From assembly GCF_000142905.1 (NCBI RefSeq), contig NW_013657662.1, positions 1 through 64,000 of the forward strand: DNA of 64,000 nt. Reading direction: 5' to 3'. Origin of the DNA: Thecamonas trahens ATCC 50062. Its lineage: Eukaryota > Protista > Apusomonadida. The notes beneath the pieces were generated by a model, which worked only from the letters and a program-made list of their open reading frames with translations, did not search any database and was not told the origin of the DNA. Positions within the stretch are counted from its first letter, which is position 1, and each line of letters starts with the position of its first letter. The translations under genes were made by a program, and so were the position numbers. This document shows, in pieces, positions 1 to 64,000 of this stretch.

Positions 1-1823
1 CCCACCACCATCCCATCGCGCCCGCGGCTTCCTCTTCCTCCTCATCCTCCTCCTCTCCCCGCTCCATCTCACCCGCATCCGCATCCCCGACTGTGACACT
101 CCCATCCGTCAACCATCGCATGCCTTACTGCCCATCTTCCAACCAACAGCAATCTCAAGCCACCCAGTCCGACCCCGCCCCCTCTGCTGCCCCTGCCTTG
201 CTGACCACCAGCCGCCAGCCGCCGCCCGCCGGCCCGATCAGCCGACCCTGATCACCACCTAGCTCGTTCCCACTACCAGCTACGCAACCCGCGACCACAA
301 CCAAGGTCATCACTCACCGTGCATTTTTACCAGTACAATTATCGCTGTCATCGACACCCATCTTCCTCGGCTCATTTCCGCGTCGGCTTGTTTTGTCTGG
401 GTGGTTGAGCACGCCCTCGACCGCCCGACCCCGCACATGCTCCCCACTACACTCATTGCAAGTCATGGCCAATCTGATTTCATTACTACCCTACTACATA
501 CACACGCTATCCCCTCGCACAGTCTTCTATTCACAGCTGCAGTATTCCGGAATCCGAGTTCTGCCGGCTCAGGCCCAGCTTGTTGTCCTGGTGTCGTTTC
601 GATGCTGCTGACCCCTCCTCCCCGGGCCCATCTCCGACGCCCACTCCCCACCATCCCCACCCACGACCACCACACATACACCACACACAAACACTACCCC
701 TGCAAACATAGCCACCCACTCTCTGCTCCCCGATATCCACATCAGCCGACACCATCCCGTCAACAGCATCGCTGCCGACTGCCTGCTGCTCACCGCCGAC
801 CGCCGCCGACCGACCACCGCCGACACCACCGAGAGCAAGCTAGCCATCGACAGGACATTGGAGGCGATGCATACGGATAGCCACATCTTTGGCAATGACT
901 ACCAGTCTGCCCTCCAACCCAATCCTTCCCTCCCTCCTCCGGCCTTGTCGATCACAGCCCCCGCCGGCCTGCTCATCGCCAGCCACCCCTGCCGCCGATC
1001 ACCGAGCCAGAAGACGAGACCACCGGGCTGGCCAGGACAAGGAAGAACAAGAGAGGGCAAGTGCGAGCGATAGGCAATACAGTGATGGGCTAGAGTGCAG
1101 TGGTCTGCCTCCTTCTCTATTCTCAAGCCATCGTCTCCATCGACGTCCATCTCAATCCAATCCATCCCGCCCTCCTCCCCCTGCCGCCCAAGTACCTGCC
1201 TTCCTCATCTTCCACACCCCACACACACCCATCATCGTCATCGCACCCACCCACATCAATCCTTTAGCCCAATCGCCATACCTACCGCCCCCTCTGCCCA
1301 CCTCGCCACCCACGTCACGACCCCCCTCATCCCCCCTACCATACTCATTACGCCCCATTACCACCAACCACCACCCTCACCCCCTACTCCACCGCCATCA
1401 CTAACATCCCAGCCACAACTCCCACCCCCATGCTATGGCCATGCCCACCACCATCCCATCGCGCACCCCGCTTCCTCTTCCTCCTCGTTCTTCTCCTCTC
1501 CCCGCCCCAGCTCAACCCCTTCCTCATCCCCGACCCCGACACTGCCATCCGGCAAACATCACATACCATACTGCCCATCGTCCAACCAACAGCAATCCCG
1601 GGCCACCCAGCCCCGACCCCGCACCCTCAACTCTTGTCCTCGCCGACCACCTACGCGGCGACTTGTTTGGCCTTGGCGGTTGAGAACGCCCTCGACCGCG
1701 CGACCTCGCACACGCCCACCACACTCATTACCAGCTATGCCCAATCGGATTTCATAGCTAGTATACTACATGCACACACTATCCTCTTGCACAGTATCCT
1801 ATCCACAGTCCCAGTATTCCGGA
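1..1823. repeat. Diverged direct duplication (1-183 ~ 1444-1628; 384-551 ~ 1657-1823), possibly a decayed coding repeat
   Basis: Visible alignment, e.g. 'tactgcccatcttccaaccaacagcaatc' vs 'tactgcccatcgtccaaccaacagcaatc' and 'acgccctcgaccgc...cagtattccgga' in both copies; copy 1 carries an extra ~200 bp between the two blocks. Confidence 0.75.
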
Positions 1824-2100
1824 CCTGCGCCCGTCGCTCTTCAGCACCCGCGTGCAACCGCTCCGAATACAACCATCACACCACCACCGCAATCTAAAGA
1901 ATTATTCAAATACCCACCGCTCCCATCCACTCTTCAGATCCGATAACTCAGTTGGAAGAGTGTCAGCTTAACACGCTGAATGTCGGGGGATCGAAACCCT
2001 CTCGGATCTTCATTTTTTTGCCCGCACGCCCACCCTCACCTCCTCAAACTTCACCCTTGCTCCCGCAGCACTTTCACTCCCACGCCCGACCACACTTCTC

Positions 2101-4044
2101 ATGCAAGACAGGGCGGGGAGTCGGATACGGGCTCTCTCCCGCCCGGTTGCGGTCCGCAACGGCTTCCGCCGCCGTGAGTCCAACGCGCCGGTCAAGCCCC
2201 GCCGGTTCTGGCGCTCGCAAACCCGCGCGGGCAACGTGGTCACCCTCGCCGACCCCGAGCCGTTCGAGCCTCCGCAGCCTGCTGCCGAGGAGGGCTTCCT
2301 GCTCGTGAGAAAGTCCGAGGCCATGGCGGTCAAGGCCAAGGGCTGGTCCCAGCGGTACATGCGCCTCGTCGGCTCGCATCTCTACATCTGCCGCCAGCCG
2401 GCTGCTGACCCGCTGTACTTTCTGGACTTGCCGCGGGTGGTCATCAAGACTGTTCACCGGCTGCCCGGCGGCGACGGTGTCGAATGGCGTGCCGCCCATG
2501 ATCTTCCGACCTCATCCGAGTCGGCAAGCGATGCGAGCGACGATGGTTCTGCTGAGCATGCTCTTCACAAGGCGCCTGAGGCTGCCACTGCTGGGCTCGG
2601 TGAGAAGCCTGTCGTCTGGGCCTCGCTCGGCCTCGACTGTCCGGAAGAGTTTGTGCTCTGTGTCGGCGTTCCGGGCGACTGGCACTTTGTGCAGGCCAAC
2701 TCAGAGCCCGAGTGCCAGCGTTGGCTCCGCGGTATGCTCTACGCGCAGCAGTACTATCGGACCGACGGTGCCGGGCCGTTTGGGTGTGGCGTCATGCCCG
2801 AGGTTGTCTGCCGTGTCCCCATGTTTGACGTTCTCTCCGTCTTTATGATCGAGGACGAGGGTCACCAGTTCTCCGTCGCTATCGAGGCCCGCCACGAAGT
2901 ACACATCCTGCTCACCGACGACGAGGCCCGCGCCGAGAACGAGCTACTCGCCCTCTCCCAGGCTGCCTCGCGCGTCTCGGTCATCTCCTACCCGAGCAGT
3001 GAGCCGGAGGACGTTCCCCTCCCGCGCCGCCGCCGCATCCGCCTCTCGACCGCTGAGGACGAGCTGGCGGCCGCCATCGTTGAGATCGAGGAAGAGGAGC
3101 AAGCTGCGTGGCTCGGCCAACCGTCGGCGAGCTCGCCGTTGCAACCGCATGCGAGTAGCGCCGGCTCGGTCACAAACGAGTGTACTCCTGTTGACGGCCT
3201 GCTCGAGCTGCCGCGCGCTCACGGCTCACCCGAGCAGGTGGTCAGTCCCGCAGATGGCTGTACCGAGACCAGCGACATTGTGCTGGATGGCTCTGCCCAC
3301 TGGACTGCTGACGACGAGTTGCTCTATGCCATCGACGACGTTCGCGAGTTTGTGGCGAGCCACAACGCCGTCTCGCTCAACGAGCTGTTTGAGGTCAAGG
3401 GCCCAGTCCTTGACGCCATTCACGACATGGTCCGCGAGGCCATCTCTCACCTCGAGGCAGCCACAAGGAGCTGGTCGCTCTCCGCGCCATCGATCGACAT
3501 GATCAACGAGGCGCGCCTTGCGGCGTGCGTTGACGACCTCTCGCGCGCCGAGCCCGTCCTCGACGCCCGTCCGTACGACACTGTCCACGACGCTGTCAAC
3601 GTCCTCGACTTTATCGCCTCTGTACTCGGCTCATGGAATCGCCTCGCGTCTGCGCTCGATCACGCCGTCGACGCCACTGTCGCCATGCTCGCCGACAGCG
3701 GCAGCTCGCCCGACTTTGCGTCGTCGGCAAGCAAGCTCGCAGCCGCCATGCGCGCCGCCCGTCGCGCCGTCCTGCGCCGGTACGTACCGCGCCCCGACCT
3801 TGCCGACGACCTTTGCAAGGTGATCGGCGTCCCACTCACCGAGTGCATCGTTGTCCTCGACGACATGACCTCGGCGCTCGTTGTGGCATGCCTCGGTCAG
3901 GCGCTGCCGGGCCAAGCCTCGCGTCGCGACCCATCGGACCCTGCCTACATCGGTGAAGCACTGCTGGCGCAGCTGGCCGCGCTCCGCAGCCTCGCCCCAG
4001 TTCGCCCGTCTGAACCTCCTCCTCCCTCTCATCAAGACGAGTAG
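2101..4044 (+). CDS. PH-domain-containing protein (647 aa)
   Basis: Long ORF with GC3-biased codons; N-terminal PH signature EEGFLLVRK...KGWSQRYMRLVGSHLY...HFVQANSEPECQRWLRGM; helical C-terminal region unassigned. Confidence 0.8.
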   Translation: MQDRAGSRIRALSRPVAVRNGFRRRESNAPVKPRRFWRSQTRAGNVVTLADPEPFEPPQPAAEEGFLLVRKSEAMAVKAKGWSQRYMRLVGSHLYICRQPAADPLYFLDLPRVVIKTVHRLPGGDGVEWRAAHDLPTSSESASDASDDGSAEHALHKAPEAATAGLGEKPVVWASLGLDCPEEFVLCVGVPGDWHFVQANSEPECQRWLRGMLYAQQYYRTDGAGPFGCGVMPEVVCRVPMFDVLSVFMIEDEGHQFSVAIEARHEVHILLTDDEARAENELLALSQAASRVSVISYPSSEPEDVPLPRRRRIRLSTAEDELAAAIVEIEEEEQAAWLGQPSASSPLQPHASSAGSVTNECTPVDGLLELPRAHGSPEQVVSPADGCTETSDIVLDGSAHWTADDELLYAIDDVREFVASHNAVSLNELFEVKGPVLDAIHDMVREAISHLEAATRSWSLSAPSIDMINEARLAACVDDLSRAEPVLDARPYDTVHDAVNVLDFIASVLGSWNRLASALDHAVDATVAMLADSGSSPDFASSASKLAAAMRAARRAVLRRYVPRPDLADDLCKVIGVPLTECIVVLDDMTSALVVACLGQALPGQASRRDPSDPAYIGEALLAQLAALRSLAPVRPSEPPPPSHQDE

Positions 4045-5596
4045 GCATCTCCAGCAAACGACATACTTGCCACCAGAACTGCGCCGGCGCCTGGGCCGTC
4101 AATGGCGTGATGCGCGCTCCGCGCCCGTGCCACCGACGGCGACCCGATCCCAGCCATGTGCGAGCGCGACGGCGACGCGACTTGCAGCTGCTTCTCCAGT
4201 GACGACGGGACGAGCGCATCGAGGATCGGCGAGTGGAGATGCGGCGCCTGGGCCAGTGCCGGGTCGCGTTGCTCGACCCGCCGCAGCGCAGACGGATCCG
4301 AGTCCCGCTGCATGAACACGTCCAAGGCAAACATGCGACGGGTCTCGGTCTTGATCAGCTCGTAGGCCGAGGTGGGGAAGACTGCAAGCGCAGTGCGGAG
4401 CAGTGCCGTGTACAGCGCGTCAAAGAACGCGTGCTCCAGAACATCGTCACGGAAAAACGCCGCCCATTTGTCAAAACCAGGCCCGTCGGCGACAGCCTTG
4501 CGATACTCGGCGCTCTTGCGCGACGGTGTCACCATCGCATCCTTGTCAGGCAGCGGCACGTGTGATTGCTCTCGAATCTGCGACCGCCTCGCCTCGGCTT
4601 TGGCCTCGGCTTGCCGCTGCAGCTCACGCCGCCGCCCGACCAGCGAAGGCAACTCGCGCCGCCGCCCGCCGACTCCCTGCTGCCGCCCCTACCGCTCGCT
4701 CGTGCAGCCGTGGCCTCGGCTGCCGGCTTTCGCGTCTTTGCCAGTTGGCTTGCTGACGAAGAAGCAACCTTCGCCGACTGCGGAGCCTTCGTCGCCGCAA
4801 TCCATGACGTGCCGCGCGAAAGGAGGAGGACGTCGGCATATGACGCCGCCACTCGCGCGAGGGCAATCTCCAGCAGCGAGACGTCAGCGCCCATGATGAC
4901 CTGCGCCATGTACGCCAGGTAGCTCGAGAGGAGCGTGTTGTACAACGCTGTGTTGTACATGGCAATGAACGGCGACGGGAGCGAGCCAACGCCCATCCGG
5001 GCGAGTACAAGCGCTTTCGACTGGGCCACGTCGACGTGGTCGTTGGTGCCACCGTCGAGCCGGTGCGCAGCGCGGATGAGCATGGCCGCGGTGGCGTCAG
5101 GCACATCCGCGACAGCGTTGCGGCTTCGAGCCGCCACAACCCGCCTCCGCCTCAGTCGGTCCGTCATGTCGTGCTCCACACGGGCTCGCGCTGCCGCCCG
5201 CTGCCGCGACGACATCCCGGCCGCCCGGGCATGCGACCGTGACTGGGTGAGCACGTAATTGGAGCCGAGCGCCATCGACGACGCCTGCAGCGTCTCCTCC
5301 TCGTCTCGCATCTGCTCCAGCGCACTTACCGCTACTGTGCGTTTCCTGCTTTGCCCACTACTCTCGCTACCCTCACTCCCGTCCTCGTCGTCGTCGTCGC
5401 CCTCCCGGCCCGCTGCCTGCGCCTTCCTCGCCTGCGACTGCGCCCGCCCCACCGCCGCCAGCAGCTTCATCGACCGCCGCAGCTTGGAAAAGCCCGACCG
5501 GGCCATATCTCCGGGTGCCGCCGTCCTTTGCCCCGGTGACCGCCTGCTGTGTGTCTTGGGTGTCTCATGCCATGCGAGCTTGCCACGCGACGACAT
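4032..5596 (-). CDS. PPP1R36-like (protein phosphatase 1 regulatory subunit 36 family), split by a -1 frame break at ~4686-4689
   Basis: ORFs 4529..5596 and 4032..4652 join; motifs LARVAASYADVLL, FFDALY...IKTETRRMF and HSPILDALVPSSLEK resemble the PPP1R36 motifs FFESFY...IEEEVGRLF and RSPVMSTLLPSLREK as recalled. Confidence 0.65.
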
Positions 5597-5689
5597 CCCA
5601 AACCGCCTGACCGGCGACGAGTGGCGGCCTGCCCGCCGACGCTAGACGACGGACCAGCTTGGCGTCCTCATCGCTCGGCGCAAGGCCTG

Positions 5690-6514
5690 TCACTGTTGAT
5701 ATTTGTTTACCTCGTCACACGTTTGCATCGCCAGCGGAAGGGGGGCGATGGGCGGAATGGGCGACTCATTGTGCGGCAGGCTGACGATATCACTCGGGCG
5801 GAGGATGTGCGATGGGAGCGGGAAGCGGCGAAGGAAGAGCGATAGGTAGATGGCAAAGACGAGAACGTGGGTATCGTAGTATTCGGTCCGATGCCGGATG
5901 TCATTCTCGGACTTGGTCCCGATCCGCCACTCGGTGAACGGCGAGTGGAAGGCCCAAGAGTAGTGCGCGGCAAAGGCAGCGACGACGCCGAGGAACTCGA
6001 GAAACGCCGGCTCGACGTGCAAGATCCACATGGAGACGAGCATGACGAGAAAGACGGCAATGTCCATCATTGCATACTCGTACTCATCGATGATGTCAAA
6101 GTTGTTGAGCAAGTCTGCGTTGTACACGTTAAGCACCACAAAGTACTCGAGGATGATCGGATAGAGGAAAGCAAGCGGGACGACGTACAGTCGCCACGAT
6201 CGCCACATGTAGTACAGCCCCGCCCGCCACCGCATGAAGCACCGCGTGCAGCAGCACCCGTTTTGGTACTCCTCGGACGTGATGCTCCCCTGCCCATTCG
6301 GCCCATCCGACCAGTACGGCACAGCCACCGCAAGCGGTGGCAGTCGCGGCTTGTGTCCGGGCGAGGCCGGTGGTGATGCCGTGCGAGGCGACGCGCTGTG
6401 TGAAGAGCTGGATATCAGTGAGCTCGATATTGTGTTGATCATGGCGTTGTCTGTCAGCTCGTACTCGTACGATGAGTAGTCTTGTGATGCCGAGGCCGAG
6501 TAGTATGCTTCCAT
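5690..6514 (-). CDS. Multi-pass membrane protein of unknown function
   Basis: ORF with ~4 hydrophobic segments (LYVVPLAFLYPIILEYFVVL, IAVFLVMLVSMWIL, FLGVVAAFAA, VLVFAIYLSLFL); first in-frame ATG at 6514 chosen as start. Confidence 0.65.
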   Translation of the reverse strand: MEAYYSASASQDYSSYEYELTDNAMINTISSSLISSSSHSASPRTASPPASPGHKPRLPPLAVAVPYWSDGPNGQGSITSEEYQNGCCCTRCFMRWRAGLYYMWRSWRLYVVPLAFLYPIILEYFVVLNVYNADLLNNFDIIDEYEYAMMDIAVFLVMLVSMWILHVEPAFLEFLGVVAAFAAHYSWAFHSPFTEWRIGTKSENDIRHRTEYYDTHVLVFAIYLSLFLRRFPLPSHILRPSDIVSLPHNESPIPPIAPLPLAMQTCDEVNKYQQ

Positions 6515-7199
6515 GATGGTGCTGGCTTGCTCTGCAACAAGTTGCTGTGTCGGAAGGAGGAAGATCGTCGCAGTGTAGCCATAGCGTCGTTGGTTTTGTC
6601 CAGCCCCAACTGTGCCTGACGACGCCGCGTTGCGGCGCGGCGCGGCGAGAATGCGGTGTTTTGGCGGATACGTGCGCGTCAACTCGCCGCAGGGCGGCTA
6701 GCGTTGTGAGACTCTCCTGCACCATCTAGCGCCGCTTCATCACTATCAACACGCCTAGTCTAGTCTACATTGGCTGTATCGCCCACTAGGCTTGAACCGT
6801 GTCATTAGCTGTTGTATGCCGCCCACAGGAGGCCTGTAACCACTAGCCAATTTCATCCCGTGCGACCACGTGAATGACAAACCATGACACTCCCCGACGC
6901 CGCGTTCTTTCTCCGCCGGTCAACGCTCACAACGCGCGTCATCAGACACGCTACGCTCCGCACCGGGACGTAATCATGCGCACTACGGCACACCTGCGGG
7001 CGCGCCATCATACCATCATGCTACGCGCGACGATCCGCCCAACGGCCTGGCTCCTGCGCCACATCTGCATCTCCCAAGCACCACATGGTGTCGAGCCGGC
7101 ATGCTGCGTCACGCACACGCCACACACCACAAACATCAACACAGGCCAAGCCAACCTCTCCATCGACCGCCAATTACCGCAACATGATCGCCTCCAGCA

Positions 7200-8263
7200 A
7201 TGGACACCCGCCACTTCGACCTCCACCTCTCGCCACGACCCCACACCATGTACTCACGCGCACCGTCGTCAGCATGCGAGCTGTTTGAGCCACTCATGCC
7301 GGGCGACACCCGGTGCGGACTGTGCATGCAGCCGGAGGAGGCCCATGGCGAGGCCATGCTTGCCACCGAAGGCATGCTGGCTGCCACCGGTACACGCGCT
7401 GCGCCTCCGCTCCATGCGCTGCCTCCGATGGTCTCAACTGGCGCGGCTCGAGCACTAGCCGGCGCAGCGTCACCTAGCCTTGCTGCTAGCCATCCGCCGT
7501 CGGCGGCTTCGGGAGCGCTGGCCGCTCTGATGCAGACGGGGTATACGCCGCCCATGCCGGTCGCGTCGTCCAAGCTGGAACGCGATGCCACGGCGCCGGC
7601 GAGGGGGACACAGCTGGCAAAATGAGGGTGCTGGGCTCGGCGACGCTAGAGCTGCTCCAGACGCTGGGCGGCAGCGATGCGGGCAAGGCAGGCTCGGCCG
7701 CGACAATGCTGGCGATCATGGCGCGCGACTCGGGCAAGGCCACGACCATGGCGGCGCTGGGCGCCTTTGACCGGATTGCGGCGCAGCTGGCGACGGCCGA
7801 GCTCCCGCTGGCTGTACGCCGGTCGATGTTTGTCCTGCTTGCGGCGCTGGTGACAGTTGAGGCCAACGTGGTCAAGCTGGCCGCGTCGCAGGGCGAGCTG
7901 CTCGGACATGTGTTCTCGGTGGCGGCGATGGGCGATGCCGGCGACCCGGCGTGCGTAGCCATGGCGGCGTTTATTGCTGCCGCTGCCGCCGCCACAGAGC
8001 CCGAGGTCGAGGTCGACGACGAGCTGGCCCACGCGCTGCTGGCGGCGGCGGAATCGGTGGCCGAACCGGAAGCCGCAGCCGATCTCTCGCGCGCCGCGAG
8101 CGCGAACCCGGACAACCCCCCGCATGCCGGCGTCTGCACCAACACCGGGTGCACCTCCTGTGGCGAGCCTGCCTTTCTCCGCTGCGCCGAGTGCGAGTTC
8201 CTCTCATCGGCCGCCGAGACGCGGCTACAGTTCTTTTCATTTGGCAGCGCTCTGAGCGAGTAG
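7200..8263 (+). CDS. Hypothetical protein with N-terminal C-x-CxxC-H zinc knuckle, helical middle and C-terminal Cys cluster; -1 frame break at ~7588
   Basis: ORFs 7200..7625 and 7622..8263 join if one base is added (ERDA-HGAGEGDTAGKMRVL); motifs CELFEP...CGLCMQPEEAH and CTNTGCTSCGEPAFLRCAEC. Confidence 0.55.
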
Positions 8264-8284
8264 CCAGCGCCGGCTGGGTGGGGC

Positions 8285-8910
8285 TCAGTACAGGTACGGC
8301 ATGCCGTGCACCTCGTCCTCGAGCTTGACCGCTGCAAGCATCTCCATCAGCTGCTCGCCCTCGTGGGCGTTGAACCGGGCGTCTTCGACGTGCTCGGCAT
8401 GCTCGGCCTCGACCTGCCTTGCCACGCTCCTAAACGACGTCATCAGCGACGTCATGCTCAGGGGCTCGACATGCTCCGCCACTATCGGCGTCGATCTCGG
8501 CGGCGATGGCGCCCTTGCCTCGACCACGCACTGCTCCTCGCCGTACTCATCGCTCTCCGTCTCGTTCCCGTCGCCACCGCTCGGCTCACCCCCCTTGGTC
8601 CAAACCTGTCTGCCAGCACATCTTCCCTACTTGCCACCACCTCGCCGTGTCGTCTCAATCCAGGACTGCCGCTCCCCTCATCGCGACCTGGTTCCCGATT
8701 CCAGCCGGCGGACCAAGGCTGCGTCGGCGAAGGCGCTGTGTTCCGAAGGTCGCCCGCGAGGCCGGCAACCTCCATGACCTCCAAACCCTCCATACCCTCG
8801 TCCCTCCCAGACAAACCCGCACGCCCACCGCCGCCCTCCACGGCCATAGGTTCGACAGAATTGGCTCTCGGCCCTCTGCTGTAGCCGTAGTCGGCCCTGT
8901 GGCCGTACAT
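8285..8910 (-). CDS. Hypothetical acidic protein; -1 frame break at the G6 run (8589-8594)
   Basis: ORFs 8482..8979 and 8285..8527 join (GPRG-GEPSGGDGNETESDEYGEEQ...LEDEVHGMPYLY*); start ATG at 8910 is a guess. Confidence 0.45.
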
Positions 8911-9203
8911 GCCACGCGCTTGTCTGTCGCCCTTCGAGTTGGGAGTCGAGTACTCACTCAATTCGTCGAACCCGCACAACAGACGGCGGCGGGACCGGTC
9001 GCCTCAAGACGGCCCCGCATCTCGCGCGTCACTCGTGGAGATTTACTACAGACGAACCGGTGTGCCGCTCATGCAGCGGCCGTCATCAGCGCCAGCACGT
9101 GCCCACGATCAGCAAACTGTAGGCTAGCTTGCGGCAGCCGGCTACTCGTTGCGGCAGGACGTGCCCTGCTCATGGCCGCGTCCTACTGCAGGATGCAGAG
9201 CCG

Positions 9204-10271
9204 CTAAAGAAACGGGTCGTCATCCTCGTCGAGCTGCTGGGAGGCGGCCGGGCGCGAAGCCGGGGACGCCGCGCCTGCAGGCGGCGCGGCCATGGTCGGG
9301 CGTACGGCTTCGAGTACGGGGCCGAGCCAGCCGAGAGCGGGCGGTGGGCGCCCTCGGCGTCCGAGTACGACGCGTTGGAGACCTCGAGGTAGAACATGGT
9401 CGAGCCAATGGTGTAAATGATCGAGGCGACGAGGTACGAGGCAACGCCGGCCTGGTGCGACGACGACTTCATGAGGAAGATCGAGCCGAGCCAGAGGAAG
9501 AAGCTAGCGACCGCAAAGAGGAGCGCACCCATCGTGAGCCGGTCCTCGAGAACCAGTGCGCCCTCGTTGACCTTGATCGAGTCGTAGACGAGGGTAAAGC
9601 CGCCTGCAACGAGGAACCACGAGGCGGTGAAGAAAATCCCCACACCACCCATCCGCGACGAGTGCGAGTAGTAGAAGAAGCAGCCAAAGATGTAAAAGAC
9701 GGCACCAACAACAAGGCAGACCGACGCAATGACCTGCCGATCTTTGAACAGCGGCACACGCGGCGTCTTTGCCCCGCACGCCTTGATCGCCTCGCCCGCA
9801 AACATGCCGGCCCCGCCCGCCCACACCAGCCACGCCAACTGGAACAGCACCGTTCCACCCGCCTGAGACGCTATCCCCATCGCAGCACACACGCACACAC
9901 ACACACACACACACACGCCATCGCAGGATAGCACACACACACACAGCCCATCGCAACACGGCCCACCAAGTCGCACAGTCGAACCCTCGGACACACATGA
10001 GACAACGCCTTACCACCACCACCACCGCCCACCACCACCACCCACCCGCCACCCACCACCACCCACCACCCACCACCCGCCACCCACCACCACCCACCAC
10101 CATGTCCCCCTCACCCTCATCCTCCCCCCTCCCCGTCCCCCCTCCCAGCTCGGACATACCATTCCAGAACGAGAGGAAAGAGCCCAGGATCATGAGGCCC
10201 GACGAGCCGGCCATCATCAAGAGCGCGACGGACATAAAGTTGTCCTTGACATACGAGACTGCACCAGACAT
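9204..10271 (-). CDS. Multi-pass membrane protein (YrhK-like TM repeats); 2 exons (10271-10160, 9870-9204), intron 10159-9871, -1 break near 9299
   Basis: Exon 1 MSGAVSYVKDNF...FLSFWN with GTATGT donor; TAG acceptor restores frame into ASQAGGTVLFQLAW; ~6-7 TM helices incl. YLVASIIYTIGSTMFYL; corrected tail ends QQLDEDDDPFL*. Confidence 0.6.
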
Positions 10272-10427
10272 GGTTACCACTTGCTCTTCCTCACTCTCTG
10301 CTCTGCAGTACTTGCAGTTGTGCACTCTTTCCCGCACAAAGCCACAAGCTAGAGTCGAGTGACAGACCGCAAACCGCTGAGCTCGGCCGGCCACGGCGCA
10401 CTGGGCGCATACATTCAATGATGTGCC

Positions 10428-13274
10428 TCACTCGTACAGCGAGTGCAACAGCTCAGCATAGACGGCAATGACAACGTCGCGGCGGAGCTTGTACGCCACG
10501 TCGAGTTCGCCCGAGTAGACGGTGAACGGCGCCGGGGTAAAGGCCCACCGGTGGATCTGGACGGCTTGGGGCGCGGCGTCGTTGTACGCGTCGACCCGTG
10601 TTTGGACGTAGCGGATGACATCCGGATGCGCGATGACTTCGGCGACAGTGATGCGGGCTGTGGCGTCGACGTCGGCGAGCATGGCAGCCTGCAGCTCGAG
10701 GAGGTCGAGCTCGGCGGCAGACTCGACGTCGTCGTCGAGCCTCCTCTGCCCGCTCTCGTAGATCCAGCGGAGAATGCCCGAGTCGATGCGGGTCGTCGCC
10801 TCGCCGGTCTGTCGGTTGAGCTTGGTCTCGGGAGTAAAGAGTGCAACGAGATGGGCCTTGTTCTCGCCGTAGACAAAGGCATGCTCGATGCCCGGAATGG
10901 CGTCGACGAGCTTGGCCTCCACCGCTATTGGCGCGAGCGCGGTCCCGTCCGCGAGCGTCACCACGTCCTCGACCTTGCCGTCGACGTGCAGAAAGCCTCC
11001 CTCGAACCGCCCAAAGTCGCCGGTCTCGAACCAGCCGGCCGAGTCGAAGAGCGGTGCCTGGTCGTGCTTGCGCATGCGAAAGTAGCCCATAAATACGTTG
11101 CGCCCGTAGACCCGGATCGGGCCCTCGCCGGCCTCCTGCTCGAGCGGCACGCCCGAGGCGGTGATGAGCTCGCGCCGGTCATCGCGCGTCGACACGCCCG
11201 TCCCAAGCAGCCGCCGCCCGACCGTCCCAGTCAGACATGCTCCGGGCAATGAGAGCGTCGAGACGCCGGTGCACTCGGTCATGCCGTACGAGACGTAGAT
11301 CTGCAGGCCGAGCGACTGGAAAAACTCGAGCGTGTCGACCGAGATGTGCGAGCCCATCGAGACCACAATTCGCGCGTTCTGCAGCCCGATTCGCTGCCGG
11401 AACGGGAGAAAGGTCGTCAGCCGCGCGAGCGTGTAGCCCCACGGCATCGACTCGCCGCGCTGAGCCGCGTACGTTGCCGCGAGGCCTTTCCGCCGCGCCC
11501 ACGCCAGCATCCGATTCCGCGCGCCCCAACCCGAGTGAGTGTACTCAAACTCCTCGAACCGATCGCGGAGCCGCTCAAAGATGTGCGGCATGCCCACAAA
11601 GAACGACGGCCCCACCTCGCGGAGCACGTCGCCGAGAGAGCCCTTGAGCGCAGTCTTGGTGACAAACGAGACAGCATGCCCAGTGACAAGCGGCACCACA
11701 AGGTCGACGAGCAGGCCGTAGACCGACGAGAGCGACATGAACGAGACCGCCTTGTCCGACCCGCTCGCGCCGAGCATGCCCGAGAGAATCGTTCCCGCCC
11801 ACAGCAGGTTGTCGTGCGAGAGCATGCAGCCCTTTGGCGCCGACGACGCTCCGGGCGTGTACACAATCGTGGCGCACATGCCCGGCTCGACCTCGGCCTG
11901 CCGCCGCCGCACCAGCCGCTGCAGCATCGACTCGTCGGTTCCGGCGAGGAGCACAAACTCGTCAAAAACAAATGGATAGATGCCGGCGTTGCGGAGGTAC
12001 CGCGCAGAGTCATCGCGGAGCGCCGTGAACGAGACCACCGCAAATAGCTTCGAGTACTTCGTCTGCCGCAGGACAGAGACAAGGACCTCTAGCTCCGTCT
12101 GCCCACCAATGAACAGCACCGTGATCGACGCGTGCCGGAGAATGTGCCCAATTGAACCCTCGTCAAACGCGTCGTGAATGCCCACAGGAATGCCGGCAAC
12201 CATGACCGAGCCGAGAAACGCCATGCACCACTGCGGCGAGTTGGCCGCAAAAATGCCCACACGCATCCCGGCCTTGATCCCCATCTTCATCAGCGACCGT
12301 GCCACTCGCTTCGCCTGCAGGTAGTACCCACGCCATGTCACCGTCGCCCACTCCACCGCGCTCTTCTTCTGCCGCATCGCTGGATACACCGTAAGCTCAG
12401 CCTGCATCTCGCGGAACTGTTCCATCAGCGTCATAGGCCGCAACGCGTTGGGGTCGTCGGTCTCACTGTTGTACTTGTTCCAGAAAATAGACACCGCCTC
12501 CCGCGGCTTGTTTGTCCACAGCGCCTTGTGGAGGAGCTCTCCCGGATCGAGCCCGTCCGAGCCGGCCCCGGCCTCTACATCCGCCTCGCCGGCCGTGCTC
12601 CCCTCGCCGCCGCCGCCGCCCCGCACCAGCTCCACCACAGACGCACCCGAACCAAGGTATCGCCCATCCACAGAGCCCTCAGAGTCTGAAGACTCTGTCG
12701 ATCGCGCCACCTTGCGCTTCACCGCCCGCCGCGACCGCAGCCCGCTCGCCTTCTTCTTCTTCCTCCTCCTCCGCCCCACTCCCCCGGATGGCCCGGCCAT
12801 GCCGCTCGAGCTCGACGAGCCTATCCCACTCGAGCTCGAACTTGAGCTAGACTTTGAGCTCGATCTTGAACTTGAGCTCGAGCTCGAGCTTGGCTCCATG
12901 CCAGTTGTCGAGCCTCCAGCCACCGACGAAGCGTCGCCCTGCGCCTCTTCCTGCTGCTCGGCAGCTTCTGCGTCCTCGGCTCCTTGCGGATGCTCAGACA
13001 AGGCCGACGCCGCTACACACCCCGTCGTTCCCTCGCCAGCCTTCCAGCCGCAGCCCCCTGCCGCGCTCCATTCTGTATATTCGCCACTCGTTCTTGTCCT
13101 GCTACGGCATGCCGTCCTTGCCCCAAGGAGAGGGTCGGCGTCGAGAGCGACGATGCCATGCCGCCGCAACAGCCCGCCTTCACCCTCGCTCACTCGGCTG
13201 CCTCCCTGCCTCTGCTGCAACCTCCGACTGCCACTGCAGCCGTCACAGGATGTCCCCTCCATTGCCCAGTGCAA
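10428..13274 (-). CDS. Long-chain acyl-CoA synthetase, ACSBG/bubblegum-like, with low-complexity N-terminal extension (true start uncertain, perhaps 12900)
   Basis: AMP-binding family motifs IVYTPGASSAPKGCMLSHDNL, YGMTEC, GRNVFMGY, GWFETGDFG, FTVYSGELDVAYKLRR; ACSBG-type N-terminal LWT and TWRGYY segments. Confidence 0.88.
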   Translation of the reverse strand: MHWAMEGTSCDGCSGSRRLQQRQGGSRVSEGEGGLLRRHGIVALDADPLLGARTACRSRTRTSGEYTEWSAAGGCGWKAGEGTTGCVAASALSEHPQGAEDAEAAEQQEEAQGDASSVAGGSTTGMEPSSSSSSSSRSSSKSSSSSSSSGIGSSSSSGMAGPSGGVGRRRRKKKKASGLRSRRAVKRKVARSTESSDSEGSVDGRYLGSGASVVELVRGGGGGEGSTAGEADVEAGAGSDGLDPGELLHKALWTNKPREAVSIFWNKYNSETDDPNALRPMTLMEQFREMQAELTVYPAMRQKKSAVEWATVTWRGYYLQAKRVARSLMKMGIKAGMRVGIFAANSPQWCMAFLGSVMVAGIPVGIHDAFDEGSIGHILRHASITVLFIGGQTELEVLVSVLRQTKYSKLFAVVSFTALRDDSARYLRNAGIYPFVFDEFVLLAGTDESMLQRLVRRRQAEVEPGMCATIVYTPGASSAPKGCMLSHDNLLWAGTILSGMLGASGSDKAVSFMSLSSVYGLLVDLVVPLVTGHAVSFVTKTALKGSLGDVLREVGPSFFVGMPHIFERLRDRFEEFEYTHSGWGARNRMLAWARRKGLAATYAAQRGESMPWGYTLARLTTFLPFRQRIGLQNARIVVSMGSHISVDTLEFFQSLGLQIYVSYGMTECTGVSTLSLPGACLTGTVGRRLLGTGVSTRDDRRELITASGVPLEQEAGEGPIRVYGRNVFMGYFRMRKHDQAPLFDSAGWFETGDFGRFEGGFLHVDGKVEDVVTLADGTALAPIAVEAKLVDAIPGIEHAFVYGENKAHLVALFTPETKLNRQTGEATTRIDSGILRWIYESGQRRLDDDVESAAELDLLELQAAMLADVDATARITVAEVIAHPDVIRYVQTRVDAYNDAAPQAVQIHRWAFTPAPFTVYSGELDVAYKLRRDVVIAVYAELLHSLYE

Positions 13275-13474
13275 GTGAAGTGGTACTCCAACTCGATTAC
13301 TTTCCCTTCGGTCCCCTCGCCTTTACATCCTCGCTTCTCGGTCCCCAAAAGTTGACATTCACAAACTGTGCGCAGTATGTCACGGCAAACCCCACACCCC
13401 AATCACAAAAGCAATGAAGTCCGAGTTTCTGCCGAGACCCCCTCCACCCCCCCCCTCCCCCTCCCAATGACTCT

Positions 13475-13522
13475 CCACCACCACCACCACCACCACCACC
13501 ACCACCACCACCACCACCACCC
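13475..13522. repeat. (CCA)n microsatellite, ~16 units
   Basis: Perfect trinucleotide run in the divergent intergenic region. Confidence 0.95.
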
Positions 13523-13808
13523 CATCCCTTCCTTCCCCGTCCCTCCCTCCACCCCCAGCCCCCTTTGCCCTCCACCACCACCACCCACCCACCCACCCCT
13601 CCATCACCCCTCCTCTCGTACACACACCCTTCCTCCAAATCCCCTGTCCCGCATCAACCATCAACATTGTTCGTCAAAGCAGAAAGCCCAACCTCCAACG
13701 AGCTAAAACCACAGCCACTCCACCACCAGTATCGCATTCAACACCACACACGACCATACATCCCCACAATCACTCAGTCGTAGTGTGTGCCCTCTCGCCC
13801 GCGACGCT

Positions 13809-15021
13809 ATGACCGCTCGCCACATTGAGCTCTCCATCCCCACAGACCTGGTCACTTCGCCACCTGGCGCTCTGTCTGCTCTTCTCACCTGTGCCACCCT
13901 CCCGGACGCCGAACAATCCTCGTCAGCACGCAAGGCACCGGCAGCAGGGGCGCAGCCGACGTCACCAGGCTCAGCAGGGCGGTCAGACGGGGGCGAGGGA
14001 AAGAGCAAGCGGCTGCCGAGTGATGGTCTTGCGCCTCCGCACCTCATCTCCACCCTCTTTATCCTCACACACTCGGCAGGTGGCTCCAAAGACTCGCCAC
14101 TCCTCGCCGCCGTCGCCACAGGCCTCGTCACCCACAACCCGTCCATCGCCGTCCTCCGCTTTGACTTTCCCTACCGCTCCGCCCGCTCCAACGGCCCGCC
14201 CGACCGCCAGCCCAAGCTTATCGAGTCGGTCGCCGCTGTGGTAAGCCATGTCCTCTCGGCTTCGTTTGCCTCGTTTGTCGCCGATGCTGCCTCCCCGGCC
14301 TCGCTTGCTCTCGCCAACGTCTACCTCGGCGGTGCCTCGATGGGCTGCCGCGCCGTCGCCTCGTTCGTCAACTCATTCGGCCACCTCTACGAGCACCTCA
14401 TTGCGGGCCTGGTCTTCTACGCCTATCCGCTTCATCCGGCCAACGACCCGTCCAAGCTCCGCGACGGCCCGCTCCTCCTCCTCGACCGCCACACCCGAGT
14501 CTGCTTCATCCAAGGCACCCGCGATCGCCTCTGCTCCGCTCACCTCATGACTTCAGTCAAGTCGCGCATGGCTGCCCGCCACGAGACCCACCTCATCGAG
14601 TCGGCAGACCACTCGTTCAACGTCCTCAAGTCCTCACCGCTCTCCACTGCAGACGTCTTTGACTCGATCATCGCCACAACCCTGGTCTTCTTCAACGAGC
14701 CCATCTCACGCATCACCATCTCCGTCCCGCCGTCGGCAGTCTCCTCGCCCACCGCTGCTCCGTCGGCCCTCGATCCCTCCGCCCCCGCCGCCGTCTCGCG
14801 CAAGCGCAACCGCTCAGACTCCAACACCCCGCCGCCGCCGCCGCCTTCCGCCCCCGCCGTTCGAGCCCCGCTCGCTCCGCCGTGCCCGCGTTGTCCCTGC
14901 CTCGCTTGCTGTCACCAACTCGCCGCCTGACGTCCACGTCCTGCCAGCCTTCAAAAAGGCCAAGCGCTCCACCCGATCGTCGTCCGCAGCCGCAGCCGCC
15001 GCCACATCCTCTGCACAATAG
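13809..15021 (+). CDS. Alpha/beta hydrolase (KANSL3/TEX30-like family); tail frame-broken near 14827-14869
   Basis: ILTHSAGG, RFDFPYR...PPDR, nucleophile elbow GGASMGCR, YPLHP, QGTRDRL, SADHSF catalytic triad; natural-looking C-terminus (AFKKAKR...SSAQ*) lies in another frame ending at 15021. Confidence 0.82.
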
Positions 15022-15133
15022 CGATGACCCTTAACGGTACGGTCGTTTGGGCGCGTTGTCGCCGGCCTCAAAGTGAACAACACAGTACATGATCAAGTCC
15101 TCGAACCCCCTGCTGCCGCTACACACCGGCCGA

Positions 15134-15170
15134 TCGGCGTCGCATGTCGGCGTCGCATGTCGGCGTCGCA
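15134..15170. repeat. 13-bp tandem repeat (TCGGCGTCGCATG) x~3
   Basis: Directly visible. Confidence 0.85.
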
Positions 15171-15873
15171 AGGCTGCCGCTTGAGAAACTGGGGCGTGCA
15201 AGCAATGCTCGCCATGCGTATCATCAATATGTGTGGGGTAACATAGCGTTGGGCGCTGATGTCATGTCCTGGAACGCGTTGACCAGTCTTTCCAATTCCG
15301 TCCCAAAATTGCTTTTGGACATACTGCCATGATGACACACTCTCGGCCATCAGCCGTGCTCCGCCGGCTCGACAGCTTGAGGTCAAAGTCGAAATAGGGC
15401 GCCCAACGGGCCGCCCGACGGCGGGAGGGGGGGGGAGGGGGCTTCCCCCTCCTTCAAAGCTGATTTTGTCGATGCCATCGGAGCAAACCAAGGTGCAAGC
15501 CGCTTCGCTTCGCTCACCCAGCCGTGGGTGCTAGCAGTCGCGGCAACACTCCCTGACCTACAGGTACGTTTGATACCGCCGGTCAACGCCGGTCAACGAC
15601 AATCAAGCCTCACGCTCGCCAGACTGACCCCACACACAGAGACCAGCCCACCACCACGACCCCCATCTGCCGCACACCCCACACACTCGCCCCATCAATG
15701 CATCCACGCATCCGCCCATACGCTTCCCCGCCCCCATCTGAGTGCCGCACTTTATTCCTCTTGCTGTCCAACTTTGATCCCTTCCGCCGAGATTACATTG
15801 ACATTGGACTCCCGTTTCCCCGCCAACGATCTTACACGCACCTCTCTCGTCACCCCCCCCCCTCATCACAGCT

Positions 15874-18800
15874 ATGCACCACCTCGTCCTCCTTACAATA
15901 TTAGGCCTCGCACTCGCCATCCTCGCTCCCTCAGCTGACACCGTCTCGGTCCGTCTTGTTGCCTTTTCCTCCCCCCTCGTAGATTGGTCGGCGCCTGCCA
16001 GCCAACTTGCGGCCTTTTTCGCCGCTGCGCCAAACGTAACACATTCGGCCGCAGCTGTTGTCGTCGATTCGCCGGGCCCGCTCGCCGACTACCTCCGTCT
16101 TGTCCAGCCGCCGCTCCCGGCCGACCTTGTTGCGCCGCATGGTCTTGCTACAAACATCGAGGATGTGTATGAGCTCTTTCAGCAACTTCCCGACGACCTT
16201 GCTGCAACCATCGTTCCCGACCTCATCCCCGCTGTTGTCCCACTGCTCACGGCACACCACGCGACCGATGCTCACCCGTCTCTCTACGGCGTACCGCTCC
16301 TCGCCGCCCCGGCCGTTTGCATCTTCAGCAAGCCCGCACTTGCTCGCATCGGCCTCTCACCGCCCACCTCCTGGTCCACCCTCCGCGCTACCTGTTCCAT
16401 CGCCGCCGACAAGCTGCCCGACATGGTCTCCTGCCTCGGCTTCCCATCTCGCCTTCCATCGAGCCTCTTTGACATGCTCGCCATCCGCACACACGGCGAT
16501 GCCTTCTTCCGCAACCTCACCGCCGGTGCCATCTCGCTCACAGACCCGCGCGTCGTCGCCATCGTCGACGACATCGCCTCTCTTGCCGACGTCCACCACT
16601 ACTCCGCCGCCGCCACCGAGCTCCAACTTTCGCCGGCAGACCTTTCGTCGTACCGCAGCCTTGCCCTCGGCCACAGCCTCATGGTCTGCGGTGAGACCCT
16701 GGATCACGCCGCTGCCGTATCTGCTGGCATGGATCCTAATAATCTCGGCGCTTTGCCTTTCCGCCCCTCGACTCGGATCCATCGCCAAGCCTCCCGTTGC
16801 CCTCGACAGCTGTCCTCGCCTCCATCTTTGCTCTATGCGCTCCCAAAGCCTCCATCGCCGGCCCGACTGCGCTCGACCTCGCGCGCTTCGCCGCCGACCC
16901 GGCCACTCTCGCCGCTCTCCTCGACGCCAATCCCGACCGCATTCCGCTCACCTCATCGCTCGCTACGCACCTCACCTCCGCCAACCTCCAGAGCCTCGCT
17001 GCCATCGTGTCCTCGGCCTCGGCACTCCTTCAGCACTCGGCCGTCTTTATCGGATCGACCTCGCTCACAACGGCCTGGAACGCCTTTCACAGCAACATGT
17101 TTCTCGCTCAGGCCTCACTCTCCTCGCCCCTCGTCCGCACCGAGGCCCTCGCCGATCTCGAAGCTCTGCGGCTCGAGTCGGTCCTCGCCCAGGTCGCACC
17201 GCCGCGCATTACCCACGACTCGGGCTCGTACCACACCCGCATCTCCGTAGGCATTTACTCGCCCACCGCCAACGCCGTCATCCACTACACCCTCGATGGC
17301 TCGCTGCCCTCGCACACCTCACCGCGCCTCGCCTCGCCACTCCTGCACATCGACCGAGATGGGAACGTTGCCCTCCGTGCCATCGCCATCGCCCCGGGCT
17401 CGCTCCGTCGCCTGTTGTGTTGCGCCTCTACCACTTGCCGCACTCATCCACGTCACCGCCGCCCATCTCCGCCTCCGTCATCGTCGCCATCTCCGCCTGC
17501 ACCCTCATCGGTTGCATCGCCGTGACACTCCTCGCTGTGCTGATCATCGTCCATCGCCGCCGTCGCCGCGCCTCGATTGACGCCGCCGACTGGGAGGCCC
17601 AACCCGCCAGCCCGTCCCTGCAAGCCGCCACTTCGTCGTCTTCAGTCGTCCTCGCTGCCGAGGAGGCCAACTCGTGTGGCCCCAACTTGGTCGACGACAA
17701 CATTTGCCTCCGTCCCAGCGACGTGGAATGCCTCCATCTTGTCGGTTCGGGCTCCTTTGGTGCCGTCTACACAGGCTCCTGGTCTGGCACCTCGGTCGCC
17801 ATCAAGCACCTCCGCCTCGCGCCCGCCGCCGCATCCTCGCCGGGCATCGTCGACGCCATCATCCAAGAGGTCGGCACGCTCGCCGCCATCACCGCCCCAA
17901 ACGTCGTCCACATCCTCGGCGCCCTCCAAACCCCGCTTGCCATCGTCTCAGAGTTTGCCGAGCGCGGCTCGCTGGCTGCCATCCTCACCTCCAATCACAC
18001 CATTCTCGACGCCTCGATCATCTTCAAGTGGGCCAACGACATTACCGCCGGCCTCGCCGCCCTCCACGCCGCTGGCGTTGTTCACGGCTCGCTCAATCCG
18101 CGCAACGTGCTCCTCGACTCCAACTGGGTTGCAAAGCTCGCAGACTATGGTCTTGCGCCTGCAAAGGGCGACCTCTCGCTCGTCGCCGCCTCACACGCCT
18201 TCGTCACCTCGACCCGGAAACTCCCGCCCGCCACCACCGATCAACTTGCCAACACCTGCCACTCGTCGCGCTCTAATCCTGGCGGCCCACCTCTTCACCG
18301 CTCCTCGCGCTCGGGTCAGTCGAGCGTTTTCGCCTCGCACGACTTGCTTGACTCGTCCATCACCTCGGCCGCGCTGGGCGATTCAACTCTCGTCTCGATT
18401 CCAGAGTACCCAGTAGGCGACGTCTCGGACCTCTACTACGCCGCGCCCGAGGTCATCGCCAATGGCCGCGCCGCCGTCTCCAAAGCCTCTGATCTCTTTG
18501 CCCTTGCAATCACGCTCTGGGAACTCACGTCGCGTCGCCGTGTCTACGCCGACCAGAACCCGCTAGCCGTCGCCGTCGAAGTCGCTCGGGGTGCCCGGCC
18601 GCCGCTAGAGGACATCCCGCCGACCTTTGCGCTCCTCGGCAACGTTACCTCGGGCCTCTGGGCCCAGAGCCCGGACGAGCGCCTCCCGCTCACCGACGCG
18701 CTCTCTCTCATGGCTGATCTCTTTGATCCAGAAGTAGTCATCTTCCCATCCGAGCCGCAAGCTCCCTTTGGCTCCATCCTCGCCGTCAAGGTCATCTTTC

Positions 18801-20470
18801 CGCAAGCCCTCTCGCTCCTTGCCGCCAACCCGGGGCTCTGCCATTCAGCACTTGTCGAATCACTCACCATGGTCGTCGACACCGTCGAGGCCGCCGCCGG
18901 CTGCGTTCTTGCGTCCCATCCGACTTCGGTCTTATTCTCGCTCCACAACCCGTCTGACGTTCACCCCATCGCCCTCGCTCTGCACGCTCGCTCCCCGACT
19001 GTCGGTCCGCCTGTTCTGCTTGCTGTCCGTGGCGTCATCGAGACGACCCGGTCTTCTCATGGAGAGTACAAGCTGGGTGGCGCGGTAATCGACGACCTTC
19101 TCAACCTCGAATCCAGGGTCGTCGCCGCTCCCGCCTCGCTCCCGTCCGAAGGCTGCTTGGCTCTCGTCGCCGACAGGCTCGCCGACGAACTCAAGCGCGC
19201 CCATGCCGCCTCGGGCACTGCCATCTCGCTCATTTCCCCGCCACCCGCACTCGCCTCGCTGCATCCTCCGATCTTGCGCATCGAGCTCCCCGCCGTCGTC
19301 GCGCCGAGCTTGAATATCAACTCGACCGGCTCGTCCATGAGCAAGACATCAACCACCCTGGAGACCCCGCGGACATTGCTCTCGGAACGCGTCTTGTCAT
19401 CGGGCAAGCCGCGCTCTTCCTTCGGCTCCTCCGGCTTGAACGACACCACCTTGCTCTCGCACGAGCTTGTCACCACCTCTACGCTCGCCGCCGTCGCCTT
19501 TCTCTCCGGCGCCGCGACGGAGAAGCTCATCCGTGGTGCCTCGCGCCCAGTCCGCGGCTCGTACGCCAACCTACGCCGGACTCGCTGGCAGACTCAGAGT
19601 GTGGTCGTCAAGCACCTGGTCACCCAGTCGTTTTCCAACCAGGAGCTCCTCGCCATTGCCGCAGATGTGGCGTCGGCTACCATCGCGGGCTCGGCCTCCA
19701 AGTGCCTCTCGCCGCCACTCGCTCTCTGCATCGAGCCGCCCAACGTCGCTATCATCTTCCCCCGCCTCCGCTACTGTACCCTCCGGACCATGGCCGTCCA
19801 TCCGGACGTCGTCCGCGCCCGCTACCCGTCGCTCCTTGTGCCGTCGCTCGACATTGTGTGCGCGCTCGGCACCGCCCTCATCGACGCCATCGAGGCGCTG
19901 CACATGGCTACCGGCGCCGCCCACGGCGCTCTCACGCCGTCCAACGTCTCGATCGTCCTCTCCTCCTCGGGCTTCCCCACTCGCGTCATCCTCTCGGACT
20001 TTGGCCTCGCCGCCATCCGAAGGCTTGTCGGCCCCAAGTGTATTCTCCCGTCCGCGTCATATGCCTCACCCGAGGTGCTCTCGGGCAAGACCATAGCCAA
20101 GCAGGCCGACACCTTTACCTTTGGCTCCATGCTCTACCAAATCGCCTGCGGCCAGCCCGCCTTTACCGGCAACAACGAGACCGTCACCGCCGCCCGGGTC
20201 ATCGCCGGCGACCACGCCCCGATTCCGTCCATGATCCCGGAACCACTCGCCCGACTCATCATCGACTGCTGGGCGCCTATCCCGGAGCGCCGACCCACCC
20301 CGTTGGTCATCCGCCACACCCTCTCCAACGTCTGCGCCCAGGCGCTTTCCACCGGTGCCACACCCCGGACTGATCCTGCCATAGCCGACTCCGACCCGCC
20401 TTCCCATCGCCGCTCCTACTCCTCCCCCCGAGGTGCGCGCCACCACACCCCTCGTTCTCCCGGTCGATGA
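15874..20470 (+). CDS. Receptor-like protein: signal peptide, solute-binding domain, CHB_HEX_C/Fn3-like domain, TM, TKL (pseudo)kinase, degenerate class III cyclase, second (pseudo)kinase; -1 breaks at ~16758 and ~17394
   Basis: Three overlapping ORFs join. SP MHHLVLLTILGLALAILAP; YGVPL...FSKPALARIGLSPPTSWSTL; IHYTLDGSLP; TM VIVAISACTLIGCIAVTLLAVLIIV-HRRRRR; VGSGSFGAVY..VAIK, HGSLNPRN, ADYG, YAAPE; APFGSILAV; HGALTPSN, SDFG, ASPE, CW..IPERRP. Confidence 0.85.
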
Positions 20471-20580
20471 CTGTAAAACCTGAACCGCCCCCTCTTGACC
20501 GTCACCCGTCGCGCCGACGGCCCACGCCCACGCCCACGCCCACTCCCACTCCACTCCCACACCCACACCTTTCTCTCCCC

Positions 20581-21782
20581 ATGTTTCGATTCCTCCATAC
20601 CACCGCCCGGTGGGGCCTGACCCTCGCTCCACCACTCGCTGCTGTCACTACCCTCTTGGTCTATGCCAACGACCTCGCAGATTGGCTCCTCTTCACCACC
20701 ACTGTCTACAACCTCGGCGGCTGGTTCGCCCCGGGCTCATCGCCATGGCTCCAACTTGTGGTCCTCTCGGCCATCATGGTTCCCTCCATTATCATCACTC
20801 TGCTCCTCACTTTCTGCTGCTCGATGTACATCTTCTTCAACTTGGCCCGCCTCCCGTCCCGCTCGACGGCCTGGTCGTCGCTCCGCTGCTCTCGCCCTCG
20901 CTCCTTGCTCAGTCGGACGACTCGGATGCTGGCGCCGCCGTCCTTGGCGAAGACGGCGTTGGCCTGCTCCTAGGTGACGTCGGCCTCTGCTCGGTCTATC
21001 CTGCCCTGGAAGAGCGTGATCCTCCCGCCGATGCCGGAGGCAGTGGCGGCCTCGTCGTCGCCAGCCTGCCCAGCTCCACGCCTGTCGGCGTCATCGAGTG
21101 GCTTGCTGCCGAGGCCGCAAACTCATGCGCTACCGAGTCGTATGACGTCCTTGTCCTCCGCAACCTCTTTGTCCTGCCGAGCTACACCAACCATGCAGTG
21201 CCGGCAAGTCTAGTCGCTGCTGCGATCGACGCGTATGCGGCGCAGGCGGCCAGCGGCAATGCCGAAGCCGCACCTGCGGGCCTTCTGCCTGCCGCGGTCG
21301 CCGTTGTGCCCGACGTTGCGGGCCAGCGCGCCTCGCGCATTGCCCGCCTCGCCTCTCGCATCCCGCTCCTCCGCCAGGTCTCGGTCCGGCAGACCAAGAT
21401 CCATGTGTACGCGCTCCCGCACGACCTTGCCGCCGCTGCCTGGCAACTCATCGCCTCGCACCGCGCCGAGCCGCTCGACTCCCAGCTCCTTGCCGTCTTT
21501 CCGCCGCCGCGGACCGAGATCCTTCGCGACGCCACCGACGCCCCAGTCGAGGTTGTCCACCTCGCGTGGCATGCGTCGCACGTCCCCGCCGACGGCTCCG
21601 CTGTCGCCGAGCCCGTCGACGACGCCATTCACCTGTTGGCACTGCCGGCCGGCGATTCGCTAGAGACACAGCTCCTCGACGACTTTCCACAAGCCCGCAC
21701 TACGGTCTCGCTCGCCATCGGCCTCTCCATCGGCCTCGACGACTCGGACTTTACCTGGTACTCGTCGGCTCTCATGTTCTGA
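20581..21782 (+). CDS. Membrane-anchored protein with possible degenerate GNAT-like fold; -1 break at ~20847
   Basis: Two N-terminal TM segments then a joined ORF (FFNLA-PPPVPLDGL...); LRNLFVLPSYTNHAVPASLV resembles GNAT motif A. Confidence 0.55.
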
Positions 21783-21811
21783 TGGCCTTGCAGAGTGTAC
21801 GCGAGCCTCAC

Positions 21812-22591
21812 TCACACAAACTCCTCGGCGTCGGCATCCCACGCAATGAGCGATGCCGGAATGCCGAGCCCAGCGAGCACCTGCTCCATGCTGAGCTTGG
21901 AGGTGGCGTCGCCGGCTGCGCGCGACCGCGACACAAGCGACTCCAGCGCCTCGACCGCCACCTCCTTCCACTTCATGAAGAGCGCCTCCAGCCGCTCGAT
22001 CTCGCCAGAGTCCTGAATCGAGCCGAGGACCCTGACCCGCGACAGCGCCTTACTCGCTGCTTGCACCTTTTTCCGCGCCTCGCGCACCAGCATTACGTCT
22101 GACATCGGCCGCGGGCCACCGCTCCCACGCCCAATCCGCTTTCCGTTCAAGCCCTTGCCGCGCTTGGTCGCCTGTCGCCGTCCACGCCCGCGCCCAGCCC
22201 CGCCCGGCCGCAGCAGCCTCATCCGCCGCCGCCGAAGCGTCGTCGTCGCGCTCTGCGGCGACGACGGCGACTTGGCTTTGCCGACTCTGCCGCCCTGGCC
22301 GCCGCCCCCGCTCCTTGCGGGCGAGGCAAGTCCGCCGCCCAGCACAGGCCCTGTCGCCTCTGCCGTCCGCCACCACACCTCGATCGTGCCCGTCTCACCT
22401 CTGTCGCCCTCTGTCGGCCACACCGCCTTGCGCACCGTCCCGGCCGCGAGCCATGCCGCCGCCGCAGCAGCCGCATCCTCCTCGGAGCACCCGGCGCCAG
22501 TCGCAAGCGTCGCCACCGTAAATGGCTCACCCACCGCAAGCTCCTCCACCGCAAGTCTCTCTGCCCCATGCTCCACACCCGATCTCGCCAT
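21812..22591 (-). CDS. SFR1: Sfr1/Mei5 family (Swi5-Sfr1 recombination mediator)
   Basis: C-terminal LEALFMKWKEVAVEALESL...LSMEQVLAGLGIPASLIAWDADAEEF matches the Mei5/Sfr1 conserved C-terminal domain. Confidence 0.75.
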   Translation of the reverse strand: MARSGVEHGAERLAVEELAVGEPFTVATLATGAGCSEEDAAAAAAAWLAAGTVRKAVWPTEGDRGETGTIEVWWRTAEATGPVLGGGLASPARSGGGGQGGRVGKAKSPSSPQSATTTLRRRRMRLLRPGGAGRGRGRRQATKRGKGLNGKRIGRGSGGPRPMSDVMLVREARKKVQAASKALSRVRVLGSIQDSGEIERLEALFMKWKEVAVEALESLVSRSRAAGDATSKLSMEQVLAGLGIPASLIAWDADAEEFV

Positions 22592-22771
22592 GCTGCAGAC
22601 ACGTGCTCCTCCACACCCACCGCCTGACGACCATCACAACGGTTACGCCTCGCCAAAACTACGACCTTTTTGGTCACGTCCACGCTTCGCCCGACATGAC
22701 CATGTCCGCATGCCATCAATTCCTTGTCGGGCAACACATGGCAACGCCATGGACAACCCCCCCCCGTACGC

Positions 22772-23265
22772 NNNNNNNNNNNNNNNNNNNNNNNNNNNNN
22801 NNNNNNNNNNNNNNNNNNNNNNNNNNNNNNNNNNNNNNNNNNNNNNNNNNNNNNNNNNNNNNNNNNNNNNNNNNNNNNNNNNNNNNNNNNNNNNNNNNNN
22901 NNNNNNNNNNNNNNNNNNNNNNNNNNNNNNNNNNNNNNNNNNNNNNNNNNNNNNNNNNNNNNNNNNNNNNNNNNNNNNNNNNNNNNNNNNNNNNNNNNNN
23001 NNNNNNNNNNNNNNNNNNNNNNNNNNNNNNNNNNNNNNNNNNNNNNNNNNNNNNNNNNNNNNNNNNNNNNNNNNNNNNNNNNNNNNNNNNNNNNNNNNNN
23101 NNNNNNNNNNNNNNNNNNNNNNNNNNNNNNNNNNNNNNNNNNNNNNNNNNNNNNNNNNNNNNNNNNNNNNNNNNNNNNNNNNNNNNNNNNNNNNNNNNNN
23201 NNNNNNNNNNNNNNNNNNNNNNNNNNNNNNNNNNNNNNNNNNNNNNNNNNNNNNNNNNNNNNNNN
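22772..23265. other. Assembly gap (N run)
   Basis: Run of N flanked by C-rich low-complexity sequence. Confidence 1.
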
Positions 23266-23457
23266 CGACCCCCATCAAGGTCAAGGACCACACCAGTACG
23301 GTCCCCACGGTATTGCATATTCCAATCCCTTTCCTCCAACCCCCCACCCCCCCACCCCCCGCTTTGCTCCTTCCCTGCCACACCAAACCCATCACGCCAT
23401 CCCACCACCTTCACCCTCCACACCCCACTTCCACCCGCAAGCGGACCCTTCCACTCC

Positions 23458-26292
23458 ATGCTTCGCGGGAGAGCACCAGTTCCGTTACTACATCATGTCG
23501 CACGCGCATGGGCAGCCACCACCACTGCAGCGGTGGCTTCATCCACCTCGTCGTCCACCTCGTCGCCGGCATCACGGTCACGGTCACGGTCACGGTCACG
23601 GTCACGCTCGCAGTCGCGGTCGCCGGCTAGATCACGTGGTGGACCGCTCGGCTCGGGTCAGAGTGCTGCTGGGAATCGGCGCCATCGAGGTGGTATGGCC
23701 TTCCCGCCACCCACCATGGCGCCATCGACCCTCGATGAGAACGAGGGCATCATCAAGGACCTCTCACCGTACATTGTGTGGTCATCGTCATCGTCGTCGT
23801 CGTCGTCGTCATCGCCAGCTTCGTCGTCGTCATCGCCAGGTCCAGACGCACCGCCGCTCCTCGGCGAGTACACCCGGTTCTCGCACAAGTCGAAGCGGTT
23901 CGAGTTCTACTTTGGGCTGCTGAGGCAGTTTGAGCCGAGGATCCGGGCGTGGACCGGAGTCGACGCCTCGTCGCGCCCGCTGACGGTCCCGACGCCGGCG
24001 CTCACGTATGTGCTCCCTCCCAAGCCGCACGCGCGGCAGTACTCGGTCCACGATGCCCGGCGGATTGCATCGTCGGTAGCGGCCAAGGTCGAGCGGACGT
24101 CAGGCAAGATCCCGCGGCTGTGGCAGCAGTACGCCGAGGTGGAGGATGTTGTCCATGTCCGGGCTCTCGCACGGTCTCTGTTCATGCCGCCGGCTGTTGC
24201 GCTTGCGCTCAACGCCGGCGCGCAGTCGGCGAACCGCGATGTGTCACCCGTCGAGGTGGCGGCGACGGCCCGGATGCTGGTGGCCGATCCGCTGCACTTT
24301 CGCAAGATCGGCCTTGTCCAGGCCTACCGCGCCCGGCCGCAGGCCGAGGTTGCCAAGCTTGCCGCTGCCCGCGCCGCGGTCCATGCCCACGACGAGACAC
24401 TCTCCAAGGCGCTGCGCGGATCGGCGGCGGCGGCGGCCGATGTTGCGACGACGCCGCTTGTGGGCTTTCTCGCCCGCTTCTCGGCCGCGCTGGACAAGGC
24501 TGGCATCGCTGATGCAGCGGCGGCGGTGCGTCAAGGGTGGGAGCGGGCCAACCCGCGGGATCTGCGGCTCCGGCGGGCGCCACAGGCCGAGCTTCTGGGC
24601 GCTGCGGCGCGCGGCGTGTGTGACGCGCGCGGGCTCAGCGGCGGCTTTGAACCCGATGACGTGCCGTTTCTGGACGCCATTGCGGAGTCGCTGCGGGTGC
24701 CCGAGCTGCAGGCGCCGGTCCCGGGCGTCATCACCCACCTGCTCGAGCCGCTGGACGTTGCGCAGCTCGCGCTCCGCGACCGGGTCCTCGAGCTTGTTGA
24801 CACCGCCCTGCTCGAGCTGACCCACGGCGGGGCGGCGGCGGTGCACAATCCGATTTTCGACGCCTCGCCGCTGCTGAAGCGGTTCGAGTCTCCGGCTGAG
24901 AGAGCAGCAAGCGTGAGTAGCGCGCCGTCGCTCGCCTCGGCCGATGCCGGTACCGATGTCGCCCGCGGCCCGGTCTACTTTGCGGTCGACTCTGCAGACA
25001 CGACCGAGGTTGACGACGCCGTGAGCATCGACCTCACTGCGCCCGAGTGGACTTTGGTCCACATTGCCGACGTGACGGCCACAGTGCAGCTCGACTCGCA
25101 GCTCGACGCTGCAGCACGGGCGCGGCTCTCGACGCTGTACCTGCCAGAGCGGCGGGTCCCAATGATCCCATCGGCGCTTGGCGAGTCGGCGCTGTCGCTC
25201 TCGTCGTCTCGCGACGTCCGGGTCCTCACCTTTGCCTTTCGTCTCGCTGACGACGGCAGCCTCGCCGAGACTGACGTGCGCGAGTCAGTCATTCCGGCCG
25301 GCGCCATGGTCCGCCTCACCTACGACGACGTCGACACGCTACTGGCGGACGCGGGAGCACGGCCGAGCAGCCAGGTTGCCCGCCGGCTCGCCGACGCCGG
25401 GCCGGCCGGAACCCGCGACGTCGACGCCGCCATCCAGCAGCTCCGCACGCTGTATGGTGTGGTGCGAAAGCGGCTGGCATGGCGCGAGGCGCGGGCACGG
25501 CAGATCTCGCTTCCGTCGATGGGCTTCCGGGTCACGCCCGAGACCGGGCGGGTCGACCTGGTGCCGGAGCGTGCTGAAGACGCGCCGGCGCAGATCCTGG
25601 TCCAGGAGCTCATGATTGCCGCGGGGCAGACAGGCGCCACTTTTGCGCTTGCCGCTGACCTCCCGTTCACTTTTCGCGTCCAGCCGCCGCCGCGGTCGGC
25701 GCTTCCGGACTGGGTCGCCGACCTTCCGCCCGTCCTCCGCGACCTTAAGGAGATTCAGACTCAGTCGCCGGCCTCGGTCTCGCCTACCGCCGCCGGGCAC
25801 TACTCGCTCGGCTTTGCCGACTATGCGCACGTCACCTCGCCCATCCGCCGCTACACCGACATGCTCGCCCACTACCAGATCAAGGGCCACCTGTCCGGCA
25901 CCGGCCCGCCGCTCCGCAAAGTGGACGACCTCTACGCCCGCCTTCCGTTCTACGACGAGCGGTCGTTCCACATTCGCTCGCTCCAGCGGACCTCGGAGCG
26001 GTACTGGGCGCTGGTGTGGATGGCGCAGCAGTTGGCGAGCGGCGCCGGAGCGGCTCACAAGATCACCGTCCTCGACCGCGCGCCCGGCGACTCCAACTAC
26101 GCTGTCTACTTTCACTCGACCGCCGCGCTCGTGCCAAACGTCCACATCGCAGGCGTGGCCGATGTGCTTGCCGCCTCTACCGAGGGCGGCGACATGCTCG
26201 TCCGTGGCTTCTCGGGCCTGGTCGCCCTCACCTCGGTCCATGCTCGATCGGGCAAGGTTGCGGCTGAGCTTGTCAGCGCCACCGAGCCGTAA
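23458..26292 (+). CDS. RNase II/RNB exoribonuclease, probably mitochondrial (Dss1/Cyt-4-like)
   Basis: Catalytic FAVDSADTTEVDDAVS, VHIADV, TLYLPE, VQELMI, HYSLG..YAHVTSPIRRYTDMLAHYQIK; Arg/Ala/Ser-rich, acid-free N-terminus (MLRGRAPVPLLHHVARAW) typical of a mitochondrial presequence. Confidence 0.88.
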   Translation: MLRGRAPVPLLHHVARAWAATTTAAVASSTSSSTSSPASRSRSRSRSRSRSQSRSPARSRGGPLGSGQSAAGNRRHRGGMAFPPPTMAPSTLDENEGIIKDLSPYIVWSSSSSSSSSSSPASSSSSPGPDAPPLLGEYTRFSHKSKRFEFYFGLLRQFEPRIRAWTGVDASSRPLTVPTPALTYVLPPKPHARQYSVHDARRIASSVAAKVERTSGKIPRLWQQYAEVEDVVHVRALARSLFMPPAVALALNAGAQSANRDVSPVEVAATARMLVADPLHFRKIGLVQAYRARPQAEVAKLAAARAAVHAHDETLSKALRGSAAAAADVATTPLVGFLARFSAALDKAGIADAAAAVRQGWERANPRDLRLRRAPQAELLGAAARGVCDARGLSGGFEPDDVPFLDAIAESLRVPELQAPVPGVITHLLEPLDVAQLALRDRVLELVDTALLELTHGGAAAVHNPIFDASPLLKRFESPAERAASVSSAPSLASADAGTDVARGPVYFAVDSADTTEVDDAVSIDLTAPEWTLVHIADVTATVQLDSQLDAAARARLSTLYLPERRVPMIPSALGESALSLSSSRDVRVLTFAFRLADDGSLAETDVRESVIPAGAMVRLTYDDVDTLLADAGARPSSQVARRLADAGPAGTRDVDAAIQQLRTLYGVVRKRLAWREARARQISLPSMGFRVTPETGRVDLVPERAEDAPAQILVQELMIAAGQTGATFALAADLPFTFRVQPPPRSALPDWVADLPPVLRDLKEIQTQSPASVSPTAAGHYSLGFADYAHVTSPIRRYTDMLAHYQIKGHLSGTGPPLRKVDDLYARLPFYDERSFHIRSLQRTSERYWALVWMAQQLASGAGAAHKITVLDRAPGDSNYAVYFHSTAALVPNVHIAGVADVLAASTEGGDMLVRGFSGLVALTSVHARSGKVAAELVSATEP

Positions 26293-26350
26293 TTTTCCGG
26301 GATGCGAGCTGGTTTTGGTTCCTCCGCACATGTTGAGCGGTCTGCAGCTT

Positions 26351-28383
26351 TTACTCGGTGGCGGCAGCGACGAGCGGCTTGGTGCGCTTGGCCGGCGGCA
26401 GGTCCGCGTCTGCAGCAGACACAGGCACAGACGCACGCGTGGTTGCCGCGGCCGGTGGTTGGCTCTTGGGCACGTCGCGCTTCCGCTTGTGGGTCTTCTT
26501 GATGGTGTAGTAGTGGCAAGCATCGTCGCAGGTAAGCTGGGCACGGACCGGGAGAGGTGCAGAGTAAAGTATGGGTGCGCAATGGCAGCGGCGGCCGAGA
26601 TGCGCTTGTCTGGGTCGTAGGTGAAGAGCTTGTCAAGAAGGTCAAACGCCTGGGCGTCGATGCTCGGGAGCGAGTCGCGGAGGCGGCGGCGGGTGCGAGG
26701 AAAGTTGAACGAGTGGAAGAGCGGAAGAGCCGAGAGGCCCGGCCACTCAGCCTCTGTCGGCGTTCCGCAGACCTTGACGATGGCCATCATCAGGTCTTTC
26801 TCCTTGTCGGCGCGGAACAGGGTCCGCCCGCCGGTGAGGAGCTCAACAAAGATGCAGCCGATGGACCACATGTCGACGGCCGGGCCATAGCTGTCGCCGC
26901 CGAGGAGAAGCTCGGGTGGGCGGTACTGGAGGGTGATGACCTTGTTGGTGTAGCGCGCGCTCTGGTCGATCTGGCGGGCAAGGCCAAAGTCGGCGAGCTT
27001 GAGCACGCCGTCCTTGGAAACAAGCAGGTTGGCGGCCTTGATGTCGCGGTGCAGAATGCCCATCTGGTGGGTGTATGCGACGGACGCGAGGAGCTGAAGC
27101 ATAAAGTCCTTCACCTGCCCGGCCTCCATCTTGGGCGCGTTGACCGACTCGAGCAGGCCACTCAGGTCGTGATCCACATACTCAAACACCATGTACACCG
27201 AGCCGCGGACTGACGAGTGGACCGTCTCGGCCTCGGGCTCGGAAATGACAACCTCCTTGAGGTTGACAATGTTGGGGTGCTTGAGGTGCTTCAGAATCTT
27301 GATCTCGCGGATGGCAGTGATGGGGAAGCCCTCGCGCTTCTGCCGGTCGGCACGGATCTTCTTCAGTGCCACCACGTCGCCAGTCGCCTTGTCAGTGGCG
27401 CGGTAGACTTGCCCGTACGTGCCCTCGCCAATCTGGTCGACGTCGCCAAACTCAAACGCCGCAATGGTTCGCGAGCCCCACGCCGCTGCGTTGTTGCGCG
27501 GGACAGCTGGCGCCCGGCTGCCCTCCTCTGCCGCCAGCCGCGAGAAAACAGTACCACGGCCAGTGCCCGAGCTGGCGCTTGCAGTCTGGTTGTACGCCCG
27601 GTCTCCGTTGCTGCGCCGCTCGTGGTGCTCGCGCATGCCAGCACGCCGGTCGTGGAACTCGCGGTACTCGCGCGGTATGGGCTCGCCGCGCTGGTCAACA
27701 TGCTCGCCGCGGCGCGGGTAGTGCTCGCGCCCGCGCGGCTCGCCGCGCCGATCGTGGTACGCGCCACGACCGCGGTCGCGGTCACGGTGGGCCCAGTCGT
27801 CGCCGCGCCGGCGATCGCTGCCGCCGGCGTCACCACTGCCGCCTGCGCCTGAAACAGCGCCTGCGCCAGTACCGCGCCGCCCACTGTTGTAATCGCGCCG
27901 GTACTCGTCGCGCCCACCGCGATAATCGTAACGGTAGTCGTAGCCGCTGCGGTCGCCACCGCGGTCACCGCCACGGTCCCCACCGCGGTCGCCGCCACGG
28001 TTAGCACCTCGACTGCCGCCGCGGTCGCCACCGCGGTCATAGCCGCGGTCGCCACCGCGATCGCCGCCGCGGTCGCCGCCACGGCCGCTGCCGCGGTCGC
28101 CGCCACGGCCGCTGCCGCGGTCGCCGCCACGATCGTATCCACGATCGTAGCCGCGATCGTAGCTGCCACGGTCGCCGCCACGAGGAGGCGGGTGCGAGTG
28201 CGGGTGCGGAAGCGGGCGCCCGCCGCCGCGCGGGCCGCCGCGATCACCACGCGACCCACGGTCATACTCGTACTCTCGCGGCGAGTCGCGAGCTCTGTCT
28301 CGATAGTCTCTCCGCATGCCACCGCCGTTCGGATACCTTGGCGACGGGTTATGTGACCGATTAGGAGTGCCACTTGCTGACAT
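26351..28383 (-). CDS. PITAIRE cyclin-dependent kinase (CDK12/13/CDKC-type CTD kinase) with RGG/RD-rich N-terminus; -1 break at ~26567
   Basis: IGEGTYGQVY, VALKK, GFPITAIREIK, HRDIKAANLL, DFGLAR, YTNKVIT; corrected end HPYF-SAPLPVRAQ...KRTKPLVAAATE* stops at 26351, so the 1070-aa ORF extending into the RNase II gene is artefactual. Confidence 0.92.
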
Positions 28384-28702
28384 GTTTCTCTTGCAGCTTG
28401 TCAATATCCTTGGTGTTCTCGAACTTGTTGTTGGCTGCCACAGCTCCTCAGCTCTGTTCCGTCGACCGTCCAGACCCGCCAAACCATCATCGTCATCATC
28501 GTCACCATCATCATCGCCAACCACAAGTATGAGTAACTCCCTGTCTCCCATTTATAGCCGCCTGCAATGGCCATGGCCTCTATCATCTTCAGGCCCATAC
28601 CCTCCGCTTATCACACTCGCCCACACCCGCCGCCACATCCGTCCACTTGTGCTGTGTCATCGAGTGGAAGGGGGGGGGCATGTGCTTGCACTGGCAGTGT
28701 AT

Positions 28703-28704
<2 letters not shown>

Positions 28705-28753
<49 letters not shown>
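28705..28753. repeat. (AG)n microsatellite, ~24 units
   Basis: Perfect dinucleotide run. Confidence 0.95.
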
Positions 28754-28759
<6 letters not shown>

Positions 28760-29666
28760 AGTGATGGGATTGGAGCTTTCTGGGTTGTAGGGGAGAGGGA
28801 GGACTGGTCGCATCGATTGCTATCGATTGGCATCCGGGGGGGTCAGGAGGAGGAGAGGGGGGGGGAGGGGGGTCGCAGCGAGGCACACACACGAGGGTTT
28901 GGGCGACCTGGGTTGGGCGACCTGGACAGGGCAGGGGAGCGAAAGGAGAGAAGGGACGAGGGGGAGAAGGGGAGAAGGGGGGAGGGAGGGGAATAAGGCG
29001 AGGGGGAGAAGGGGGGGGGGGCGTACCAGTTGCGTTGGAAAAGGTGGTGCGGGTGGGGGTGGTGGCCGTGGTGGCCGTGGTGGGTCTGTGCGAGTTGTGG
29101 AAGGCGCGGGAAATTTGGGTTTTTCCCCCGGTCTCGGAGCGAGGCAAGCACAGCGAGATGGAACGAGGTCTTAGCGGAGCTTTGGAAGTCCGGAGGATAG
29201 TGAGATAAAGGGAGGGAGATGCGCAGATGAGAGTGTACGATGGTACGATACTTCTTTCTTCGATCTTCTGTCTCTCTCTCTCTCGGTGTTCTGGCCAGTC
29301 TCGGTCACAACCTTGTTGCCGCCGAGCTTGCGCTTGATCAAGTCGAGGTCAGCAACAACCACAGCGATGACCCGAGGGTGACGTGGTAGTGTGGGTATGT
29401 GTGTGTGTGGGGGGGGGGGGGGGTGAGAGAGAGAGGGGGGAGGAGGAAGAGAGGTAAGGGAGAGTGAGGTGTGGAAGGGGGTGGTTGTGGTGGTGGCGGA
29501 GAGGGGGTGCCGGTGGTGCCGCGTGGCTTGAGTGCGGATCGGGATCGGGATCCTGATCAATGGGCTCGGACGCGCGTGTGTGGATGGGGAGGGGAGGGGG
29601 ATAGAAACGGCGATCGCAGAGGAATAGGTGTAATTGTGGCACAAGAGGCAAGAGATGCATGGTTGG

Positions 29667-32600
29667 TTACAAAGCAGAGAGCGCACGGAGTAGCTCTTCA
29701 CACGAGGGGCGGAGGGCAGGATCGGCATTCCAGCAGCGATGGATGAGTGGAGTTAGGGGGAAGGATGGTCGAGCAGAGGCATGTCACTGCTGGCGATGTG
29801 AGCGGCAGCAACCATGACATTGAGCGAGTCGTAGGGGCGATGGCCAGTGAGGAGGGTGTAGAGAACCGAGCCGATGGCAAAGACATCGGTAGCGAGGGAG
29901 ATGGGTGCGAGGGACGGGTTGATCTGCTCAGGAGCCGAGAGGAGGGAATCGAGGTGGGTGCTGGGGGCGATGATTGCGCGGATGCTGGCAGACCAGGTGT
30001 CGGAGAGGATAATGTCGATGGGCGCGGTGCGGGCGGCGTCAAAGCGAACAAATATGTTGCCAAGGGTGAGAGAGCCGTGACAGGTCTGGGAGAGGCGATG
30101 CAGGTCTGAGACGGCGCGGACGAGGCCGAGGGCGAGGACGTTAAGGATGCCCGGGGCGAGCGGAAGGGTAAGCGACGGATGCTTGATGGTGGCACGAGCG
30201 TCGAGGACCATGGCCAGCGATGTTGTCCGGATCTGCTGCATGACGACGGCGAGAAACGGCGGCTCGAGACAGATGGCGACAGGCGCCTTGATGCGCGACG
30301 AGATGGTGGCCAGGCGCGCGGCGACGGCGACGGCCTGGGCAAACATGATGAGCTCGCGGGCCGGAGGCTCCGAGTGTGGAGCCGCTTGATGATGATGGGG
30401 CAGTTGTTCCACTGCGAGCGCGAGAGTGTGCCGATGGATGACACCACATCCTTGCCGCGCTTGGCATATAGAAGGCGGTGAAGGCGCCGCGATGAGACAA
30501 AGGCAATGTTTCGCGAGGGCGGCTCGCCGGTCGATGAGGGGAACGGTGCCGAGTCGAGGGTGGCACCGGCCGACAACGGCGGCAACAGCGGCCATCGTGA
30601 TTTAGAGCCGCCATGCGAGCCCGAGCCGGGTGCCGAGGAGGTTGAGTGGAGCGATGGTGAGCGCAGACGGAGAGGGAAGGAGCCCAACGATGGTATGGTG
30701 TGCTTGAGCACGTGAAGAATAGAGTCAAACGGGTCGGGCTGCAAGGTTGGCGGTGCGACGGCGGCAAGCGCGATTTGGAGCATCGGCGGCGCCGAGTCGG
30801 GCATGCCGACCGGCTCGATGAGCGAGAGCGGGATGCCGGTCGCCGCGTGGGCGCGCTGGATCTCGTCGGAGAGCTTGGAGAGGACCAAAGCGGTGCAGCT
30901 GTTGGCATAGACATCGGGGCAAGCCTCGCACGCGCGAGAGGCGGCGGCCGCCATGGCCCCGACAATGGTCATGATTTGGCCGGCAAGCATGTACTCGCCG
31001 GGGAGCGCGGAGCGGCGAGTCTCAATGACGCCGCGGAGGGCAAGGAGGCGGATGCTGCCGAGCGAGAGCGAGAGGCCATGGAGGGCGTGAGCGAGGTTGG
31101 AGATCTCAGACGCGTGATGGAGGGTGGCGATGATGGTTTCGGGCCTGGCTCGGAGAATGGTACCGCCAGCCTGGTCGACCAGCGTCGTGACATGGGAGTG
31201 AAACGAGTTGAGGAGTCCGGCGCCGCGGATGGGCGAGCGCGCCATCCGCTCCAGCGCACCCGGGAGAGACATGGAGACGAGGATGACCGATCCAAACGGA
31301 GCCTCGGGCGCCGAAGGCAGGATGACCACCTCGGGCGAGTACAAGTCGGCGAGGAGCGGGACAAGATCGGCGACGGGAAGGCGCTCGTCCGGAGTGTGGT
31401 CCCACAGCACCGGGATGAGGGTGGCAAGCGGTGATAACTGCGGCGGGATGCCGGCGACGTCGGGCCGCAGGCCCTTGGAGACCTCAAAGGCGATGGCGAC
31501 AGGTGACTCGCCATCGTAGACACGGCGGCGTGTGGCGAGCTCAAAAAGTGTGATGCCGAGCGCGTAGATGTCGGAGGCCATCGTCGGGACCGGTACTTCG
31601 GAGCCAAGCAGCTCGGGAGCAGCCCAGTAGAGGCCGGCGAGCTCAGCCTGTTGAGCATAGCTCGCCCGACTGCCCTCGCCCTCGGACTCGGAGAGCTCCA
31701 TCGAGAGATCGCGCATGTCCTCGTAGGCGGCGAGGACACCGCGCGAGCGAAAGGACGAGAGTGAGCCACGGCCCGAATCGCAGATCGAGGACGTGGCAAA
31801 GTTGGTTGTCGAGGTGTAGCGCGACGGTTCGGCGACAACGGCCTGCAACGAGAGCTGCGACTTGACTTTGAAGAGGCCAAAGTCGGTGAGCATCGGCGTC
31901 CAGTCGTTGGCGAGGACCACGTTGAGTGACTTGAGCGAGCCATGAACAATGCCAGCGGCGTGTAGAGCAGCGAGGCCGACAGCGATCTCGTGGGCCCATC
32001 GGAGAATGATAGTCGAGTCGAGGATGAGGCGCGGGTTAAGGAGCGCGGCGTGGAGCGAGCCACGCGGCGCATAGTCGGTGACCAGCGCCGGCGTGCCGAG
32101 GCCGAGGCAGACGCCTCGGAACCGGATGAGGTTCGGCGCCGAGAGCACGGTGAGCTTGGATGCTTCGGCGAGGACGTCGTCGGCGAGGCCAAAGGCGATG
32201 TGCTTGATAATGACGTGCTCGTCGTCGAGCACCGCGAGACTCACCCGGCCGTACGTGCCCTTGGCCTGCTCCTCCACCTCGCGTAGCTCCTCAGCGTCGA
32301 TGATGGGCACGTTGCTGACGTCGACGGTACCGCTCTGCCGCCGTTTGCGGGTGAGGAGAAGGAGAGCCACCATGCCGACAAGGACAGCAATGACGATGAT
32401 AAAGATGGCAAGCGCGAGCGCGATCTGGATCTGGGACCGCGCCTGCTTGCCACTGACACGTGGCGCACCGGCGAGGGTGTAGGAAGCGACGACGACCGGC
32501 GCAGCCGCCAGACCGGGCCGGAGTGCAATGATCTGAATGGTGGCCGAGCGCTCGAGGTCGATGACGAGCGGCACCGGCGTCGACGGCGAGTCGGCAAGAC

Positions 32601-33969
32601 TTGGCGTCGAGCCGTCGAGCGTGTAGAAAAGGATGGTGTCATTGGCGGCGGTAGCAGCAGTCGTGATGTTGACAGTGAGGCTGGCGACCGGGTGCGAGCC
32701 GGGCAATGGCACAAAGAGCGGTGGCGCGCTCCGGCCCTCGATCTCAGCAAGACGGAGAGCCTCGAGATTGGCGAGGTCGTCTTGCAAAGAGTCGCGGTGG
32801 AGAAACGCCGGAAGCGCGGCGAGCCAGGCGTCGCCAACAGCGGCGACAGCAAAGGCGCGCGATGAAGGCGCGGTGATACGCAAAGCGGCCCATACCGCAT
32901 CGGCGGTCTGGGCGAAGAGTCCAGGCGAGGCCGAGGCCAGGAGGGAGGCCCGCAGCGGGAGCGCACCATTGGCCTCGAGCTCGGGCGCTGCGGCATGCAG
33001 GGCCGCAATCGAACCGAGCCACGAGAGGTAGTCGAGGGCGTCGGCCGGGACAAGAGCGCGGAGCGGGATGGCGGCGGCGGTGGTGATCCCGACAACCACA
33101 CCGGGTGCTGCCGGGAAGACGCCGGCAACCAGGTCGTCGGCCGGCAGCTGGGCATCGGCAAGCAAGTGCGAAATCGAGCCGCAGACGGCAAAAGCCGCGT
33201 TGGATGCGAGCGCAGCAGCCGAGAATGAGAGCTCCGAGAGGAAGCCGTCAAGATCACTCGCGGCAGATGAGAGGACATCGGTCATCTCGGGACCGTCAAA
33301 AGGGAGCTTGCCGGCCCGAAAGCTGGCATAGTCGTCGGGCTCGAGGCCAGCAGCGAGGATCGAGTCGATGGCAAAGGTTGGCGAGCGTGAGTCAAGCGCC
33401 AGACACGCGGCGTGGCCGCCAACATCGGGAAGGCTGCGAAAGCTGGTGCAACTGGCCTTGAGCTGGAGCAGCGAGTCTGGGAAAGACGAGAGGCCGAGCC
33501 TCTCCAGCTGGGTCTTCGTGGTCACGCACATTAAAGGCTCGATCCACAGAGGAAGGGCAAGGCGGCGCGAGCGATCGACGGCGGTAGCGGCATAATCGGC
33601 CAACCCGGCAGGCAGCTCGGCGCCCAAGTTCAGCGTGTCAGCGACGGCCGTCACATCGCGCAAGACCGCGTCCGAGACCAGATAGTCGAGCGGAGGGCCA
33701 TCAAAGTACGGGACTACGTCCGGAGTCAGAAGTGATGCGATCCATGGCTCGTAGGCGGAAGGAAGGGCGGGACATGACTCGAAAGCCAGGGTGACATTGA
33801 GGCCGGTGGCCGTGTGGGCTTGTTCCGCAAGGGCAGCGGGCCAGAACTTGCATGCCACCTGAGAGAGCGATGCCGCGGATCCTGGTCGTGCGCATGCAAG
33901 AGCAAGAGCAAATAATAATACATGGATCCACCATGTCACGGACCTTGCAACTCTTGTAGCCTTTCCCAT
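29667..33969 (-). CDS. Paralogous receptor-like protein: SP, solute-binding domain, CHB_HEX_C/Fn3-like domain, TM, (pseudo)kinase, degenerate cyclase, (pseudo)kinase; -1 breaks at ~30363 and ~29758
   Basis: SP WWIHVLLFALALACARPGSA; RLALPLWIEPLMCVTTKTQLERLGLSSFPDSL; FYTLDGSTP; TM IALALAIFIIVIAVLVGMVALLLL-TRKRR; KGTYG..VIIK, HGSLKSLN, TDFG, WAAPE; APFGSVILV; HGSLTLGN, SAPE; corrected end LIHRCWNADPALRPSCEELLRALSAL*. Confidence 0.85.
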
Positions 33970-34195
33970 CAGCTGCCCGTGAGCTGTGTGGAGGTGGTGG
34001 TGGCGGCGTGGAGTGTCCCACAAAACGGAATGACCGCCAATTCTGCTGCTGATTGTGGGGTACGTGTTCCCCCGGCAAGCTAATTAGAGCCAACCTGTCA
34101 ACAGCCGTACACCACGTAGATGGCGAGGGCAGTCAACGCACCACAGACTGCAAGCACAACATTATCCATCGCGACGAATGTCTATGGTCAATCGT

Positions 34196-34271
34196 CCATC
34201 GAGGGCTGCGGCCCGCACCCATATCCCATCGAGGGCTGCGGCCCGCACCCATATCCCATCGAGGGCTGCGG
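34196..34271. repeat. 30-bp tandem repeat (CCATCGAGGGCTGCGGCCCGCACCCATATC) x~2.5
   Basis: Directly visible; lies between the divergent receptor and FPPS genes. Confidence 0.9.
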
Positions 34272-34886
34272 TCCTCGCCCATCGACTATCGCCCACAGCA
34301 GAGCCACAATCGCGAGCTGGTCGCGGGAGTCACCATGCCTGGGAAGCAAGACAACCACGAAAAGGCCATCATCATCGCCAGCAACGTTGGACCTTGTCAT
34401 CTTGCCCATCCACTAGTTTTCGGTTGAAAGTCACATGACATGGCATGTCTATGCACAGCAGTGATGAACTAGTCGGCCGCAATGCGAGACGGCGACGTGG
34501 CGGGTGGCGGCGAGAGACGGCGACGAACGCTCTGCTCGCCCACAGCGGCAGCGGCAACGACAGCTACACCCGACTCTACTACCCTCAAATGGATCCCCGT
34601 GTCCGCGCCCGTACCTCGCGCCTCCTTGTGCAGCTTGCCCCGAAGCAGGGTACGTGACAAGGGTGAGGGCAATGAAGAGGGTGGGGGTGAGGGTGGTGTG
34701 TGGATCGTGGCCAGTCTTGCACATTTTCGGCGACGAAGCTTGTGCTGCTGGGGAAAGGCAGGGGAGGCAGGGGGGGGAGAGGCGCAGGAAGTAAGAAAGG
34801 AAGGGGGGAGGGGGAGGGGGCTGACTCATGAAGGTGTGCGGAATGTCGGAGGGGAGGCAGCTGCTGCGACGATTGCGTATCAGGAG

Positions 34887-35927
34887 ATGAGCAAGGCGCA
34901 GAAGAAGGCGTCGTTTGAGGCGTACTACCGGCAGTTTGCGGACGAGCTTGTGGCTGAGCTGAGCGAGTTTGAGATGCCGGACGAGGCTGTGCGGTACATC
35001 AAGCGGATGATCGACTACACGCTGCCTGGCGGCAAGATGAACCGCGGGCTGTCTGTCATCACGACCTACTCGCATCTTGTGGGCAACCGGCCGCTGACCG
35101 AGGACGAGCTGTGCAAGGCGTCTGTGCTCGGGTGGTGCGTTGAGTGGCTGCAGGCGTACTTTCTGGTTGCCGACGACGTGATGGACCGGTCTGTGACTCG
35201 GCGCGACCAGCCGTGCTGGTACCTCAATGAGGACGTGGGCCTCATTGCGGTCAACGACTCGTTCATTCTCGAGTCTGGCGTGTACCGGCTGCTCAAGAAG
35301 CACTTTGAGGGCGACGCCAAGTACGCGACGTACCTCGAGCTCTTCCACGAGGTCTCGTACCAGACGCAGCTCGGGCAGCTGCTGGATCTGCGGACGTCGC
35401 CCGAGGGCTCGGGCCCGACGCTGGACAACTTTTCGCTGCACAAGCACCACCTGGTTGTCAAGTACAAGACCGCGTTCTACTCGTTCTACCTGCCTGTGGC
35501 GCTCGGCATGACCATGGCCGGCATCACCGACTCGAAGCTGTACGACACGGCCCGCGACATCCTTGTCGACATGGGCGTGTACTTCCAGGTCCAGGACGAC
35601 TTCCTTGACTGGTGGCAGGACCCCGAGGTGCTCGGCAAGGTCGGGACCGACATCCAGGACAACAAGTGCTCGTGGCCGGTCGTCACCGTGCTCGACAAGT
35701 GCTCGGCCGCCGACCGCGCCGTGCTCGAGAAGCACTACGCTCGCGACGACCCGGCCTCGGTTGAGATCGTCAAGAACCTCTACCGCAAGTACGACGTCGA
35801 GGGCGTGTACAACGCGTACCAGGACAAGATGATTGCCCAGCTCACCGCCCGCATTGCCCAGGTCACCGACCTCCCGCCGGCCATCTTTACCGACTTTCTG
35901 GACAAGATCGCGTACCGCCAGAAGTAA
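34887..35927 (+). CDS. FDPS: Farnesyl diphosphate synthase (possible upstream exon 34482-34649 via intron 34650-34883)
   Basis: GGKMNRG, FARM QAYFLVADDVMD with aromatic chain-length residues, GQLLD, YKTAFYSFYLP, SARM FQVQDDFLD, GKVGTDIQDNKCSW, C-terminal KIAYRQK. Confidence 0.96.
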   Translation: MSKAQKKASFEAYYRQFADELVAELSEFEMPDEAVRYIKRMIDYTLPGGKMNRGLSVITTYSHLVGNRPLTEDELCKASVLGWCVEWLQAYFLVADDVMDRSVTRRDQPCWYLNEDVGLIAVNDSFILESGVYRLLKKHFEGDAKYATYLELFHEVSYQTQLGQLLDLRTSPEGSGPTLDNFSLHKHHLVVKYKTAFYSFYLPVALGMTMAGITDSKLYDTARDILVDMGVYFQVQDDFLDWWQDPEVLGKVGTDIQDNKCSWPVVTVLDKCSAADRAVLEKHYARDDPASVEIVKNLYRKYDVEGVYNAYQDKMIAQLTARIAQVTDLPPAIFTDFLDKIAYRQK

Positions 35928-35955
35928 ACCCTTGCGCGCCGCGCGCCGCATACCC

Positions 35956-36744
35956 TCACTTGATGTATTTGTTGAGAAACTTGCGGTGAAACTCGTTGCG
36001 GATGGTGTCGTTGACAAAGCCCTCGTCACGCTTGACGCCCATGTCGGTCGCCTGGTTGCGGAACACGGTGTCGTCCATGAACGAGCGGCCGAGCGCAAAG
36101 TCACTGCTGCCGCTGCTACCACCGACGTTGCTGGCAGCCGCAAGCAGCTCGGCCTTGCGCTCCTCGCGCCGGGCCTGCTCCTCGCGCGCCGCCCGCTCCT
36201 TGGCTTCGGCACGGACCTTGTTGAGCTCGGCCATCAGCTGCTCCATGTCCGAGTCCGAGTCCGAGTCCGAGTCCGAGTCCGAGTCTGAGTCCAAGCCCGC
36301 TCCTGCTCCCATGCCAGCTCCTCGCGGTGCTCCTCCAGCGACGCTGCCCTCGTCCATCGCTCCGCGCCCGCCGTCGTCCGACTCCGAGTCCGAGTCGTCC
36401 GACTTGACGTCGGCGTCGACAGCAGCAAACTGGGCGAGCGCAGCAGCCTGCAGCTGCGACGGCGGCTGCGAGCCCGCGCCACTGCTGGTGGAGGAGCTAC
36501 TGCTGCTGTTGCCAGCCATGAGCCTTGCCCGCTTGCCCCGCCCCTGCCCGCCATCGTCGTCGCCGGCTCCTGCGCCCGCTCCCGCCGCCGCCTCGCGGGC
36601 CGCAAGCTCGGCCGCGAGCTCCTCACGCGACGCCGGCTTGACCTGCCCGCGCCGCCGCTTCAGCTGCGTATGGCCCGGGAGCTCCGCCTTGTGTGTTGAC
36701 ACCGTCGCCCGCACATTCCGTGCCCCTATCTTGGTGTACTCCAT
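35956..36744 (-). CDS. CWC15: Pre-mRNA splicing factor Cwc15/Cwf15
   Basis: LPGHTQLKRR, acidic linker, LMAELNKVRAE, FMDDTVFRNQA, FVNDTIRNEFHRKFLNKYIK*; start uncertain. Confidence 0.92.
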   Translation of the reverse strand: MEYTKIGARNVRATVSTHKAELPGHTQLKRRRGQVKPASREELAAELAAREAAAGAGAGAGDDDGGQGRGKRARLMAGNSSSSSSTSSGAGSQPPSQLQAAALAQFAAVDADVKSDDSDSESDDGGRGAMDEGSVAGGAPRGAGMGAGAGLDSDSDSDSDSDSDSDMEQLMAELNKVRAEAKERAAREEQARREERKAELLAAASNVGGSSGSSDFALGRSFMDDTVFRNQATDMGVKRDEGFVNDTIRNEFHRKFLNKYIK

Positions 36745-38221
36745 GCCGTCGTTGGGTGTGGCGCCTCGTCCTCGTCCGGCCGGCCAGAGTCGCCACAAGT
36801 GGGATCAGATCACTCGCCCGACTGATCGATCGGACGGCCGAGCATACCCCCGCCGCCAGGCATTCTTCCTCTCGCACCGGGCGGTACACTCACACAAGCC
36901 GACATGCTCAGGCATGGTTATGCTGAGTTACAACCGGCTCAGAGGGTGAGAGAGGCAATCAGACGCTGTTGCAAGGCGCGATCTCGTCACGTTTGATGTG
37001 GTTTTATTGTGATCACAAAAACTGGTCACTGTCCAAAGACCGCAGCCGAGCAACATGAATGCGGTGACATAGTAAGCATCACCCGATCTTCTGCGAGTAC
37101 GGCGTGTACATCACGATCGATCGATTGGACCTGCTGATTGCACGTGCCGGCCGAAGTCCAGGGATGGGGCTACGAGTTCAGGCTAATCCATGGTACGGCG
37201 TGGCGTGTTTCGGGCGCGCGCGCTGCTCTGCGCTCTATGCATGACGTCAGTGGCACCGTCAACCGACCTCATCCGTCGCTCACCGGCAGCCGCCGCGAAC
37301 GACGGTCGCCAATCACCAGCAGAGGCGGAGACCTTCCAATCGATGGCTTGAGCCAGCAGATCACATTCCGCACCCGATCCCGGCACCAGCCGGCACAGTA
37401 GCAATAGCAGCGGCAGGCCCTCGCTCGGCAGGGTCGTGATGCTCTGAAACGACCTCCTCGAGCACCTTCCTCTATGCCTGCTCCGCCATCCGTCCTGGTG
37501 GAGGCGCGTGGGTGGCACCCTCGTGAAAGTTCCAAACGACTCGGCGTCATGCAATGGAAAGAGAAGGTTTGCGCAGACAAAACCAGCTGATTCTCGACGA
37601 ATTTCGAATGTGTTCCAGAGAGCTCCAAACCCATCTCTCTCTCACTCTCGCACTCGTTCACGAACGTCCGCCTCTCGCGTCCCTTGCTAAGCTCGCTCCG
37701 CACTTGTTGTCGAAGCGTTCTCCAGTCACACCAACACACCGTCTTTTACGTGTGTGTGTGTCTCTCGGTCTCTGTCTGTTCTTTCAGTCGGACCGACCCC
37801 GTACCCCTTCTCTTTGAGCGCCTGCGCCGCCAAAGCGAAGAACACCTTCTTTCTCCCCACGACTCTGCACTTGAGCAAGCTCGTTCGGTCTCAACCTCTC
37901 CCGATCACTATGCCTCGCAAGACGGATTGTCTGGTACCCCGTCGGTACCTTCTGGCTGCTGCCCCGGTCACGGGCTCGTTCATGAGCTCGGGCAAACTTC
38001 AACCCCCAAACCAAGCAACCCCGCCGCTCGTGAGAAAGGACTACTGTACGGCCCCCCTGTGGTCAGTAGTTAATTGATCAAGAGAAGACACCACAAGCAA
38101 GCAAGAGACAGAGAACCCGGAAGACCGCAACTTCCCCGCTCGCTTCAAGCCGCACACCTCTGGACTCTCGGCACGCACACACTATCTTTATCGCTGCGTG
38201 CGCCCTCGCCTTCACCTCAAC

Positions 38222-39376
38222 ATGAGCATCCCGCATCGTCTCACTGACGAAGATGCCGTGAAGGCCCTTTCGGCTGCTGCCGCTTCGACGGCGGCGGCAT
38301 CGCCCGGCGACATTGCCCGGGCCCAGGCTGCGGCCGCCGCCCTGCCGGACCCTGTGCCGGCCGGCGAGCCGTACGACCGCACCATCGGCGCGCTGAAGGG
38401 CGTCGCCGCCTTTATCGCCAAGACCTACGCCATGGTCTCCGACTCGGTCTGCGACCACATCATCACCTGGCTGCCCGAGGGCACTTCGTTCATCGTCGTC
38501 GACGCCGACGGCCTCACTGACTCGGTCCTCGGCACCTTTTTCAAGCACTCGAACTTCCAGTCCTTTATCCGCCAGCTCAACATGTACGGCTTTCGTAAGG
38601 TCGGCGCACCCTCGCACTGGGAGTTCTACCACGACGGCTTCCGCCGCGGACGCACTTCACTGCTGCGCTACATCAAGCGCCGCCGCAAGGGCGCCGCCGC
38701 CGCCGCATCGGCCAAGGCCTCGGCCTCGGCCACCGCCCCCGCGCCTCCGCCCGCCTTTCAGCGCGAGCTCAAGGGCCTCAAGCGCCAGCGCGACGAGCTC
38801 CAGCACGAGCTCGTCTCGCTGGCATCGGCCCAGGAGGCCATGGACACCCAGCTCGCCGCCATCGCCGCCGAGAACGCTCGCCTCCGCGACGAGCTCGCTG
38901 CCTCGCACCGCGCCCACCAGGCCATGGTCGACACCGTCTCCTCCATCGTCTCGCTCCTCGGCGACAAGGCCGCACCGGCGTCGGCCACCCTCCGCGCCGC
39001 GCTCCCGCCGCTCCCGCTTGACTTTGACGACGCCGACCTGCGCCCGGCCAAGCGCGCCCGCGGCCTCGAATCGGCCGCCCTCGCGCCGGCGTCCTCGCTC
39101 GGCACGCCCACCCTTGCGCCAGCCGCCTTGGACCTGCCGCTCCCCGCCGCGCCCGCGCCCTCGCGCGCCCGCCCATCCCTTGACATCGATGCCGCGCTCG
39201 CCACCCCTGTCGGCCCCGGCCTCGACATCGCCCTCCGCTCCCCGCTCTTTGGCCTCACCCCGTCGGCGGGCCTCATGCCCATGGGCCTCTCGCCGCTTGC
39301 GGCGTCGGGCACCTCGGCCGCCGCTGACTTTTCGGCCTTTCTCTCTGACATGCTTGCCCTGCCGCCTGCGGTGTAA
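38222..39376 (+). CDS. Heat shock factor-type transcription factor
   Basis: HSF DNA-binding domain AFIAKTYAMV...FKHSNFQSFIRQLNMYGFRKV...WEFYHDGFRRG..LL.YIKRR, heptad-repeat coiled coil, basic RPAKRAR, C-terminal DFSAFLSDML. Confidence 0.93.
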   Translation: MSIPHRLTDEDAVKALSAAAASTAAASPGDIARAQAAAAALPDPVPAGEPYDRTIGALKGVAAFIAKTYAMVSDSVCDHIITWLPEGTSFIVVDADGLTDSVLGTFFKHSNFQSFIRQLNMYGFRKVGAPSHWEFYHDGFRRGRTSLLRYIKRRRKGAAAAASAKASASATAPAPPPAFQRELKGLKRQRDELQHELVSLASAQEAMDTQLAAIAAENARLRDELAASHRAHQAMVDTVSSIVSLLGDKAAPASATLRAALPPLPLDFDDADLRPAKRARGLESAALAPASSLGTPTLAPAALDLPLPAAPAPSRARPSLDIDAALATPVGPGLDIALRSPLFGLTPSAGLMPMGLSPLAASGTSAAADFSAFLSDMLALPPAV

Positions 39377-40590
39377 GCAAACCATTGGACTACCCGCGTT
39401 GTCCGCGTCCGCGCCCAGCCCGTGCCTTGTCCGCAGGCACCACGTCTTCGTGTCGTGGCAAGCCAGCGTGCAGATTGTTTCCGCTTCCAACCCAGGATGG
39501 CAGCAAGCCATGAAAAGACCTGTGGTTAAGGACCGAGCTCCAGCTCCCTGGAACATCTCGCAACAACGCAAGCACGGCGCTGCGTCGCTGTTCGCACCTT
39601 CGCGACGCATCCAACCCCGTCCGCGTGTGGCCTCCCGGCCGCGCCTCTGCCGTCTCCGTGGCATACGCCCAACGGCTTGCAGATCGTCTGTGCTGTGACC
39701 AGCTGCCTCCGCCATCTCGTGCATTTTGTATCTCTGCAGAAGCTGAGGAAGGCGGAACTGCAGCATACCGCAAGCACCAGCCTCGTCGCTCCTGACGACT
39801 CGCAACAAGGCGTGTCTCCGCGCCGCCGCACGCGCCCCCCTTTCATCCGTCAACTTTGTCCGCGCCTCCGCCAACCGGCTCCACGCCTGGCTCCACCCTT
39901 GACTATTGCAATCTCGGCTAGCATGGCTTTCGCCTGATTCCGTCGTGGATGGGATCAGGGGATCGCAGTGAGCTCGTCGAGCCAGTTGCCTTTTTTTCTC
40001 TGGTGCCTGCCTTTTAGTGGAGCCGCCCGAGCGCCCTCACTTTTGACTCTCCCTCCTGGCCTCTTGCCGGAGGTAGGTGCCATCTCGCGTCCCCGCCCGA
40101 GCCGTATCAGCACCAGGCGCTTGCAGCAACTCTGCAACGCCTGCGTGCGGGATCTGTGCCTTGTGCATCCGTGACGAACGTAAGAACGAGATGGCACCTG
40201 CCCCCTGCATCGGGTCGGGCGTCGCTGAGATTTTGATACCCCGTCGTCGGTCCGCCCGCCCGCCCGTCGTCATCCAGCCCCGCGGTGCGTCCGAGGAGTC
40301 ATTGGTTTGGCCAAGGTCTCCTCAAACGCTGCCGTGTGCCACTACTGGGTTTCTTGGTGTTTGACGCCAAGAAAGCCCGAGCCTCGTGCTCCAGCAGTGA
40401 GCAACAAGTGCTGCTGTCGACAGGCGGCGTGGACGGCAGGCCACGCCCGAGGTGCCTTCCGCTCTCCTGTACCCATTGAACACCTCCTCGCGACCAATCG
40501 TTGGACTCCTGCTGTGCAGTCACAGCTCGTTTCTTGCTTGGCCACACACACACGCACACACACACCTCTCTGTCACCAACCCTGAAAAGC

Positions 40591-41353
40591 ATGTCCGACG
40601 CCAACACCAACCCTGTCGCTGCCCCGCCCGCCGACGCCACCTCCAAGCGCGAGCGTGAGGAGACCGCAAACGAGCTCGAAGACGCTGCGCCTGCCCGCAA
40701 GAAGTTCACCTTTGTACGCTCTCGATCTTCCCCCTCCACCTCTTTGCCTGCACCTGGCCTTGCCGGTACCCATCCAGCGGGGACATGCCACCAGGCCGCC
40801 CAAACCACGACCTTTTCGGGACAGCGGACCGAAGCTTGGCTTTTTTTTTCGGCGGCGAACTCACCCCCCCCCCCCCCCCCGCTCATTGCCATAGACGCCC
40901 AAGAAGGTGCCTGGCGGGGTGGTGCCGTCGCTGATAGTTGATGGTGCGCGTGCGGCCATCGAGTTCTATGGCAAGGCCTTTGGCGCCACCTGCACCTCGG
41001 CGTACGAGGACGATGCCGAGGGCTCGGACAAGCTTCATTTTGCCGACGTGGTTGTGCCCATTGGCGGCAACGACTTCCACGTCTACATCTTTGACGACTT
41101 TCCCGAGTACAACGGTGGTAAGCCGTCGCATCCGGGCGCCGACGGCCTCAACGGCACCTCGTGCGCTGTCACACTCAACCTCATTTCCGCAGCCGACGTC
41201 AACACGTGGCACGATCGCGCTGTCGCCGCCGGTGCCACCTCGCTCCGCCCACCGGCCGACCAGCCGTGGGGTGACCGCTTTGCCCAGATCAAGGACCCGT
41301 TTGGCCACAAGTGGTCCATTTGCTCCTTTATCGAGCCGACCTCGTCCTCCTAG
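40591..41353 (+). CDS. VOC family (glyoxalase/bleomycin-resistance, PhnB-like) protein; exons 40591-40713 and 40895-41353
   Basis: GTACGC donor and TAG acceptor in phase 0; VPSLIVDGARAAIEFYGKAFGA...DQPWGDRFAQIKDPFGHKWSI. Confidence 0.88.
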
Positions 41354-41439
41354 ACCGTGCCCACCTATCAGCCACCAGCCACTGCCCACCAGCCACCGCC
41401 CACTAAACCATTTTCACCCCACTCCCCCCACCCCCCCCC

Positions 41440-43104
41440 ATGTCCACCGCTACCTGCCTAGAATGCGGCGAGGGGGCAAAGCCAACGGCCCCGCTGGTCA
41501 TGGTCTCGGGCCACCGGCTCCACAAGCTCCGCGAGTGCGTCGAGGCCTTCAAGCTCCGGTCGTCGACGTGTGCTGGCTGCGGCGCGGTGGACGAGGCCGC
41601 CACCCTTGTCGAGCCCAAGACCGGACTGTTCTGCCACAAGACTGTGGACTGTCTCTCGGCGCTCAAGGCAAAGCTTGCTGCGAGCTGCTCGAGCCACGGG
41701 TCGTCGTCGGCCACCGGTGACGGCGACGACGACGCCCCAGTTGCCAGGCCACCGACGGACGGCTCAGTCAGCTCGGACGGCTCGGACGACTCGGACTCGT
41801 CCGACGTCGACGACGATGCTGGCGGCTTTACCTCATCAGACGGGGCCGCCACTGAGGCCGGTGCCCAGGCCCAGACTGCCGCCCCGAGCTCGGTGGCCGA
41901 GGCCAAGGCGTGCGCGGCAGCCCGGCCGACCCGCTCAACGTCGGCGCATCAGGGCTCCGGCCTCGTGCTTCCGGCACTGCTCAAGGTCCATCTCCTCAAC
42001 GGCTCGTCCAAGCTGTTCCCGGTCGATCAGCTCCGCGTCCGACATGCCGACGCCCAACTCACCGCCGGGCACGTGTTCGAGGCGATGGCCGAGAAGATCG
42101 GGCTCGAGCGCCGCGAGTACGCCCTCTTTGCGCTCTTTGCCGCTACCGACGAGGAGGCGACCGCGGTCTCGTTCGACGTCGTCCTCCCGCCGGCGCTGCG
42201 GCTCGACGACCTCTGGGCCCACTTTGACGCTGCCGTTCACATGCTGCGCGGGACCCAGGCCCGCGACTCGGCGCTGCCCTTTGTCCCGCTACTCTACCTC
42301 CGCGCTCGCCCGGGCCTCGCCGTCGACGACCAGCGCAAGGCGGCCTCGCGGGCGGCGCTGACGCTGCTCTTCGAGGAGACCCTCTCCGCCGTCCTCACCT
42401 CGCAGGTCATCCTGCCCAAGTCCGAGCTCATCACCCTCGGCGCTCTCCTCATCCAGCTCTACTACGGCGACCACGACAAGAAGAAGCACCTGCCTGGCTT
42501 TTTCCGCGCTCCCTCGCTCCTCGCAGAGCTCCTCCCGCGACACGTCCTGGCCTCCTCCTCGTTTGTCTCCAAGCAGGCCGCCTGGGAGAAGAAGATGTTC
42601 AAGGCCCACTCCAAGCTTGTCGGCTACCCGCCGCTCCTGGCCAAGCTCGCCTACGACGAGCACGTTCGCTCCCTTGCCCCCTGGCTCGGCGCCGTTCTCC
42701 TGCCGGTCTCGGTCGAGTCGGCTGACCCGTCGCTCGGCAAGGCCCTCGCTGGTCCGCTCATCCTTGCCGTCCGCGACGATACCCTGTTCTTCATCTCCAC
42801 CCCAGACCCATCGGGCCTCGTCGTCTCGGCCTCCACCGCCGGCATCCGCCTCGACCGGCCCTCGGCCTCGCTCGTTCTCGCCTCGGGTGAGGTCGTCACC
42901 TTTGCCCCGCGGCCCATCAACGACATTGTCTTTGCCTTTCTCGCCCAGGCTCGTGACGCCGCTCCGCGCATCGGCGCAGATCTGGACCTCACCGCCTCAA
43001 CCCCAGCGCACCGCGCCCGCTCCGCCACCATCGCCGTCGCATCGCCTGCCGCTCTCTGCGCCGCCATCGCCTCGGCCATCCCGGCCTCGTACGCCTACCT
43101 CTGA
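41440..43104 (+). CDS. FERM-domain protein with N-terminal Cys/His (zinc-finger-like) region
   Basis: KVHLLNGSSK (F1 lobe), LGALLIQLYYGDHDKKKHLPGFF..LAELLP (talin/FRMD8-like F2 lobe); N-terminal CLEC..H..C..CAGC..CH..C. Confidence 0.8.
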   Translation: MSTATCLECGEGAKPTAPLVMVSGHRLHKLRECVEAFKLRSSTCAGCGAVDEAATLVEPKTGLFCHKTVDCLSALKAKLAASCSSHGSSSATGDGDDDAPVARPPTDGSVSSDGSDDSDSSDVDDDAGGFTSSDGAATEAGAQAQTAAPSSVAEAKACAAARPTRSTSAHQGSGLVLPALLKVHLLNGSSKLFPVDQLRVRHADAQLTAGHVFEAMAEKIGLERREYALFALFAATDEEATAVSFDVVLPPALRLDDLWAHFDAAVHMLRGTQARDSALPFVPLLYLRARPGLAVDDQRKAASRAALTLLFEETLSAVLTSQVILPKSELITLGALLIQLYYGDHDKKKHLPGFFRAPSLLAELLPRHVLASSSFVSKQAAWEKKMFKAHSKLVGYPPLLAKLAYDEHVRSLAPWLGAVLLPVSVESADPSLGKALAGPLILAVRDDTLFFISTPDPSGLVVSASTAGIRLDRPSASLVLASGEVVTFAPRPINDIVFAFLAQARDAAPRIGADLDLTASTPAHRARSATIAVASPAALCAAIASAIPASYAYL

Positions 43105-43236
43105 CCTGCCTCTGCTGATGTCCTTTGGAACTTTACAAACGCTCTCACAAAGCTGCCTTGCTCGAGCCGCGGACGCCCTTCCGTTGGCGCCCTCTCCTCC
43201 CCTCCCTCCTCCTGCTCTCATTGCCGCCACAGCCGC

Positions 43237-44054
43237 TCATCGCCGCCGTGGCAGGCGCTTGTGCAGCGGGCGGGCCAGGACCACGCCGGCCGAGCTCATC
43301 TCGATGAGCTTGAGCGAGCGGAGAACGTTGAGCTTGGCCTTGCCCGACGCGCCAGTCACGCTCAGGCCCATGCTCACCATCTCCTTGACCCCCATCGGCT
43401 TGCGGCGCGGCTCGGCCTGGAACGTGTCGTACACGGTGCGGTAGACAGCGTTGACGGCGTCGACAGAGATCCGCCCGCGGACCAGCTGCGACACCCCTCA
43501 AACTCGGCCTTGCTCACCGGCACAAACCACCGAGCAGCCTCGCGTGCCACCTCTGTCTCCAGCTCATCCTCGTTGTTGCCGACAGCATCCGCTTCGTCCG
43601 CCTCGCCCGCCATCATGGCCTGCCCGGCGCCAACCTCCAGCTCGGTCAGTGCCAGGGCTTCGGCTGCCGACGGCACCGCCACCTTGCCGGCTCCCCGAGC
43701 CAGCGCCGCCGGCGAAGTCCCCACCGCAGCATGCCATTCCTTCTTGCTCGCCTCAAACGTCGCCAGTGCAGCCTTACCCGCCAGATGGGCCGCCCGTGTT
43801 CCCGGCGTGTTGGTCACGTCCAGAAGGCGCGAAGCGCCGCCCGCCACCGTCTTGGCCGCCTCACGGTAGAACTCGTCCTTGGCGGCCACCACCGCAGCAT
43901 GCCGCTCACGAAGACCTGCAACAGCCTCTTCCACAGCACTCAGCCGTGCAAGCAGCTCAGCTGGCGTCGTGCTCGTCCCAAACTCCTCCACGAGCTTCTC
44001 CTCCACGTACGCCAGGTCTGCCAAAACAGGTTCAAACTTTTGTGAAAGCGCCAT
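43237..44054 (-). CDS. SKA2: Ska complex subunit Ska2 with C-terminal Ska1-like domain; -1 break at ~43495
   Basis: N-terminal LSQKFEPVLADLAYVEEKLVEEF..PAELLARLSAV matches the Ska2 helix pattern; C-terminal VSKAEFEGVSQLVRGRISVDAVN...LNVLRSLKLI resembles the Ska1 microtubule-binding domain. Confidence 0.72.
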
Positions 44055-44383
44055 TCCACGACCTTTTTCCCGCTGGCTGCCACAGGACAGCGACAAGTGT
44101 GTCTTCCTCCTGCCACATTCTGCCGCCTTGCCGCCTTCTACCTCCCACCAGGCCCCGTCCGACGGTCATCACGGCATCCCACCGCCCGCCTACCCCCCTC
44201 TTACTCTCCAAGGCTCTCACCAGCCTACCGCACTCCGTCTCCCCCCCCTCCCCCCCTTTCCCCAATTCCTTCAATCTGATCTCGATCACGATCACCCCCC
44301 CCCCCCCCCACCCACGATCACGATCACGGTCTTGATCACGACCACCTGTCGCCCCCCCCCCCCAACCCCCGTCCCCGCTCCGC

Positions 44384-46150
44384 ATGAGCGTCAAACTCGA
44401 CGCCGACGGGTTTGTCATTCCCCCGTCGTCACGATACGCACTCCCGTCTCGCCCACCCGCAGAGTGGTCGACCTCGGAGGGGAGCGGGAGCTCGGACGAG
44501 GTTGTGCCTGCTGCAGTGGCCCACCTCCGCCGTCGCCACCGCCGCAAGCGCACCTCGTCGTCGTCCAAGACTCGCACCCGGACGCGATCAGGCTCGCTCT
44601 CCTTCCGCATTGCGCCTGTGGACAAAGCCGCTGCCTCTCCGCCGCCGGCCTCGCCTGACGCCCTGTGGGAGGCCACCCACTCGCTCCGCTCGCTCCAGGC
44701 CTGGCCAACCTCTGCCTCGGCCTCTGCCTCGGCCTCGCCGTCGGCGGCTGCCTCTCCCACGCTAGCTGGAGCCCAGGTTGGAGCCAGAGCCAAAGCAAGA
44801 GCTGGCTCGGTCTCAGCTCCGACAACGCCCTCGGTTGATGTTGGAGCCTTTCACGCCTCGTTTGGCAAGCCCCCAGCTGTCTTTGATCCGTTTGCTTCGC
44901 CAGCGCTGTCGCCTTTTCCTCGGCTTGCTACAAGTGTGAGCAAGGACGACGAGTTGGACTCGGACTCGGACTCGGACTCGTTCTTGTCGGGCTGGTCTGA
45001 CGACGATGATGAAGCCGCCACTGCTGCCGATGCCTGCGTCCTCGCCGAGGTCGACAGCCTCCCGCCGCTCGCCCTCGCTCAGCGGAGCGAGATGGATCGG
45101 GATGCACTCCTCTCCGAGAACGCCAAGCTCCGGCACCGGGTCGGCGTCTTGAGCGCCGCCTTTGCTGTCCACAAAGACAAGACCCGCAAGCTGTTTGAGC
45201 TTGAGGAGGCACGTGCCGCTCAGCTGCGCGAGCTCTGCGTCTCGCTGGCGGCCCAGCTCCGCGAGGTCCAGGCTGCAACGCCATCGCCGGCCCGCACGCC
45301 CCGCTCGCCGGCGCTCTCGCCGGTGGCCACGCCCCGCTCGCCCAATCTCGACATTGCCGACTTTGACACTCGCATTGCCGACCTCGCTGCCCAACCGCGC
45401 CTGGAGCGGCTTGAGTTCCGTGGCGTCGACGGTTTGGACGAGCCTGAGGTCGCCGCCCTCGCCCGCTGTATCAACATCCACTACGAGCTGGAGGCCATTG
45501 TTCTCGAGGACTGCCATCTCGAGGCCGAGGCGCTGAAGACTCTGCTCGAGGCTGCTGGTGGCGGTGCTGGCGCGCACGCCCGCCTTCGCAAGCTCGCCTC
45601 GCTCCGCCTTGCTGGCAACCGACTGCACCACTGGGCGGCTCAGAGCCTGACCGGGCTCCTCCGCGCCTCGCCAGCGCTCACTGCCATCGACCTCTCACGG
45701 ACCGGCTTCTCCGACCGCGGCATGGGCGTGCTTGCTAGCGCCATCTCGGCTTCGGGCGCCGGTGCGCTCCGCTCGCTCACTCTCGCCGCTAACGCCATCG
45801 CAGGCTCGCGCCTCCTGCTCCTCGCCCAGAGCCTGGTCGGCCTCCCGCACTTTGAGTGCCTCGACCTCTCCGACAACGCCCTAACTTCGGCTTCGGTAGT
45901 CGGCGCGGGCTTCCTCATGGCCGCTTCGGCATCGCTCACAAATCTTTCGCTCGCCCGCAACGCGCTCTCGGATGCCGCCGCCGCCGTCCTCGCCAAGGGC
46001 CTTCGCTTCTCAGCACGCATCACCTCGCTCGACGTCCGCGGCAACGCGCTCTCGCGCTCGGCAACCGCCGCACTTCATGCAGCCTGGCTCGACGTCCACG
46101 CCTCGAACGCCTCGCGGCTGCCGCTCCTTTTTGAAGCGCCGCCGCCTTAG
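44384..46150 (+). CDS. RNI-like leucine-rich repeat protein with disordered N-terminus and coiled coil
   Basis: 28-residue LRRs: LASLRLAGNRL, LTAIDLSRTGF, LRSLTLAANAI, ECLDLSDNAL, LTNLSLARNAL, ITSLDVRGNAL. Confidence 0.88.
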   Translation: MSVKLDADGFVIPPSSRYALPSRPPAEWSTSEGSGSSDEVVPAAVAHLRRRHRRKRTSSSSKTRTRTRSGSLSFRIAPVDKAAASPPPASPDALWEATHSLRSLQAWPTSASASASASPSAAASPTLAGAQVGARAKARAGSVSAPTTPSVDVGAFHASFGKPPAVFDPFASPALSPFPRLATSVSKDDELDSDSDSDSFLSGWSDDDDEAATAADACVLAEVDSLPPLALAQRSEMDRDALLSENAKLRHRVGVLSAAFAVHKDKTRKLFELEEARAAQLRELCVSLAAQLREVQAATPSPARTPRSPALSPVATPRSPNLDIADFDTRIADLAAQPRLERLEFRGVDGLDEPEVAALARCINIHYELEAIVLEDCHLEAEALKTLLEAAGGGAGAHARLRKLASLRLAGNRLHHWAAQSLTGLLRASPALTAIDLSRTGFSDRGMGVLASAISASGAGALRSLTLAANAIAGSRLLLLAQSLVGLPHFECLDLSDNALTSASVVGAGFLMAASASLTNLSLARNALSDAAAAVLAKGLRFSARITSLDVRGNALSRSATAALHAAWLDVHASNASRLPLLFEAPPP

Positions 46151-47466
46151 CTGGCAAAGAGCGACGATTCGAGGAGTGGGAGTGGTGCGAGCTCGGCCGG
46201 CCGGCTGCTCCGTCCCCGCACGCCAGATGCGGCTGCCCGCGTTCGGGCCGCCGGCTCTGCTGCTCGCACCGGCGACGCCCGCAGTGGTGAAACACGCCCC
46301 GGCTGCAGCCGCCGCATCAGCTGTGCGTTACTCGCCTTGACCTTGTGCAGCTGCGCTCGCAGTGCCGTCACCTCGTCGCGCTCCAGCTCGAGCTCGTCCT
46401 CCAGCCGCGCCACCCGGTCGCGGTACGTCGACTCGAGTGCACGCCGTTCGCGCTTGTGAGCCTTGGCCGCGTCCTGGACCGCCGCGCTCGAGCTGCGGAG
46501 TGAGTTACGCTCCTCGCGCAGCGCACGCACCTTGTCGCGCAGCACCTCCCGCTCCTCCATCAGGCCCTCGTTGTGCTCCACAAGCTGTGCAATGATGTCA
46601 TCCTGCTCCCGGATCCGCGCCTCCGACTCGGCCAACAGCGCCTCGGCCTCGCGCATCTCGGTCTCGCGCGCATGCGCAGCCTCGCGCAGATCTTGCACCT
46701 CTTGCGCCCGGGCATCCGACTCGGCCTGTAGTGCCGCCATAATGTTGAGCGCCTCGTGCGGCAGTACCACCCCCGTCCCGACCACAGGCACCGACGGCGC
46801 CTGCTGGAGCTGTGGCTGCGGCTGAAGCTGCGGCTGGAGCTGTGACTGGAGCTGTGACTGGAGTTGCGGCTGGAGTTGCGGCTGTGGCTGCTGCGTGATT
46901 CGCGCAAGCTGCGACAACAGTGCCACCATCTCGTGCGCATCATCCAGCAGCGCTCGCGAGTTCCGGCCCCGGCCCTGCTCTCCCCGCACCACCTCGATCG
47001 TTGCCTCGCTCTCATTCCCATCGTCATCGTCATCGCCATCGCCATCGCTCTCACTCCTTCCACCTTTGCTGCCACCGCCGCCGCGATCGTCTGCTCTCCC
47101 CGACAGCTGCGGCTCAAAGAACGACCGCGCCTGCTGGCGCACCGTCAGCGAGTGCGAGCCGAGGTGCGCCGGCGTCGGCGGCATCGACATTGGCGAGAGC
47201 GTAAACGAGGTGTCGTCCATCACGTCCCGCCCGCTCACCCTCCCACTCCCGCCAGGCGACTCGCGCCGCTGCAGCTCATCCTCTCCTCTGCTGCGACCAA
47301 AGAACTCGCGCGGACCACCCTGGCCGCCACCGCTGTGTCCACTCCTGCGCTCGCGTCCGCGCTCGCCCTCCGCACCACCTCGTCCTCCAGACCCAGGCAG
47401 CGGCGAGACCGCCGTCGCATTGAGTGCACGCAGCGCTGCTATTTTGGAGCTCAGACTCGCATGCAT
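46147..47466 (-). CDS. Coiled-coil hypothetical protein
   Basis: ORF with E/R/L heptads and a QPQL repeat; its stop overlaps the LRR gene stop (TTAG, 46147-46150). Confidence 0.7.
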   Translation of the reverse strand: MHASLSSKIAALRALNATAVSPLPGSGGRGGAEGERGRERRSGHSGGGQGGPREFFGRSRGEDELQRRESPGGSGRVSGRDVMDDTSFTLSPMSMPPTPAHLGSHSLTVRQQARSFFEPQLSGRADDRGGGGSKGGRSESDGDGDDDDDGNESEATIEVVRGEQGRGRNSRALLDDAHEMVALLSQLARITQQPQPQLQPQLQSQLQSQLQPQLQPQPQLQQAPSVPVVGTGVVLPHEALNIMAALQAESDARAQEVQDLREAAHARETEMREAEALLAESEARIREQDDIIAQLVEHNEGLMEEREVLRDKVRALREERNSLRSSSAAVQDAAKAHKRERRALESTYRDRVARLEDELELERDEVTALRAQLHKVKASNAQLMRRLQPGRVSPLRASPVRAAEPAARTRAAASGVRGRSSRPAELAPLPLLESSLFAS

Positions 47467-47635
47467 CCCGCACGTAGTCAAGCGTGCCTTGAAGCAGCTC
47501 TCATTCGCCTCGTGGCTCCGGCTCGGGCTCGCCGCCTGCGCGCGCCACCGATCGATCACGCCTGCAAGCCGTGATCACGACCACGATCACGATCACGACC
47601 TCCTCCTGCCCCCCACCATACTTGACGTACTCACC

Positions 47636-49792
47636 ATGGCCATGGGGATGGAGAAGCTTCTGGCACAGGTGGCAGAGGCACCAGACATGGTAAGCAAGGG
47701 TGGTGGTGGTGGTGGTGGTGGTGGTGGTGGTCCACGCCAAGGGAGCTGTGGTCGCCGTGTGGCGGGCAGAGCCAAGGCGTGACCACCTTCCACGACCTTT
47801 TTTGGCGCCAAAGGGCGGCAAGAACCGGGAAGAGGACGCTGCGCAAGTGACTAACAGGCAAGGTGGCTGCGGGGGGCCACGTAATCATGACAGGTGGCCA
47901 AGGACGTTAATGGCGAGGTGGCGGTCATGTATCTGCCGGCTCATGTCGATGTGCCGGCGCGAAAGGTGGTGGGCTCGGGCGAGCTGGTCTTGGTGGCGGG
48001 CGGCGTCGACGCCGGCCCGCTCTCAGCTTCGCTCGCAGAGCTTCCCATGGCGGTGTACGTGGGCAATGCGCCGAGCGGAAGCACGCCGTCGCTGAGCGGG
48101 AGCTTTGCGGTGGCTGCAGCCGACGGCAGGAGCCACACGGTGGACATCGGAGCCATGGCGCCGCTTCCGCTGCGGGCGGCGCGCGGGGTGCTCGGCGAGG
48201 TTGTCGCCGCTCGCCGCGACGGCTTTGATCCGCTGGCGCACGCCACGGTTCTCGTTCTCACAAGTGCAGAGGACCACGGCTACGTCGAGACGGCAGCCTA
48301 CACATACCTGGGCCTGGCCCCTGGCGACGGAGCTGGGCAACTGTTCAAGATCTGGGCCGACGGCACGCTCCGCTCGTCGCAGGTCCTCCTCGTCGAGGCC
48401 GATGACTACCCGGCCGACGCAAGCTACAGCTACTCGGCGGTATACGACTTTTTCCAGGTCGACGACGCCGGAGAGGCCGATTGTGAGCCGCCGAGTGTGG
48501 CGCTCGAGGTTGCGTGGTCGGGCGCGGAGCACCTTGGCCGTGGCGTGCTCGGCGCGCCGCCGCTCACCGTCGACTGGGCTGTTCTCAAGCTGGTGCCGCG
48601 GGTGGGTTCGGAGCTCGCGCCGCTTGCGCCGGCCCTTGCTGCCCTTCGCCAGCTCGTCGCTCTCAACCAGGTCCGCACCGGCGCCGAGTGGCCGGCGGCG
48701 CCCAGCGCGCCGGCCAAGGCCGACTACCTCGACGAGTACGCTGGCCACGAGGACGACATTGCGGCCCACGGCGGGACCATGGACCCGGCGCTTTTTGGCC
48801 CGCCGGCGCCCAAGGACGACTCGGCGCTCGGCTCGGCCTCGCCGGCCCGCCGCACCGACCTCGACTTTACCGAGCGCCTCTGGCTCTTTCTCAAGGATGC
48901 AGCCTCGCTCGACGACCTCACAGCCTGCCTCCGCCACATCTTTGACAAGCTCCTTGCTGGCGACTTTCAGCCGGTCATCCACCGGACAAACTCGACCGCG
49001 CTCGGCCTCCTCCTCCGCCAGTCGGTCAAGGCCATGCTGACAAACACCGGCGAGCTGGGCGGCGCTGGCGCGGCGTCGACCGCCGACGAGCTCGCGCAGG
49101 CCTTTGACTACTGGCTCGACGAGCCGGTCGAGTGCCTGGTCGAGATCGGCATCTACTACCTGCAGCGCAACTACTCGGCGTGGCTCACCTCGCACTCGCT
49201 CTGCACCTACACCCAGATCGAGCCGTACCTCGACCCGACGGCCGAGACCCGCGAAGCGCTCGAGGCCCTGCTCCGCCTCCACGCCCTCCTCGACACCTGC
49301 CTGCTCGCCAACGCCGCCGGCGCGCCTTACGACGCGCTTCGCTCGCTATGCACCCTGGCGCTCTCGCGCTACGCCTCTGCTGACGGCGTCTCGTCGGTCT
49401 CGGCCGCCGCCGCCGCTGCTTACGGCCTCATCGACGACGTCAACGCCTTTGACCTCGACGCCGCCCTCGCCAAGATCCCCTTCCTCGAGTTCCGCATCCC
49501 GCTCCCGGTCTTCTCACAGGCCACTTCGCGCGCCATCGACGCCCTCAAGGCTGAGACGCCCGAGTCATGGACCATGGTCGTCACATCCGACGCCACCGCC
49601 GCCACCGCTGCCCCCACAGGCGCCCCGGCCGCCCCGGCTGTCCGCGTCACCCATGTCGCTCGCTCCGAGACATCCATGCTCGCCATGCCGGACGCATCTA
49701 CCCTCAATGCACTCGAGACCCAGGCCAAGGATGCCGATCTGGCCGATGCCGTCTACCTCACGTACTCTGCGACCACCACGCCGGTGTTCTAG
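47636..49792 (+). CDS. ZWILCH: Zwilch (RZZ kinetochore complex); exons 47636-47689 and 47894-49792
   Basis: GTAAGC donor, CTAAC branch point, CAG acceptor, phase 0; RTDLDFTERLWLFL..SLDDL..IF..L..GDFQPVIH..NST.L and PVECLVEIGIYYLQRNY match Zwilch. Confidence 0.85.
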
Positions 49793-49899
49793 CCACCGTC
49801 GGTGTGCGCCCCTCTGCCACGCCTCTCAAGCGTTTCGGCATTGAGGGGCCCTCACTCGTCGCTACCCCGTCCCGTCCGCCTCCCCCCCTCCCCCTCCCC

Positions 49900-50922
49900 A
49901 TGGCTGACCCGGACCCCACTTATGTACCGCTGTCGGTAAAGGAGCATGTAAGCTGCACTGCCCCTCCTCTGTCTTTCCGCAATCCCCTCCCCTCCCCTCC
50001 CTCCCCCCTTCACCTGCCCGTCGGGAGATGCTGCTGTGGATCCCTTTGCTGCGATGCGACTCACCTTGGCCAAACGCGTCGGATGAACGTATGATGATTG
50101 CAGTGGTATGCAGAGCTGGAGATTCTGGGCGCAGGGCGAGATGTGCACAAGCTGGCAGCGTCGCTGGCTGCACCCGATGTAGTGAGCCATGGACTGTACA
50201 ACCCAGAGGTCGAGGCAGGTGCGGACGGCGAGCTGGAGCAGATGGCTGGGATGAAGGCTGTCGAGCTGGCCATTCTGCGGGCCGAAGCGTGCTTGGCGGA
50301 GAAGAACTGGCTTGAGGCGCTGCTGGTGCTCATGCCGATGGTGCTCAACGAGAGCTTTCTGATCAAGGCCGGCCGGCTGCTCCAGACGTCGCTGCTGACG
50401 CTGGCGGCGCGGGCGGCGCTCGGCCTGGGCGATGTCGACTCGGCAGAGACGTATCTGGCGGCGGTCAAGTACAAGAAGCGCCCGCCCAAGATTGTAGTTG
50501 AGCTGATGGCAAAGGTTGTCTGGGCGCGGCTCGAGGCGACTGACGCCGACGCGGTTGTGGCGCCGGAGCCGTCGGCGATCAAGCTCGTCCGTGAGCTGCG
50601 TGTCGAGGCCTCTGCGCCGCGGCGCGATCCGACCGTCTGGCTGCGGATGGCGCGGCTTGCGGCATCGCCGTATCTTGCATGGTGGGGCCTGGCACGCGGC
50701 GCGGCGACCGAGGCTGCAGGCGTGCTCGTCCACGGCTCGCGACACCTTCCAGAGGGCTCGATGGCGGTGACGGGCCTGCACGCGCTGGCTGCCGAGGCCG
50801 AAGCACTGCTGGAAGCGATTCCCACGGATGCGCCCGAGGCACCTTGCAAGGTAAGCGACAAGTGGGGCCCGCTCAACGAGATCCCGGAGCCGTGGCGCCG
50901 GTGGTCGCGCGATCGGCAGTAG
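49900..50922 (+). CDS. Hypothetical helical (TPR-like) protein; exons 49900-49947 and 50104-50922
   Basis: GTAAGC donor and TTGCAG acceptor in phase 0; amphipathic helices such as LAARAALGLGDVDSAETYL. Confidence 0.6.
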
Positions 50923-50983
50923 CCGTCCTCTGCTAACGTCTGCGTGTTGCCGTCACGTTTCTGCGAACACGTACCGTTTATGG

Positions 50984-52555
50984 CTAAAGCGAGCGCTTGT
51001 AGAACTCGCCGGTGGTGTCGAGCGAGAGGAAGGTGTCTGTTCCGTAGCCGGGCATAGAGATCATCATGAGATCGCCGCCAAAGTGACGGGCGTGGAGGCG
51101 GGCGAGCGGGAGGCCAAAGCCGTAGCCTGCGAGCGGCGACGCGTTTGTGGCCTTGATGTCCCAGTTGAAGCGGGCGTCGGCGTCGGTAGCCTTGGGCGAC
51201 GAGGGCGAGAAGTTCTTGGACGCCGTTGTCACGCCGTACTTGAAGACGTGCGAGCCGAGAGTGCCCGGGACAAGGCCCTTGATCTCGGGAATGGTCTCGC
51301 GCGAGCCGAGGAACACGTTGAGGTTCTTGGAGACTGGATCGTCGGAGCCTTCGGCCGGCGGCACGCCGCCGCCCTTGTCCGAGATACGGATGTTGAGGTG
51401 GGCGTCGCCGCGGCCAAAGTAGATGTGGATGGGATCGAGCTCCGAGGCGTGCATCACGACCTCGCCTGTGGAGCGCTCACGGAACTCGATGACGGCGCGC
51501 ATCGAGTTCTTCAGCAGCTCGGTGGCAATGTACTCGAGGTGGGCGGGATGAACGGGAACTTGATGTCGGTCGAGCCCGAGAACTCGACCCGCGGCGCCAC
51601 GCCGTAGTGCTGGATACACTGCTCGGTGACTCGGGCGGTGGTGGCAAGGAACCGCGAGTAGGGCGAGCACTTGAGATGGATGACGCCGCGCCACTCGTCG
51701 TCCACCATGCCGCGGAGCGTCAGGTGTTGCTCGGCCATGACGCGCTGGGTGATCCGCGACGCGAGCATGTTGTCGAGGAACGAGTCAATGTGGAGCGACC
51801 GCCGCGAGACGACCTGCATGGCCTCGCGCACGCCCTGGCCGAGCAGCTCGACGACGGGCAGGTTCTCGCGCAGGGCCTTGGAGAGAGTCTCGCAAAAGTG
51901 CTCGTTGGTAGCCACGTCGTTGATGCGGCCCTCAAACTTGCGGATGGCCTCAAACGACGAAGAGTACAGCTCAAAGACGCGATAGATGTGCGGGTTCTGG
52001 AGCACAAGCCACGGAAGGGCTTGCATCTCAAAGATGCGCTTGGCGAGGCGGATCGGGAGCTGGCGCGAGATAAAGTTGGCCGAGGAGAGAATGTTGGCCA
52101 CCGACGGCTCACGCGAGTGGCCCACCATTTCGTTGATGCTAAAGTTGCGGAGCTTCTTGGCTGCATACCGCCTCACCGTCTGGTCGTAGAACGCATCCGC
52201 CGTGATGATCTTGCGCTTGGACACTGTCACCGCCTCATCGACCACTTCCGGATGCAGATCAGCCGGTGCCGATCCCGAATCGACCTCTTTCCCTGCCACC
52301 ATTCCGCTTGTGGTACCCTTCCCACTCTTGTCCTTGCCCTTGCCCTTGCCTGGGTGGCTTCCACTCTCTCCCTCGCTGTCTCGGCTCCACTCTCGGCTGC
52401 TGCTCTCGGTGCGCGGCCCAATTTGCCGCCACTCCCTGCTCGACCGCCATTCTGCACCGCCTTGCTCAACCAGCGACTGCCCCTCGCACCCACCCCACCA
52501 CCATGCCCATACTCCGCGCCCCACTTCCAGCCATCCTCAGTCCCACTCCCAGCAT
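50984..52555 (-). CDS. Mitochondrial branched-chain alpha-ketoacid/pyruvate dehydrogenase kinase (BCKDK-like); -1 break at ~51544 and probably further breaks in the presequence
   Basis: AFYDQ, QLPIRLAKRI, FLDNMLASRITQRVMAEQH, ELLKNSMRA, IRISDKGGGVP, LAGYGFGLP, LMMISMPGYGTD; N-terminus and start uncertain. Confidence 0.9.
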
Positions 52556-52798
52556 GCTTGCTCTATCACAAGAGAGCTGTATGCCTTCCCCTCCTCGCTG
52601 GCCCTGCACGCCTGTTCCGCACTCTTTGGCGCCCACCTGCACTCGCCCGTCCATACTTGCCAAGACTTGGCTGCCCGTCTGCTTCCATGCTTCCCATCGG
52701 TATCATGATCATGTTATGTGCACGAGGGATCGGATTGTGTCTGGGAGGAGGGAGGAGGAGGTGAGATGGGGGAGACGGGGAGGGTGTGTGTGTGGGGG

Positions 52799-52829
<31 letters not shown>

Positions 52830-52923
52830 CGAGTCATCATGACGATGCCAACATCGATCATATCCGAGACGAACTCGAGCGAGTCGGCCGTGTGGAGCAA
52901 GTCGACTGAGAACGGCCAGGTTG

Positions 52924-53105
52924 AGTCGAGCGAGTCGAGCGAGTCGAGTTAGTCGAGCTAGTCGAGCTAGTCGAGCTAGTCGAGCGAGATCGGCCATGGT
53001 GGCGTCGACCGAGATCAGGATCAAGTTGTGGATAGTCGAGCCAGCCGAGCCAGTCGAGCCAGCCGAGCCAGCCGAGCCAGCCGAGCCAGTCGAGCCAGCC
53101 GAGCG
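52924..53105. repeat. Two arrays of related 9-bp units (AGTCGAGCG/T x~7; AG[T/C]CGAGCC x~8)
   Basis: Directly visible in the divergent BCKDK/CDF intergenic region. Confidence 0.88.
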
Positions 53106-53252
53106 ACAACGAGCATGGCCGAGAGGCTGATGGATGACCATGTCATGGTACGTCGGGCTACATCCGCTCCTCTCTCTGGCCGGGATCGGGCGCGGGGACT
53201 CGGGGCTCAGCTGGCAGCACTCGGCTCGGTCGGGGGAGCAGGCGACACAGAT

Positions 53253-54692
53253 ATGTTCCGCATGGGGACGAGAGCATGGGTGGGAATGGGACGATGGCAG
53301 AGCTACGGGAGAGGAGGCATGTGGCGAGGTGACGTGGGTGTGCGTGGACACGCTGGGCATGCGCACGGCTCGCTGGTGGCGACGGGAACGAGCCCGCACG
53401 ACGAGTCGGAGGAGGAGCGGTCTGCCAAGGCGAGGGTGACCTGGCTCGGTGTTGTGGCCAATGTGGCGCTGGCGGCGGCCAAGGGCGGCGTGGGCATGGT
53501 GGCACACTCGCCGGTTCTGGTGGCAGATGCGGTGCACTCGGTGTCGGATCTGGCCTCGGACGCCGTTGTCCTCATCGGATCGCGAGTGGGGACAGCACCC
53601 GCCGACGATGGCCACAAGTACGGCCACGGCCGGCTGGAGACGTTGGCCACGCTGACGGTGGCTTCGTTTCTGGTGGCGACTGGCGGGGCGATTGCCTGGA
53701 ATGGCGCCGAGGCGCTGCTCCCGCTGTGGGGGCTGATGACCGACGCGGCCGGGCAAGCTGCCGACGGACACGGACACGGTCACGGACACGTCCACGGCAT
53801 TGTGGGTGCTGAAGCGGTGGCTGATGAGGGTCTGGCGGCGAGCATGTCGTCGTCGATGCTTTGGCTTGGGCTCTCGACCGCGGTTGTCTCGATCGCCACC
53901 AAGGAGTGGCTGTACGCAGCGACGCGCAAGGTGGCTGACAAGTTTAAGTCTGAGCTCCTACTCGCCAACGCGTGGCACCACCGGACCGACTCGCTCTCGT
54001 CGGTGGTGGCGCTAGTGGGGCTTGGCGGGGTGGCGGCCGGCCTGCCTTGGCTTGATCCGATCGGCTCGATGGTGGTCGCCGGAATGATTGTCCACGCCGG
54101 CGGCTCGATCTCGATATCTGCGCTCCGTGACCTGACCGACTCGACGGTTCTCTCTGCCGAGGAGGCCGGCGCGCTCCAGGAGGCAATGGAACAGGTGTCG
54201 GGTGTGCGCGCGGTGCGCGAGCTGCGCCATCGGCGGCTCGGCTCGTACCTCGTCGGGGACGTCACCGTGCAGGTTGATCCACGGGCGACCGTGTCCGAGG
54301 CACACGTGGTAGCCGTGGCGGCGCAGAGCGCGGCCATGGCGACCATTCCCATGCTCAAGGACATGGTAGTCCACGTCGAGCCGTACGGCATGGGCGATCA
54401 CGACCACGCCATGCTCGATGAGCGGGTCTTCCCCTCGTCGCTCTCACTCGAGACGCTCAAGGCGACGGTGGCCGGCGCTGTGCCAGCGGCGGTGGCGGGC
54501 ATCGCCAGCGTCTCGCACGTCGAGTGTCATGTCGAGGACGGCGGCCTTGCGCTGACCATCACCCTCGAGCTCGATGACAGCGAAGCGTTGGAGCCGGTCC
54601 GGGTCGTTGGCCACGGCGTCAAGCACGCTGTCCACGACGCGCTCGGCGAGACAACCGTCATCCGTTCTGTCGACATCCACTTTGAGGGCTGA
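53253..54692 (+). CDS. Cation diffusion facilitator (Mmt1/2-, MTP6-like, probably mitochondrial)
   Basis: LVADAVHSVSDLASD, YGHGRLE, His-rich loop HGHGHGHVH, ANAWHHRTDSLSS, C-terminal dimerisation domains (VHVEP); Arg-rich presequence followed by RGHAGHAH. Confidence 0.92.
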   Translation: MFRMGTRAWVGMGRWQSYGRGGMWRGDVGVRGHAGHAHGSLVATGTSPHDESEEERSAKARVTWLGVVANVALAAAKGGVGMVAHSPVLVADAVHSVSDLASDAVVLIGSRVGTAPADDGHKYGHGRLETLATLTVASFLVATGGAIAWNGAEALLPLWGLMTDAAGQAADGHGHGHGHVHGIVGAEAVADEGLAASMSSSMLWLGLSTAVVSIATKEWLYAATRKVADKFKSELLLANAWHHRTDSLSSVVALVGLGGVAAGLPWLDPIGSMVVAGMIVHAGGSISISALRDLTDSTVLSAEEAGALQEAMEQVSGVRAVRELRHRRLGSYLVGDVTVQVDPRATVSEAHVVAVAAQSAAMATIPMLKDMVVHVEPYGMGDHDHAMLDERVFPSSLSLETLKATVAGAVPAAVAGIASVSHVECHVEDGGLALTITLELDDSEALEPVRVVGHGVKHAVHDALGETTVIRSVDIHFEG

Positions 54693-54822
54693 CGACGGCA
54701 AGACAGACGAGAGCAACAAAGCCACAAGGCCGCGGGTTTATTGGCGAGGCCCGCCAGCGGGCGTCACGGGGACGCGAAGACTGGCGGGACCGGGCCACGG
54801 GGCAGGAAGCGAGTGAAAGAAA

Positions 54823-55927
54823 TCAGTAGCCAGCGCCGGCGAGGTAGTCGGCCAGGTTGAGCACGTCGTTCGACGCGTTACCGGGCTGCTGCTCACCCTC
54901 GAAGACACCGATGATGACGGTCTGAGCAGTCTTGGCCAGGACGGCACCGCCCTCCTTCTTCTTGGTAAGGATGAACGGAACCTCCTCGTCGAGGTTCTTG
55001 CGGAGCACCTGGTACTTGGTGCCGGCAAGGGTCACCGACATCGACGAGTCAGTGAAGAGGCCAGCAGCCGCGACCGACTCGGTGAGCTGCAGTCCACATC
55101 ACACCACACCGCACAACAGAGTGAGTCAATTCCGGGGAGGGGGGAAGGGGTGGGTGGGTGGTGGTGGTGACGGCTGCCGGGGCAAGCCACTTGCAAAACT
55201 AGCAAACGAAACCAAAGAATATCCCAAGAAAAATGGGCACGCGCTTGCGACCCAACGGACGGTGACGTCACAAGAGAAGGGGTGGGCGGGAGGCGAGCAG
55301 GGAGGGGTTGGGGGTTGGGGTTGGAGTTCGGGGGTTGGGGTTGGGGGTTGGGGTTGGGGGTTGGGGTTGGGGTTGGCGGTTGGGGGGTAGGGGAAGGCAA
55401 GCAAGGCGACCGTGCGGGAGAAGGCTCGCACGCCGGCTGGCCTTCATGAATGAATGACCTGCATAAATTGAAGAAACTGGCATCGGTCGCGAGGTGGGCC
55501 AGCGCCGTTTCGCCAGAACTAGAAATTGACCTGCTGCGGTTGAGGCGAGTTGCGAGCCGAGGGAGGGGGAAGGAGCTGGAGAATGGGGCGGAGAAGGCCA
55601 TGGAGTGGTGGGCACAGCGGTGGTCGCGGGCGAGGCCGAAAGAGCTGTAGGTAGGGAGGCGAGGGCGGGACAGGATAGGCGGCGAGGAACATGGCGGCTC
55701 AGGGCCGCTTGCGGCAAAAAAATGGTCGGTGCTCAGCTCGACGAGCGAGCGGTGTGGAGGGGGATGGGCAAGGCGTGCGAGAGCCATGCCCCAAGGAACT
55801 AGACAGAGGAACGTACGTTGAAGTTAGCCGACTTGGCCCAGATGGAGCCGTCGTGGCCGAGGATAGCACCGGAAACGGTGTTGCCCTTGGCAACGAGCTG
55901 GTCATCAACGTAAGCCTGCCACGACAT
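54823..55927 (-). CDS. Profilin (~124 aa); exons 55927-55817 and 55086-54823, 730-nt intron
   Basis: [12 protein letters not shown]...[17 protein letters not shown] | [11 protein letters not shown]...LAGTKY...[15 protein letters not shown]...[10 protein letters not shown]; GTACGT donor, CTGCAG acceptor, phase 0. Confidence 0.93.
55304..55387. repeat. Degenerate (GGGGTT)n tract in the profilin intron
   Basis: More than 10 G4-5TT units on the + strand. Confidence 0.8.
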
Positions 55928-56332
55928 GTTTGTAAAGGATCGAAAGTGGGGTGTGCACTACGTTTGTCGTATCTCTCAGCAAAGCCTCAATATTGCTCTT
56001 GTCACGCCTGCGTGGACCGAACCGATCGAACCGACTCAATCGACCCGATGGACGCCATCGACTCAAATCGAGCTGAACCTACAAACGCACACAAAGGGGT
56101 GGACCCACTTCAAGCCCTTCCTCATCCTCACGCCATGATGGGTAATAGAGTAGCCTGAACAGGTGGGGCTTAAATCCCGCTCTAATCGTTGCATCTACCG
56201 CTTGCATGGGCCACGTCGATGACTCGTCCGTCTGCCCAAGGCGAGGGCAGGGCGAGGCCGAGAGCGCCACACGGGCTGGCCTGGCCACCAGTCACCGGCC
56301 ACCGCACTCGCCCGCTAACGGTTTGCGTCATC

Positions 56333-57763
56333 ATGCCCAAGGCGCGACGACGGGTGGGACGACAAGCGCAGCACGTGCGGATGCTGGAAGCAAAGCATGC
56401 TCAAGCGGCCAAGGAGCGAGCGCTGGCGTTGGAGACTCGGAAGGAAATCGAGCTGTTTGAGCACACCACCGGCCAGCGGCTCGTCGAGCACCCCGAGTGG
56501 GTCACCGATCCCTCGCTTGTCCTCGAGTCGATCGAGCACCCGCACACTGCCGACGAGTTCTACTCGTACTCGTACTCGGCTGCACCTGTGCCTGGCAAGT
56601 CCCGTAAGCCGCATCCGCCGCCCTCGGCCAACCCTCTCGCCGCCGCCGCCGCCGCCGCCTCGGATCCGCGCCCGCCGCGGTCGGGCAAGGTCTCGCACGC
56701 GCTCTCGCCGCGCCTGGTGCGCACACTCGCACCGCCTCCACCTTCCACCCTCCGCGCCGCTGCCGAGGTTGCTGCCGAGGCCTCGGCCGCTGCAGCCACC
56801 ACTGCACGGCTGCAGACAGCGCTCGGCCCGGCCGGCCGCCCGTGGACGGCGCCGTCGGCATCGTCTACCCTCGCCACCGCTCACTTTCCGCTCGGCGCCC
56901 CACAGCATCTCCATCACCATCCGCATGCTCGCGAAGCATGTGCAGAGCTGCACAACCCGCTCACTCGTGGCCTGCGTCACACCCGCATCTTTCGGCACGA
57001 GCCGGCAAGCGGCAGCCAGCAGGCACAGGCGCAGGTGCGGGCGTCGGCCGCCGGCGCCTCGGCCACCGCGCCGTCGTTCTCGGTCCTCGAGCCGATCTTC
57101 TTCTCCAACGGCGCCAAGGCCGGCACCGCCGCGCGGTCCGAGCCGGTCCAGCATCCGCGGCCGTGGGGCGGCGTCCGCCAGCGTCGCATCGACAAGCCGT
57201 CGGAGCGTCTGTACCACGCCCAGCGGCGGTGGGCCCGCGAGCGGGCCTCGGTCGCCGCTCACGACTCGGCCCGCTACCTTGCGGCCAAGGCACCGTTCCG
57301 CGCCGAGCTGAAGTCGTCGCTGCGGGCGCGCCGCTCGGCCCGGACAGCGCTCGAGCTCGCCATCGGCGCCCCGGTCGCCGTCGCCGCCTGGCGCGCGTCG
57401 GAAGGGTCGCGATCGTTGCAGCGCCGCGGCGCCGCACGCCCGCCGCTCTCGCCGCCGCGAGGGCTCAAGTCGTCGTACGCCGCCCGCGAGGCCCGCAAGG
57501 AAGTCGCCCAGACCCGCCGTGACATGGAGGCCTTTGACGTTCACCTCCTCGAGCTCAAGACCTCATCCATCTACTCCAAGATCACCGACCGCGACTTCTC
57601 CGAGGATGACTGGGGCCTCGGCGAGACCATGGGCAACGATCGTCCGCCGTCGCGCCTCACGCCGCGCGCTCAGGCCTTTGCCGAGGCCGTCGCCATGGTC
57701 GGCGTCGGCGATGACGACGAGGACTTTGGCTACGACAGCTACGACGGCTCCGACTCGGCATAG
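56333..57763 (+). CDS. Hypothetical protein (basic/low-complexity, acidic tail)
   Basis: Long ORF with genome-typical codon usage from ATG 56333; no recognisable domain. Confidence 0.65.
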   Translation: MPKARRRVGRQAQHVRMLEAKHAQAAKERALALETRKEIELFEHTTGQRLVEHPEWVTDPSLVLESIEHPHTADEFYSYSYSAAPVPGKSRKPHPPPSANPLAAAAAAASDPRPPRSGKVSHALSPRLVRTLAPPPPSTLRAAAEVAAEASAAAATTARLQTALGPAGRPWTAPSASSTLATAHFPLGAPQHLHHHPHAREACAELHNPLTRGLRHTRIFRHEPASGSQQAQAQVRASAAGASATAPSFSVLEPIFFSNGAKAGTAARSEPVQHPRPWGGVRQRRIDKPSERLYHAQRRWARERASVAAHDSARYLAAKAPFRAELKSSLRARRSARTALELAIGAPVAVAAWRASEGSRSLQRRGAARPPLSPPRGLKSSYAAREARKEVAQTRRDMEAFDVHLLELKTSSIYSKITDRDFSEDDWGLGETMGNDRPPSRLTPRAQAFAEAVAMVGVGDDDEDFGYDSYDGSDSA

Positions 57764-57818
57764 CGCCGCGGCCCGCGACCCGCGACTCGCTTGCTGGCTT
57801 CATTGAAGAAACAGACGG

Positions 57819-59787
57819 CTACTCGGCGTGCTGCGCAGCGCGGGCGGCGGCGGCAGCCTCGGCGGCGGCCCGCTGCTCAAGGTAGCGGCGGAGCTTGCGC
57901 CGGCGGGCGTTGGTGAACCACGACGAGATGCGGGCAAATGGAAGCGCCGTGAGCGCGGCAAGCTCGTGCTTCTCCTCCTCGGTAGGGTACGGGTTGTCGA
58001 CGTGCGAGAAGAGCCAGTTGTCGAGGATCTCGGCCTGGGCCTGCGAGAGCTGGCGCGACTTGTTCTTGCGGAAGACTGACTGCGAGCCCGAGCACTCGGA
58101 GCAGTGCCACGAACCCTCGGGCGCCCGCTCGAGCGGCGGGTTGAGGCAGAACGTGTGATACGCCTTGTCGCACGCGTCACAGAAGAGCATCGCCTCGTCC
58201 GACGCCGAGTCGCCGCACACCTTGCACGCCTTGCAATCGTTGCACCGCCAGTCGAACCGGTCCGTCAGGTTGTCCACAAGCTGCGCCGTCAGCCGCAGGC
58301 ACTTGCCGTGGAACACCTTTTCGCACTGCGAGCACGTGAGGACCTGAACCGGGAGCGGCGGCAGCAGGCACGGCTCGCCGCAACACTGCGCGTCGACGTC
58401 CCACACCGTCACGCACCCGCCCGACCGCAGCGAGCCCGCCGCCGCGGCAGACCCGGGCTCCAGCACCGTGCCCGATGCCGCGCGCGCCGCGGCTGCCGCG
58501 TACTGCCGCGAGCCCTTGGAAAAGGTGGCGTACTTGACCCCGTTGGTCGCGTACGCCACCGTTGGCGAGTCAAACGGCTCCGTGCCCAGCGGCGCCCACT
58601 CGCCGCGCAGGTGGTGCACAATCATGTGCGACCGCAGGTATGCCTTGGGCCCCGGCACAGGCGTGTTGCACGACGGCAGGAGGCACATGAACCCGATGCC
58701 AGACTCCATCTTGGCCGCCGCAGACAGATCGTACCACACGTGCGAGAGCGTCGTCTTGGCTCGCTCCTTCAGCTGCTCCGCCTTCACCCCAGGTACAAGC
58801 GGAAGGACCTCCAGGCCCGGGAAGAAGAACGCCTCGCGCGTCACCCGGTACCCGGCCTCGGGCACCGCGTAGCCCTTGCGGACCGAGTCGTACACAAAGG
58901 TCTCAAACACAATCGGTACGTCGTCGTCGAGCACCGCCGAAATCTGGTCAAACGTCACAGAGAGCGGCACCACGTAGTACACGTGAGGGACCTTGGCATA
59001 GACAGACTCGTACTGCGTCCCACCGTACGCGTAGATGAGCCGCGCCACGCTCGCTCGCCCGTACGCGAACCCGTCCTCCGGCCCGTGGTTGGCAACTACA
59101 AACGCAAGCTCGTCAAGCGGCGCGTACGAGACCAGGAACCGCTTCTCGGCAACTAGCATCGAGTACTGCAGGCACTCAAAGATCCAGTCCTCCGAGACCA
59201 CAGGAATGCCGGCCTCAGACGCCGCGGGCAACACAAGGTCCGCGTACCCGCCACCAAACACCACATGCGTCGCGTCCGGCGTCTCCGGCCCCGTCAGCGA
59301 CGGCACCACAATCCCGCCAGACATCTCAATCAGTCGCTCCAGGTCACCGGCAGAGAGCATGACAAAGTCAGTCCCAGCAAGGACCACTACCACACCCTCG
59401 AGCACCGGCCGGACTCTCTCACTTGCCGCACCACCACCGTCCTCGCTCGCCTTGACCACCGCTTGGCAGGCCTCGGGCGCTGGGAAAGACGCATTGTACG
59501 GGCGAGCAAAGGGCACTACACCACGAACAGGCTTGTCTGATGGCAGATGATACTCCAGCGGAACGGTAGCGTAACCAGCAGCGAGACTAGTCCGCATGAC
59601 TCGCTGTCGGGCCAAATGTTGCGAGTACTCATGAACTCTTCCCACCACCTCGGCATGCTCCACCACAGGCACCACTTCCACTTGGGTATACTCTCTCTTG
59701 ATGGAAACGTCCTTCCTTTCTGTCCCTTCCCTGCTTGTCCGCTCCCTTCCTCCCTGCTTGCTTGCGGCACTCTGTCCATGGCTTGGC

Positions 59788-59823
<36 letters not shown>

Positions 59824-59852
59824 CCACGTCCACGACGTCCGCTACCAGCCAT
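57819..59852 (-). CDS. RS-rich / tandem BRCT / C2H2-like / double PHD / TALE homeodomain protein
   Basis: BRCT (LEGVVVVLAG..LERLIEMSGG..ATHVV..IPVVSEDWIFEC), second BRCT-like repeat, CLLPSC..HMIVHH, PHD pair (CSQCEKVFHGKC; WRCNDCKACKVC..MLFCDACDKAYHTFCL.PPL..APEGSWHCSEC), TALE homeodomain (LDNWLFSHVDNPYPTEEEK..ISSWFTNARRR). Confidence 0.88.
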
Positions 59853-59940
59853 ATTTCCTAGACACTGAACAGAGACAGAGACAGATTGTGTGGGTATGTG
59901 TATGTGGGGGTGGGGGTGGGGGTGGGGGTTTGGGGGGGGG

Positions 59941-60040
59941 NNNNNNNNNNNNNNNNNNNNNNNNNNNNNNNNNNNNNNNNNNNNNNNNNNNNNNNNNNNN
60001 NNNNNNNNNNNNNNNNNNNNNNNNNNNNNNNNNNNNNNNN
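59941..60040. other. Assembly gap (100 N)
   Basis: Run of N between G-rich and C-rich tracts. Confidence 1.
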
Positions 60041-60158
60041 CCCTGACCACGCTCCCGATCCCCCTCCCCCCACCCCTGTCCTCCTCCTCCCGCCAACACA
60101 CAGTGCGACTCAGTGCCCCCCCCCCCCCCACCTCACCCCACCCCCACCCACCACTGCC

Positions 60159-62339
60159 ATGAGCGACATAGACAACGAGGTGCGCAATTCGTTCCGCAGT
60201 GCCCTGCTCGACCTCCGCAGCATCGACGTGGCTTCTGTGGGTGCGGTTCAGAGCTTGGCTGGTGACCTCGTCGACCATGCCGCGGTCGTCCTCGAGGTCA
60301 TTGTACAGCACTTGAAGGTCTGCAAGCCAAAGTATGCTCTGCCATCGTTCTGCTTGATTGATGCTATTCTCAAGAGAGTTGGTCAGCCGTACATCGATCT
60401 GGTGGCTGCGGACGTGGAGCATTGGCTGCCTACCATCTTTGCTCGCCTCGACTACGATGCTCAGATCGTCGCCCTCAAGATCCTCAGGGTCTGGTCCGAG
60501 AGGAAGACGTTCGAACAAGTGTTTGTGGACAAGCTCATGGCCCTTGTCGAGCCGTACAAGCTCATTGCCTTTGATCAGCTGCCCAAGAAAAAGCCTACTC
60601 GTTTTGGCCCCTCGTCGGCAGAGTTGCTGGCCGCAGGCGCGGGCTCGCGGCAGGACTTTGCTGCAGACGCGCTCCGTGCCCAGGCCAATCCGGTCGCCAT
60701 GGAGCTGCCGCGCCCTATCTCGGTCTGCCCTGGTCCCCCGTCGCGCTCAGTCCTTGCCCGCCACAACTACGGCCTGCCGCCGCGGACCGAGCGCATCGCT
60801 CCGCATGCCGTCCGGCTCGACGCCGTCACCGCCGCCGCCACGCGCATCGACTATCTGATCGACCAGCTCGCCAAGTGGTTCCGCTCGCCGACAGCATTCA
60901 TACCTCGTCCCGACGGCGCACCTTCGCTCGACCCAGCCCTTGCCGCGCCTGCACCGTCGGCCGGCTCGACCGGCGCGCCCACGCAAGCTGCAGCCTCCTC
61001 GGCGCCGTCGGCCGGCGCGCCCGACCTCCTCTCCAAACTCTCGTCGCTCCTCTCGTCGGTCTCGTCCAAGACCGGCAGCGCACCGGCTGTTCCGCCGCAG
61101 GCCCAGCCGCAAGCCCAGCCGTTCCAGCGGATGCCTCCGGCGGCGGCGCAGCCTTACCCGGGCCCGCCGCCGTCGTTCCCGGCGGCAGCCCAGCCGTATC
61201 GTCCGCCGCCGCCGCAGCAGCATCCCCCGCCGCAGATGCGGCCCGGCCCGCCGGGCCAGAGCATGCATCCACTCGATGTCATGGCCCGCAACCGCCAGGC
61301 TGCCATGCATCGCCCGCCACAGCACATGCAACGCCACCGCCCGCCTCCCGGCCCGCCGCGTCTTGCACCTGGCCCGCAGCTCCCACCGCCGCAATTCCCG
61401 GCTGGCATTCCGCGCGGCCGCCGCCGTCCGCTCCCCGGCCCGCCGCGCCCACAGATCCGCCCTCAAGCCCGCCCACAGCAACCGCTCCGTCCGCTCCCGC
61501 CTCGCGACGTCAAGCCCAGCGTCGCCGCTCTCCCCCCACCACCAGGCACCGCCCGCGCAGGCCCGCCGGCCTCGGCCAAGGACCTGCTCTCCAAGGCCGC
61601 CCTCCGCCGCCCGGTCGACTTTATCGTCAAGCGCCTCTACAACACCGCTGCCAAGCAGTGCCCAACCTGCGGCATGCGCTTTGTCGACCACTCCAAGCTC
61701 GACCCGCACATGGACTTTCACTTTCGCCGCAACCAGCGCCTTGAGCGCCGCGGTGCAAACTCGCTCGCCCGCGCCTGGTTCCTTACCCCGCCCGAGTGGC
61801 GGGCCTCGGCCGGCGATGACTCGCGCGTTGTCACCACAAAGGCCGCCTTCTTTGCAGAGCCCGAGTCATCGCAGCCCGCGCTAGCAAGCGTCGCCGGCGA
61901 CGCCGTACCCGCAGCTTCATCTGCTGCCGTCGCATCTGCCACGCCTGCCGCGCCGTCCGATCCCGACGACGACCCCTCGCTCGACGTCGTCGCCGACGAA
62001 GACAACCCGAACTGCGGCTTGTGCGGCGGTAAGTTTGAGAACCGCTGGGACGAGGACGAGGAGGAATGGCGCGCCATCGGTTCGTGCATCCTGCCCGGCC
62101 GCCAGGGCCTCTTCCACCGCTCGTGCGTCGCCCAGGCCAACATCGGCTCCACCGTTGTTGTCCCGGCCGCCGGTAATAGCGCCGGCTCTGACTTTGTCAC
62201 TCGCGTCGCCAAAGTCGACCTCTCCAACATGTTCTCGTCCGCGGCCTCGACCGCCACTCCTGCCGACACCCGCAAGCGCACCCGCGCGGCCGATGAGCCG
62301 ACCGACCCGCGCAAGCGCGCAAAGCCACTTTCTTCGTAA
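60159..62339 (+). CDS. PCF11: Pre-mRNA cleavage/termination factor Pcf11
   Basis: N-terminal CID (LPSFCLIDAILKRVG.PY), C2H2 finger CPTCGMRF..HMDFHFRRN, Clp1-binding RAWFLTPPEW, C2HC finger CGLCGGKF..WDEDEEEW..FHRSC. Confidence 0.93.
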   Translation: MSDIDNEVRNSFRSALLDLRSIDVASVGAVQSLAGDLVDHAAVVLEVIVQHLKVCKPKYALPSFCLIDAILKRVGQPYIDLVAADVEHWLPTIFARLDYDAQIVALKILRVWSERKTFEQVFVDKLMALVEPYKLIAFDQLPKKKPTRFGPSSAELLAAGAGSRQDFAADALRAQANPVAMELPRPISVCPGPPSRSVLARHNYGLPPRTERIAPHAVRLDAVTAAATRIDYLIDQLAKWFRSPTAFIPRPDGAPSLDPALAAPAPSAGSTGAPTQAAASSAPSAGAPDLLSKLSSLLSSVSSKTGSAPAVPPQAQPQAQPFQRMPPAAAQPYPGPPPSFPAAAQPYRPPPPQQHPPPQMRPGPPGQSMHPLDVMARNRQAAMHRPPQHMQRHRPPPGPPRLAPGPQLPPPQFPAGIPRGRRRPLPGPPRPQIRPQARPQQPLRPLPPRDVKPSVAALPPPPGTARAGPPASAKDLLSKAALRRPVDFIVKRLYNTAAKQCPTCGMRFVDHSKLDPHMDFHFRRNQRLERRGANSLARAWFLTPPEWRASAGDDSRVVTTKAAFFAEPESSQPALASVAGDAVPAASSAAVASATPAAPSDPDDDPSLDVVADEDNPNCGLCGGKFENRWDEDEEEWRAIGSCILPGRQGLFHRSCVAQANIGSTVVVPAAGNSAGSDFVTRVAKVDLSNMFSSAASTATPADTRKRTRAADEPTDPRKRAKPLSS

Positions 62340-62345
62340 ACTTGT

Positions 62346-64000
62346 TTACCCCAGCGTCAGCCGCAGATCGTTGTACCGCTTCTGCAGCTTCAGGTACCGC
62401 TCCTCCATCTTCTTGCAGTCGATGACCGCCTCGTCGCGCTCAAACTTGTACTCGGCAAGCTTCATCTTGGCGTCCACGAGCGCTGCTTCGGCAGATTGCG
62501 TCCTTGCAGACTCGGCAGCCAGCGACGACTGCGCCTCGCTCACGTCGCCACGCAGTCGGTCGAGCTCGGAGCACATGTCGGCCTTCTCGCGCGTCAGCTC
62601 CGAAAGCACCGTCTCGAGCAGCGACCGCGCGTTCTCCAGCTCGGCCTTGGCTCCGGCCGCAGCCTTGTGCTCTTCTCGGAGCACCTCCAGCTTGGTCGTC
62701 AGGTCGTCAAGCTCCATCCGCACTTCATCCAGCTCCTCGCTTGCCTTGACCTTGGCCGTGCTCGCCCGCTCTACATCGGCCTGAGTAGCGTCCAGCCGCG
62801 TCTGTAGCGTCTCCAGCGATGCCGCAAGCGCAGACTTTTCGCCTTGCAGCAAGCCCATCGCCGTTGCAAGCTCCACCTTTTCGTCACGCTGGGCCTCGAG
62901 CTGCATCTCCAGCCGGTCCACCGCGGCTTGCTTCGACGTCACTGACGAGCTCAGCGTCTCGTCCTGCGCAGAGAGTCGCGCCACCCGCATCTGCAGCTCG
63001 CTCAGCTCGCTCTGCGCCGCAGCTACCTGCGCCTTGCTCGCCTCCAGGTTGCGGACCTCTTCCTGCAGCGCGCGGACTTGTCCTGACAGCGACGCCGCCT
63101 CCTCCTCCAGCGCCGCAACCTTGGCCGTCGCTCTCTCGGCCGCGCCTTCAGCCTCCTCGCGCTGCCCCACGAGCTTGGCCAGATCGGCTTCGTTCTGCCG
63201 CTGCCGCTCCTCCGCCACCGCGCTCGCAGCCTGCAGCGTCGAGATCTGGCTCTCTGCCGCCGCCCGAGCCGATTCAACCGACGCCAGTGCCGACGAGCTG
63301 GCCGACTTTTGCTGCTCCAGCTGCGCCAGCTCGTCCTTGAGCCCCACGAGAGCCTCACGCGCTGCCGCCACCTCGGCCTGTGCCGCCACGGCCTCGGTGG
63401 TGGCAGCCTCGGCTGCCGCCCGCGCCGCTGCCTCGGCCGCCTCGGCTGCTTCGGCTACGCCGGCAGCCTGTGCCGCCGCCGCCTCGGCCTCTGCCAGCCT
63501 CGCTGCCGCCGCCTCCGACTCGGACACTGCCGCCACCCGCGCCGCCTTGGCCTCCGACGCCTCACTACGCGCACTCGCCGCCACCGCTGTTGCTGCCTCG
63601 GCTTCGGCCTGCGCCTCGTCGCGCGCCATTTCCGCTTGCGCGACCTCCTCGAGCAAGTCTTGTGACCGAGCCGTCAGGCTCTCCACCTTGGGCTCGAGCT
63701 TCTCAAGCGCCACCTGCGCCCGCTCGCTAGCCTCGGTCTTGGCCGCTACCTCGCACTCCAGCCGTCCTGCCTCGGCCTCCAACCGCGTCGCCTCCGTCTG
63801 GCCGGCCTCGATCTTGGCCTTGAGGTCGATAAGCGCCGCGAGGCCGATCGACCGCTGCGACTCGTGACGCGCTAACACGGCCTCGAGCTCAGCAACCTGG
63901 CTCGACAGCTCGGTGCTCTTCTGACGCACGCTAGCGAGCTCTGCTGTCTTGGCATCGAGCTCCGACGACGACGCTGCCAGCTTCAACTTGAGCTCCGCCA
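62346..64000 (-). CDS. Long coiled-coil protein, 5' end outside the window
   Basis: Continuous A/E/L/K heptad ORF open to the window edge. Confidence 0.8.
   Translation of the reverse strand, partial: AELKLKLAASSSELDAKTAELASVRQKSTELSSQVAELEAVLARHESQRSIGLAALIDLKAKIEAGQTEATRLEAEAGRLECEVAAKTEASERAQVALEKLEPKVESLTARSQDLLEEVAQAEMARDEAQAEAEAATAVAASARSEASEAKAARVAAVSESEAAAARLAEAEAAAAQAAGVAEAAEAAEAAARAAAEAATTEAVAAQAEVAAAREALVGLKDELAQLEQQKSASSSALASVESARAAAESQISTLQAASAVAEERQRQNEADLAKLVGQREEAEGAAERATAKVAALEEEAASLSGQVRALQEEVRNLEASKAQVAAAQSELSELQMRVARLSAQDETLSSSVTSKQAAVDRLEMQLEAQRDEKVELATAMGLLQGEKSALAASLETLQTRLDATQADVERASTAKVKASEELDEVRMELDDLTTKLEVLREEHKAAAGAKAELENARSLLETVLSELTREKADMCSELDRLRGDVSEAQSSLAAESARTQSAEAALVDAKMKLAEYKFERDEAVIDCKKMEERYLKLQKRYNDLRLTLG

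What the first reader, a model, noticed from the sequence alone, without database searches (positions are those of the whole stretch)
15874..33969. Paralogous receptors coupling a bacterial-type solute-binding ectodomain to a kinase-cyclase-kinase module
Seen: after repairing single-base breaks, two genes (15874-20470 +, 29667-33969 -) share the same order: signal peptide, ~400-aa ectodomain, YTLDGSxP-containing CHB_HEX_C/Fn3-associated domain, one TM helix with a basic stop-transfer, TKL kinase, APFGS-initiated cyclase-like segment, second kinase. Knowledge: the ectodomain motifs (YGVPL..FSK..L..IGL.PP.SW..L; PADALDYLSWLGS) follow the pattern of ABC-transporter sugar-binding proteins (SBP_bac_1 / type II PBP). 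Kinase-cyclase-kinase cytoplasmic modules are known from Acanthamoeba and mimiviruses. Inference: this is a family of cell-surface nutrient or prey-glycan sensors built from a bacterial periplasmic binding fold. It is invisible in the ORF track because each gene is split into three frames.
Basis: partly seen in the sequence, partly recalled or inferred. Interest (0 to 1): 0.85.

Follow-up and report, generated by a model that had tools for sequence, protein, structure and literature searches.

The report
Sugar-binding-domain receptor kinases with dead cyclase
Two neighbouring genes of the marine flagellate Thecamonas trahens encode cell-surface receptors that join a bacterial-type sugar-binding domain to a kinase, a dead cyclase-like domain and a dead kinase, which extends a receptor design so far reported only from Acanthamoeba and its giant viruses.

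Summary
Genes 15874-20470 (+) and 29667-33969 (-) are paralogues (about 33% identity). Both have the same order: signal peptide, about 400-aa ectodomain, CHB_HEX_C/Fn3_assoc domain, one TM helix, TKL kinase, an APFGS-initiated middle domain, and a second kinase.

- **Family.** About 27 loci in this 28.7-Mb genome belong to it. Intact paralogues pass Pfam SBP_bac_1/SBP_bac_8, and the family profile hits solved sugar-binding proteins (AcbH, E 3.5e-26).
- **Middle domain.** It models confidently (pLDDT 88) as a class III cyclase fold (Rv1900c, E 3e-8). It fails PF00211 and lacks both metal-binding Asp in the 13 copies aligned.
- **Kinases.** Kinase 2 lacks the catalytic Asp wherever the loop was read (10 of 13 paralogues). 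In these two genes kinase 1 lacks it too (HGS).
- **Frame breaks.** There are four, each equal to one missing base. One (16750) is an assembly error: three independent read sets carry an extra T. The other three sit in C/G runs and were not tested.
- **N gap.** The gap at 22772-23265 lies in an RNB-domain gene between the two receptors and touches neither.
- **Novelty.** The Acanthamoeba kinase-cyclase-kinase receptors already carry a periplasmic-binding-type ectodomain (PBP_like_2). This is a new variant in a new lineage, so far undescribed.
- **Function.** Glycan sensing is inferred, not shown.

The parts
15874..20470 (+). Gene 1, whole receptor gene (three frames in the assembly)
   Evidence: The NCBI model P0111 covers only 16423-16689, 16809-17414, 17612-20353 and 20910-21779.
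15874..15939 (+). Gene 1 signal peptide (MHHLVLLTILGLALAILAPSAD)
   Evidence: Read from the translation. No predictor was run.
15946..17216 (+). Gene 1 SBP_bac_1-like ectodomain
   Evidence: The family profile A2 matches 15946-16767 (positions 4-271, E 9e-31) and 16752-17399 (positions 268-484, E 2e-34). The N-terminal piece alone hits sugar SBPs in the PDB at E 0.006-0.03. All four family-invariant Cys are kept.
16750..16751 (+). Gene 1 frame break 1: the assembly lacks one T here (assembly error)
   Evidence: Contigs from X5 and X6 (two metagenome studies) both carry a T behind 16750, and X8's loose end TCTTTGCCTTT agrees. With that T the reading continues as ..NLGVFAFPPLD.., matching the paralogues' NL.VF.FP..D.
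17217..17399 (+). Gene 1 CHB_HEX_C_1 / Fn3_assoc domain (HYTLDGSLPS)
   Evidence: Pfam gives 35.5 bits (cut-off 22) and 25.4 bits (cut-off 23).
17392..17399 (+). Gene 1 frame break 2, in the run CCCCGGGC. Equals one missing base. Not verified.
   Evidence: No contig reported an indel here, and coverage was thin.
17477..17551 (+). Gene 1 TM helix, followed by HRRRRR
   Evidence: It lies inside an 'intron' of the NCBI model.
17732..18718 (+). Gene 1 kinase 1 (TKL-like, with a large insert). Catalytic loop HGSLNPRN, DYG.
   Evidence: Pfam Pkinase E 6e-46 for the piece. Motifs.
18719..19297 (+). Gene 1 cyclase-homology-like domain (degenerate), starts ..EPQAPFGS
   Evidence: 42% identical to the gene 2 domain that was modelled. 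Alignment A1.
19502..20299 (+). Gene 1 kinase 2 (pseudokinase: HGALTPSN, DFG)
29667..33969 (-). Gene 2, whole receptor gene
33871..33969 (-). Gene 2 signal peptide (MGKATRVARSVTWWIHVLLFALALACARPGSAA)
   Evidence: Read from the translation. No predictor was run.
32674..33882 (-). Gene 2 SBP_bac_1-like ectodomain (divergent)
   Evidence: It matches four intact SBP-positive paralogues at E 5.5e-18 to 1e-11 over residues 60-488. It gives no Pfam or PDB hit on its own. The model is poor, but all top Foldseek hits are MBP or sugar SBPs.
32479..32673 (-). Gene 2 CHB_HEX_C_1 / Fn3_assoc domain (FYTLDGSTPS)
   Evidence: Pfam E 1e-4 and 7e-4, just under both cut-offs. It aligns with the paralogues' domain.
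32350..32430 (-). Gene 2 TM helix, followed by TRKRRQ
31345..32268 (-). Gene 2 kinase 1 (HGSLKSLN, DFG; degenerate Gly loop)
   Evidence: Pfam PK_Tyr_Ser-Thr E 1.4e-24. Motifs.
30757..31344 (-). Gene 2 cyclase-homology-like domain (degenerate)
   Evidence: AF2 pLDDT 88.3, pTM 0.83. The Foldseek PDB top hits are all class III cyclases: 1ybt E 3.4e-8, TM 0.66/0.74. There is no PF00211 hit.
29670..30396 (-). Gene 2 kinase 2 (pseudokinase), ending ..CWNADPALRPS..
30355..30367 (-). Gene 2 frame break 1, in CCTCCGGCCCGCG. Equals one missing base. Not verified.
29756..29762 (-). Gene 2 frame break 2, in a C5 run. Equals one missing base. Not verified.

Best explanation
These are two anciently diverged sister paralogues of a large Thecamonas trahens family of type I membrane receptors.

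Outside the cell:
- A signal peptide is followed by a bacterial ABC-type carbohydrate solute-binding domain (SBP_bac_1 class), with four conserved Cys.
- A CHB_HEX_C Ig-like domain follows and acts as a stalk.

Inside the cell, after one TM helix:
- a TKL kinase;
- a class III cyclase-homology domain that has lost its catalytic metal-binding residues;
- a second kinase that lacks the catalytic Asp.

Inferred mechanism:
- A soluble sugar or oligosaccharide closes the two-lobed binding domain.
- The change is passed through the TM helix to the cytoplasmic module.
- The dead cyclase-like domain and the pseudokinase serve as dimerisation and regulatory scaffolds. Output comes from kinase 1 in the paralogues that keep HGD...DFG.
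- Genes 1 and 2 belong to a subclade whose kinase 1 has also lost the catalytic Asp (HGS). They most likely act as non-catalytic co-receptors or modulators of active paralogues, not as enzymes.

The frame breaks are assembly errors: one is shown to be, three are inferred.

What is shown: architecture, homology of each domain, loss of catalytic residues, family size, and one break being an error. What is inferred: ligand class, signalling route, and the co-receptor role.
For: Architecture and paralogy.

SBP identity:
- Four intact paralogues pass SBP_bac_1 or SBP_bac_8 (best E 9.4e-15).
- The family profile A2 hits AcbH 3ooa at E 3.5e-26. All other strong hits are sugar or oligosaccharide SBPs, including the chitin-oligosaccharide binders NagB1/2.
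- The gene 1 piece alone hits the same proteins.

Cyclase fold:
- AF2 pLDDT 88.
- Foldseek gives 178 PDB hits at E<=1e-3, and all top hits are class III cyclases.
- hhalign against Thecamonas' own true cyclases gives E 4.9e-4 over the first 76 columns.
- The A1 profile also picks up one bona fide PF00211 locus.

Degeneracy:
- PF00211 finds 53 places in the genome but none of the 13 middle-domain loci.
- The positions aligned with the FTD and GD Asp are non-acidic in almost all 13 copies; one copy has a Glu at the first site.

Kinase motifs: K1 is HGD in most paralogues but HGS in genes 1 and 2. K2 is HG[AS]L in the 10 of 13 paralogues where the loop was read.

Age:
- Genes 1 and 2 are sisters (SH-aLRT 98). 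Their next relative, P0083, has HGN.
- Branches are about 1 change per site, and both genes keep long ORFs (P about 3e-11).

Assembly error: an extra T at 16750 appears in three independent data sets.

The same uninterrupted architecture occurs on a marine metagenome contig.
Against: - Neither gene's own ectodomain reaches a Pfam SBP threshold, and gene 2's gives no PDB hit alone.
- The ectodomain model is poor (pLDDT 53), so the two-lobed fold is not shown for these genes.
- Three of the four breaks are unverified.
- Variants of gene 1 in environmental contigs are 6 synonymous to 15 non-synonymous, which is near the neutral ratio. This rests on low-depth contigs; only 5 sites are seen twice (2 synonymous, 3 non-synonymous).
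- With all three cytoplasmic domains predicted dead, there is no obvious output.
- The dimer prediction gave no verdict.
- No ligand, expression or localisation data exist. The one 'RNA' run laid on the gene is only a guess at RNA.
Confidence: 0.65

Rival explanations
1. Genes 1 and 2 are decaying pseudogene copies of the receptor family. The frame breaks other than 16750 are real, and the loss of catalytic residues reflects loss of function.
For: - Three breaks are unverified.
- The catalytic Asp is lost in both kinases, and the cyclase-like domain is dead.
- Environmental variants of gene 1 are 6 synonymous to 15 non-synonymous, close to the neutral expectation of 27% synonymous.
- Gene 2's ectodomain is the most divergent in the family.
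Against: - The one break that could be tested is an assembly error.
- All four breaks have the same sign (one missing base). Similar splits occur at 6 of about 27 family loci in this 2010-11 assembly, which points to a technical cause.
- No in-frame stop occurs in 1213 and 990 codons.
- The HGS state is shared by two sisters that have since diverged to 33% identity and still keep every structural invariant, including four Cys and the kinase subdomain XI motif CW..DP..RPS.
Confidence: 0.15
2. They are catalytically working kinase-cyclase-kinase receptors like those of Acanthamoeba. The middle domain makes cAMP or cGMP using unconventional residues.
For: - The position and fold are the same as the cyclase domain in Mastigella (kinase-Guanylate_cyc-kinase) and Acanthamoeba.
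- The junction motif AP.G.V.LV is shared with true Thecamonas cyclases.
Against: - There is no PF00211 hit at E<=0.01 at any of the 13 loci, although the same search finds 53 true cyclase domains in this genome.
- Both metal-binding Asp positions are non-acidic in almost every aligned copy.
- Established knowledge of class III cyclases is that these two Asp are essential for two-metal catalysis.
Confidence: 0.05
3. The SBP ectodomain is not a signalling sensor. It captures substrate for uptake or adhesion, as was proposed for the Plasmodiophora SBP-7TM fusions that were called 'transporters', and the cytoplasmic part is only an anchor or scaffold.
For: - The closest solved relatives are ABC-transporter binding proteins.
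- The Plasmodiophora authors read similar SBP_bac_1/CHB_HEX fusions as transporters.
- The cytoplasmic domains of genes 1 and 2 look catalytically dead.
Against: - A single TM helix cannot form a transport path.
- Most paralogues keep an apparently active kinase 1 (HGD, DFG).
- The same kinase module is combined in this genome with other sensor-type ectodomains: PBP_like_2, TIG and Kelch. That is the pattern of a receptor family.
Confidence: 0.1

Closest known systems
Acanthamoeba castellanii receptor nucleotidyl cyclases (67 genes; Clarke et al. 2013, PMC4053784) and their giant-virus counterparts (e.g. Pandoravirus Ser/Thr kinases)
   Same: - The order is the same: signal peptide, bacterial periplasmic-binding-type ectodomain, a small extracellular spacer domain, one TM helix, kinase, cyclase-fold domain, kinase.
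- Kinase 1 of the Thecamonas family finds Pandoravirus (E 1e-66), Mastigamoeba and Mastigella proteins as its nearest named non-Thecamonas relatives.
   Different: - The ectodomain here is SBP_bac_1 (sugar class) plus CHB_HEX_C, not PBP_like_2 (phosphate class) plus EGF.
- The cyclase domain is degenerate (no PF00211 hit, no metal Asp).
- Kinase 2, and in genes 1 and 2 also kinase 1, lacks the catalytic Asp.
- The host is an apusomonad, not an amoebozoan. The 2013 paper called the configuration unique to Acanthamoeba among cellular organisms.
- A PBP_like_2 + kinase member (P0202) also exists in Thecamonas.
Archamoebae relatives: Mastigella eilhardi P0239 (kinase - Guanylate_cyc - kinase) and Mastigamoeba balamuthi P0211 (SBP_bac_1/8 + kinases)
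   Same: P0239 has the three-part cytoplasmic module with a true cyclase. P0211 has an SBP_bac_1-type domain in front of the kinases.
   Different: - They are only 35-36% identical in kinase 1 and fall outside the Thecamonas + marine-metagenome clade.
- P0211 lacks a CHB_HEX_C hit and carries a DUF5714 region, which may be a gene-model fusion.
- Neither has been studied.
Plasmodiophora brassicae SBP-7TM fusions (Rolfe et al. 2016, PMC4815078)
   Same: Bacterial SBP_bac_1, CHB_HEX or PBP_like_2 ectodomains are fused to a eukaryotic membrane signalling module.
   Different: The output module there is a class C GPCR-like 7tm_3 domain, not a single TM helix plus kinases. The organism is a rhizarian. 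The authors interpreted the fusions as transporters.
Bacterial ABC carbohydrate-binding proteins (AcbH 3ooa, 3vxb, NagB1/NagB2 7ehp/7eho, XOS-binding 3zkk)
   Same: The sequence-profile match runs over about 310 of about 400 residues, covering both lobes. The signature YG.P....(c)vY.k..f...G...PP.TW.el is present.
   Different: The domain here is part of a eukaryotic type I membrane protein. It has four conserved Cys, no lipobox, no ABC partner, and identity to the solved proteins below 20%.
Animal receptor guanylyl cyclases (GC-A: ANF_receptor ectodomain - TM - pseudokinase - cyclase)
   Same: A periplasmic-binding-fold ectodomain, a single TM helix, a kinase-like domain and a class III cyclase fold. 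GC-A is among the Foldseek hits (9bcs, E 3.3e-7).
   Different: - The ectodomain there is a type I PBP fold.
- The live and dead roles are reversed: there the kinase is dead and the cyclase is alive.
- There is no second kinase.

Membership tests
SBP_bac_1 / SBP_bac_8 (Pfam PF01547 / PF13416; ABC-type extracellular solute-binding proteins, type II binding fold) | Pfam HMM match above the gathering score | tested here: not met
   Genes 1 and 2 give no SBP hit at E<=0.1. The feature is met by four intact paralogues: 55.8, 35.5, 33.2 and 32.4 bits against cut-offs of 26 and 27.
SBP_bac_1 / SBP_bac_8 (Pfam PF01547 / PF13416; ABC-type extracellular solute-binding proteins, type II binding fold) | Homology to solved sugar-binding proteins over both lobes | tested here: met
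   The family profile, which includes gene 2, hits AcbH at E 3.5e-26 (profile positions 25-340 against chain residues 45-346 of 415), and about 50 further sugar SBPs follow. Gene 1's N-terminal piece alone gives E 0.006-0.03 to the same proteins. Gene 2 alone gives none, but it matches the paralogues at E 5.5e-18.
SBP_bac_1 / SBP_bac_8 (Pfam PF01547 / PF13416; ABC-type extracellular solute-binding proteins, type II binding fold) | Two-lobed fold with a hinge | tested here: inconclusive
   The AF2 model of the gene 2 ectodomain, built from 5 sequences, has pLDDT 53 and pTM 0.33. All top Foldseek hits are MBP or sugar SBPs, but TM is only about 0.3.
CHB_HEX_C_1 / Fn3_assoc (PF13290 / PF13287) | Pfam HMM match above the gathering score | tested here: met
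   Gene 1 gives 35.5 and 25.4 bits against cut-offs of 22 and 23. Gene 2 gives 19.9 and 22.6 bits, just below (E 7e-4 and 1e-4). The paralogues give 54-62 bits.
Eukaryotic protein kinase (Pkinase / PK_Tyr_Ser-Thr), active enzyme | Pfam HMM match | tested here: met
   Gene 1 gives E 6e-46 in three stretches. Gene 2 gives E 1.4e-24 for kinase 1 and E 9e-6 (25.7 bits, below the 31.7 cut-off) for the kinase 2 piece.
Eukaryotic protein kinase (Pkinase / PK_Tyr_Ser-Thr), active enzyme | Catalytic Asp of the HRD loop, besides the beta-3 Lys and the DFG Asp | tested here: not met
   K1 reads HGSLNPRN in gene 1 and HGSLKSLN in gene 2. K2 reads HGALTPSN in gene 1 and CHGSLTLGN in gene 2. The Lys (VAIK / VIIK) and the DYG / DFG Asp are present in K1. 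Most paralogues have HGDFKSLN in K1.
Class III nucleotidyl cyclase (Guanylate_cyc, PF00211) | Pfam HMM match | tested here: not met
   There is no hit on genes 1 or 2. A genome-wide PF00211 scan finds 53 places but none of the 13 middle-domain loci.
Class III nucleotidyl cyclase (Guanylate_cyc, PF00211) | Cyclase-homology-domain fold | tested here: met
   The model has pLDDT 88.3. Foldseek gives Rv1900c at E 3.4e-8 with TM 0.66/0.74, and Cya2, CyaC, sGC, GC-A and Ma1120 all at probability 1.00. Giant-virus cyclase proteins are found in BFVD.
Class III nucleotidyl cyclase (Guanylate_cyc, PF00211) | Two metal-binding Asp (F-x-D on strand 1; G-D in the beta2-beta3 hairpin) | tested here: not met
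   In A1 these columns hold S, V, C, A, T, R or L and, in most copies, G. One copy has a Glu at the first site. The alignments to Ma1120 and to Thecamonas' true cyclases place the Asp over these columns. Both sequence alignments are weak (E about 1 and 5e-4).
Acanthamoeba-type receptor kinase-cyclase-kinase | Order: signal peptide, binding-protein ectodomain, TM, kinase, cyclase-fold domain, kinase | tested here: met
   compared with the description in PMC4053784 and its supplement.
Acanthamoeba-type receptor kinase-cyclase-kinase | PBP_like_2 + EGF ectodomain and a recognisable Guanylate_cyc domain | tested here: not met
   The ectodomain is SBP_bac_1 + CHB_HEX_C, and there is no PF00211 hit.
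Acanthamoeba-type receptor kinase-cyclase-kinase | Common descent with the Acanthamoeba genes | not tested
   No Acanthamoeba sequence was retrieved. Pandoravirus, Mastigella and Mastigamoeba relatives form the out-group in a quick tree.

The most novel reading that the evidence does not exclude
Receptors that join a bacterial solute-binding ectodomain to a kinase - cyclase-fold - kinase module are an old, modular receptor class of Amorphea, found in apusomonads and Amoebozoa and captured by giant viruses. In it, the ectodomain (sugar SBP, phosphate PBP, TIG, Kelch) is swapped and the enzymatic parts are repeatedly silenced. Genes 1 and 2 would then represent a long-lived, fully non-catalytic subclade that signals only by pairing with active paralogues, comparable to pseudokinase receptors such as ErbB3.
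Probability: 0.3. Interest if true: 0.7.

Novelty: new variant of a known kind. Interest (0 to 1): 0.55.

Why it matters
- **Lineage range.** The 2013 Acanthamoeba genome paper stated that the ectodomain - TM - kinase - cyclase - kinase configuration was unique to Acanthamoeba among cellular organisms. It is found here in an apusomonad, a sister lineage of animals and fungi. About 27 loci carry the sugar-binding-type ectodomain, and further members carry other ectodomains. Related forms occur in Archamoebae and in uncultured marine eukaryotes. This changes where and when the receptor class arose and from whom giant viruses could have taken it.
- **Possible function.** It is a candidate system for how a bacterivorous flagellate senses dissolved or prey-derived carbohydrates.
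- **Pseudoenzyme series.** The family offers a natural series: live kinase, dead kinase and dead cyclase within one family.
- **Annotation.** The public gene model of gene 1 removes the signal peptide, half of the binding domain and the TM helix by inventing introns around assembly errors. The family is therefore under-recognised in databases, where members are named only 'TKL protein kinase'.

Tried and rejected
- **The search for homologous proteins, gene 2 ectodomain:** blank. This is a word-index and length-window limit, not evidence of absence.
- **phmmer, gene 2 ectodomain against the PDB:** blank.
- **AF2 of the gene 2 ectodomain** with a 5-sequence alignment: too poor to judge the fold.
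- **hhalign of the middle-domain profile against single sequences** (Mastigella P0239, Mastigamoeba P0211): not significant, although the best alignment lands on the start of the P0239 cyclase domain.
- **Complex prediction, two copies of the middle domain:** no verdict (score 0.00, alignment not used). This is neither for nor against dimerisation.
- **Metagenome DNA pattern across break 2 of gene 1:** no match.
- **The search for related loci in metagenomes with A3:** only generic kinase hits at 24-50% identity, and no family member.
- **The exhaustive profile search (A3):** its top 150 was swamped by bacterial proteins with many CHB_HEX_C repeats. Bacterial SBPs and Acanthamoeba proteins could therefore not be ranked, and no SBP phylogeny was built.
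- **ESM Atlas look-alikes:** only generic kinase and SBP clusters.
- **The search of earlier findings:** nothing for this place or these words.
- **Introns as the cause of the breaks:** rejected. Homology to the paralogues runs continuously across each break, with overlaps or gaps of at most about 30 nt, and reads show the missing base at 16750.
- **Kinases next to true cyclase loci:** none of the 20 best true cyclase loci of the genome has a family-type kinase within 1.5 kb.

Pieces were searched apart by reference, and one script alignment read gene 1 through with X at both breaks.

Full report
**Source and setting.** The window is contig C18:1-64000 of a 28.7-Mb, 131-contig, roughly 65% GC eukaryotic genome. 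An intact paralogue is 100% identical to AMSG_11954 of Thecamonas trahens ATCC 50062, so that is the organism. The DNA runs that hold the stretch best date from 2010-11 and hold only about 16 million letters each. That fits an early pyrosequencing-era assembly, which is my inference.

**The assembly gap.**
- The N run at 22772-23265 lies inside a + strand ORF (22522-26292) whose downstream part carries an RNB exoribonuclease domain.
- Gene 1 ends at 20470. Gene 2 occupies 29667-33969. The gap touches neither gene.
- Only the roughly 9-kb spacing of the two genes depends on the scaffold join.
- I did not resolve continuity or frame across the gap. Nothing in the finding depends on it.

**Observation.** Gene 1 starts at ATG 15874 and stops at 20468-20470. 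The assembly reads it in three frames:
- frame 1 to 16750;
- frame 3 to about 17396;
- frame 2 from there to the end.

Gene 2 starts at 33969 on the minus strand:
- one frame carries 1213 codons, covering signal peptide, ectodomain, stalk, TM, kinase 1, the middle domain and the start of kinase 2;
- a second frame carries most of kinase 2;
- a third frame carries the last 29 codons (..LIHRCWNADPALRPSCEELLRALSAL) up to the TAA at 29669-29667.

Further checks:
- The two genes align at 32-34% identity, E 1e-88 to 1e-103.
- Pfam confirms CHB_HEX_C_1/Fn3_assoc and two kinase regions in each gene. It gives no SBP and no Guanylate_cyc hit on these two genes.
- An open frame of 1213 codons has a chance probability of about 3e-11 at this composition.

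**The frame breaks.**
- Homology to the paralogues runs straight through each break, with overlaps or gaps of a few bases. These are therefore not introns.
- All four breaks shift the frame in the direction of one missing base.
- Three of them sit in C/G runs: CCCCGGGC, CCTCCGGCCCGCG and CCTTCCCCCT.
- For the break at 16750, contigs from two metagenomes of different studies (X5 estuary, X6 marine) both carry an extra T behind 16750. A 2020 run labelled with the same species (X8) ends with TCTTTGCCTTT, which is the same insertion.
- With that T the reading becomes ..NLGVFAFPPLD.., matching the paralogues' NL.VF.FP..D. This break is an assembly error.
- The other three breaks could not be tested. 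Read laying allowed one call, and a metagenome pattern search found nothing.
- Six of about 27 family loci in this assembly are split in the same way, which points to a technical cause.
- The public gene model P0111 works around the errors by starting at 16423 and treating 16690-16808, 17415-17611 and 20354-20909 as introns. This removes the signal peptide, half of the binding domain and the TM helix at 17477-17551.

**The family.**
- With gene 2's ectodomain as query, the genome holds intact single-ORF paralogues of 1442-1671 aa.
- All four that I examined pass SBP_bac_1 or SBP_bac_8 (best E 9.4e-15). They also pass CHB_HEX_C_1 (54-62 bits) and, apart from one copy whose second kinase was not found, two kinase regions.
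- A profile of the ectodomain finds about 27 loci. A profile of the middle domain finds about 32.
- Database members named by their source are all T. trahens, labelled 'TKL protein kinase' or 'extracellular solute-binding protein family 1'.
- Unnamed members at 33-45% identity come from marine metagenome assemblies. One is an uninterrupted 1495-aa ORF on a Tara Oceans contig among ordinary eukaryotic genes.
- The same kinase module occurs in this genome behind other ectodomains: PBP_like_2, TIG and Kelch.

**Ectodomain.**
- The five-sequence profile, which includes gene 2, matches solved bacterial ABC carbohydrate-binding proteins. These are AcbH (E 3.5e-26), a sugar-binding lipoprotein 3vxb (1.4e-23), the chitin-oligosaccharide binders NagB1/2, and xylo-oligosaccharide and glucose binders. 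The match covers about 310 residues.
- Gene 1's N-terminal piece alone reaches the same proteins at E 0.006-0.03.
- Gene 2 alone reaches none, but it matches the SBP-positive paralogues at E 5.5e-18 over residues 60-488.
- Four Cys are invariant in all six sequences, gene 1 included. This would fit disulfides in an extracellular eukaryotic domain, which is my inference.
- The AF2 model of gene 2's ectodomain is poor (pLDDT 53). All of its top Foldseek hits are MBP or sugar SBPs, but at TM about 0.3.
- So homology to the SBP class is well supported for the family. The two-lobed fold of these two genes is not yet shown.

**Middle domain.**
- A 13-paralogue alignment (A1) gave a confident model: pLDDT 88.3, pTM 0.83.
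- Foldseek lists only class III nucleotidyl cyclases at the top. These are Rv1900c (E 3.4e-8, TM 0.66/0.74), Cya2, CyaC, soluble and receptor guanylyl cyclases, and Ma1120.
- In the viral library it finds giant-virus cyclase-domain proteins, including Pandoravirus 'Ser/Thr kinases'.
- At sequence level the link is weak but consistent:
  - The only cyclase among the PDB profile hits is Ma1120, at E 1.1.
  - hhalign against nine true Thecamonas cyclase domains gives E 4.9e-4 over the first 76 columns.
  - The A1 profile picks up one locus (C38:177962) that is also a PF00211 hit.
- PF00211 finds 53 places in the genome but none of the 13 middle-domain loci.
- The columns aligned with the two metal-binding Asp (FTD, GD) are non-acidic in almost every copy.
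As an enzyme it is dead.

**Kinases.**
- Kinase 1 reads HGDFKSLN...DFG in most paralogues. It reads HGS in genes 1 and 2.
- Kinase 2 reads HG[AS]L..N in the 10 of 13 paralogues where the loop was read.
- In a quick maximum-likelihood tree, genes 1 and 2 are sisters (SH-aLRT 98). Their next relative, P0083, has HGN (SH-aLRT 97). Terminal branches are about one change per site.
- The loss of the catalytic Asp is therefore old, and both genes have kept long ORFs since. That argues for a retained non-catalytic role rather than recent decay.
- Against this, environmental variants of gene 1 are 6 synonymous to 15 non-synonymous, close to neutral. These come from contigs at depth 2-5, and only five sites are seen in two runs.

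**What is known.**
- Clarke et al. 2013 describe 67 Acanthamoeba nucleotidyl cyclases with an extracellular receptor domain, one TM helix, and a cyclase flanked by two kinases. They call this 'unique for a cellular organism' and shared with giant viruses.
- New here are the SBP_bac_1 + CHB_HEX_C ectodomain, the silenced cyclase and kinases, and the apusomonad host.
- Related forms exist in Mastigella (kinase - true cyclase - kinase), Mastigamoeba (SBP_bac_1 + kinases) and Pandoravirus (PBP_like_2 + EGF + kinases).
- Plasmodiophora fuses SBP_bac_1/CHB_HEX/PBP_like_2 to a 7tm_3 module.
- Full-text searches found no paper on this Thecamonas family.

**Verdict.**
- It is a new variant of a known receptor kind in a new lineage.
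- The two window genes are the most degenerate members of the family.
- Their apparent fragmentation is at least partly, and probably wholly, an assembly artefact.
- Glycan sensing and a co-receptor role are inferences that need ligand and activity assays.

Noticed in passing
window 22522-26292 (+), N gap at 22772-23265: An RNB-domain (RNase II / Dis3-like) gene spans the assembly gap. Pfam RNB gives E 4.6e-57 at about 24979-25897. Whether its N-terminal part before the gap is in frame is unknown.
   Followed up: partly
window 25339-28551 (-): An unrelated Ser/Thr kinase gene lies here (Pkinase E 9.5e-68, about 26565-27438). It has a 12-nt tandem repeat (GCCGCCGCGGTC x 15.5) at 27943-28128 in its N-terminal coding part. 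Its ORF tail overlaps the RNB ORF on the other strand, probably a high-GC artefact.
   Followed up: partly
window 16423-21779; protein P0111: The public gene model of gene 1 invents introns at 16690-16808 and 17415-17611 around assembly errors. It also splices 20353 to 20910, adding a 290-aa downstream ORF (20910-21779) that has no Pfam hit. Whether this last splice is real is unknown.
   Followed up: partly
G000: C64:21193/22029, C34:72151/72954, C2:162479/162994, C2:392380/393121, C18:462008/462872: Five further family loci have their ectodomain split between frames with no intron-sized gap. Single-base assembly errors therefore seem common in this genome and probably distort many gene models.
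   Followed up: no
G000:C18:462008-463297 (same contig, outside the window); cluster C64:21193-35968: Another family member lies about 430 kb further along the same contig. Contig C64 carries three family members within about 15 kb, a tandem array.
   Followed up: no
whole genome G000: PF00211 (Guanylate_cyc) matches 53 places in a 28.7-Mb genome, which is a very large cyclase repertoire. None of the 20 best has a family-type kinase within 1.5 kb.
   Followed up: partly
protein P0206 (ENA contig of 73,645 bases): A 2227-aa PBP_like_2 + kinase protein from a metagenome contig groups with Pandoravirus kinases (SH-aLRT 99). The contig may be a giant virus or an Acanthamoeba-like genome.
   Followed up: no
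window 12000-34000: GC skew follows the coding strand. It is about -0.3 over the + strand gene 1 and about +0.25 over the - strand gene 2, so the coding strand is C-rich.
   Followed up: no
window 1-2000: GC skew is very strongly negative here (-0.47), at lower GC (0.60) than the rest of the window. I did not look into it.
   Followed up: no
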